From positions 1-22,948 of the forward strand of contig CAZGJX010000071.1 in NCBI GenBank assembly GCA_964525635.1: a DNA stretch of 22,948 bases, in the 5' to 3' direction. Both the position numbers and the translations under genes were made by a program. The notes under the pieces were generated by a model. The model searched no databases, was not told the DNA's origin, and saw only the letters and a program-made list of their open reading frames with translations. Below are positions 1 to 22,948 of the stretch, piece by piece; the stretch's first letter is position 1, and each line of letters starts with the position of its first letter. Source of the stretch: an uncultured archaeon. Lineage in GTDB: Archaea > Asgardarchaeota > Lokiarchaeia > Sigyniarchaeales > SOKP01.

Positions 1-138
1 GATAGAATTTAAAATAGATAGAAAATTAGTTAAAATAATAACTTAACAGTCTTTTCAAATTAAAATCATAAATTATATAATTTTTATTTAACAATAATTA
101 TAAAAGAGAATTAAAAAAACTATTACAAATATTAAGAA

Positions 139-1239
139 ATGTCAGAAGAAAATAAGGATTTACTAAAGTTTTGTGAATATTGTGGTAATTCAATGGAAAG
201 AGATCGCATTTATTGTCCCAAATGTGGTAAATTAGCAGTTAAATTAAATTCTTCAAATTCTATAGATAAAGAAAAAGCTTCAATAGATACAACAAAAAAA
301 CTCGATATTCCAGAGAGAAAATGCCCTGATTGTGGATCATTAATTAAATCGATTGTACTTAATCAATGTCCTATATGTAACGCTAAATTAAAAGAAATCC
401 CCCGAGAACAAATTGAAAAACTAAAAAAAAAATCAGGATTTATTTTTACAGATAAAAAATTAATTGCGGAAAAGGACTTAATTATAAAATCTGATTCGTG
501 GAATTTTAAGGAAGGTATTTCAATATTTAAAAATAGTATTTTAATTTTTGTTATTACATATCTTAGCATAATTATGCTTTATTATTATTTTGAGCTTCAA
601 GAGGGTGGAGTTGAATTGAGTATTTATACTATTTACATTGATTTCATTCCTAGGAGTTTAATGGGGATCATCCCATTAGCGTATTTTATATTTAATAAAC
701 ACTTACCTAAAAAATTAGGATTTAATTTAAATAAAAAAAAAATAACTCTTGCTATATTTATTGGATTATTTGTAGGATTAGGATTATATTTACTTAATAT
801 AGTTTATGATATATTTTTTAGAGATAATTTGTTTAAAATTTTATCAGATCTTGGAGCTTCTATATTTGTTGAAAAAATAATTTTAAATATAGAAAATACT
901 AATCAAATTGTATTAAGCACAGAAATATATTGGATTCTTTTACTAGGAATATTCATTATACTAGAAGCTATATCAATTGAGATCGCATTCAGAGGTACTT
1001 TACATAATACTCTAAAAGTCAAATTTGGAAATGATAAAATTCAGAGATTTAAAGTAGTCCTTATTGTTGCTTTATTATATACTGCTTTATTTTCTTTTCT
1101 AAATCCATTCTATATACTTTTTAATTTCATATTGAATTTATGTCTTGGACTTATATATGAATTAACTAAAAACCTTATTAGTTCAATAATAGCTAGTGTT
1201 ACTCTTAATATATTAGGTTTAGTACTCTTCTTTTATTAA
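139..1239 (+). CDS. Double zinc-ribbon + CPBP (Abi/CAAX protease-like) membrane protein, probably catalytically degenerate
   Basis: Four CxxC pairs at the N-terminus (CEYC, CPKC, CPDC, CPIC), followed by several TM segments. CPBP-like motif IEIAFRG in place of EExxxR; final motif IIASVTLN lacks the His. Confidence 0.7.
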   Translation: MSEENKDLLKFCEYCGNSMERDRIYCPKCGKLAVKLNSSNSIDKEKASIDTTKKLDIPERKCPDCGSLIKSIVLNQCPICNAKLKEIPREQIEKLKKKSGFIFTDKKLIAEKDLIIKSDSWNFKEGISIFKNSILIFVITYLSIIMLYYYFELQEGGVELSIYTIYIDFIPRSLMGIIPLAYFIFNKHLPKKLGFNLNKKKITLAIFIGLFVGLGLYLLNIVYDIFFRDNLFKILSDLGASIFVEKIILNIENTNQIVLSTEIYWILLLGIFIILEAISIEIAFRGTLHNTLKVKFGNDKIQRFKVVLIVALLYTALFSFLNPFYILFNFILNLCLGLIYELTKNLISSIIASVTLNILGLVLFFY

Positions 1240-1353
1240 TTTTTTTTAGATTTAGATTATATAATAATACATTAATCCTAATAATAAAAAACTAATTTAC
1301 TCTATTCATAATAAAGCATAAGAATTTTATTTTTATTTATAAAGCTATTTTTA

Positions 1354-2085
1354 ATGGAGATAAGAAGATTGGTAAGGAAGATTTATCGAAATAAAGGAAG
1401 TAAGGATAATGTTGTAATATCCATAGCTGGTGCACATGGTGTAGGAAAAACAACAATTTTCAATTTACTTAAAAAAGAAGTAATTGAAAATCCAAAATTT
1501 AGGTTTTTTCCTGAGAGGTATATTAAAAAACCTCCCTTTCCTTTCGGATCAAAAAATAAACAAACTGCTTTTCGCTCAGAAATCCATTTTCTGCAACAAT
1601 TTATAAAACGAAATAAAAATATCAGGAATTATGACGAAAAATATAATGGGCGTATTATAATATGTGATCGTACACCTATGTGTGTTTTAATATATTCAAA
1701 AAGTCTTTATCTAAAAGAAAAAGATTATAATCTTATATTAGACACCTATAATTCTGTAAAATGGAAAGAGGATTATATTATCTATTTAACTGCAGAGCCA
1801 GAAACAATATTAAAGAGAATCTTTCAGAGAGGATCATTAGAGAAAATAAGAAAGGAATGGAATGAAACTGAAAAGGAATATATATCTAACATTCTATTGT
1901 TCTACCAAAATTTACTCTTCTCAAAAAAAAATAAAAATGAAATAATAGTTATAGACACTGAAAAATCAAATACTCAAGAAGTTTTAGAAAAAGTAAAAAA
2001 TATAATTTCTAAAGTGTTAGATTATTCATTTAAAAAACAAATCGAACCTCCCTCTAAACAAATGAATATAATTAAATTTTTATAG
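1354..2085 (+). CDS. Deoxynucleoside/thymidylate kinase family P-loop protein
   Basis: Walker A GAHGVGKT; DR motif (IICDRT); IYLTAEPETILKRIFQRG lid region typical of dNK/dTMP kinases; C-terminal QMNIIKFL. Confidence 0.75.
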   Translation: MEIRRLVRKIYRNKGSKDNVVISIAGAHGVGKTTIFNLLKKEVIENPKFRFFPERYIKKPPFPFGSKNKQTAFRSEIHFLQQFIKRNKNIRNYDEKYNGRIIICDRTPMCVLIYSKSLYLKEKDYNLILDTYNSVKWKEDYIIYLTAEPETILKRIFQRGSLEKIRKEWNETEKEYISNILLFYQNLLFSKKNKNEIIVIDTEKSNTQEVLEKVKNIISKVLDYSFKKQIEPPSKQMNIIKFL

Positions 2086-2171
2086 TGAAAAGTAATAAAT
2101 TTTATTAATAAAGTGTATTATGTTATTTTAGTAAGGAAAAATCATATATTTTAAATAAATTTCTTGAAAGT

Positions 2172-3194
2172 ATGTCGTCATTAGAAGAAGATATTAGACA
2201 AAAATTAATGCATCTCTTAAAGGATGAAGAAGAAAAAACAGATTTGGAGGATCTAGCTGTACTATCCCGAATTGGGATGAAAATGTCTAGTGCCAATTCA
2301 TATAATCTTGATGCGGATGCAATCTCTGCCTCTAGTACTGCTTTAATTGATCTAGGTCTTAGATTAAGTGAAGCAACAAATCATGGTGCTTTAAAAGAAA
2401 TTATTCTTCATAATCTCTCAGGATATTGTATTTTAATGGCAATTAATGATGAATATATGGTTTTTGGAGGACTCAGTGCCATTTATCGTATTGGATATTA
2501 TCTTGGATATGTTCGTGAATTAGCTAAAAAAATAAATATTATTATTTCGGGTAATCAAGTAACTAAAATGGTTTTAACCTTAGAAGATTCAGAACTAAAG
2601 AAAATACGAAAACAAAAGAAAGAAGAAGAAATTGAAGAGGAACCAGCTATTATTAAACCCTCTATTGAAGAGGATAAAGCTGCTTTAGATAATTTATTAG
2701 GATTCTTGGATGATTGGGAAAAAGAAGGAGCAGATATCGAAGATCTTGAACAAGAAAGTAGTTCTAATATTGTATCAATTCCAAAATCAATTATTGCTGA
2801 TGTTAAAACATTTGAATCCTCACCTCAAACAATAGATCAGACTACAGCCAAATCAGATTTTCAGGTTTATGATGATGAAGTACCCCCTGTTCCACTTGAA
2901 GATTATACACCTATGGAGGTGGAAGAAGGACAACCAGAGGAAATGAAACCTATGCCTCCAACTGAAGAATTTGCTCAAGAATATGCTGAACCAACAGTTC
3001 CTATTCCCTCTCTTGAAATCCCTCAAGAAGAAAAAACTACCTCAGGAAAATTACCCACTTTAGATGATTTAGTACCTCCTGATTTTGAAGCTGAAGCCGC
3101 TTCAGAATATGATACTGAATTCATATTAGAAGAAGAATCTGAATCTTTAGAAGCAGTATTAAAAGATTTAGGTTGGGATATAGACGAAGAATAA
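2172..3194 (+). CDS. Roadblock/LC7-domain protein with long acidic, proline-rich C-terminal extension
   Basis: N-terminal ~125 aa fits the roadblock pattern (LAVLSRIG...DADAISASSTAL...GALKEIILH...GYCILMAINDEY); the remainder is E/D/P-rich low complexity. Confidence 0.7.
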   Translation: MSSLEEDIRQKLMHLLKDEEEKTDLEDLAVLSRIGMKMSSANSYNLDADAISASSTALIDLGLRLSEATNHGALKEIILHNLSGYCILMAINDEYMVFGGLSAIYRIGYYLGYVRELAKKINIIISGNQVTKMVLTLEDSELKKIRKQKKEEEIEEEPAIIKPSIEEDKAALDNLLGFLDDWEKEGADIEDLEQESSSNIVSIPKSIIADVKTFESSPQTIDQTTAKSDFQVYDDEVPPVPLEDYTPMEVEEGQPEEMKPMPPTEEFAQEYAEPTVPIPSLEIPQEEKTTSGKLPTLDDLVPPDFEAEAASEYDTEFILEEESESLEAVLKDLGWDIDEE

Positions 3195-3536
3195 TAGTTA
3201 TATTGGCAAAGATTAAAATAATTAATAACTTCTTTTCTTAATAACTTTTTAAATAAATAATCTTTTTTGGTTTTATAAAATTAACAATTTCTTAATTTTT
3301 CCCTTTAAATCGCAAATTATCTGAATAATAAAAAATATTAATAAAAAGAGTATAAGTAAAATAAAAATATTTATATTGCCATAAGTAATTTCTCATAACT
3401 ATAACATGCTTGAATTTCCATAGATTTTCTTTTAAATTTACTAACAAATTTTGTAATGATCCTCTGGAATTTTTAAATAATTTATTACTTGAGAAAAAAC
3501 CTATGTCATTATAAATAGCTGCAGATTTTTATAGAA

Positions 3537-3833
3537 TTAATATCTTCTATCCTTACCAATTATGTTTACATTAAGAGCTTCTGGTCCTTTTCCATTATTA
3601 TTATCTATTTTTACATCAAATTCAACCTCATCTCCTTGATCGAGTTTCTTAAAACCATCCATTATAACATTTGAAAAATGAACAAATATGTCTTCTTCTT
3701 GGTCATTTATGGAGATGAAGCCAAATCCTTTTTTATAGTCGAACCATTATAATTTATCTTAGAAATTAAGATAAATTTTTACCCATCCGACTTTTCTATT
3801 GCTATTATCTAATTCATTCTTTTCTTCTGTCAT
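3537..3833 (-). CDS. cspA: Cold-shock domain protein, spliced: join(3833..3777,3746..3537), 88 aa
   Basis: Manual translation: MTEEKNELDNSNRKVGWVK|WFDYKKGFGFISINDQEEDIFVHFSNVIMDGFKKLDQGDEVEFDVKIDNNNGKGPEALNVNIIGKDRRY*. RNP-1 (KGFGFI) and RNP-2 (IFVHF) are intact. A 30-nt insert splits VK|WF. Absent from the ORF track. Confidence 0.9.
3747..3776 (-). other. Putative BHB/BHL mRNA intron (30 nt) in cspA
   Basis: Sequence ATTTATCTTAATTTCTAAGATAAATTATAA with two in-frame TAA. Inner helix TTTATCTTA/TAAGATAAA (9 bp); central helix GTAA/TTAT; bulges AA^A and AA^T; exon-exon helix AGTCGGA/TTCGACT. Confidence 0.85.
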
Positions 3834-4115
3834 TATATTTCATATAACAATTCTTTATTCGAATCTATTATTCTAAGATATATAAAAAAATTATATTTCA
3901 TTTTAATATATTTTTAATTATTCCATGTTTTTATACCATTAACTTTTCAAGATTAGTTATTCAAAATTCTATATTTTTCCTGTTTTATATACTATAATTA
4001 TCTCTAATTTTATTGAAAATAAGGGCTTTCATGAAAGTTAAAAGAATTAATGAAATCATTTCATATAATATAAAACAATAATAAATTAAACAATCTCTAA
4101 TTAAAATAAATAATA

Positions 4116-5477
4116 ATGAGTATTTTCGATAAAATTTTAGATATATATAGAGATAGTTATATCTGCAAATATTGTCTGGGCAGGATGTTTTCTTTACTAG
4201 CAACAGAAACCACTAATGAAGAAAGAGGTAAATCACTATTATTATCATTGACAATGGATAACCATAAACAATATCTTTCTGGAAATGAATCTAATAGAAA
4301 AATAGCAATTGAGAATTTACAAATTTTAGCTGAAAAAGCAAATTATCTTCCTGCTCAAAAAGTTTTAGAAAAAGAAGGTGTTTCAAATAAACTTATGAAT
4401 AATGAACTAAATTGCTATTTATGTAATAATATTTTTTTAAACCTTGAAGAATATATAAAGTATGCAAAAAATTATATTAAAGGAATAGAATTCAAGAATT
4501 TCTTAATAGGGACTAGTCCAAGCGCTAAAATTATCAATAGGGAAGATAAATTTAAAGCTAAACTTAATATTATAGAAGCAGAATCTTTTAAATCTCACCT
4601 TAATCGAGAAGTAGGAAAAAGATTATCAGAAGAAATTAATAGGCCTTCTGAATTTAATTATCCCGATCTCACAATAATTTACTCAATAAGTTTTAATTCT
4701 TTTTCAATACAATTACTTTTAAGATCAGTATTTATTTATGGAAGATATAAAAAGTTTTTACGTGGAATACCTCAAACACGTTGGCCTTGTCATAACTGTA
4801 AGGATGAAGGGTGTAAACTCTGTAATTTCACAGGTAAACAATATGAGACAAGTGTTGAAGAATTAATAAGTCCTGAATTCATTAAGAAATCTGTGGCAGA
4901 GAGTTCAAAATTCCATGGTGCTGGAAGAGAGGATATTGATGTGCGGATGTTAGGAACTGGTAGACCTTTTATTTTAGAACTTAAGAATCCAAAACTTAGA
5001 AGTTTAGATCTGGTTGAATTATTAGATAAAGTTAATATAATTAATAAAGATAAAGTTGAAATAATAAATCTTGAATATACAGATAAAAATCATGTTATTA
5101 AAATGAAGGAAAATGCAGAAAATACAAAAAAAACTTATAAAGCAATTGCAGAAAGTTCAAAAGAAGTTGGAATTACTGTTTTTCAAGAAAAATTAAACCA
5201 ATTAAAAAATATTTTTGAAAATAAAACAATTGACCAAAGAACACCACAAAGAGTAGCTCATCGAAGGGCAGATAAAATTAGAGATAAAAAAATCTATAAT
5301 ATTGAAGGAAAGTTTTTAAAATCAAATTTATTTGAATTTTTGATTGAGACTCAAGGAGGTACTTATATTAAGGAATTGATAAGTGGTGATGAAGGGAGAA
5401 CATCTCCATCATTCAGTGAAATCCTTGAAGTTCCATTGAAATGTATAGAATTAGATGTTTTAAATATTGATTATTGA
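4116..5477 (+). CDS. pus10: tRNA pseudouridine(54/55) synthase Pus10
   Basis: CKYCLGR N-terminus; GRYKKFLRGIPQTRW; catalytic FHGAGREDIDVRMLGTGRPF; QRTPQRVAHRR; GGTYIKELISGDEGRTSPS. Confidence 0.95.
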   Translation: MSIFDKILDIYRDSYICKYCLGRMFSLLATETTNEERGKSLLLSLTMDNHKQYLSGNESNRKIAIENLQILAEKANYLPAQKVLEKEGVSNKLMNNELNCYLCNNIFLNLEEYIKYAKNYIKGIEFKNFLIGTSPSAKIINREDKFKAKLNIIEAESFKSHLNREVGKRLSEEINRPSEFNYPDLTIIYSISFNSFSIQLLLRSVFIYGRYKKFLRGIPQTRWPCHNCKDEGCKLCNFTGKQYETSVEELISPEFIKKSVAESSKFHGAGREDIDVRMLGTGRPFILELKNPKLRSLDLVELLDKVNIINKDKVEIINLEYTDKNHVIKMKENAENTKKTYKAIAESSKEVGITVFQEKLNQLKNIFENKTIDQRTPQRVAHRRADKIRDKKIYNIEGKFLKSNLFEFLIETQGGTYIKELISGDEGRTSPSFSEILEVPLKCIELDVLNIDY

Positions 5478-5491
5478 AATATACATTCTTT

Positions 5492-6115
5492 TTAATCAGG
5501 GTTTTTTATACCATTATAAAGTAAATCTAATAAGAAATTTATTATATTTTTGAGTTTTCCTTCATCTTCTTGAATTCCTGGAAGTTGTTTATTAACAAAT
5601 AAAATCACTATTCCTTGAATAATTGACCAAATCGCAAGGTGAATTTTTCTTGGATCATCTTCACGAAATCGACCTTCTTTTTGGTTTTTAATTACTAAAC
5701 TTAACCATATTTTTGCTACTTCTTGAGACGATTCTAAAATAGAATGTGAACTATTATCATGCTGTTCTCTGAAAATAATTTTAATATAATTTGGATATTT
5801 TAATGCAAAACTGATATATGACCAACATAATTTTCCAAAACCACCATAAGGATCATTTGAAATATCATTTATCGACTTTTTTAAAACCTCAGCTAATAAG
5901 TTATATATTTCAACAATTAATTCATTAATTATATGATTCTTATCATTAAAATGGCGATATGCTGCAGTTGCAGTAACACCCACTCTTCTTGCGATTTCTC
6001 GTAAGCTTAAAGCATCAATTCCCTGTTCTCTAAGAATCTTCAATCCTGTTTTAACAAATTCTGTTTTTAAATCACCATGATGATAAGTATCTTTTTCTTT
6101 TTTCTTCATAATCAT
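5492..6115 (-). CDS. TetR/AcrR family transcriptional regulator (YHHGDL type)
   Basis: YHHGDLK N-terminus and HTH LSLREIARRVGVTATAAYRHF; divergent from an ABC operon. Confidence 0.92.
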   Translation of the reverse strand: MIMKKKEKDTYHHGDLKTEFVKTGLKILREQGIDALSLREIARRVGVTATAAYRHFNDKNHIINELIVEIYNLLAEVLKKSINDISNDPYGGFGKLCWSYISFALKYPNYIKIIFREQHDNSSHSILESSQEVAKIWLSLVIKNQKEGRFREDDPRKIHLAIWSIIQGIVILFVNKQLPGIQEDEGKLKNIINFLLDLLYNGIKNPD

Positions 6116-6154
6116 AATATATAAACATAAGGTTTGTACGTTTTTATAAAAATA

Positions 6155-6265
6155 TTAACATTGTTAACATAATATAGTTAATTTTGCTTATTATTAAAAA
6201 TTGGTCTATAGAAACTTAATATCTCTTTTTTAATATGTTAACATTGTAAAGTTAACAATATTAAC
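6155..6265. promoter_or_regulatory. Three TTAACA-N-TGTTAA-like palindromes, likely TetR operators
   Basis: TTAACATTGTTAA (6155-6167), TTAACATTGTAAA (6238-6250) and GTTAACAATATTAAC (6251-6265), all in the divergent tetR/ABC intergenic region. Confidence 0.7.
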
Positions 6266-6308
6266 TTTTCATATAAATTTAACAAACAATAAAAAATTTG
6301 AGAAAAAA

Positions 6309-7421
6309 ATGGTATCAATTTCGATAAAAAATATTCTACATGATAAAACACGATTTATTATTACAGTTATAGGAACTAGTCTAATTGTTAGCTTAATACT
6401 ATTTAACATAGGAATGATAATTGGAACAATCACACAAAACACAAGATATGTTAAAAGCGTTGATGCGGATTTATGGGTTATTGAAGAAGATGAAGATTTT
6501 TATAGTTTTTCTAAACTCCCGACATCAATGATAGATAGTATCAATACAATAGATGATGTTGATTTAGTGAGTGGATTAATGATTCAGGAATATAGACTAA
6601 AACATAATGGATATAAGAGTGAAAAAATCTCTATGATTGGATACAATATATCAAATCATATTGGAGGGCCATCAACTCTTATTTCAGGAAAGCACATCTC
6701 TAATGACTTTGAAATAATTATTGATCATAAATTTGCTCAAGAAAATAATCTGAAAATTAACAATAACATATCGATAACAGATCCTAAAACAGATGTAGAT
6801 TTTGACTTTTGGATAGTTGGATTAAGTGAAAGCCGTAGTCTAAGGGGTGATTATGGATTCATGAGTTATGATGCTGCTCAATCTATCAGTCCTTTAGTAA
6901 ATATCACTAATTTTATACTAATTCAAACTAATAATCCTAAACAAGTTCGAGATGACATATATAATATCATAAATGGAGTTGATGTACTTACTACAGGTAT
7001 GATTGTGGATGAAATTACTAGTTTTTGGTTGGGTGTAATGGGTAGTGGTAATATTTTTATGTGCGTTATAGCGATTATAATTGGGATTATAATCGCTGGG
7101 ATTACTTTATATACAGCTACGATCGAAAAGAGAAAAGAATATGGTGTTTTGAAAGCAATTGGAGCTAGAAATAGATATATATATAAATCGATTATTTTTC
7201 AATCTTTAACAATTATGATCTGCGCATTTATTGTAGCAATATTAGTGAGTCAACTATTATCATTGATCTTTACTATATTTGTAAGTAAAATGGAGATTTT
7301 ACTCAATCTTATAATTTATTTCTTTGTTTTTATGATTACTCTTATGATTGGAATTTTATCATCTTTGATTGCAATTAAACGTGTAGTAAAAATAGATCCA
7401 TTAATAGTATTTCAAGAATAG
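6309..7421 (+). CDS. ABC transporter permease, MacB/FtsX family
   Basis: N-terminal TM, large extracytoplasmic domain, three C-terminal TMs; EKRKEYGVLKAIGA and KIDPLIVF motifs. Confidence 0.9.
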   Translation: MVSISIKNILHDKTRFIITVIGTSLIVSLILFNIGMIIGTITQNTRYVKSVDADLWVIEEDEDFYSFSKLPTSMIDSINTIDDVDLVSGLMIQEYRLKHNGYKSEKISMIGYNISNHIGGPSTLISGKHISNDFEIIIDHKFAQENNLKINNNISITDPKTDVDFDFWIVGLSESRSLRGDYGFMSYDAAQSISPLVNITNFILIQTNNPKQVRDDIYNIINGVDVLTTGMIVDEITSFWLGVMGSGNIFMCVIAIIIGIIIAGITLYTATIEKRKEYGVLKAIGARNRYIYKSIIFQSLTIMICAFIVAILVSQLLSLIFTIFVSKMEILLNLIIYFFVFMITLMIGILSSLIAIKRVVKIDPLIVFQE

Positions 7422-7438
7422 AAAATTGAGGTGAAAAT

Positions 7439-8113
7439 ATGACGATTTTAAAATTAAGGAATCTTGTGAAGATTTTTGGAACAGATCATACTGCTATTAA
7501 GGCTGTTGATGATATATCTCTTGATCTTAAAAAAGGAGAAATTATTTTAATTTCTGGGCCAAGTGGATCAGGAAAAACTACATTACTTTCCATGATTGGA
7601 TGTTTATTAAGTCCAACATCAGGGGATATCATTATTGATAAAGAAAATATAACTAAATATCCTCAAAAAAAACTATGGAAAATTAGATTAAATCGAATAG
7701 GATTTATATTCCAACAATTTAATTTATTACAATCATTAACTGCCAGAGAAAATGTCCAAATTCCTTTACAATTAACAAGAAATAAGAAGAATTATATAAA
7801 AAAGAAAGCTGAAGAATTGTTAAGAGAACTAGGGCTAGAAAAGCGAATTAGCCATTTACCAAAGGAACTCAGTGGCGGGGAAAAACAACGTGTTAGTATA
7901 GCTCGTGCATTGATCAATAAACCGGATATAATCTTGGCAGATGAGCCAACAGCAAATTTAGATTCAAAATCAGGTCACATTGTCATTGAAATGACAAAAA
8001 AATTAGTAAAAAAACATGGATGTGCTATGATTATGGTGACTCATGACCATAGAATTGAAGATATAGCCGATAGAATTTTATTTATGGAGGATGGAAAAAT
8101 TTGGACAAATTAA
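7439..8113 (+). CDS. ABC transporter ATP-binding protein (LolD/MacB-like)
   Basis: GPSGSGKT, IGFIFQQFNL, LSGGEKQRV, ILADEPTANLD, VTHD; SD GAGGTGA upstream. Confidence 0.95.
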   Translation: MTILKLRNLVKIFGTDHTAIKAVDDISLDLKKGEIILISGPSGSGKTTLLSMIGCLLSPTSGDIIIDKENITKYPQKKLWKIRLNRIGFIFQQFNLLQSLTARENVQIPLQLTRNKKNYIKKKAEELLRELGLEKRISHLPKELSGGEKQRVSIARALINKPDIILADEPTANLDSKSGHIVIEMTKKLVKKHGCAMIMVTHDHRIEDIADRILFMEDGKIWTN

Positions 8114-8171
8114 ATAGTAATTATACTAACAGAGTAATAATAATAATAATTAATAAAAAAAGGGCAGAAAA

Positions 8172-8657
8172 ATGGATTACATTATTTCAAGTGTTATTAT
8201 AACTACCATTAAAACTATACCTATTTTAGTAGTTTTATTATGGCAAATGGGAATAAAAAATTGGTAGAAATGGCTTTTAATAATACCCGCAATTTTTCTG
8301 GTGGATTTAGATCATTTTATTTTGACAAATGTAATAGGTTTCGCTGCTGATCCTGCACCAGGTCAAAAAATATTACATATATTTCATACAGTGGAAATTG
8401 TTGTTATAGGAATTGTTTTTATTTTATTATATTATTTTTACATTGACCCTCTCAATGGACGCAATATAAAAGGATGGCTTTTTCCATCAGCTTCAGACTA
8501 TTCTAAATCTATACTGTACTATTTAGCTTGGACAATTCGTATTATACTCTTTGGATTTATTATTCATTGGCTTTTTGATCTTGCTATATATCCTTTCCAT
8601 CATAAATGGGATTATTTGTATATTTCAATTATAGAATATTTGATCAATCCAACTTAA
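8172..8657 (+). pseudogene. Membrane metal-dependent hydrolase-like gene (YdjM-like) with one in-frame TAG at 8265-8267
   Basis: ATG at 8172 is in frame with the annotated GTG at 8301: MDYIISSVIITTIKTIPILVVLLWQMGIKNW*KWLLIIPAIFLVDLDHF. Motifs DLDH, HIFH and HWLFD. Confidence 0.6.
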
Positions 8658-8799
8658 AAAAAATAATGAACTTCTGAATTTAATAATATAAAAATATGGA
8701 ATATTTAAAAATATCTAATTTTTTTTTTCCTTTCATTCTCTTAAAATGAAAAAATAAATAAATTATCATTCATGAACATTAATAAGAATACTATATAAT

Positions 8800-9120
8800 T
8801 TGGTGATTAAAATTACACTCCACAAGGGTTACAGAAATAAGACAAGAAAGAGATATAGAAAACACCCTCGAGAAAAGGGCCTTGGTCCTGTAGATAAATA
8901 TTTGTTGGATTATAAAACGGGTGATAAAGTAGATATTATCACAGATCCATCACAACACAAGCGGGGTTTGCCTCATCGACGATTTTATGGCAGGACAGGA
9001 ACTATTATTGGTTCGAAAGGAAGATGTTTGGAAGTAGAGGTGAAGCTTGGTAATTCCAAAAAGACATTAATTTTAGGAAAAGAACATATAAGACTTAATT
9101 ATATTTCCAAAAAAGATTAG
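8800..9120 (+). CDS. rpl21e: 50S ribosomal protein L21e (true start possibly ATT at 8812)
   Basis: HKGYRNKTR, GDKVDI, GLPHRRFYGRTG, KEHIR motifs; upstream of rpoF as in the conserved archaeal cluster. Confidence 0.95.
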   Translation: MVIKITLHKGYRNKTRKRYRKHPREKGLGPVDKYLLDYKTGDKVDIITDPSQHKRGLPHRRFYGRTGTIIGSKGRCLEVEVKLGNSKKTLILGKEHIRLNYISKKD

Positions 9121-9152
9121 AGTTTTTTTATTTAATTAAAAAAGGGGTATTT

Positions 9153-9518
9153 ATGTTTGGTCGAAAAATTGAAGAAAAATCTGTTTCTATACCAGAAGTC
9201 AAAAAAATTATGGAAAATATAAAGGAACAGATGACAAAAATCGATCCTGAAGAAGGTATGACGCATTTTCAAGATATCACTCATAATTATGTTGATAAAT
9301 TTACTAAAATGTCTCATAAAGATGCAATCAAAATAAAAAATTTTCTCATAGAGACTTATGAGATTGAAGAAGTTTATGCAATTAATATAGTGAATATCGA
9401 TCCTAAAACTATACCTGAATTAAGGATGATATTAGAAAAGAGTTATGTTGCCAAATCATTTGATGATGTTCAGCTTCAAAAGATTTTGTATCAAATTGAA
9501 GAATTAAAAACATCTTAG
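9153..9518 (+). CDS. rpoF: RNA polymerase subunit Rpo4 (RpoF)
   Basis: KIEEKSVSIPEVK, YVDKFTK, AINIVNIDPKTIPELRMIL; position between rpl21e and DUF655. Confidence 0.88.
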   Translation: MFGRKIEEKSVSIPEVKKIMENIKEQMTKIDPEEGMTHFQDITHNYVDKFTKMSHKDAIKIKNFLIETYEIEEVYAINIVNIDPKTIPELRMILEKSYVAKSFDDVQLQKILYQIEELKTS

Positions 9519-9679
9519 TTATTATTTTTTAAAATATAATTCTTAATTATAATTATTTTAGAACGAAGAATTTATAAATATAGAACGTTTTAACTTTAAA
9601 TGAACATCCTTGTTCAATCTTATTATTAAAAAAAAAAATATGGATACCAAAATAATAAAAAACAGGAAATTTAGTAATT

Positions 9680-10330
9680 ATGAATGGAAGAGCAAGAGAT
9701 CGATACAGAAGACCTCCCAGAAAATCTTTTCAAAAAGATGGATCTCGGAAGAAAAAACAATTCATAAAAAGAGAAAGAGATGTAATAGTCCTAGATCTCT
9801 TACCACATGGTCATCTTGAAGATGAGAAACCTAGTTGGGCGCGCTCGCCTCTCGCTCAGGTTATTACTTTTCCTGATTTTGTTCTTTATGAAGTGAAATT
9901 TAATAGAGACTCAGAAATTAAAGTTCAAGATAAAGATAAATTTGAAAAATTTACAGAATCACGTAAACTCAGTGAAGTTTTAAGAAAAATTGATTTTAAC
10001 GATCTAACTAATACATCAAAAGCTTTAATTGGGACGTTATTAGAAAAGGAAGTAATGAATTACGAAGAAGAATTTATAAATTGGATTAATAATGCGCAAT
10101 CTATAACACCTCGATTACATGCTCTAAAATTAATTCCTGGAATCGGCACAAAACATATGTGGGAAATCATTGAGGCTAGAAATCGCCAAAAATTCGTGAC
10201 TTTTAAAGATATTTCAGATAGAACAAGTATGTCAAGTCCAGCTAAGCAAATCACATTAAGAATAATAAAAGAATTGCAAAGAGAAGGAATAAAATATTAT
10301 CTTTTCAGTAAAACTAAGAGATATGAATAG
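9680..10330 (+). CDS. DUF655 family putative RNA-binding protein (HhH)
   Basis: VLDLLPHG, SITPRLHALKLIPGIGTKHMWEIIEAR, KYYLF; conserved position between rpoF and ksgA; basic N-terminal extension. Confidence 0.9.
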   Translation: MNGRARDRYRRPPRKSFQKDGSRKKKQFIKRERDVIVLDLLPHGHLEDEKPSWARSPLAQVITFPDFVLYEVKFNRDSEIKVQDKDKFEKFTESRKLSEVLRKIDFNDLTNTSKALIGTLLEKEVMNYEEEFINWINNAQSITPRLHALKLIPGIGTKHMWEIIEARNRQKFVTFKDISDRTSMSSPAKQITLRIIKELQREGIKYYLFSKTKRYE

Positions 10331-11168
10331 AGAACAAATACAACTTATTTTAAGGGATTTAGAATTTACTCCTAAGAAGAATTTAGGTCAGAACTTCTTA
10401 ATTAATGATTCTGTATTAACTCGTATAACTGAATTATCTAATCTCTCAAAAGAAGATAAAATTTTAGAAATTGGAGCTGGTTTGGGTGTCTTAACAGAAA
10501 TGCTTTTTGAAAAAACTAAATTAGTCTATGCATTTGAAATTGACACAACTTTATTTCAATATCTAAAAAAAAAATTTTCAAACAATAAAAATTTAAAATT
10601 ATTTAATAAAGATATATTAAAGAGCGATCCTCCTTTATGTGATAAAGTTATTTCAAACATACCATATACAATAACAGGTCAAATTTTTCAGAAAATTTTT
10701 TTTAATCCTAATCCTCCTCAAGGAATATTATTAATAGAAAAAGCAATTGCAAATCGTATATTTTATAATAATAAATACAAGAATTTTTCCAGAATTACAA
10801 TAACGGTAAATTCTTTTTTAGATCCCATTACCATGATTGATATTTCACCAAATTCCTTTTATCCTCATCCAAAAATAAAATTATCTTTGGTAAAACTTAA
10901 ACCTAAAAAAAAAATGCATCCTTTTCTTAAAAAGGAAGATACAATTAAGTTTTTCCTCAAATTTATTGCTGGTATAATGCCGTATAAGAATAAAAACATA
11001 GTAAATGCTATTGAATTATTTTTGAAAGGAATAAATAAAACCAATATAAAAAAAGATGAAATTTTAAGTTATTTAGAAAAACATAATTATCGAAATGATA
11101 AAGTATCTAAGTTTAAAATAAATCAATTTCCAGATTTATCTCAAATTGTATATAATTTAATTAATTAG
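10323..11168 (+). CDS. rsmA: 16S rRNA adenine dimethyltransferase KsgA/Dim1
   Basis: KNLGQNFL, ILEIGAGLGVLT, FEID, ISNIPYTIT, SFYPHPK. Confidence 0.95.
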   Translation: MNREQIQLILRDLEFTPKKNLGQNFLINDSVLTRITELSNLSKEDKILEIGAGLGVLTEMLFEKTKLVYAFEIDTTLFQYLKKKFSNNKNLKLFNKDILKSDPPLCDKVISNIPYTITGQIFQKIFFNPNPPQGILLIEKAIANRIFYNNKYKNFSRITITVNSFLDPITMIDISPNSFYPHPKIKLSLVKLKPKKKMHPFLKKEDTIKFFLKFIAGIMPYKNKNIVNAIELFLKGINKTNIKKDEILSYLEKHNYRNDKVSKFKINQFPDLSQIVYNLIN

Positions 11169-11177
11169 GAACTGAAA

Positions 11178-11879
11178 ATGAAAAAAACCTCATATTATCA
11201 AGATCCAATTATAGATTATAATAACAATCTGATCTATTTACCTTCAGATGATACATATCTAATTATTGACCATATTAAAAATAATCTTGATTTAGAATTT
11301 TTTGATGAAGTTAGATTAGAAAATATAAATAATATTTTAGATATGGGAACGGGAACAGGTATAATTGCAATCTTTTTTTTAATTATGATGCAAAAAAATC
11401 CTAACTTAAAAGCTAAAATATTTGCTTCTGATATTTTAGAAGAAGCAATAAATTGTGCGAAAGATAATGAAAAACTAAATGGTTTTAATAATCAAATTAA
11501 TTTTATTCATTCCAACCTCTTTGATTCATTCCCTAGTCATTTAAAAAAATTATTTGATATTATTATATTTAATCCCCCATATTTACCATCAATTTATGAA
11601 AATGTAAATGGAATTGAAAATCTAAAAGATAAAAACGATTACTGCTGGAATGGTGGGAAACATGGCAGTGAACTCTTTATAGAATTTCTGGATAATGTTA
11701 AAGAATTTTTAAACTTAAAACATAATAGTTATATTTATTATATATCATCATCAAGAATGGATTACAAAAATCTAAATAATAAAATAAAAGATTTAGGATA
11801 TAAAAATGAGATTTTAAAGAAAAAGCATTTTTTTTTTGAACATATTTTGTTAAATCGAATTAAAATTTCTAGCTCCTAA
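11178..11879 (+). CDS. HemK2/PrmC-like methyltransferase
   Basis: IYLPSDDT, LDMGTGTGI, FNPPYLP, WNGG; follows ksgA. Confidence 0.9.
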   Translation: MKKTSYYQDPIIDYNNNLIYLPSDDTYLIIDHIKNNLDLEFFDEVRLENINNILDMGTGTGIIAIFFLIMMQKNPNLKAKIFASDILEEAINCAKDNEKLNGFNNQINFIHSNLFDSFPSHLKKLFDIIIFNPPYLPSIYENVNGIENLKDKNDYCWNGGKHGSELFIEFLDNVKEFLNLKHNSYIYYISSSRMDYKNLNNKIKDLGYKNEILKKKHFFFEHILLNRIKISSS

Positions 11880-13156
11880 AAAGGTCTTCTATTTCTCCTT
11901 TTTTCTATCAAATTAACGCCATAAGCATTTAATTTGCGTTTGAGATTGTTAAATAGGAGATTAATTTCCTGAGGATTAAATACTGCTCGTTTATGGGCTT
12001 CAATTTGAGGTATTGGAAGTCCATAATGTTCATTCAAACTAGAAATTGGTAGAATTATTGAAGAAATTAAATCTACCTTTCTAGTTGCTTCTTCTAATTT
12101 ATGATTTTCCTCCATAAAAAATTCAATTCTACATGGAACATCATATTTAGTTGTTTTTATATAGAATGCATAAAAAGTATAAGGAAAATAATACGAGATT
12201 TCTTTTTTTAATCCTGTATCTCTAATTTTTTCAATTTCTCTTTTGCAATTAAATATGCAACTTCTCTCATTTTTATTTAGTAATCGATTGAATAAATCTA
12301 GATCAGAAAAGTATTTTATTACTTCTCTGTAATTAATATCGAGAAGTTCACTCAAATAAGAATAATTTGGTTTAAGAAGTTGAATGGCATCTCGAAGAAG
12401 GTTGCATAAAGCAGAAGTTCTTGTATCTTTTATAGACCCAATTATAATAATACCTTTTTCTCTACAATTTTGATAAAGTTTTTGATATTCTTTCAGTAAT
12501 ATATCATATTTATTAGAAATTAAAGGATCTTTTGAAAATAATAAGTTTATTGGCATAATCACAACTGAACCATCAATTATTATGAAATCTATGTCGGTTG
12601 AGTTATTTATCAATTTATTAATTAATTGTATTTCCATAAAATTCATGTCTAGGGAGGTACTTATATCAGTATATTGCTCATTATTGATCAATAAATTCCC
12701 CTTGATCATATAATTGTTAAAACCATTTAAATCAGGAAAATATTCGATTTTTGCATCTTTATTATCATGGAAGTGATATTTTACAATTATTGCTTTTAAA
12801 AAAGAAAAATCTATATCCATAAACTTTTTTATAACAGAACTACCATCAACACTAACTACGTTAAGTCCTCTGATGTTTGATGGTTGGATTTTTTTTTTTA
12901 AATACTTTTCTTTAATAGAAAATTTCGGATGCTCTATAAAATCCTTAAAATTTAATTTCTCCATATTTTTAATTATAAGATTGGCAAATTTTCTTTTTAA
13001 TTTATCAATTTCATTACATTCTAAAGCAATATTCTCTAGATCTTCCAACAATAATCGTTCTTTAGTTACACCAGATATTCTTGAATCTTTGTTAGCATAA
13101 TTTTGTTCAAAATTTCTATTTTGCTTAATTAAAAAATCTCTTCCTTTTATCATCAA
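11876..13156 (-). CDS. nurA: NurA-family nuclease
   Basis: VSVDGS, IIIDGS, GSIKD, YGLPIPQIEAHKRA motifs; 4-nt convergent overlap with the HemK-like gene. Confidence 0.8.
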   Translation of the reverse strand: MMIKGRDFLIKQNRNFEQNYANKDSRISGVTKERLLLEDLENIALECNEIDKLKRKFANLIIKNMEKLNFKDFIEHPKFSIKEKYLKKKIQPSNIRGLNVVSVDGSSVIKKFMDIDFSFLKAIIVKYHFHDNKDAKIEYFPDLNGFNNYMIKGNLLINNEQYTDISTSLDMNFMEIQLINKLINNSTDIDFIIIDGSVVIMPINLLFSKDPLISNKYDILLKEYQKLYQNCREKGIIIIGSIKDTRTSALCNLLRDAIQLLKPNYSYLSELLDINYREVIKYFSDLDLFNRLLNKNERSCIFNCKREIEKIRDTGLKKEISYYFPYTFYAFYIKTTKYDVPCRIEFFMEENHKLEEATRKVDLISSIILPISSLNEHYGLPIPQIEAHKRAVFNPQEINLLFNNLKRKLNAYGVNLIEKRRNRRPF

Positions 13157-13237
13157 TAATTATTAATAAACATATCAGTTTTAATAACTAAGAGTGATTA
13201 AATTTTTTGATTTAATAAACGTATAACTCAAATAAAA

Positions 13238-13888
13238 ATGGTTATTCAACTTGGACAAAATAATTGGATTCTAATATCACTTTCATTTTTGGAAATTCTT
13301 TTTATCATTATCCCTCCATTCATCGCTTCCAAAATTGAAAAAAATAAAATTAAAGACCAACTTATTGATATAGGATTCCATAGACTTAGAAAGCCACTAT
13401 CAATTAAATTTTATGAAATCTACTCTGGAGTAATATTTAGCATTTTATTCTATGCTATAGGGGCTTACATTTTATTCTTCTTCTTCAATCTTTCAACTAC
13501 ATTATTTGGACAAGAATTTGTTGAAACAGGTCAAGGAGGGGCCATATCGACATCTCCAATTGAACCAAACTATCTTCAATTAACAATTATTATTATTCAA
13601 CATGTAATTATTATTAGTATATGTGAAGAAGCGTTTTTTAGAAGTTTTCTTATTAAAAAACTAAAGAATAAATTTAAAATTTATGCATGTATCTTAATTT
13701 CCTCTCTATGTTTCGCAATTTATCATGTTCCTCCCTTTTTAGTTCCACTTGAAACAACTGTTACATATTTTGGCTATTATTTTACATTTGGAGTGATGTT
13801 ATCATGTATTTTTGTTTTATATAAAGAATCATTATTGCCTGGGATAATTGCTCATGGATTTTTTAATATTTTAATAATTATTTTATAA
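13238..13888 (+). CDS. CPBP family intramembrane glutamic endopeptidase (CAAX/Abi)
   Basis: Intact EEAFFR, FAIYH and IIAHGFFN motifs; multiple TMs. Confidence 0.9.
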   Translation: MVIQLGQNNWILISLSFLEILFIIIPPFIASKIEKNKIKDQLIDIGFHRLRKPLSIKFYEIYSGVIFSILFYAIGAYILFFFFNLSTTLFGQEFVETGQGGAISTSPIEPNYLQLTIIIIQHVIIISICEEAFFRSFLIKKLKNKFKIYACILISSLCFAIYHVPPFLVPLETTVTYFGYYFTFGVMLSCIFVLYKESLLPGIIAHGFFNILIIIL

Positions 13889-14180
13889 TATTTTGTTTTT
13901 TCCTTATTTATGTTGAATAAATTGAGTGTTTATTAAAGAGGATTGTAAATTTATTCATTTTAAAAATAGGATTACTTAAGATTATTAATATCAAAATTCA
14001 TTTATGATAATAATAATTTTTATTTATTTTTAGAAATATTAGTAAATTAATTTCTAATAATAAATAAATAATCATGAATATATTATTAATAACCAAGACA
14101 TAAGTCATATTTAATATATAAAGAAAAATTTCTAAATATTACTAATTGTAGAATTATTAATTAAATTTCTGGTAAGCTTA

Positions 14181-14723
14181 TTGACAGATTTTGATTATAC
14201 TTTTAAGGTAATGATGGTTGGTGATGCTTCAGTTGGAAAAACCTCTCTTACAATTAGATTTATATCTGGCTCATTTTTAGAAGATCTAAAACTAACGATC
14301 GGCGTAGATTTCTATAGTAAAATAACACTTTTTAAGGAGAAGCGAGTTAAATATCAAATATGGGATTTTGGAGGCGAGCAGAGATTCAGGTTCTTATTAC
14401 CCCAATATTGCAGAGGTGCAAATGCTGCATTTTACCTATACGATATAACTAAACCTGTTACTCTAAACCATTTACCAGATTGGACAAATATTATACGTGA
14501 ACATGCTGGAGATATACCAATTATATTAATTGGATCTAAAGTTGATTTAGAAAAATATAGAGGTATACCAAGAGAAGAAGGGTTACGAGCGAAAGAAAAA
14601 TATAATTTAGCATCATTTCTTGAGCTATCTTCAAAGACGGGTAAAAATGTTGAGAAAGCATTTAGAATAATGACGAAAATATTATTCAAAAAATATGTAT
14701 ATGTTGATAGAGGAGAATTCTAA
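14181..14723 (+). CDS. Rab-like small GTPase (Asgard eukaryotic signature protein)
   Basis: GDASVGKT, TIGVDF, IWDFGGEQRF, GSKVD, SSKTGKNVEKAF; no C-terminal prenylation cysteines. Confidence 0.9.
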   Translation: MTDFDYTFKVMMVGDASVGKTSLTIRFISGSFLEDLKLTIGVDFYSKITLFKEKRVKYQIWDFGGEQRFRFLLPQYCRGANAAFYLYDITKPVTLNHLPDWTNIIREHAGDIPIILIGSKVDLEKYRGIPREEGLRAKEKYNLASFLELSSKTGKNVEKAFRIMTKILFKKYVYVDRGEF

Positions 14724-14801
14724 TCAATATTAATATCAAATTAACTTAAAATTGGATAAAATTTAGCTACTAAAAAAAAAAGGAAAAAAATAAAATTAAG
14801 G

Positions 14802-15644
14802 TTAATCAATTAATTCCCTTTCAAGAATTTTTTCAAATTCCTTATCAGAAATAAAACCCTTACTTTGCATAATATCTATAATCTGTTTAATAACATTTGG
14901 GGCACATTGTACTTCAGATATTTGTGTATAAAGAGCATCTATAGTGTTAGTCAAATCATTTATTTTTTCAATTTTTGCTTCTAAATCACTTTCCAACTTT
15001 TCTATTATGTGGTCTTTACTAATAATAGCACGATTTAAATCTTGTTTTGTTATTCTTATTTGTTCGTCTTTGACTATTAATTCCTCTTTTATTCTCCTCA
15101 TTTCTTTGCTTGTTTCTGGAACGGCTTTTTCAAAATTTTCGACTAAATTGTCTAATCTTACATTTATTTGATTAATTTCCGATTTATTGATTGTAAATTC
15201 ATTGAGATGTTCCGTTTTAAATTTTTGTAGCTCGTATCTTATAAGTTCAATTTCTTGAGAAATTTTAGTTATTGTCATCATCTGGGAAAAGCTTTCTTTT
15301 CTAGGAATTTTAGTTTTTTCTTGAATCTTTGGTAGTGGTCCTTCATAATATTTTATTTTTTTATCCATTTTTTCAATTTGCTTTTCTGCAGTTTCTAGTT
15401 TCTCTCTTACTTCAGATAATTTTGATTTTAGCGCCTTTTCATTTGTTGAAATTCTTTCTATTATTTCAGTAAAATTATTTTCAGTCATTAAATATTTTTC
15501 TTTCGATTTATTCAATCTCTCCATGAAGCGCGCTAGATCTTCTTCCAAATCCGAGATTTGTTCTTTTAACTTTAATAATTCTTTCCCTTTTATCTTTTGT
15601 ATCGAATTAGGTCTTGAAAAGGCCTTTTCCCAATTAATAGTAAT
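14802..15644 (-). CDS. Coiled-coil hypothetical protein (frame open upstream of the annotated TTG 15548; start possibly ATT 15644)
   Basis: Heptad-rich E/K/L sequence. The frame stays open to 15650, directly after an SD-like GGGTGAT (15656-15650). Confidence 0.65.
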   Translation of the reverse strand: MTINWEKAFSRPNSIQKIKGKELLKLKEQISDLEEDLARFMERLNKSKEKYLMTENNFTEIIERISTNEKALKSKLSEVREKLETAEKQIEKMDKKIKYYEGPLPKIQEKTKIPRKESFSQMMTITKISQEIELIRYELQKFKTEHLNEFTINKSEINQINVRLDNLVENFEKAVPETSKEMRRIKEELIVKDEQIRITKQDLNRAIISKDHIIEKLESDLEAKIEKINDLTNTIDALYTQISEVQCAPNVIKQIIDIMQSKGFISDKEFEKILERELID

Positions 15645-16188
15645 AATAAATCACCCAGTTTTAGAATATTATTTTTAAATTAGTAGTTGAAGAATAATTA
15701 TTACACTTTTATTAATAAATTTTTATTAATTATTGAATTCAAATTTATTAATTTATATATAATAAATATTTCTCATTTTATTTATTATTATTCATTAATT
15801 TTGTAACAATCTATAAAATGAAACAAGAATTGAAGCGACATAACTTAATATCCTCCTTTAAATATATGATCCTTTTATTTACTATTCCAAAACCAATACT
15901 TCAAATAAGGGTTTAAACGGAAGTACTAGATAGTTACTATCACTAGATTATAAACATCATTACTGCAGAGTAAATTTTCATCAAATCATATAGTGAATTT
16001 CACTAGTAAAAAATTTTTTTTCTATCAATGAGTAAGTTTTTTGTCGTATTAATTGTATGAATTTTATTGCTCGGATCAACCAACACATTTATATAGAACA
16101 ATTACTAATTTAATTATAAGATAATAAAAATTATCTAAAAACAATAAACAAAAAAAAAAATATTTAACAAGTGGAGGAATGAATTAAA

Positions 16189-16398
16189 ATGGGAGCATTT
16201 GCTTGGAGCCCTCTAAGGGCATTAATGAAAAAAGCTGGAGCAGAAATTGTAAGTAGAGCCGCTGTTGATAAATTAATGGACTACTTAGAAGAATATGCAA
16301 AAGAATTAACTGGATGTGCTTTAGACATTGCTAAGCACAGCGGAAGAAAGAAAGTCACTTCAGACGATATGAAGATAGCTATCGATCTAGTCATTTAA
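16189..16398 (+). CDS. Archaeal histone (HMf-like, tailless)
   Basis: PLRALMKKAGAEIVS...AKHSGRKKVTSDD histone fold; SD GGAGG upstream. Confidence 0.92.
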   Translation: MGAFAWSPLRALMKKAGAEIVSRAAVDKLMDYLEEYAKELTGCALDIAKHSGRKKVTSDDMKIAIDLVI

Positions 16399-16408
16399 GA
16401 CTTCTGCT

Positions 16409-16460
16409 CTTCTATTTTTTATTTTTTTTTTTATTTTTTATTTTATTTAATGTTTTTTGA
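16409..16460 (+). terminator. Oligo-T archaeal terminator after the histone gene
   Basis: Long T-tracts immediately downstream of the stop codon. Confidence 0.5.
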
Positions 16461-16681
16461 TTCTAACATATATATTTTTCTCTAATATATAATATTAAAT
16501 CTTTTTCGATTTGAATAAGGTTAAGATTACCTATGAGAATTATATGAATTTTAGATATCTTATTTATCAAAATAATTTCAATAAAAAAAATTTAAAAATC
16601 TCAATTTATAAATATCTGAAGTTAATTCTATTAATTAACAATAAATCTAAACTAAGTATAATATTTTTTCAATAGAATATA

Positions 16682-17101
16682 ATGCTAGATATTGTATTAA
16701 TTCAACATAATAAGACAGGTTTAAGTCTGTTTGAATATCGTCAAGAACATACTAAAATAAGTTTAGAACATTCGGATATTTTTAGTGGATTTCTTTCTGC
16801 TATACAAAATATTACACATGAATTGGATATTGGAAAAGTTAATTTAATTTCAACAGGAGGTAAAAAAGGTCATAATTGTATTATAGTTCCAAGAGATCCA
16901 ATCAATATTGTATTGCTTGTTGATCAAGAGGATTCAATTAAATTTTGGAGAGAAACTGGCAATAAAATTGCACAAGAATTTATTAAGAAATATCATAAAT
17001 CTTTTGATCCTCATAATATATCACAATTTAAGAATTTTGAATTTATTTTAAAAAAAATAGTTGATATGCATAACTATTTCACTTTTTTAGATAAAAAATG
17101 A
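16682..17101 (+). CDS. Longin-like domain protein (Asgard type)
   Basis: N-terminal beta hairpin (IVLIQHNKTGLSLFEY), helix SDIFSGFLSAIQNITHEL, three strands and C-terminal helices; pattern recognised by eye. Confidence 0.55.
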   Translation: MLDIVLIQHNKTGLSLFEYRQEHTKISLEHSDIFSGFLSAIQNITHELDIGKVNLISTGGKKGHNCIIVPRDPINIVLLVDQEDSIKFWRETGNKIAQEFIKKYHKSFDPHNISQFKNFEFILKKIVDMHNYFTFLDKK

Positions 17102-17342
17102 AAAACCATAATCTAAAATACCAATACCAATACCTATTACCAAAAGTTATAACATAATTTCATCTATATCCTACCAAAAAATTTTTATTTTTTGCCTGAT
17201 TTAAGATAATATAGTGGAGTACTCATTAACTAATTCTCTAATGTATTTCAATTTTATTTTAAAAAAAAAAAAGAAAATCAACCATGATTATAAATAAGTA
17301 TAAATTAATTCAATTAAAATTAAAAAAGGATGCCTATTTCTT

Positions 17343-20300
17343 ATGAGCTATACATTCTCAAGAACTAAATTAATAGAGAAAATTAAGTTTGGGCTTCTGA
17401 GTCCCGACGAAATCAGAAAAATGTCATCTGCAAGGATCATCACGGCAGATACATATGATGAAGATGGACTGCCGATCCCTTCCGGTTTGATGGATCAACG
17501 GTTGGGAACGATTGAGCCGGGTCAGAGATGCCAAACCTGTGGAAATCTTGTATCAAATTGTATGGGGCACTTCGGACATTAAATTTCTTTTATGAAAGCA
17601 TTTCGCTTTATTTGTCTAAATCGAGTTGGCCCGTCCAGTTATCCACGTAGGCTATTCTAAAAAAGTATTAAAAATATTGAGATCGATATGTCCAGAATGT
17701 TCAAGATTAATGCTTTCTGAAGAAGCTAAAGTAAACCTTCAAAAAGAACAACAATTACATCATAAACTCTCCTATGAAGGGGATGATGATATTACTAAAA
17801 TTGTCTTTAAAAGAGCGAGAAAAAATAAAATATGTCCTTATTGTGGTGCTAAGAAAAAAAAGATAATTTTGGAAAAACCAACTACTTTCTATGAAGAAGA
17901 AGAAGCTAAAGGCTCTCGACGATTAACACCCATAGAAATTAGAGAACGAATGAAAAAAATGATGGATGTAGATCTTCGAGTTTTAGGAATATCACCACAA
18001 AATGCAAGAATGGAATGGGTTGTTTTCACTGTTTTACCAATTCCTCCTGTATGTGCTCGACCTTCAATTACACTAGATAGTGGTATACGCTCTGAAGATG
18101 ATTTAACACATAAACTTGTAGATGTAATTCGAATTAATCAAAGATTAAGAGAAAATATAGATGCTGGAGCACCACACTTGATAGTTGAGGACTTATGGGA
18201 ACTATTACAATATCATATCACAACATACTTTGATAATCAAGTATCTGGAATCCCTCCTGCTAGACATCGCTCTGGTAGAGCATTAAGGACACTAACACAG
18301 AGATTAAAAGGAAAAGAAGGGCGTTTCAGGAGCAATCTCAGTGGAAAGCGTGTAGATTTTTCAGCTAGGAGTGTTATTTCTCCGAATCCACATATAAGTA
18401 TTAATGATGTTGGTGTTCCACAAAAAATAGCTAAAATATTAACTATTCCAACTAATGTAAATGATTGGAATATTGAACAGATGAAACAACTAGTGTTAAA
18501 TGGACCCAATAAACACCCTGGAGCGAATTATATTATTAGGAATGATAGACGAAGAATAGATCTTCGTTATGTTAAAAATAGAAAAATAATCGCAGACATG
18601 CTAGCACCAGGATTTACTGTTGAAAGACATTTAAACACTGGAGATTTAGTATTATTTAATCGACAACCATCGCTACACAGAATGTCGATTATGGCTCATG
18701 AAGTAAAAATTATGGATGGTAAAACATTTCGTTTAAATCTTACCGTATGCCCTCCTTATAATGCAGACTTCGATGGTGATGAAATGAACCTTCATGTCCC
18801 TCAAAGTGAAGAAGCAAGAACAGAAGCAGAATTATTACTAAAAGTTCAAGAACATATATTATCTCCTCGTTTTGGTGGTCCAATTTTGGGGGGAATTCAA
18901 GATTTTATATCAAGTATATTTCAATTTACGGGGTTGGATTCTTTATATGATGTTAAAGACACTTTAAAATTACTCTTTATGGGAGGAATCTTCGATTTAC
19001 ATCCCGATTTTGATTTAAAAAATATCAAACCAATCAAAACTGAACCTGAACCAATGTACTCTGGTAAACAAATTTTTAGCACACTTTTACCTAACGATTT
19101 AAATTTAAGATTGAGATCAAAATTCTGTAAAAAATGCTTTATTAAAAATGGAGAAAAATGTAAAGAAGAAAAGTGTGAATATGATGCATATGTAACAATT
19201 AAAAATGGTGAACTACTTACAGGTACCATTGATGAGAATTCATTTGGTGCAATGCAATCAAATAGTATTCTTCAAAGAATAATTAAGGACCATGGAAACG
19301 CAACGGGTAGAGAATTTTTAGATAACGCTACTAGAATGCTTCTTTATGTTATTAGACAAAATGGTATAACAATGGGACTCGATGAAGTATTTGTCAAAGG
19401 TGAAGCATTTGAACATATTCAAAAAGTATTACATGACGCAACTGATGAATCAAAACGTCTTATAAAAGCATTTAGAGAAAATGATAATAAAATCTTAAAA
19501 AGAGCACCTGGACGGTCATTAAAAGAAACTTTAGAATTACGAATTAGACAAGTTCTTGCTGAAGCGCGTAAAAAAGCAGAAGAATTAGCTTCACATTATA
19601 TTGGAGATGATGCTCACTCAGTTATTATGACTAAATCTGGAGCAAGAGGAAATATATTAAATTTAGGACAAATGTCAGCAGTTGTTGGACAACAAGCTAT
19701 CAGAGGTGAAAGGATAAATAGAGGTTATTCTTCAAGAACTCTTCCACATTTTAAAGTAGATGATTTAACACCAAAAGCTAGAGGATTTGTAGAACAATCC
19801 TATAGAAATGGACTTGAACCTGCGGGCTTCTTCTTCCATGCTATGGGCGGTAGAGAGGGCTTAGTGGACACTGCGGTAAGGACATCAACGAGCGGTTATA
19901 TGCAAAGGCGCTTAGTTAACGCTTTACAAGATATGGTTATAGAAAATGATGGAACTGTCCGCAATTCAGATAAAAACATTATTCAATTCAGATTTGGAGA
20001 TGATTCAGTAAATCCTCAACACACAGATCATGGTGCTGCCGTTAACCTAGATGTCCTATTACTTAAAGCAAAAACACTTGATTTAGAAGAAATTAAACAT
20101 AAAGGTAAGAAACCTGTAGACACCAAATCCAAAAAACCTACACCAGAAAAAGAAGCCAAACTTAAGCCTTCAACAACGGCAACTACACCTAAATCAACAA
20201 CAAAGAAACCTACACCTAAACCATCAACAAAGAAATCAACTAAAGCTCCTGATGAAGATTCATTACAAGAAAAATTTAAAGAGGAAACTGGAAAAAATGC

Positions 20301-20370
20301 GGTTTGGCGTGGTAAAATAACTCAGCAATATATTGAGTGGAAAGAGCAAAACTATGGAATTAAGGAATAA
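17343..20370 (+). CDS. rpoA1: RNA polymerase subunit Rpo1N (A'), spliced: join(17343..17579,17620..20370), 995 aa
   Basis: [26 protein letters not shown]|[38 protein letters not shown]. The two ORF-track pieces join into one gene when 40 nt are removed. Confidence 0.95.
17580..17619 (+). other. Putative BHB/BHL mRNA intron (40 nt) in rpoA1
   Basis: Sequence TAAATTTCTTTTATGAAAGCATTTCGCTTTATTTGTCTAA. Central helix GGAC(17574-77)/GTCT(17614-17); bulges AT^T and AA^A; inner helix AAAT/ATTT; hairpin AAAGC-ATTTC-GCTTT. Excision gives GGA CAT ATC GAG TTG = GHIEL. Confidence 0.88.
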
Positions 20371-20644
20371 AAGAATAGATAGTTGTCAGACATATTGATA
20401 GAGACTAAATATTTTAATTAAAAAACATTATTTCTTTTTTTTTTCTTATAAATTTAAATAAAACATTCAATAAATATTAAAAATAAAATCAAATTCTATT
20501 TCCAAATTATATCAATCGAAAAATATTAATTTTATAATTCATATCAACTAGTAAGCATATGTCTAGTTACTCATTTTTTTTAAAATTTACAGAAATTCAT
20601 AATCATATAAATTATGTTAATTAATTTAATTGAGGTTTAATTAA

Positions 20645-21880
20645 ATGACAAAAGTTACAACTCAAATGTTGAATAGATCTTTAAAAGAATTAGAAGATGA
20701 TGGAATTCCAAAGGATTTAGTTGACAAGATCCGGAATAAAATAAAAGATGAAGATTTGGAAGAAGAACAACTTGAATACCTTCTCAATAAAGTATTTATC
20801 AATTTCAATAATGCAATTGTTGAAGCTTCTGAACCTGTAGGAACTGTAGCTGCACAATCGATTGGTGAACCTGGAACACAAATTTTATTGCAATTGGCAA
20901 TATAAGTGGAAATGACACTAAGAACCTTTCACTACGCAGGAGTGGAAGAATTCTCAGTAACTCAGGGTTTACCTCGTCTGATTGAGATAGTGGATGCACG
21001 TCGATTTCCTTCTACTCCAAACATGACAATCTTTTTGGATAAAGATCACTGTAAGGATGAGAATGAAGCAATTAAAGTTCACAATAGGATTGAACAAATT
21101 AGAATTGAACAAATTAGTTCAGAAGTGGATCTGGATTTTGTTAATTGGAATATTGTTATTAATTTAATACCTAAAATCTGTGATAAAAAGGGAATTGATA
21201 TCGAAAAGATTCCTGAGATCTTAAAACGATATAAAAAGAAAGGTTCGATAAAAAGAGAGGGAAATAAAATAATTATCGATCCTGGAATTGAAGACTTACA
21301 ACAACTTCAAAAACTGCGTGAAAAAATACTTAAAAAAGTTGTTAAAGGTATAAGAGGAGTTAAAAGAGGTTTATTAACACCTTCTGATGATGGTAATGAA
21401 TGGGTCATTAAAACAGAAGGGACAAATATGGTGGGTGTTGTTCAAATAGAAGGTGTTGATGTTACAAGAACTACCTCAAATCATATTCATGAAGTTGAAA
21501 AATTGTTTGGAATTGAGGCCGCAAGAGCTCTTATTATTGAAGAGGCTAAAAAGGTACTTGAACAACAAGGTTTAGATGTCGATTTAAGGCATTTATTAAT
21601 CCTTTCTGATTTAATGTGTGGAACGGGCGCAATTCAATCTATTGGAAGGCATGGTATTTCTGGAGCAAAATCAAGTGTGTTTGCAAGAGCTGCTTTTGAG
21701 GTTACTGTTAATCAATTACTAGATGCTGGTTTATACGGTGAAGAGGAGCGTTTACTAGGTATTCCGGAGAATGTTATAGTAGGACAGGTCTGCCCAATAG
21801 GAACTGGTCGCGTATCCATACAATTCGATTTAGATAAAAATCTAGAAATCTTAAAAGGAAGGAATATCCAAAAAAATTAA
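20645..21880 (+). CDS. rpoA2: RNA polymerase subunit Rpo1C (A''), spliced: join(20645..20881,20912..21880), 401 aa
   Basis: EPVGTVAAQSIGEPGTQ|MTLRTFHYAGV (trigger loop), VTQGLPRLIEIVDA, RAAFE, ENVIVGQ, GTG. Confidence 0.95.
20882..20911 (+). other. Putative BHB/BHL mRNA intron (30 nt) in rpoA2
   Basis: Sequence ATTTTATTGCAATTGGCAATATAAGTGGAA with an in-frame TAA. Inner stem TT/AA plus TATTGC/GCAATA; central helix ACAC/GTGG (3 of 4 paired); both bulges AA^A. Excision gives CAA ATG = Q-M. Confidence 0.85.
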
Positions 21881-21941
21881 AAGAACAAAACATTTTTTTT
21901 ATTTACTTATTAAATATTATTAAATACCTAAAATTTGATGT

Positions 21942-22319
21942 TTGATGGCAAAGAAAAGTAACACTTCAATGGAAATTGATCTATCGCGCAAAAAGGAAAA
22001 AGGTTTAGACATAGACTTAAATATTAAAGTCGCGTTAAAAACAGGAAAAGTTGTATATGGAAAAAATCAAGTTTTAAAGCAATTAAGAGAAAATCCATAT
22101 AAAATGTTAATTGTTGCAAACAATTGTTCTCAAGAATTAATGGATGAATTAAATCATTATAATAAACTCTCAAAAAATAAAATTTATATCTATAAATATA
22201 AAGGCTCGAGTTGGGATTTAGGTCTTACTTGTGCAAAACCCTATATGATAAGTGTAATCGGAGTTTATAATTTTGGAGATAGTGATCTTCAAAAATTTAT
22301 GAATAAAGGAATTAAATAA
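21942..22319 (+). CDS. rpl30e: 50S ribosomal protein L30e
   Basis: ALKTGKVVYG, LIVANNC, YKGSSWDLGLTCAKPY, GDSDL; downstream of rpoA2. Confidence 0.93.
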   Translation: MMAKKSNTSMEIDLSRKKEKGLDIDLNIKVALKTGKVVYGKNQVLKQLRENPYKMLIVANNCSQELMDELNHYNKLSKNKIYIYKYKGSSWDLGLTCAKPYMISVIGVYNFGDSDLQKFMNKGIK

Positions 22320-22346
22320 AAAGAAATTTTAATATACTGTTGAAAG

Positions 22347-22829
22347 ATGATTAAGAAGAACATTAAAATCGATAAAGACAGCATGGAATTGATTAGTCTA
22401 TTTAATAATATATCAGGTGCAATTATTAAAGATTGTATTATTTATGATACATCTGAAGATACCAACGAAATAATTATTTTCCTTGTTAAAAAAGATGATG
22501 TAGGAAAAGCAATTGGTAAAGACGGGGAACATGTAAAAGATTTAACCTTAAAACTTCAAAAAAAAATAGATGTAATCCCTTTTTCAAAAGAACTTGATAT
22601 ATTTATCAAATATATCTTAAACACAACTAAAAATTCTATAAAAGTAAATGGAATTGAAATAAAAGAAGGGAAAAATAGTAAAAAAACGGTGATAATTTCT
22701 GTTCGTCCACAGGATAGAGGAAAAGCTATTGGAAAAGATGGTTCAATGATAAGAAAAGTTAAAAGATTAGTAACTCGTCATTTTGAGATCGATAATGTAA
22801 TAATTGATACTCGTCCAATAAATGCATAA
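22347..22829 (+). CDS. nusA: Archaeal NusA (two KH domains)
   Basis: Two GKAIGKDG KH motifs; conserved rpoA2-rpl30e-nusA order. Confidence 0.92.
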   Translation: MIKKNIKIDKDSMELISLFNNISGAIIKDCIIYDTSEDTNEIIIFLVKKDDVGKAIGKDGEHVKDLTLKLQKKIDVIPFSKELDIFIKYILNTTKNSIKVNGIEIKEGKNSKKTVIISVRPQDRGKAIGKDGSMIRKVKRLVTRHFEIDNVIIDTRPINA

Positions 22830-22948
22830 TAAATCTATTTTAATTTGAAAAAACTGAATTTTAAATTATTAATGAATATTATTTAGTTAAATCTTATGTT
22901 ATCAAAACTAGTAAAACGTAGCTAATCTTATTTAAAATTATCAAGAAA

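Follow-up and report, generated by a model that had tools for sequence, protein, structure and literature searches.

Splicing of the tRNA type inside an archaeal coding sequence has been proven for one gene only, cbf5 (PMC7714728, PMC2738675). Its pre-mRNA carries a short bulge-helix-bulge (BHB) intron within the coding sequence in Crenarchaeota (Aeropyrum, Sulfolobales and Desulfurococcales; Watanabe 2002; Yokobori 2009, PMC2738675), and, as in the genome described here, the hosts possess a hetero-oligomeric splicing endonuclease (EndA) of broad specificity and the intron is patchily distributed, with gain and loss among relatives. That the tRNA splicing endonuclease can act on an mRNA has also been shown in vivo and in vitro for HVO_1309 of Haloferax volcanii (PMC7714728). 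For the (alpha-beta)2 EndA of Asgard archaea a loop which gives broad substrate specificity was reported, and relaxed variants of the motif, the HBh' and bulge-helix-loop forms, are known as substrates of broad-specificity EndA types only (PMC5829648). The literature search brought up no report of such introns in the mRNAs of Asgard archaea.

The window considered here, i.e., the whole stretch of 22,948 nucleotides that was analysed, contains three genes, cspA, rpoA1 and rpoA2, which are interrupted by AT-rich inserts with in-frame stops of 30, 40 and 30 nt, respectively. The relatives of the host are Promethearchaeota, that is Asgard archaea of the Loki type, in agreement with the Asgard-like host proposed in a first-pass annotation of this DNA. 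Judged from the sequence data, the three inserts are very probably archaeal BHB introns within coding sequences which are removed by EndA and the RNA ligase RtcB. This explanation was already offered by the first-pass annotation and is now supported by frame restoration, covariation, the single-copy state of the genes, dN/dS values, DNA contigs and the presence of the enzyme genes.

Inserts, motif geometry and restored reading frames

The gene cspA is located on the reverse strand. Its exon 1 (3777..3833, ATG at 3833-3831) was assigned by reading of the sequence and encodes MTEEKNELDNSNRKVGWVK, whereas exon 2 (3537..3746, stop codon 3537-3539) starts with WFDYKKGFGF and encodes a cold-shock domain (Pfam CSD, E 7e-22, profile 7-64, position 7 being residue 1). 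The 30-nt intron in between (3776-3747) contains an in-frame TAA. Its central helix consists of the 5' strand GTAA (3782-3779) and the 3' strand TTAT (3752-3749) with 4/4 pairs, the bulges comprise 3778-3776 (AA-A) and 3748-3746 (AA-T), where the hyphen marks the predicted cut, and the inner stem has 9 bp (3775-3767 with 3761-3753).

Both rpoA genes are encoded on the forward strand. In rpoA1 (RpoA') exon 1 (17343..17579) ends with CMGHFGH and is followed by a 40-nt intron (17580..17619) with an in-frame TAA at its start and by exon 2 (17620..20370). The central helix is formed by GGAC (17574-17577) and GTCT (17614-17617) with 4/4 pairs, and the bulges are found at 17578-17580 (AT-T) and 17618-17620 (AA-A); an inner helix (17581-17584 with 17610-17613) and a hairpin (17595-17599 with 17605-17609) lie inside. 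In rpoA2 (RpoA'') exon 1 (20645..20881), ending with SIGEPGTQ, and exon 2 (20912..21880), starting with MTLRTFHYAGV, are separated by a 30-nt intron (20882..20911) with an in-frame TAA. Here, the strands ACAC (20876-20879) and GTGG (20906-20909) form only 3/4 pairs of the central helix, the bulges are located at 20880-20882 (AA-A) and 20910-20912 (AA-A), and the inner side comprises a short helix (20883-20884 with 20904-20905) and a 6-bp stem (20886-20891 with 20897-20902). The positions given by the first-pass annotation proved correct for all three inserts, and the Pfam profiles are continuous across each of them: Rpb1_1 passes seamlessly from 2-73 in exon 1 of rpoA1 to 74-312 in exon 2, which additionally carries Rpb1 domains 2-5, and Rpb1_5 passes from 66-88 to 89-265 in rpoA2.

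The three introns share one layout, in which exon 1 and the intron pair near their 3' ends in a 4-bp helix that is flanked by 3-nt bulges (ATT/AAA in rpoA1, AAA/AAA in rpoA2 and AAA/AAT in cspA), and an inner hairpin follows; an inner helix is present in all of them. This architecture had been claimed without exception and holds apart from the incomplete central helix of rpoA2. The outer helix of cspA extends over 8 bp with one mismatch, while in rpoA1 and rpoA2, as read from the sequences, it comprises at most 1-3 bp. Since it is weak or absent there, these two motifs correspond to the relaxed HBh' or bulge-helix-loop forms, and cleavage of such a motif requires an enzyme of broad specificity.

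If both bulges are cut behind their second base, as proposed in the first-pass annotation, the frame and the conserved motif are regained in all three genes, as judged by comparison with intronless orthologues. The predicted junctions GGACAT-ATCGAG, ACACAA-ATGACA and GTAAAA-TGGTTC yield GHFGH-IELARP, GEPGTQ-MTLRTF and GWVK-WFDY, respectively. At the junctions, the joined products of rpoA1 and rpoA2 are identical to their intronless orthologues, and the orthologues of cspA read G(H/I/Y/F)VK-WFD, joined directly. In the frame-restoring register with this cut, 4/4 helix pairs were found in nine of the ten introns examined in this genome and its relatives, compared with a null expectation of 0.0275 for 4/4 pairs at a fixed register in a genome of 25% GC. 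The position between codons (phase 0), noted in the first-pass annotation for all three introns, applies to cspA, rpoA1 and rpoA2 but is not general, as phases 1 and 2 occur in relatives and in other genes. Folding of the cspA intron is pronounced (z -5.4 and -4.3 in two computations), and the fold energies of the rpoA1 and rpoA2 cores are unremarkable when considered alone (z -1.1 and -1.5). The weakest case is rpoA2, with three of four central pairs and without an orthologous intron for covariation.

For this gene in particular a different explanation is conceivable, namely that the halves are translated separately and then assemble, as RpoA is already divided into A' and A''. Exon 2 of rpoA2 opens with ATG, a GTG is located two codons upstream within the intron, and the insert is confined to this genome, its BHB being the weakest of the three. 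Nevertheless, we regard split genes as highly improbable: exon 2 of cspA opens with TGG and lacks a nearby start codon, the products of exon 1 would carry junk tails, and the breaks lie inside GHFGH-IELARP and GEPGTQ-MTLRTF, which are invariant in all relatives examined and the second of which we take to lie in the trigger-loop region. Moreover, the minimum-free-energy fold of the 40-nt rpoA2 core is exactly the assigned BHB structure.

Covariation, distribution and state of the genes

An intron at the same site of rpoA1 occurs in nine other genomes of the family, and the site is common to five genera. In the covariation set, made up of eight introns of 30 nt that represent four genera, paired cells amounted to 91.3% vs. 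72.5% in shuffles, and compensatory changes affecting both sides were found in ten of 13 pairs, a number reached by none of 500 shuffles. Pairing fell to 30-47% when the partners were slid. The covariation covers the intron hairpin as well as the exon-intron helix, for which the variants GGAC/GTCT, GGGC/GCCC and GGGC/GTCT were observed. Compensatory change is likewise evident at site A of cspA, where GTAA/TTAT in this genome corresponds to GTGA/TCAC in the relatives G018 and G007 with an intron at the same site, and site B shows CCGC/GCGG vs. TCGT/GCGA. In both cspA and rpoA1, synonymous changes in the exon are matched by changes in the intron. Altogether, the presence of introns is patchy across the relatives, and the rpoA2 intron was detected in this genome only, being found neither in 37 relatives nor in 57 further Promethearchaeota loci.

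Two observations on the relatives may be added. In rpoA1 of G061 and G094, a micro-exon of 4 nt is all that lies between two introns, and introns stacked that closely would have to be spliced in a set order. In rpoA2 of relatives a true LAGLIDADG intein is located one codon from the intron site. The inserts described here are themselves excluded as inteins, as they are 30-40 nt long and contain stop codons instead of an open in-frame splicing domain; group I and group II introns, whose ribozyme core spans hundreds of nucleotides, are excluded by the same length and by 0 matches to Rfam over the window.

The genome is a metagenome-assembled genome of 245 contigs, scored 100% complete, in which the largest subunit of RNA polymerase is encoded by rpoA1 and rpoA2 alone. 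Intact second copies, named in the first-pass annotation as evidence that would speak against splicing, were searched for in the genome, and each gene gave a single match. Both genes are under strong purifying selection, with dN/dS of 0.04-0.05 for rpoA1 and 0.06 for rpoA2, the range of 0.04-0.06 applying to either flank of the introns; exon 1 of rpoA1 shares 100% amino-acid identity and 81% nucleotide identity with that of the congener G001. These data bear on the possibility that the inserts are recent and disruptive, the genes being pseudogenes or a defective population variant with a chance resemblance to BHB motifs. Although the rpoA2 insert occurs in no relative and BHB-like geometry arises by chance in about 3% per register, this is very unlikely. 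The genes are essential sole copies in a genome scored as complete, dN/dS is about 0.05 and other lesions are lacking, the same insert is present in contigs of three other samples in which no gapped or intron-free allele of rpoA1 or rpoA2 was seen, and the rpoA1 intron has been kept with compensatory changes over the five genera.

Even less probable is translational bypassing, in which ribosomes would hop over the gap of 30-40 nt in an unspliced RNA, comparable to phage T4 gene 60 and the yeast mitochondrial byp elements. Size and AT-richness of the inserts fit the known cases (27-55 nt), the gap contains a hairpin, and in rpoA1 the stop codon directly follows the last codon of exon 1. The take-off and landing codons are, however, unmatched (CAT...TAA-ATC, CAA...GAA-ATG and AAA...TAA-TGG), and hopping leaves both the covariation of exon 1 with the 3' end of the intron and the fixed geometry of 4-bp helix and 3-nt bulges unexplained. 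We know of no example of bypassing in archaea.

As regards the DNA itself, independent contigs span the rpoA1 insert (X2 record 6 and X3 record 15) and the rpoA2 insert (X4 record 24), each with 0 gaps, all from one habitat and year and possibly from one sampling campaign. Independent DNA thereby supports the inserts of these two genes; the cspA intron is bridged by no listed contig. An assembly or sequencing artefact, which the 245 contigs of a metagenome-assembled genome might suggest, is practically negligible, as these contigs stem from other runs and were built independently, and equivalent inserts occupy the same sites in many assemblies of other projects.

Splicing enzymes, proposed pathway and further introns

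The genome encodes two EndA paralogues of 203 and 206 aa, each with an N-terminal and a catalytic domain, and one gene for the RNA ligase RtcB. The alpha-like EndA protein matches the catalytic subunit of the Aeropyrum pernix enzyme (3P1Z_B) almost gap-free with an E-value of 4e-37, and the second, beta-like paralogue is more divergent. According to the pathway favored here, removal of BHB introns by these enzymes, the final bases of exon 1 would pair with the final bases of the intron in the pre-mRNA to form the 4-bp helix, with a 3-nt bulge on either side and the intron hairpin shutting the inner side. A two-subunit (alpha-beta)2 EndA would then cleave either bulge behind its second base, and RtcB would join the exons, giving the three restored motifs, and probably circularise the excised intron. 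Since an unspliced mRNA runs into a stop inside the intron, formation of the full-length protein depends on splicing; as deduced from the reading frames, the mRNAs of cspA, rpoA1 and rpoA2 almost certainly must be cut and rejoined ahead of translation. The introns resemble passengers, neutral or selfish, that are subject to gain and loss; a regulatory role is possible and is without support.

The expectation of the first-pass annotation that many more introns occur genome-wide was supported in part. Five further introns were verified on other contigs of this genome, in genes for thioredoxin, Ras, ThiF, POR and DeoC; they were recognized by homology first and the matching BHB geometry was shown afterwards. 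The verified total amounts to at least eight in this genome, three of which are located within 23 kb. Within the Ras family, an insert with in-frame stop was found in one of 74 matches (five partial matches were not all resolved), so that the window is richer in introns than the genome average. The additional introns resulted from a tblastn comparison of the long ORFs of the genome with the genome itself, a search for split paralogues which covers multi-copy families only. It yielded the five clean introns and, in addition, noise caused by repeat proteins, by frameshifts of a transposase-like kind and by TGA sites resembling selenocysteine codons. In a genome-wide census by reading frame and BHB geometry, no level of stringency gave an enrichment of in-frame over out-of-frame candidates. 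In DNA of 25% GC the signal is buried under BHB-like motifs that arise by chance, which makes the census unusable for counting, and its filter missed real introns such as that of Ras because of relaxed inner helices. Copies of the intron sequences elsewhere in the genome were limited to low-complexity AT matches, and hence the introns do not belong to a family of repeated sequences. For archaeal tRNAs with multiple interruptions, the output of ARAGORN, intended to provide tRNA introns as comparators, contained too much noise and was not used.

It appears reasonably likely that Promethearchaeota routinely need EndA and RtcB to splice dozens of mRNAs, among them that of the catalytic subunit of RNA polymerase, and that mini-introns are actively gained, like the species-unique one of rpoA2, and lost, and can be stacked with ordered splicing as a consequence. 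If this is true, the lineage closest to eukaryotes would be unable to make its RNA polymerase without splicing of the tRNA type, and the closest prokaryotic relatives of eukaryotes would express split genes at the mRNA level by means of protein enzymes. mRNA maturation would have to be kept apart in time, or shielded, from coupled translation, and gene callers would mistake the interrupted genes for pseudogenes or for split genes. Gain and loss of introns would be open to study in Asgard protein genes, and mRNA processing before the spliceosome would become an experimentally testable question. A connection to the origin of eukaryotic introns is speculation.

Comparison with known systems

Bypass elements, as in T4 gene 60 and the mitochondrial byps of Magnusiomyces, are likewise short, AT-rich, stop-bearing inserts in essential coding sequences, but they act at the ribosome, need matched take-off and landing codons and have no exon-intron helix. 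The eukaryotic HAC1/XBP1 introns are well known (reviewed in PMC13149111) as short mRNA introns independent of the spliceosome, which are cut by a protein endonuclease at stem-loops, the ends being joined by an RNA ligase, either tRNA ligase or RtcB. They differ in that the nuclease is IRE1 and not EndA and in that they represent a regulated stress switch of one gene. BHB introns of non-messenger host RNAs agree with those described here in motif, size range, inferred enzymes and repeated lineage-specific gains at BHB-capable sites; the host RNAs in our case are mRNAs, for which splicing must precede or compete with translation, and the papers on the non-messenger introns mention none in mRNA. 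In HVO_1309, the BHB intron is located in the 5' UTR and leaves the reading frame uninterrupted, and the host is a euryarchaeon with an enzyme of the alpha'2 type. Compared with the cbf5 intron, splicing is predicted here from sequence; the hosts are Promethearchaeota, other genes are affected, among them the two between which the largest subunit of RNA polymerase is divided, and several introns with a modal length of 30 nt occur per genome.

Interrupted genes in the window

The genome under study (4.45 Mb, 245 contigs, completeness score 100%) has Promethearchaeota/Promethearchaeia metagenome-assembled genomes, i.e., Loki-type Asgard archaea, as its nearest public relatives, and DNA of the window (GC ~25%) occurs in salt-marsh metagenomes. 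The window is contig C71, and its gene content includes Pus10, L21e, RpoF, KsgA, NurA, a Ras GTPase, a histone, RpoA', RpoA'', L30e and NusA. Upstream of rpoA1 (window 16100-17340) a histone-fold gene and an unknown ORF of 139 amino acids are located, not rpoB; rpoH-rpoB-rpoA1 is the usual archaeal gene order, which would be broken here. The C-terminus of RpoA' (20010-20370) is a lysine/threonine/proline-rich low-complexity tail of ~70 amino acids, followed by a module of ~40 amino acids which also ends two other ORFs of the genome (contigs C36 and C13).

The interruption of three genes, described in the first-pass annotation, was borne out. In rpoA1 an insert of 40 nt (17580-17619, plus strand) with TAA as first codon follows CMGHFGH, in rpoA2 30 nt (20882-20911, plus strand) separate SIGEPGTQ from MTLRTFHYAGV, and in cspA 30 nt (3776-3747, minus strand) lie between MTEEKNELDNSNRKVGWVK and WFDYKKGFGF. 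Pfam coordinates are continuous: Rpb1_1 is matched from 2 to 73 and from 74 to 312 across the rpoA1 break, Rpb1_5 from 66 to 88 and from 89 to 265 across the rpoA2 break, with no positions lost in either, and in cspA the cold-shock domain profile is entered at position 7 by the opening residue of exon 2.

The concern that the inserts are assembly artefacts is answered for rpoA1 and rpoA2, as both are present in independently built DNA contigs of other runs, which share one habitat and one year. The rpoA1 insert is bridged without gap by X2 record 6 and X3 record 15, the rpoA2 insert by X4 record 24; no record among the contigs compared bridges the cspA insert. Insert-free variants or joints were found among these contigs at none of the three sites.

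Geometry of the probable introns and covariation among relatives

The inserts are very probably mRNA introns of the bulge-helix-bulge (BHB) type, spliced by the endonuclease EndA and the ligase RtcB, as proposed before; for rpoA2 taken alone our confidence is somewhat lower. This reading is supported by the frame-restoring geometry, by covariation in rpoA1 and cspA and by the presence of EndA and RtcB genes. The rule applied was a 4-bp helix between two 3-nt bulges, cut after the second bulge base, in all registers compatible with the restored protein. The architecture claimed for all three holds for the 3-nt bulges throughout and for the full central helix in rpoA1 (GGAC/GTCT, 4/4 pairs; bulges AT|T and AA|A; single possible register) and cspA (GTAA/TTAT, 4/4; AA|A and AA|T; best of three registers; inner stem of 9 bp), but in rpoA2 only three of four pairs form (ACAC/GTGG; AA|A and AA|A; best of five). 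By chance, 4/4 pairs are expected at a given register of this genome with a probability of 0.0275. For the 40-nt rpoA2 core, minimum-free-energy folding yields precisely the predicted BHB structure. Folding energies are strong for cspA (z -4.3 to -5.4) and unremarkable for the rpoA1 and rpoA2 cores alone (z -1.1 and -1.5), so the case rests on geometry and genome comparison rather than on thermodynamics. cspA has a good outer helix; those of rpoA1 and rpoA2 are poor, which makes these two relaxed motifs.

A match to rpoA1 was present in 128 of 135 family genomes, the studied one included, and the junction was inspected in ~40 of them. Introns occupy the identical GH|IE site in the studied genome (40 nt), in G145 (31 nt) and, at 30 nt, in G005, G016, G105, G097, G063, G055, G061 and G094; they are spread over five genera, and each carrier has congeners without intron. 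The eight 30-nt introns align without gaps. Scored on a structure in which a 3-nt bulge separates the 4-bp central helix from a 9-bp stem with a 5-nt loop, they pair in 91.3% of cells vs 72.5% in shuffles, and 10 of 13 pairs show two-sided changes, a value reached by none of 500 shuffles. When the 3' partners are shifted along the sequence, pairing falls to 30-47%. The third central-helix pair is A-U, G-C or G-U, set by the synonymous third base of the exon's glycine codon, and the intron thus tracks the exon. A second site, 4 nt downstream and in phase 1, carries introns in G015, G088, G107, G061 and G094. In the first three (loci L022, L158, L164) it is the only one used, with 50-81 nt; in G061 (L159) and G094 (L162) introns of 30 and ~35 nt enclose the 4-nt micro-exon ATAG. 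There the second central helix (ATAT/GTAT) can form in full only after excision of the first intron, a dependence that would imply ordered splicing.

In cspA, site A (K|W) is occupied in the studied genome, G018 (30 nt) and G007 (53 nt); GTAA/TTAT forms the helix in the first, GTGA/TCAC in the others. Site B, five codons downstream and in phase 2, carries introns in G005 and G017 (CCGC/GCGG vs TCGT/GCGA). Neither site is interrupted in ten orthologues.

The rpoA2 intron was found in none of 37 relatives and none of 57 further loci; it is best read as a recent gain. One codon downstream (GTQM/TLRTFH) relatives carry an intein, so that two kinds of intervening element target the same invariant motif. 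Nine cases were counted, in five relatives and four further loci, sets which may overlap; four of the five relatives were inspected by sequence and the fifth, G037, was assigned from its long open frame. The inteins at L043 (G021), L045 (G017), L052 (G008) and L053 (G024), at locus positions ~1-1500, comprise ~530 amino acids with a LAGLIDADG domain; for G017 LAGLIDADG and intein-splicing domains were confirmed.

Further probable introns in the genome

Long ORFs were compared with their own genome by tblastn and geometry was examined afterwards. Five further inserts of 30-32 nt, each with 4/4 central-helix pairs and in or beside a conserved motif, were detected: in a thioredoxin (WCGPC|K; C1:45712-45743, minus strand), a Ras GTPase (WDI|AGQ; C27:33768-33797, plus), a ThiF/E1-like protein (GVGAL|GCE; C178:567-596, plus), a POR subunit (C6:7457-7486, plus) and a DeoC-family aldolase (C3:4428-4457, plus). 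Pfam coordinates are seamless in thioredoxin and Ras; in the remaining three the exon-2 match begins at about profile position 30, exon 1 being too short for scoring. The expectation of many more cases genome-wide is thereby supported in part. However, only one of 74 Ras-family matches (five partial ones not all resolved) contains an insert with in-frame stop, so the genome-wide rate is probably around 1% and the window unusually rich. The bias towards conserved motifs may partly be an effect of how inserts get noticed.

Single in-frame stops at conserved positions were also observed on C109 (~8158, 9732, minus strand) and C87 (~9595, 11164, minus strand), e.g., DDCSI*ILGP and VAG*YRGECD, with paralogue matches of E <1e-100. 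The genes are, by appearance, presumably of Hdr/Mvh type, and the stops look like candidate selenocysteine codons rather than introns.

Putative splicing machinery, alternatives and known BHB introns

Two EndA paralogues, each with N-terminal and catalytic domains, and one RtcB gene are encoded. The first paralogue aligns over its full length and almost without gaps to 3P1Z_B, the enzyme of Aeropyrum pernix (E 4e-37), including a KPR-containing stretch which we take to be the Crenarchaea-specific loop; the second is more divergent and beta-like. Asgard archaea are described as having an (alpha-beta)2 EndA that carries the L1 loop, a feature linked with broad substrate specificity (PMC5829648).

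Separate translation of the gene halves is conceivable for rpoA2 only, whose exon 2 opens with ATG; it would however cut the invariant GEPGTQ|MTLRTF motif, presumably the trigger-loop region, and the product of exon 1 would end in a junk tail. For translational bypass, by which ribosomes would skip the inserts, matched take-off and landing codons are missing, and the exon-intron covariation would be left unexplained. Pseudogenisation is at odds with the single-copy status of rpoA1 and rpoA2, neither of which has a second copy in the genome, with purifying selection (dN/dS 0.04-0.06 against the congener G001 on both sides of both introns, dS >1; in rpoA1 exon 1, protein identity is 100% and nucleotide identity 81%) and with an rpoA1 intron kept across genera.

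BHB introns in mRNA, as preferred here, were found described for no Asgard archaeon in the searchable literature, in which Asgard intron papers treat tRNA only (PMC11291895; 10.64898/2026.10.13.758758). The sole BHB intron documented there within a coding sequence is that of crenarchaeal cbf5, accompanied by one Haloferax case in a 5' UTR (PMC2738675, PMC7714728).

What the first reader, a model, noticed from the sequence alone, without database searches (positions are those of the whole stretch)
3537..3833. Hidden cold-shock protein gene interrupted by a 30-nt hairpin intron
The ORF track misses this gene because the insert has two in-frame TAA. After excision it encodes a canonical 88-aa CSD protein (VK|WF...KGFGFI...VHFS). 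It has the clearest structure of the three: 9-bp inner helix, 4-bp central helix GTAA/TTAT, and a 7-bp exon-exon helix AGTCGGA/TTCGACT beyond an internal loop. It shows these introns are not limited to RNA polymerase genes.
Basis: partly seen in the sequence, partly recalled or inferred. Interest (0 to 1): 0.85.

Follow-up and report, generated by a model that had tools for sequence, protein, structure and literature searches.

The report
tRNA-type mini-intron in Asgard cold-shock gene
A cold-shock protein gene of a Loki-type Asgard archaeon is broken by a 30-base insert shaped like a tRNA intron, and related genomes indicate that it is very probably cut out of the messenger RNA, a kind of splicing published so far for essentially one archaeal coding sequence; no spliced RNA was seen here.

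Summary
Confirmed. The gene is on the minus strand (3833-3537) of a Promethearchaeota (Lokiarchaeia) genome. Removing 3776-3747 (30 nt, two in-frame TAA) restores an 88-aa cold-shock protein with all 36 family-conserved residues. The insert forms a relaxed bulge-helix-bulge motif whose predicted cuts match the restored junction. Of 75 readable family orthologues, 66 lack an insert. Eight others carry different inserts (29-54 nt, four frameshifting) at this site or 16-17 nt downstream. In all nine, exactly one frame-restoring register gives a 4/4 central helix, which covaries with the exon (GTAA/TTAT, GTGA/TCAC, CCGC/GCGG, TCGT/GCGA, CCAG/CTGG). Exons of insert-bearing sisters stay under purifying selection. 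The genome encodes an (alpha-beta)2 EndA with the broad-specificity loop, RtcB, and a like insert in single-copy rpoA'. Best reading: an EndA/RtcB-spliced mRNA intron of the cbf5 kind (0.88). Caveats: no RNA evidence; the cleavable fold is 2.7 kcal/mol above the predicted minimum; three same-genus genomes lack the gene at this locus, so it is dispensable. This scan found the same intron class before, on other DNA (other genes of this genome; csp in other genomes). I found no paper on Asgard mRNA introns.

The parts
3777..3833 (-). Exon 1 of the cold-shock-domain gene (19 codons, ending ...GWVK)
   Evidence: aligns with intronless orthologues
3747..3776 (-). 30-nt insert, predicted intron; phase 0, two in-frame TAA, 10% G+C
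   Evidence: absent from 66 orthologues
3537..3746 (-). Exon 2 (69 codons plus stop; WF, RNP1 KGFGFI, RNP2 IFVHFS)
   Evidence: Pfam CSD E=7e-22; 57-79% identical to family orthologues
3779..3782 (-). Central helix, exon strand (GTAA)
3749..3752 (-). Central helix, intron strand (TTAT)
   Evidence: covaries with the exon strand across orthologues
3776..3778 (-). 5' bulge (AA|A); predicted cut after its second base, between 3777 and 3776
   Evidence: geometry; cleavage rule from PMC2738675
3746..3748 (-). 3' bulge position (AA|T), inside a 2x4 internal loop; predicted cut between 3747 and 3746
3753..3775 (-). Intron hairpin: 9 bp (3775-3767 with 3761-3753), 5-nt loop
3785..3792 (-). Exon-exon helix, 5' strand
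3737..3744 (-). Exon-exon helix, 3' strand

Best explanation
[quoted passage not shown] The pre-mRNA folds into a relaxed bulge-helix-bulge (HBh') motif held by a distal exon-exon helix [predicted; supported by covariation]. The (alpha-beta)2 splicing endonuclease EndA cuts after the second base of each bulge [inferred from the known rule; genes shown present]. RtcB joins the exons [inferred; gene shown present], giving AAA|TGG and an 88-aa CspA-type RNA-binding protein. Unspliced RNA gives only a 24-aa peptide; the next in-frame ATG gives a 41-aa fragment without RNP1/RNP2 [shown from sequence]. The intron most likely has no function of its own: it persists because it landed where the RNA can form a cleavable motif, and such introns are gained repeatedly in this family [inferred].
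For: (1) Of 75 readable positional orthologues, 66 have no insert and 9 do; those checked sit beside pus10. (2) In all 9, of the 1-15 registers that restore GxVKWFxxxKG[YF]GF, exactly one gives a 4/4 central helix in EndA geometry; none of 54 slid controls reaches 4/4. (3) The helix covaries with the exon: GTAA/TTAT here, GTGA/TCAC or TCAT in five genomes of another genus at the same site, CCGC/GCGG, TCGT/GCGA and CCAG/CTGG at +17, +17 and +16 nt. (4) Insert lengths are 29, 30, 31, 53 and 54 nt, four of them frameshifting, so frame is not conserved but shape is. (5) Exons stay constrained in sisters that share an insert: G031 v G018 7 synonymous and 1 non-synonymous change; G005 v G017 pS 0.73, pN 0.115; G064 v G065 differ at 0 of 216 exon bases but by 6 substitutions and 1 gap in the insert. 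(6) This gene keeps all 36 columns that are >=90% conserved, and its distance to a reference clade (0.31) is inside the intronless range (0.25-0.38). (7) Exon-exon helix 7-8/8 in all six site-1 genes v median 5 in 65 intronless genes. (8) EndA alpha with the crenarchaeal-type loop and the Tyr/His/Lys motifs (E=4e-37 to 3p1z_B), a second EndA-like subunit without them, and RtcB are in the genome. (9) rpoA', found once in this genome, has a 40-nt frameshifting insert of the same geometry, with different 30-nt inserts at the same site in three other genera and covarying helices, so mRNA repair of this kind looks unavoidable in this cell.
Against: No spliced RNA or excised intron was observed. The cleavable fold is not the predicted minimum (2.7 kcal/mol above at 37 C, 4.3 at 15 C) and the central helix here is weak (G.U plus three A-U; a 4/4 match arises in 5% of shuffles of this insert alone). 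The gene is missing from this locus in three same-genus genomes and two other CSD genes exist in this genome, so essentiality cannot be invoked. This genome has no close insert-bearing sister, so post-insertion selection is shown for relatives only. The nine genes are about four to six independent lineages, not nine.
Confidence: 0.88

Rival explanations
1. Young pseudogene: a hairpin was inserted recently into a dispensable csp gene, is not removed, and the exons have not had time to decay.
For: The gene is lost from this locus in three same-genus genomes; two paralogues remain; no close insert-bearing sister; the cleavable fold is sub-optimal.
Against: A random insertion would not land at the exact base used by a different insert in another genus and rebuild the helix in EndA register. 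Sisters that share inserts keep purifying selection. No lesion in 36 conserved columns. No second full-length copy of the insert in the genome, terminal repeats only 0-4 nt, no Rfam match. The same geometry interrupts single-copy rpoA'.
Confidence: 0.06
2. The insert stays in the mRNA and the ribosome gets past it, by translational bypassing (T4 gene 60 or mitochondrial byp type) or stop read-through.
For: A stop codon and a stable hairpin follow the last exon-1 codon, as in bypass elements (own knowledge); the insert here is in frame.
Against: No matched take-off and landing codons in this gene (AAA v TAA) or in seven of the eight others; the one match (G017, AAA/AAA) follows from a short terminal repeat. 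Read-through needs two UAA suppressed and puts 10 residues between K and W of the first strand (position by alignment to solved CSPs); four orthologous inserts are frameshifting. Bypassing does not explain covariation between exon and intron end.
Confidence: 0.03
3. It is a spliced intron that also acts as a switch: an 11-bp hairpin competes with the cleavable fold, so temperature or the Csp chaperone itself sets how much mRNA is spliced. (Not exclusive of the best explanation.)
For: The competing fold exists and the gap widens in the cold for this gene (2.7 to 4.3 kcal/mol). The host protein family melts RNA structure (own knowledge). A negative-regulator role was proposed for the cbf5 intron (PMC2738675). 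Inserts recur at three positions of this one short gene.
Against: The gap is not conserved: 0.5-3.9 kcal/mol across the nine genes, and it does not widen in the cold in all. 66 orthologues manage without any intron. Like inserts sit in rpoA' and rpoA'', where such a switch is not expected. Nearest-neighbour models penalise bulged folds in general.
Confidence: 0.12
4. Assembly artefact, or removal at the DNA level in part of the population.
For: The genome is a metagenome assembly; short palindromes can mis-assemble.
Against: Contigs of other assemblies carry the insert unchanged; no joint skipping the insert in four DNA runs, though only one spans it; eight other genomes have inserts with the same geometry; no recombination-length repeats.
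Confidence: 0.02

Closest known systems
cbf5 pre-mRNA intron of Desulfurococcales and Sulfolobales (Watanabe 2002; Yoshinari 2006; Yokobori 2009, PMC2738675)
   Same: Short (16-44 nt there), inside a coding sequence, relaxed BHB-like motif with cuts between the second and third bulge bases, variable interior, patchy presence, host with hetero-oligomeric EndA.
   Different: cbf5 is one gene, one site, one inferred gain, in Thermoproteota, with cDNA confirmation. Here: another phylum, another gene, three positions within 17 nt, other genes of the same genome affected, and no cDNA.
5' UTR BHB intron of Haloferax volcanii HVO_1309 (PMC7714728)
   Same: EndA substrate in an mRNA; the paper counts cbf5 as the only other case.
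   Different: Lies in the untranslated leader, does not break a reading frame; different EndA type.
Non-canonical tRNA introns of archaea, abundant in Asgard archaea (PMC11291895; bioRxiv 10.64898/2026.10.13.758758)
   Same: Same motif, similar size, repeated lineage-specific gains, no donor sequence found; this genome has tRNA inserts of 28-30 nt with the geometry, e.g. tRNA-Phe CTCG/CGAG.
   Different: Those papers treat tRNA genes only (no 'mRNA' or 'cbf5' in the preprint's text; intron passages of PMC11291895 concern tRNA), and the preprint states that none of its new sequences is yet shown spliced.
HAC1/XBP1 unconventional splicing in eukaryotes (own knowledge)
   Same: Short intron removed from an mRNA by an endonuclease leaving cyclic phosphate and 5'-OH ends, rejoined by the tRNA ligase (RtcB in animals).
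   Different: Cut by IRE1 at two stem-loops, not by EndA at a BHB; a proven stress switch. No homology of the RNA elements is claimed.
CspA/CspB cold-shock proteins (Pfam PF00313; 1g6p, 3a0j, 1csp)
   Same: The restored protein is an ordinary single-domain CSP; an intronless orthologue matches TmCsp at E=6e-19.
   Different: Short N-terminal extension and a C-terminal KDRRY tail typical of this Lokiarchaeia subfamily; the gene is interrupted.

Membership tests
Archaeal EndA-spliced (BHB/BHL) intron | 4-bp central helix between exon-1 end and intron end, cuts after the second base of each bulge giving the correct junction | tested here: met
   4/4 in the one register that fits, in this gene and eight orthologues; 0 of 54 slid controls
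Archaeal EndA-spliced (BHB/BHL) intron | 3-nt 5' bulge closed by an intron helix (h') | tested here: met
   AAA bulge, 9-bp helix; z=-5.58
Strict hBHBh' motif | 3-nt 3' bulge closed directly by an exon-exon pair | tested here: not met
   G.G mismatch; the exon helix starts one step further out (2x4 loop). It is the relaxed HBh' form, which is a recognised EndA substrate (PMC5829648)
Archaeal EndA-spliced (BHB/BHL) intron | Structure conserved while sequence varies | tested here: met
   Five or six different helix sequences, all paired; interiors diverge
Archaeal EndA-spliced (BHB/BHL) intron | Host encodes an EndA able to cut relaxed motifs, and a ligase | tested here: met
   Catalytic subunit aligns across the specific loop of 3p1z_B/3ajv_B and keeps VVY, EH, RKK; second subunit lacks them; RtcB E=3e-166. 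Activity not tested
Archaeal EndA-spliced (BHB/BHL) intron | Precise removal from the RNA in vivo or cleavage by EndA in vitro | not testable with these tools
   No RNA run was listed for this stretch
Cold-shock domain protein (PF00313) | VKWF strand, RNP1 and RNP2 motifs, full domain | tested here: met
   After removal of the insert; exon 2 scores 77.5 bits v cut-off 27; 36/36 conserved columns
Translational bypass element | Matching take-off and landing codons | tested here: not met
   AAA v TAA here; unmatched in 8 of 9 genes
MITE/REP-type mobile hairpin | Multiple genomic copies, target-site duplication | tested here: not met
   No second full-length copy, best other hits are 20-30-nt AT-rich partial matches at E>=0.02; 2-nt terminal repeat
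Group I / group II self-splicing intron | Catalytic core of some hundreds of bases | tested here: not met
   30 nt; no Rfam match to E=1

The most novel reading that the evidence does not exclude
[quoted passage not shown] (The first half alone, routine mRNA splicing with repeated intron gain, I put at about 0.8; the switch is the weak part.)
Probability: 0.12. Interest if true: 0.9.

Novelty: new variant of a known kind. Interest (0 to 1): 0.7.

Why it matters
The literature I could search lists endonuclease-spliced introns for one archaeal coding sequence (cbf5) and one 5' UTR. If these inserts are spliced, an Asgard lineage splices many mRNAs with the tRNA machinery and keeps gaining such introns, here at three positions in one 88-codon gene. 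That gives a testable system for how introns arise and are tolerated in a prokaryote with coupled translation, close to the root of eukaryotes. It also means gene callers miss or truncate Asgard genes: databases hold this gene as a 41-aa fragment and its intron-bearing orthologues as 59-74-aa fragments.

Tried and rejected
RNA evidence: no RNA holder listed for this stretch; four DNA runs laid, no joint over the insert; the exact spliced junction was not found in JGI contigs; no database protein equals the spliced product of any of the nine genes. None of these blanks counts for or against splicing. A homology-free genome scan for BHB-shaped inserts between open frames showed no excess over slid controls (669 v 629-714; with coding and energy filters 6 v 1-6), so I give no genome-wide count; it cannot see this gene (exon 1 too short). 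Origin of the site-1 inserts: this gene does not group with the other genus on a 213-column tree, but one clade is not rejected (p-AU 0.084), so separate gains are suggested, not shown. The product of shuffle probabilities (5e-12) is not used: lineages are related and registers were not corrected for; the printed label overstated what was counted (central helix only). Promoter/terminator scan is bacterial-type and showed nothing above chance. First PDB query failed on wrong coordinates. Structure prediction of the spliced protein was left out: it has no reference id. Paper searches found no report of Asgard mRNA introns; subscription journals are mostly not searched.

Full report
Observation. 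The feature is on the minus strand, 3833-3537. Frame 1 reads 19 codons ending GWVK, then ten codons with two TAA, then 69 codons starting WFDYKKGFGFI and ending at TAA. Deleting 30 nt yields an 88-aa protein; three registers give the same spliced sequence. Exon 2 matches Pfam CSD at E=7e-22. The region folds far better than shuffles (z=-5.58). Other assemblies carry the insert unchanged, although one of them may be the source sample.

Host. The window holds a Rab-like GTPase, pus10 and archaeal rpoA'/rpoA''. The closest proteins and genome records are named Promethearchaeota/Lokiarchaeia. The genome is 4.45 Mb, 26.8% G+C, from salt-marsh sediment by the runs that hold it.

Anatomy. With exon 1 ending at 3777 and exon 2 starting at 3746, exon bases GTAA pair with intron bases TTAT, each followed by two unpaired A before the cut; one A and a 9-bp hairpin follow the first cut. 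This is the geometry in which EndA cuts between the second and third bulge bases (PMC2738675). The pair that should close the 3' bulge is G.G, and an 8-pair exon-exon helix begins one step further out, so the motif is the relaxed HBh' form. The predicted minimum is an 11-bp hairpin without the central helix; the cleavable fold lies 2.7 kcal/mol higher at 37 C.

Orthologues. 76 of 135 family genomes have a close match; those checked lie beside pus10. One is masked; of 75, 66 read straight through GxVKWF and nine have an insert. At the same K|W site: this genome (30 nt), G031 and G018 (30 nt), G007 and G064 (53 nt), G065 (54 nt). Further on: G005 (29 nt) and G017 (30 nt) at +17, G024 (31 nt) at +16. 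In each, 1-15 deletions restore the motif and exactly one of them has a 4/4 central helix; the helices are GTAA/TTAT, GTGA/TCAC, GTGA/TCAT, CCGC/GCGG, TCGT/GCGA and CCAG/CTGG. Sliding the intron strand by 1-3 bases never gives 4/4 (0 of 54). The distal exon helix has 7-8 of 8 pairs in all six site-1 genes, against a median of 5 and none with 8 in 65 intronless genes. These nine genes amount to about four to six independent lineages.

Selection. G031 and G018 share an insert with two stops and differ by 7 synonymous and 1 non-synonymous exon changes; G005 and G017 have pS 0.73 and pN 0.115. G064 and G065 have identical exons over 216 bases but differ by 6 substitutions and a gap in the insert. 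The gene in this window keeps all 36 strongly conserved residues and is no further from a reference clade than intronless genes are. Against this, three same-genus genomes lack csp between the upstream gene and pus10 and this genome has two other CSD genes: the gene is dispensable in kin, and a very young dead insertion cannot be excluded from this genome alone.

Machinery. Two EndA-family genes are present. One aligns over its length with the catalytic subunit 3p1z_B (E=4e-37), including the specific loop and the Tyr, His and Lys motifs; the other lacks them. This fits the (alpha-beta)2 enzyme with the L1 loop reported for Asgard archaea, the type that cuts relaxed motifs (PMC5829648). RtcB is present. 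In the same window rpoA', found once in the genome, has a 40-nt frameshifting insert (17580-17619) with helix GGAC/GTCT; three other genera have different 30-nt inserts at that site with GGGC/GCCC, GGGC/GTCT and GGTC/GGCT. rpoA'' has a 30-nt insert with a 3/4 helix. Since the polymerase genes cannot be dead, the cell must be able to remove such inserts.

Mechanism and rivals. Shown: insert, boundaries, covariation, selection in relatives, genes for the enzymes. Inferred: cleavage by EndA, ligation by RtcB, translation of the joined message (0.88). Ribosomal bypassing lacks matched codons. A mobile hairpin lacks copies and target duplications. A regulatory switch is possible, but the energy gap varies from 0.5 to 3.9 kcal/mol among the nine genes and most orthologues have no intron (0.12). 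Separate gains are suggested by three positions and unlike interiors; for site 1 a single origin is not rejected (p-AU 0.084).

What is known. It works like the cbf5 intron and meets every feature of EndA-type introns that could be tested here, in the relaxed form; removal from RNA could not be tested. A 2020 paper counts cbf5 and one Haloferax 5' UTR as the known mRNA cases; the 2009 paper notes unconfirmed predictions for other genes. Recent Asgard papers cover tRNA introns only. Earlier notes of this scan describe the same class in other genes of this genome and in csp genes of other genomes, one claiming spliced environmental RNA; I did not check that RNA claim and do not count it as support.

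Verdict. Real, very probably a spliced mRNA intron; a new variant of a known kind. Interest 0.7.

Noticed in passing
window 17580-17619 (+): 40-nt frameshifting insert in rpoA' at GHFGH|IELARP with 4/4 central helix; different 30-nt inserts at the same site in G005, G016, G007; same-genus G001-G003 have none.
   Followed up: yes
window 20882-20911 (+): 30-nt insert in rpoA'' at EPGTQ|MTLRTFH, central helix 3 of 4 (ACAC/GTGG); not in the 24 other loci that showed the motif.
   Followed up: partly
L007, L015, L017 (G005, G017, G024 csp): The downstream csp inserts are not at one site: G005 and G017 cut at +17, G024 at +16, so three positions in all, or a one-base slide.
   Followed up: partly
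G000 contig C142, minus strand near 4696: 29-nt BHB-shaped frameshifting insert in a GHVDHG|KTT GTPase P-loop (eIF2-gamma-like by eye), surfaced by the genome scan.
   Followed up: no
G000 contig C6, plus strand near 7456: 30-nt BHB-shaped insert between two strongly coding frames (ILGSE|MHGLAQREG; gene not identified), from the genome scan.
   Followed up: no
L121/L007 (G005), L142/L006 (G007): G005 and G007 have inserts in both csp and rpoA', as this genome does, which hints that intron load differs by lineage.
   Followed up: no
L186, L188, L190 (G001, G002, G003): Same-genus genomes lack csp between the upstream gene and pus10; the gap is about 170-190 nt.
   Followed up: yes
L072, L084, L089, L090 (G071, G088, G075, G086): Four intronless orthologues of one genus have single premature stops, so csp does decay in some lineages (or has sequencing errors).
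   Followed up: no
P0015, P0046, P0099-P0101: Public gene calls hold intron-bearing csp genes as truncated proteins of 41-74 aa; P0102 and P0103 look similar and may mark further intron-bearing genomes.
   Followed up: partly
G000 contig C54: Cluster of 22 tRNA genes, two with inserts (Phe 28 nt with CTCG/CGAG helix; Arg 18 nt).
   Followed up: no
window 20095-20370 (+): rpoA' ends in a K/P/T/S-rich low-complexity tail.
   Followed up: no

Follow-up and report, generated by a model that had tools for sequence, protein, structure and literature searches.

A candidate BHB intron in rpo1N, the gene of the largest RNA polymerase subunit, in a Loki-type Asgard archaeon and its relatives

Background

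Among archaeal protein genes, cbf5 carries a BHB intron inside its coding sequence, and studies of this intron reportedly include those of Watanabe in 2002 and Yoshinari in 2006. The intron is present in the cbf5 pre-mRNA of Crenarchaeota, in the orders Desulfurococcales and Sulfolobales (Yokobori 2009, PMC2738675), and it is for cbf5 of Crenarchaeota that archaeal coding-sequence splicing has been reported (PMC2738675; PMC5829648, refs 22-24). In the literature that we searched, no spliced archaeal protein gene besides cbf5 was found, and no BHB intron in a protein gene of Asgard archaea; a 2026 preprint on Asgard introns covers tRNA genes only (bioRxiv 10.64898/2026.10.13.758758). The EndA of Asgard archaea is an (alpha-beta)2-type enzyme with an L1 loop, and has been linked to a broad substrate range (Kaneta et al., PMC5829648); heteromeric EndAs cut motifs with altered bulge sizes (PMC2724299).

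Here we describe a 40-nt insert in rpo1N of an uncultured archaeon, which we interpret as a BHB intron of an mRNA. As in cbf5, it would be a short BHB element inside a coding sequence, with a heteromeric endonuclease, precise boundaries, and presence and loss that are specific to lineages; unlike the cbf5 intron, it belongs to an Asgard archaeon (Lokiarchaeia-type), interrupts the largest RNA polymerase subunit in its zinc-clamp motif, has several sites in the same gene of relatives, and is predicted here to be spliced. With tRNA introns of TACK and Asgard archaea, both the non-canonical and the multiple ones, it shares a motif of 4-bp helix and bulges that occurs in relaxed variants (in rpo1N, a 3-nt 5' bulge and a 5-nt 3' bulge), a small size, and predicted enzymes (PMC5829648; bioRxiv 10.64898/2026.10.13.758758); in contrast to those introns, its host is an mRNA, with no tRNA body to aid recognition, and its exon-exon helix is built from codons and leaves a footprint at synonymous sites. 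Archaeal rRNA BHB introns and processing stems also involve EndA-type cleavage outside tRNA, but they lie in non-coding RNA and are usually longer, whereas in rpo1N the frame has to be restored to the exact base. Inteins occur in RNA polymerase subunit genes of Methanocaldococcus, and there too a strongly conserved motif of an essential gene for the polymerase is interrupted by an intervening element; an intein, though, is excised from the protein after translation, whereas the rpo1N insert is 40 nt long, contains a stop codon, and shifts the frame.

Results and discussion

An interruption in the zinc-binding clamp motif

The window, that is, the whole stretch of DNA that was analysed, is a contig of 22,948 nt (C71) with a GC content of 23-34%, and it belongs to a metagenome-derived assembly of 4.45 Mb in 245 contigs (G000), the completeness of which is estimated at 100%. 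Relatives in the public record are labelled Promethearchaeota or Promethearchaeia (Loki-type Asgard archaea), and Ca. Lokiarchaeum ossiferum gives a 71% match to exon 1 of rpo1N. A gene for a small GTPase of the Ras/Roc family, typical of Asgard genomes, lies in the window at 14181-14723 (+; Pfam Ras, 147 bits).

As it stands, rpo1N (Table 1) is read as two ORFs in different frames, 17343-17582 (79 aa) and 17626-20370. The junction reads GGG CAC TTC GGA CAT ^ TAAATTTCTTTTATGAAAGCATTTCGCTTTATTTGTCTAA ^ ATC GAG TTG GCC CGT, where ^ marks, here and below, a boundary or predicted cut. The initial annotation had described a frameshifting insert of 40 nt at 17580-17619 with a TAA right after His79, and the sequence agrees exactly: the first codon of the insert is TAA, and its length is not a multiple of three. 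Removal at the predicted bonds gives GHFGHIELARP, the same as in the intron-less congeners (G001-G003), with the mature sequence restored exactly; the bases flanking each boundary differ, so the junction cannot slide. In the TIGR02390 profile exon 1 matches positions 2-72 and exon 2 positions 73-866. As the exons abut both there (72^73) and in the other RpoA' profile, NCBIfam PRK08566 (77^78), the stretch 17580-17619 is a clean interruption, with nothing missing or duplicated.

The annotation had also held that the gene is otherwise intact, and had set this against pseudogenisation. Its view stands: a search of G000 found rpo1N in a single copy, exon 2 is open for 916 codons, encodes all five Rpb1 domains and reaches 1190 bits with the RpoA' model, the exons join seamlessly in the profile, and the exon 1 protein has 100% amino acid identity to the uninterrupted genes of G001 and G003. 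The window has no rpo2 (RpoB) gene directly upstream of rpo1N; scans of the whole window with Rfam and ARAGORN gave no family at threshold and no tRNA, respectively, and inspection of the 40-nt intron by eye revealed no C/D-box-like motif.

Table 1. Position of the rpo1N exons, the predicted intron and the elements of its predicted fold in the window
Feature	Position	Strand	Remarks
rpo1N (RpoA') exon 1	17343-17579	+	79 codons; ends in the zinc-binding clamp-core motif (...CMGHFGH); PRK08566 positions 4-77
40-nt BHB intron (predicted)	17580-17619	+	TAA at 17580-17582 in frame with exon 1; absent in G001-G003
rpo1N exon 2	17620-20370	+	916 codons to the stop; no start codon at its beginning; PRK08566 positions 78-877
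Central helix H, 5' strand GGAC (exon 1)	17574-17577	+	pairs with 17614-17617
Central helix H, 3' strand GUCU (intron)	17614-17617	+	4-bp helix
5' bulge A-U^U	17578-17580	+	predicted cut 17579/17580; 3-nt bulge between H and h' in 12/12 genomes
3' bulge A-A^A-U-C, 5 nt, relaxed	17618-17622	+	predicted cut 17619/17620; AA^A in 11/12 genomes
Intron stem h'	17581-17613	+	17581-17584 with 17610-17613; 17595-17599 with 17605-17609
10-nt bulge of h'	17585-17594	+	in the 5' strand of h'; alignment A1
Loop of h', 5 nt	17600-17604	+	alignment A1
Outer exon-exon helix h, 5' strand (GGGCACUUC region)	17564-17573	+	8/10 positions pair with 17623-17632
Outer exon-exon helix h, 3' strand (GAGUUGGCCC)	17623-17632	+	pairing in 12 genomes and synonymous-codon footprint

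Predicted fold and cleavage register

Splice sites were placed by a register rule in which the cut follows four bases of helix and two of bulge. The rule was calibrated on the canonical 37/38 tRNA introns of G000, where in four of the five tRNAs tested only shift 0 yields 5/5 of the anticodon stem as h, and the same four have 3-4 of the 4 H pairs at the unshifted register. Applied to rpo1N, it predicts cleavage at 17579/17580 and at 17619/17620, in agreement with the junction demanded by the protein and exactly with the 17579/17620 join that the initial annotation had derived from a GGAC/GTCT helix with AT^T and AA^A bulges. Among 200,000 shuffled introns, H together with the first four stem pairs in exact register has P = 5.7e-4.

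Between H and h' the 5' bulge has the canonical form A-Y^N. Three pairs, 100% paired, close the bulge that holds the 3' AA^A; as this bulge has 5 nt instead of 3 nt, the rpo1N motif is classed as a relaxed BHB, a form that resembles those which heteromeric EndAs reportedly cleave (PMC2724299, PMC5829648). A relaxed form of another kind, bulge-helix-loop, had been proposed along with imperfect pairing of the exons. The imperfect pairing is there (GGGCACTTC with GAGTTGGCCC, 8/10 pairs), but the bulge-helix-loop form is not, as both bulges exist and the 3' one has 5 nt.

By alignment A1, which comprises the 12 intron-bearing genomes introduced below, the 40-nt intron of G000 has the 30-nt architecture of its family plus a 10-nt bulge in the intron stem; the stem opens with only four A-U pairs, and is the weakest of the 12. 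The region was folded, one of the checks proposed with the annotation: H, the bulges and the stem can form in register; the constrained BHB fold (-17.5 kcal/mol) lies 3.4 kcal/mol above the minimum (-20.9) and is thus not the minimum-energy fold in G000. The minimum-energy fold retains three of the four H pairs in register. The z-score of local folding is modest (-1.8).

Insert-bearing and insert-free relatives

Of 135 genomes of the family, 12, G000 included, have an insert precisely between codons His79 and Ile80 (site A; genus g1, 1/4; g5, 3/10; g11, 5/54; g2, 2/42; g3, 1/7), and none was found in 26 genomes from other families of the class. The insert measures 40 nt in G000, 31 nt in G155, and 30 nt in G028, G016, G005, G069, G117, G064, G077, G007, G075 and G108, and in all 12 it brings in-frame stops or a frame shift. 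The inserts are almost wholly different in sequence, save for the bases that the fold requires. In the congeners G001-G003 the motif GHFGH^IELARP is uninterrupted and the insert cleanly absent, so that within the genus the intron rests on a single genome; near the junction G000 and its congeners differ at 7 positions per 30 nt, against about 5 elsewhere, which is no outlier. The annotation had suggested a comparison of relatives for presence or absence of the insert and for compensatory changes in the helix, and both were found.

Some of the introns in genera g5 and g11 have a common loop, ACAATWAG, on stems that differ by compensatory changes, so that the distribution of site-A introns is at least partly by descent. 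In the explanation that we favour, site A belongs to an rpo1N intron hot spot in one Lokiarchaeial family; the intron is patchily distributed among genomes.

Compensatory change and codon usage

Alignment A1 was scored against one explicit structure. Of all cells 87.5% are paired; shuffling gives 74.2%, and none of 500 shuffles attained the observed value, although these shuffle statistics overstate significance because kin genomes are not independent; in a control with partners slid by 1-3 columns, 35-55% of cells were paired. The central helix H is paired in all 48 cells of the 12 genomes, with a third pair that is AU in five, GU in four, GC in two and UG in one. All eight counted pairs of the intron stem h' change on both sides among the genomes while 92-94% remain paired, and the outer helix h is paired in 78% of its cells (100% at the three pairs that adjoin the 3' bulge). 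The BHB fold is maintained by compensatory change across the 12 genomes, and unconstrained folding gives precisely this arrangement, h-H-bulge-h'-H-bulge-h, as the energy minimum in four of eight relatives.

On the 3' side of the insert, the codons for IELARPV encode an identical protein sequence in 12/12 genomes with synonymous variation, and in none of the 12 does a start codon lie between the stop of the intron and these codons; the two observations together indicate that the IELARPV codons are translated joined to exon 1. The choice of synonymous codons here is itself distinctive. Ala82-Arg83 is encoded as GCC-CGN in nine of 10 distinct intron-bearing alleles, whereas among intron-less alleles (n=50) GCC occurs in only three of the 12 commonest codon combinations, and GCA/GCT-AGA dominates. 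With GCC-CGN, the far end of helix h has a complete GGG:CCC, and this end is paired in 90-100% of intron-bearing and 32-56% of intron-less alleles. This apparent codon footprint points in the direction that the fold predicts, with a statistic that is weakened by kinship among the genomes.

Two intron-less loci of genus g5, L005 and L007 (in G031 and G018), nevertheless have exon codons typical of intron-bearing alleles (TTC GGA CAY ^ ATC GAA CTT GCC CGC), a pattern that would be expected after recent precise loss of an intron.

Proposed splicing and other explanations

Two EndA-family ORFs were found in G000 (202 and 204 aa, both over the TIGR00324 cut-off and each with N- and C-terminal domains), along with one RtcB (554 bits). 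The EndA genes lie in the regions of C18:18795-19022 and C105:10281-10529. Register, covariation, absence from the congeners, and the presence of two EndAs and an RtcB all bear out the BHB-intron reading with which the annotation began. We give a probability of about 0.88 to the interpretation that 17580-17619 is an archaeal BHB intron in the coding sequence of the sole rpo1N gene, and from the same evidence we infer that the rpo1N mRNA is spliced.

In the pre-mRNA, GGAC at the end of exon 1 can pair with GUCU at the intron's 3' end, which gives a central helix of 4 bp, flanked by the intron hairpin h' and the imperfect exon-exon helix h, with AU^U and AA^A exposed in bulges on opposite strands. 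Under the proposed mechanism, a heteromeric (alpha-beta)2-type EndA would cut after the second base of each bulge (17579/17580 and 17619/17620), and RtcB would join the exons, restoring ...GHFGH-IELARP...; the released intron would probably be circularised, also by RtcB. From transcripts that stayed unspliced, translation would stop at the TAA and yield no more than a fragment of 79 aa.

It could be supposed instead that rpo1N is truly split, and that a 79-aa peptide and a protein of about 914 aa are translated separately and then assemble. Two open frames do exist, and RNA polymerase subunits are split in some archaea (RpoA'/A'', RpoB'/B''). The break, however, falls inside the invariant motif GHFGH^IELARP; exon 2 does not start with ATG, and the sole candidate start, a TTG at 17626, is itself inside the motif. 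What the 12 genomes keep in the insert is an RNA fold, not a start site or a ribosome-binding site, and the codons immediately 3' of it are conserved as protein. A split gene is very improbable in the light of this evidence.

The weak stem of G000, with its 10-nt bulge and a BHB fold that lies above the energy minimum, would also suit a decaying pseudogene, or an intron that is no longer spliced in this genome. Against such decay, which we consider highly unlikely, stand the facts that G000, with an estimated completeness of 100%, has no other rpo1N, that the second exon of this gene retains 916 open codons and a score of 1190 bits, and that its exon 1 protein is 100% identical to those of congeners. 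Removal of the insert from RNA by agents other than EndA and RtcB (an unknown nuclease and ligase, or self-cleavage) has nothing specific in its favour, the role of EndA and RtcB being a prediction; since the covarying structure is exactly an EndA substrate in the right register, and 30-40 nt is far below the size of group I or group II ribozymes, it too appears very unlikely.

In phage T4 gene 60, ribosomes bypass an untranslated gap of about 50 nt that, like the rpo1N insert, opens with a stop codon inside an essential gene. A hop over the 40 nt of rpo1N would fit the stop codon right after the last sense codon and the hairpin within the gap, but, unlike in gene 60, take-off and landing codons are unmatched (CAY before the gap, ...YCUAA before the landing point, in 12/12 genomes), and conservation falls on the helix and bulges of the BHB, for which hopping has no need; bypassing is therefore exceedingly improbable. 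An artefact of assembly or sequencing, conceivable in a metagenome assembly of 245 contigs, has a practically negligible probability, as an independent contig from another salt-marsh sample (run X6) spans 17300-17653 with no difference, insert included, and bears out the existence of the insert in DNA, and an insert occurs at this site in 11 more assemblies, which come from different projects. A further contig, from marine sediment (X13) and from an organism of 90-95% similarity, has 72 letters against 112 in the window, the 40-letter difference being that expected of an intron-less relative.

If the BHB intron is spliced as proposed, the organism would have no polymerase without mRNA splicing, and translation of rpo1N would have to await or tolerate RNA processing. 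The host gene encodes the catalytic subunit of RNA polymerase, and does so in an Asgard archaeon; Asgard archaea are the closest prokaryotic relatives of eukaryotes.

Additional inserts and codon composition in the window

Two more inserts were observed in the window. In rpo1C, 30 nt with an in-frame TAA (20882-20911, +) split GEPGTQ^MTLRTFHYAGV, in the trigger loop; the two pieces give contiguous matches to Rpb1 domain 5 (profile positions 66-92 and 89-265), and in the fold of the insert each side has an AA^A bulge, the stem has 9 positions, one of them mismatched, and the ACAC/GUGG central helix has 3/4 pairs. A degenerate pattern search of 135 family genomes found this insert in G000 only. 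In csp, a cold-shock-domain gene, 30 nt (3747-3776, -) split MTEEKNELDNSNRKVGWVK^WFDYKKGFGFI..., with GUAA/UUAU as the central helix, AA^A and AA^U as the bulges, and a stem of 9 bp that is perfectly paired. Together with rpo1N, three inserts of one build thus occur in a window of 23 kb, and standard gene callers split or truncate all three genes, with distorted marker-gene phylogenies and completeness estimates of these genomes as the consequence. Two scans of the whole of G000 for BHB-like motifs whose removal joins open frames showed no enrichment over wrong-frame decoys; the filters of the first miss all three introns of the window (through weak stem, 3/4 central helix or short exon), and the second was swamped by noise.

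Relatives have additional rpo1N sites. Site B, 4 nt downstream of site A, is occupied at L024, L035, L038, L034 and L037 (in G015, G102, G119, G075 and G108, respectively); it reads ...CAU AUAG^...^AG YUN, with 35-85 nt and a central helix AUAU/GUAU or AUAU/AUAU. G075 and G108 carry introns at both A and B, with just four nucleotides, AUAG, in between. In the central helix of intron B, pairing is 3/4 while intron A is present and 4/4 once it has been removed; completion of the helix only on removal of intron A suggests ordered splicing, and if intron B does need prior removal of intron A, splicing of this mRNA would be an ordered, multi-step process. A third site follows base 127 of exon 1 (codon 43, DEDG L^PIP), with inserts of 30-31 nt at L045, L044 and L043 (G007, G086 and G085); in G007 such an insert co-occurs with the site-A intron. 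Having zero, one or two introns, at sites separated by 4 nt, the genomes of the 12-genome series amount to a natural experiment, one that bears on how introns are gained and lost and on splicing order.

Codons 1-100 of rpo1N in G000 (17343-17680) have a GC3 of 0.35-0.55, compared with about 0.13-0.21 in the rest of rpo1N and the neighbouring genes, and 0.05-0.3 in the same codons of congeners. This raised tract could reflect co-conversion or selection for pre-mRNA structure; extending over about 300 nt around the intron, it looks like a co-conversion tract from an unsampled donor. The sampled genome and metagenome contigs contain no donor allele more than 84% identical to exon 1 of G000 and no other rpo1N intron of the 40-nt type, and a search of G000 for copies of the intron gave only short, AT-rich chance matches. 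The raised-GC3 tract, the restriction of the rpo1C intron to G000 among 135 genomes, and the uniqueness of the rpo1N intron within its genus hint that BHB mini-introns might still be on the move into genes for core information processing in this Lokiarchaeial lineage, through a mobility mechanism by which neighbouring exon sequence is carried with them, a scenario that we regard as possible but rather unlikely.

At its C-terminus (20095-20370) the Rpo1N protein has a tail of about 100 aa rich in K, P, S and T, followed by a small Trp-containing module, and its last 40 or so residues have weak matches at two other sites of G000 (C36:27710-27808 and C13:17992-18114).

What the first reader, a model, noticed from the sequence alone, without database searches (positions are those of the whole stretch)
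20882..20911. 30-nt intron inside the trigger-loop motif (GEPGTQ|MTL) of Rpo1C
The insert splits one of the most conserved RNA polymerase motifs, which could hardly work as two polypeptides. It has an in-frame TAA (20903-20905), a perfect TATTGC/GCAATA stem and AA^A bulges on both sides. AAAT at both ends makes the junction ambiguous by sequence, but BHB geometry picks 20881/20912. The central helix has an A.G mismatch and the exon-exon pairing is distal (TTGGTG/CACTAA), implying a relaxed-specificity endonuclease. From memory, unverified: inteins occur in this motif in some euryarchaeal A'' subunits, which would fit a target site for parasitic elements.
Basis: partly seen in the sequence, partly recalled or inferred. 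Interest (0 to 1): 0.9.

Follow-up and report, generated by a model that had tools for sequence, protein, structure and literature searches.

The report
tRNA-type mini-intron in RNA polymerase gene
The only gene for RNA polymerase subunit A'' (Rpo1C) of this Lokiarchaeon-type Asgard archaeon is broken inside its catalytic trigger helix by a 30-base insert shaped like a tRNA intron, so the message most likely has to be cut and rejoined by the tRNA-splicing enzymes, a route published so far for essentially one archaeal protein gene (cbf5).

Summary
Bases 20882-20911 are a 30-nt insert with an in-frame TAA between GEPGTQ and MTLRTFH of the single-copy Rpo1C gene. Contigs from three salt-marsh samples carry it unchanged.

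About 400 other Asgard genomes and contigs that I read at this site lack it. Removing it joins Pfam profile positions 88|89 exactly.

It folds as a relaxed bulge-helix-bulge (HBh') motif:
- a central helix ACAC/GTGG (3 bp plus A.G);
- two AA^A bulges;
- an 8-of-9-bp intron hairpin.

Only the register that cuts after the second bulge base gives the homology-defined junction (chance about 4e-3).

Two more inserts in this window, in Rpo1N and csp, have the same layout. The Rpo1N site carries inserts in four other lineages with compensating base changes. [quoted passage not shown]

I put mRNA splicing at about 0.8. No RNA data exist, so it is inferred. The main rival is a split gene.

The insert lies 1-5 bp from the homing site of a LAGLIDADG intein found in roughly 8-16% of Asgard genomes sampled.

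The scan noted this kind of intron before, in other genes of this genome and in rpoA2 of other Asgard genomes. I found no paper reporting it.

The parts
20645..20881 (+). Rpo1C (RNA polymerase subunit A'') exon 1, 79 codons, ending ...SIGEPGTQ
   Evidence: Pfam RNA_pol_Rpb1_5, ending at profile position 88. dN/dS 0.055-0.061 against congeners.
20882..20911 (+). 30-nt insert, the putative HBh'-type BHB mini-intron
   Evidence: Absent from all orthologues read. Bridged by DNA contigs of X1, X3 and X6.
20912..21880 (+). Rpo1C exon 2, 322 codons plus stop, starting MTLRTFHYAG
   Evidence: Pfam RNA_pol_Rpb1_5, starting at profile position 89. dN/dS 0.041-0.051.
20876..20879 (+). Central helix H, 5' strand (ACAC, in exon 1)
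   Evidence: Pairs with 20906-20909: C79-G06, A78-U07, C77-G08; A76.G09 mismatched.
20906..20909 (+). Central helix H, 3' strand (GTGG, near the intron 3' end)
   Evidence: It can also pair downstream, AGUG 20905-08 with CACU 20916-19, as in the MFE fold.
20880..20882 (+). 5' bulge AA^A; predicted cut between 20881 and 20882
   Evidence: The rule 'cut between 2nd and 3rd bulge residue' is from PMC2738675. The register test is.
20910..20912 (+). 3' bulge or loop AA^A; predicted cut between 20911 and 20912
   Evidence: No adjacent exon-exon helix h, so this site lies in a loop (relaxed HBh'/BHL type).
20883..20905 (+). Intron helix h' (20883-91 with 20897-20905, 8 of 9 pairs, one U.U) and 5-nt loop AATTG; holds the in-frame TAA at 20903-05
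17580..17619 (+). Sister element: 40-nt frame-shifting insert in Rpo1N between GHFGH and IELARP. H is GGAC/GTCT (4 bp); bulges AU^U and AA^A
   Evidence: Contigs of X2 and X6 bridge it. Inserts at the same site in G005, G016/L045 and L047, with compensating changes.
3747..3776 (-). Sister element: 30-nt insert with two TAA in a cold-shock protein gene (exons 3833-3777 and 3746-3537), between GWVK and WFDYKKGFGFI
   Evidence: H GUAA/UUAU 4 bp, h' 9 bp, bulges AA^A and AA^U.

Best explanation
Bases 20882-20911 are an archaeal endonuclease-type (bulge-helix-bulge) mini-intron in the pre-mRNA of rpoA2/Rpo1C.

Proposed mechanism:
- In the transcript, the last exon-1 bases ACAC pair with GUGG near the 3' end of the insert.
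- The insert's own hairpin stacks on this helix.
- Both splice sites are then presented as AA^A, giving a relaxed HBh' motif.
- The (alpha-beta)2 splicing endonuclease cuts after the second A on each side (20881|20882 and 20911|20912).
- RtcB joins CAA to AUG.
- The mRNA then encodes an uninterrupted 401-aa subunit with the normal trigger helix ...GEPGTQMTLRTFH....

Shown: the insert, its exact boundaries, its fold-compatible layout, its absence from orthologues, the enzymes, and sister introns with covariation.

Inferred: that cutting and ligation happen on this RNA.

The insert arose after this species split from its sampled congeners.
For: 1. Precise insertion. All other Rpo1C genes that I read at the site are either contiguous GEPGTQ|MTLRTF or carry an intein. 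These are 30 relatives, 57 genome loci, 42 metagenome loci, about 150 listed matches of a 400-genome phylum sample and 81 genomes of a second class. The two ORFs abut at Pfam profile positions 88|89.

2. The gene is essential and under selection. It is single copy in a genome 100% complete. dN/dS is about 0.05 in both exons, with dS 1.1-1.4.

3. BHB register. H is 3/4, h' is 8/9 and both bulges are AA^A only at the register that yields the homology junction. P is about 8e-4 per register and about 4e-3 overall. The cut rule comes from the cbf5 work (PMC2738675).

4. Same architecture elsewhere, where readthrough or re-initiation cannot work. Rpo1N has a 40-nt frame-shifting insert bounded by TAA on both sides. 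csp would be left with a 19-aa first piece and has two TAA.

5. Covariation at the Rpo1N site. H is GGAC/GUCU in G000 and L047, GGGC/GCCC in G005 and GGGC/GUCU in G016. The h' stems differ completely in sequence but all pair.

6. Enzymes. EndA alpha keeps Y/H/K and has a KPR loop aligned to the A. pernix CSL. The paralogue has Y->F and H->A. RtcB is present. Asgard EndA is reported as (alpha-beta)2 with the L1 loop (PMC5829648). Enzymes of that type cut relaxed motifs (PMC6379350).

7. The insert is real DNA in several samples.
Against: - No RNA or peptide evidence. No RNA run holds the locus.
- The insert is in one species only, so it has no covariation of its own.
- H has only 3 Watson-Crick pairs plus A.G, the weakest of the seven inserts compared.
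- There is no exon-exon helix next to H, so the 3' site lies in a loop.
- The unconstrained MFE fold does not form H. It is -13.9 kcal/mol, against -10.6 kcal/mol when the BHB is enforced, because GUGG can pair downstream. The z-score of the region is only -1.1.
- TAA is followed directly by GTG and, two codons on, by ATG, so termination and re-initiation is conceivable.
- A genome-wide de novo BHB plus ORF-merging scan gave no enrichment over decoys.
Confidence: 0.8

Rival explanations
1. The gene is naturally split. Translation stops at TAA 20903-05 and restarts at GTG 20906 or ATG 20912. That would give an 86-aa N-terminal piece (with an extra ILLQLAI tail) and a 322/324-aa C-terminal piece, which assemble into the polymerase without any RNA splicing.
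For: The stop and the possible starts are adjacent (TAAGTGGAAATG). Public annotation already calls two ORFs of 86 and 322 aa. RNA polymerase large subunits are split at other points in archaea (A'/A'', established knowledge). Shine-Dalgarno motifs are rare in this window (3 of 17 starts), so the lack of one is not an argument against a restart.
Against: The break would fall inside the trigger helix, between Q and M. None of about 400 other Asgard genomes and contigs read at the site is broken there by anything except an intein, which restores a single chain. The insert has the exact BHB register. The same design in Rpo1N leaves only a TTG start that would delete two invariant residues. In csp it would leave a 19-aa fragment.
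Confidence: 0.1
2. Ribosomes deal with the insert. They either bypass it (hopping as in T4 gene 60 or the mitochondrial 'byp' elements) or read through the TAA, which would leave 10 extra residues in the trigger helix.
For: The size (30 nt) and the hairpin resemble bypass elements (my knowledge of gene 60 and of the Magnusiomyces byps, not tested here). The insert is in frame.
Against: Take-off and landing codons do not match in any of the six inserts compared: CAA vs GAA here; CAT/CAC vs TAA or CAA at the Rpo1N site; AAA vs TAA in csp. The Rpo1N insert is 40 nt long and shifts the frame, so readthrough cannot rescue it. What is conserved instead is the rule 'AA at the 3' end plus 4 nt complementary to exon positions -6 to -3', which is the BHB rule. 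Ten extra residues between Q and M of the trigger helix are seen in no homologue.
Confidence: 0.03
3. The gene copy is non-functional: a recent disabling insertion, or a bin or strain artefact with the working copy not assembled.
For: The insert is species-specific and has a stop codon. The genome is a 245-contig MAG with 3% contamination.
Against: There is only one Rpo1C and one Rpo1N match in a genome scored 100% complete. Both would have to be dead at once. The rest of both exons is intact and under strong purifying selection. The insert is present in contigs of three samples, and no insert-free contig of this organism was seen. No full-length protein more than 92% identical exists in the 5.8-billion-protein collection.
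Confidence: 0.05

Closest known systems
BHB intron in the cbf5 (aCBF5 pseudouridine synthase) pre-mRNA of Crenarchaeota (Watanabe 2002; Yoshinari 2006; Yokobori 2009, PMC2738675)
   Same: [quoted passage not shown] It has a BHB-like, often relaxed, motif and predicted cuts between the 2nd and 3rd bulge residues. The host has a hetero-oligomeric (alpha-beta)2 EndA. Gain and loss among relatives is patchy.
   Different: A different phylum (Asgard/Promethearchaeota) and a different gene (a catalytic RNA polymerase subunit, inside the trigger helix). This insert is only 30 nt and is confined to one species. It is one of several such introns in the same genome. Splicing of cbf5 was shown by cDNA and in vitro cleavage; here it is inferred.
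Non-canonical tRNA introns of Asgard and TACK archaea (HBh'/hBH/BHL motifs; PMC6379350, PMC5829648, bioRxiv 10.64898/2026.10.13.758758)
   Same: The same motif grammar: a 4-bp H, 3-nt bulges and an intron hairpin. The presumed enzymes (EndA with L1/CSL loop, RtcB) and the size class are also the same.
   Different: The host RNA is an mRNA with no tRNA body to help recognition. The exon strand of the motif is constrained by codons for invariant residues.
RpoA'' (Rpo1C) intein with LAGLIDADG endonuclease at GEPGTQM^TLRTF
   Same: It occupies the same few base pairs of the same gene (1-5 bp away). It is also a removable insertion in the trigger helix. It is present in relatives.
   Different: The intein is about 528 aa, in frame and removed at the protein level. 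It has Hint and LAGLIDADG domains. The 30-nt insert has a stop codon, no coding capacity and no sequence similarity to the intein ends.
Unconventional cytoplasmic splicing of HAC1/XBP1 mRNA (IRE1 cut, RtcB or Trl1 ligation) in eukaryotes
   Same: A protein-coding message is cut at two stem-loop sites by a non-spliceosomal endonuclease and sealed by a tRNA ligase (my knowledge, not tested here).
   Different: The endonuclease is different (IRE1, not EndA/TSEN). That splicing has a regulatory role under stress. Nothing here indicates regulation.

Membership tests
Archaeal BHB (EndA-dependent) intron | A 4-bp central helix H between the exon-1 end and the intron 3' end | tested here: met
   ACAC/GUGG gives 3 pairs plus A.G. 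This is a relaxed form, weaker than the 4/4 seen in the six sister inserts.
Archaeal BHB (EndA-dependent) intron | Two 3-nt bulges, with cuts between the 2nd and 3rd residue that reproduce the exon junction | tested here: met
   AA^A on both sides. Only register 0 of the five equivalent ones fits, and it gives 20881|20912, which equals Pfam positions 88|89. The rule is from PMC2738675.
Archaeal BHB (EndA-dependent) intron | Outer helices h (exon-exon) and h' (intron) flanking the bulges | tested here: inconclusive
   h' is present (8/9 bp). An adjacent h is absent; there is only a distal 7-bp exon-exon helix. This makes it an HBh'/BHL relaxed motif, which broad-specificity EndAs accept (PMC6379350).
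Archaeal BHB (EndA-dependent) intron | The host encodes a splicing endonuclease able to cut relaxed motifs, and an RtcB ligase | tested here: met
   An alpha subunit (Y, H, K kept; CSL-like loop), a beta subunit (Y->F, H->A) and RtcB.
Archaeal BHB (EndA-dependent) intron | Spliced RNA and an excised (circular) intron detectable | not testable with these tools
   No RNA run holds the locus. Only DNA contigs could be laid.
Intein | An in-frame ORF with Hint splicing blocks, Ser/Cys at position 1 and His-Asn at the end | tested here: not met
   The insert is 30 nt with a TAA. True inteins at this site are 528 aa with Intein_splicing and LAGLIDADG_3 domains.
Translational bypass element (gene 60 / byp type) | Matching take-off and landing codons flanking the gap | tested here: not met
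   CAA vs GAA here. There is no match in any sister insert either.
Group I / group II intron | A ribozyme core of hundreds of nucleotides | tested here: not met
   The insert is 30 nt. There is no Rfam match in the window.
RNA polymerase subunit A'' (Rpo1C) | An RNA_pol_Rpb1_5 domain with the trigger-helix motif GEPGTQMTLRTFH | tested here: met
   Pfam PF04998 on both exons, E 1e-7 and 4e-37. 92% identity to congeners.

The most novel reading that the evidence does not exclude
The position of the mini-intron may not be accidental. It sits 1-5 bp from the insertion point of a LAGLIDADG intein that circulates in Asgard rpoA2 genes, and it is flanked by a 4-nt direct repeat (AAAT).

Two readings follow:
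- It protects the allele by splitting the homing-endonuclease target. That would be an RNA-level intron acting as a 'vaccine' against a protein-level parasite.
- It was created when a staggered endonuclease break at this site was repaired with filler DNA, and survived because the filler happened to be spliceable.

Either reading would link intein homing to the birth of archaeal mRNA introns. It would also help explain why these mini-introns sit in invariant motifs.
Probability: 0.12. Interest if true: 0.85.

Novelty: new member of a known kind. Interest (0 to 1): 0.72.

Why it matters
If this reading is right, an Asgard archaeon cannot make either large RNA polymerase subunit without first splicing their messages with the tRNA-splicing enzymes. 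In the papers I could search, endonuclease-type introns in archaeal protein genes are documented essentially for cbf5 of Crenarchaeota. None reports them in Asgard archaea, the closest prokaryotic relatives of eukaryotes.

This case is a recent, species-specific gain in an invariant catalytic motif. It shows that such introns are still being acquired.

It also gives a clean substrate for biochemistry: an 80-nt transcript, two recombinant EndA subunits and RtcB.

Its coincidence with an intein homing site offers a way to test how the introns arise.

Practically, standard annotation splits the gene into 86-aa and 322-aa ORFs. Such genes are therefore miscalled in public Asgard genomes.

Tried and rejected
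- RNA evidence: no RNA holder is listed for the locus. Only DNA contigs could be laid.
- De novo genome-wide scan (H 4/4, h'>=4, L 18-70, plus ORF merging): no enrichment over shifted-partner decoys, e.g. 1569 vs 1579-1617 hits, and 11 vs 6-11 with stricter filters. Adjacent genes with intergenic hairpins dominate, so the scan says nothing either way. An earlier version timed out.
- Source of the insert: blastn-short against the genome gave only a 22/24-nt match inside a membrane-protein ORF (C106:283-306, E 0.015). I take it as chance.
- Larger, endonuclease-encoding intron at the site: none was found; only inteins.
- Insert-free allele or spliced-form protein of this species: none above 92% identity in the protein collection.
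- A 322-aa relative (P0020) looked like a second interrupted gene. It is a scaffold gap of Ns, and its junction is contiguous.
- Aragorn tRNA introns as a register control: the calls were too unreliable for multi-intron Asgard tRNAs, so I used the literature rule instead.
- '1 TAA' flags in G001, G003 and G005: not internal stops. tblastn shows contiguous genes.
- Thermodynamic folding alone does not single out the BHB.
- Shine-Dalgarno analysis does not discriminate between splicing and re-initiation.

Full report
**What is there.** The window comes from a 4.45-Mb, 245-contig genome scored 100% complete. Its RNA polymerase genes are 92% identical to those of MAGs labelled Promethearchaeota/Lokiarchaeota. 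ORF 20645-20905 encodes 79 residues of Rpo1C, ending SIGEPGTQ, followed by ILLQLAI and TAA. The same frame continues VE-MTLRTFHYAG... to 21880. The extra 30 nt are 20882-20911. Pfam RNA_pol_Rpb1_5 matches the first piece up to profile position 88 and the second from position 89, so the insert adds nothing and removes nothing. Public annotation calls two proteins, of 86 and 322 aa.

**Real DNA, single copy, under selection.** Logan contigs of runs X1, X3 and X6 cross the insert with no difference or gap. X2 and X6 cross the Rpo1N insert. X1 may be the source sample, and all runs are salt-marsh metagenomes of 2019. The genome has one Rpo1C and one Rpo1N match. Against three congeners, dN/dS is 0.055-0.061 for exon 1 and 0.041-0.051 for exon 2, with dS 1.1-1.4.

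**Distribution.** The junction GEPGTQ|MTLRTF is contiguous in the following samples:
- 24 of the relatives read;
- 53 of 57 resolved genome-collection loci;
- all 42 resolved metagenome loci;
- every one of about 150 listed matches of a 400-genome phylum sample except G000, the only row flagged '1 TAA';
- 68 of 81 genomes of a second Asgard class.

All remaining cases that I opened carry an in-frame insert of about 1.6 kb, GEPGTQM^S...HN^TLRTF, with Intein_splicing and LAGLIDADG_3 domains. Such half-matches occur in about 28 of 372 genomes of the phylum sample and in 13 of 81 of the other class. The mini-insert is therefore specific to this species. It lies 1-5 bp from a widely used intein homing site. 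The range reflects AAAT being present at both insert ends.

**Anatomy.** I applied the BHB grammar: on each strand, 4 nt of helix H, then a 3-nt bulge, cut between bulge residues 2 and 3 (PMC2738675).
- Exon bases ACAC (20876-79) pair with GUGG (20906-09): three pairs plus A76.G09.
- Both bulges are AA^A.
- Helix h' runs 20883-91 with 20897-20905, 8 of 9 pairs, around the loop AAUUG.

Of the five cut registers that give the same mRNA, only 20881|20912 has this geometry. Neighbouring shifts score H 0-2 and h' 2-5. Across the genome, H>=3/4 with h'>=8/9 at L=30 occurs at 8e-4 per position, so about 4e-3 after allowing five registers. No exon-exon helix adjoins H, which makes the motif the relaxed HBh'/BHL type. 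A distal 7-bp exon-exon helix can close it. Free-energy folding does not favour the BHB: -13.9 kcal/mol for the MFE against -10.6 kcal/mol with the BHB enforced, because GUGG can pair downstream.

**Sister elements.**
- The Rpo1N gene in the same operon has a 40-nt insert, 17580-17619, between GHFGH and IELARP. It starts and ends with TAA and shifts the frame. H is GGAC/GUCU, and the bulges are AU^U and AA^A.
- A cold-shock gene on the minus strand has a 30-nt insert, 3747-3776, with two TAA. H is GUAA/UUAU, and h' is a 9-bp stem.
- At the Rpo1N site, 30-nt inserts occur in G005, G016 (the same sequence as L045) and L047. G015 has a 50-nt insert 5 nt downstream.
- Across these, H is GGGC/GCCC, GGGC/GUCU, GGAC/GUCU and UAUA/UAUA respectively.
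- The 30-nt inserts of G005, G016 and L047 have unrelated h' sequences that nevertheless pair (6-9 bp). The G015 insert has no clear h' in this register. All of them end in AA.
- A-U to G-C exchanges in H, and wholesale covariation in h', are what a structure-dependent excision predicts.
- My de novo scan also picked up a 30-nt insert at C109:3066-3095 (minus strand). It splits the DKHS|TGG motif of a nucleoside-phosphorylase-like ORF, with H UAGC/GCUA and a 9-bp h'.

**Enzymes.** One EndA paralogue (C18, 202 aa) is closest to the catalytic subunit of the Aeropyrum pernix heterotetramer (3p1z_B, E 4e-37). It keeps the Tyr, His and Lys, and has KPR aligned to the crenarchaeal-specific loop. The other (C105, 204 aa) has Phe and Ala at the first two catalytic positions. 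RtcB is present. The literature states that Asgard EndAs are (alpha-beta)2 with the L1/CSL insert. It also states that only enzymes with such loops cut relaxed motifs efficiently (PMC5829648; PMC6379350).

**Rivals.**
- A split gene cannot be excluded for this insert alone, because TAA is followed by GTG and ATG, and Shine-Dalgarno motifs are rare here. It would, however, break the trigger helix. It would be unique among about 400 genomes and contigs read at the site. And it does not explain the BHB register or the sister inserts.
- Bypass is disfavoured, because take-off and landing codons never match.
- Readthrough cannot rescue the 40-nt insert.
- A dead gene is unlikely, given single copy, two interrupted essential genes and strong constraint.

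I put splicing at 0.8.

**Comparison and novelty.** The mechanism is that of the cbf5 pre-mRNA intron of Crenarchaeota. Full-text searches found no report of such introns in Asgard protein genes. A 2026 preprint treats only Asgard tRNA introns. Earlier notes of this scan, which are AI notes and not independent evidence, list similar mini-introns in other genes of this genome and in rpoA2 of other Asgard genomes. I verified only those in this window and at the Rpo1N site. In my samples no other genome has one at this Rpo1C site.

**Speculation.** All the mini-introns I saw lie in invariant motifs, as inteins do. Survivorship could explain this, since imprecise loss would be lethal there. A link to homing-endonuclease breaks is another possibility. 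The 4-nt AAAT repeat and the intein site a few bases away fit that idea but do not show it.

Noticed in passing
window 17580-17619 (+); L095, L099/L045, L047, L107: A 40-nt frame-shifting BHB-type insert in Rpo1N between GHFGH and IELARP. Four other lineages have 30-50-nt inserts at or 5 nt from the same site. Their H helices show compensating changes and their hairpin sequences are unrelated. About 25 relatives are contiguous.
   Followed up: yes
window 3747-3776 (-), gene 3833-3537: A 30-nt insert with two TAA splits a cold-shock-domain gene between GWVK and WFDYKKGFGFI. It forms a canonical BHB (H GUAA/UUAU, 9-bp hairpin). No ORF is listed there by the ORF finder.
   Followed up: partly
L013, L017, L027, L043, L075, L082, L084, L200-L219: An intein of about 528 aa (Ser1...His-Asn/Thr, Intein_splicing and LAGLIDADG_3) sits at GEPGTQM^TLRTF of Rpo1C. 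It occurs in about 28 of 372 Asgard genomes of one sample and 13 of 81 of another class, across many families.
   Followed up: partly
G000 contig C109:3066-3095 (-): My de novo scan found a further 30-nt insert (H UAGC/GCUA, 9-bp hairpin, AA at the 3' end). It splits the ...YDKHS|TGGVPG... motif of a 523-codon nucleoside-phosphorylase-like ORF, with 186 codons upstream and 337 downstream.
   Followed up: partly
G000 contig C106:283-306 (-): 22 of 24 nt are identical to the core of the Rpo1C insert, inside the 3' end of a membrane-protein ORF (...LIAIGIISV...). E is 0.015. It is probably chance but could be a filler source.
   Followed up: no
G000, one contig (name not printed by aragorn), positions about 19098-26273: A cluster of 22 tRNA genes, 20 of them without introns, within about 7 kb. 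The other tRNA genes of the genome are scattered and many carry introns. It could be a mobile-element or viral tRNA array, or contamination.
   Followed up: no
window 16183-17626: Rpo1N is not preceded by rpoH/rpoB. Upstream lie an archaeal histone gene (16189-16398) and an unassigned 139-aa ORF (16682-17101).
   Followed up: no
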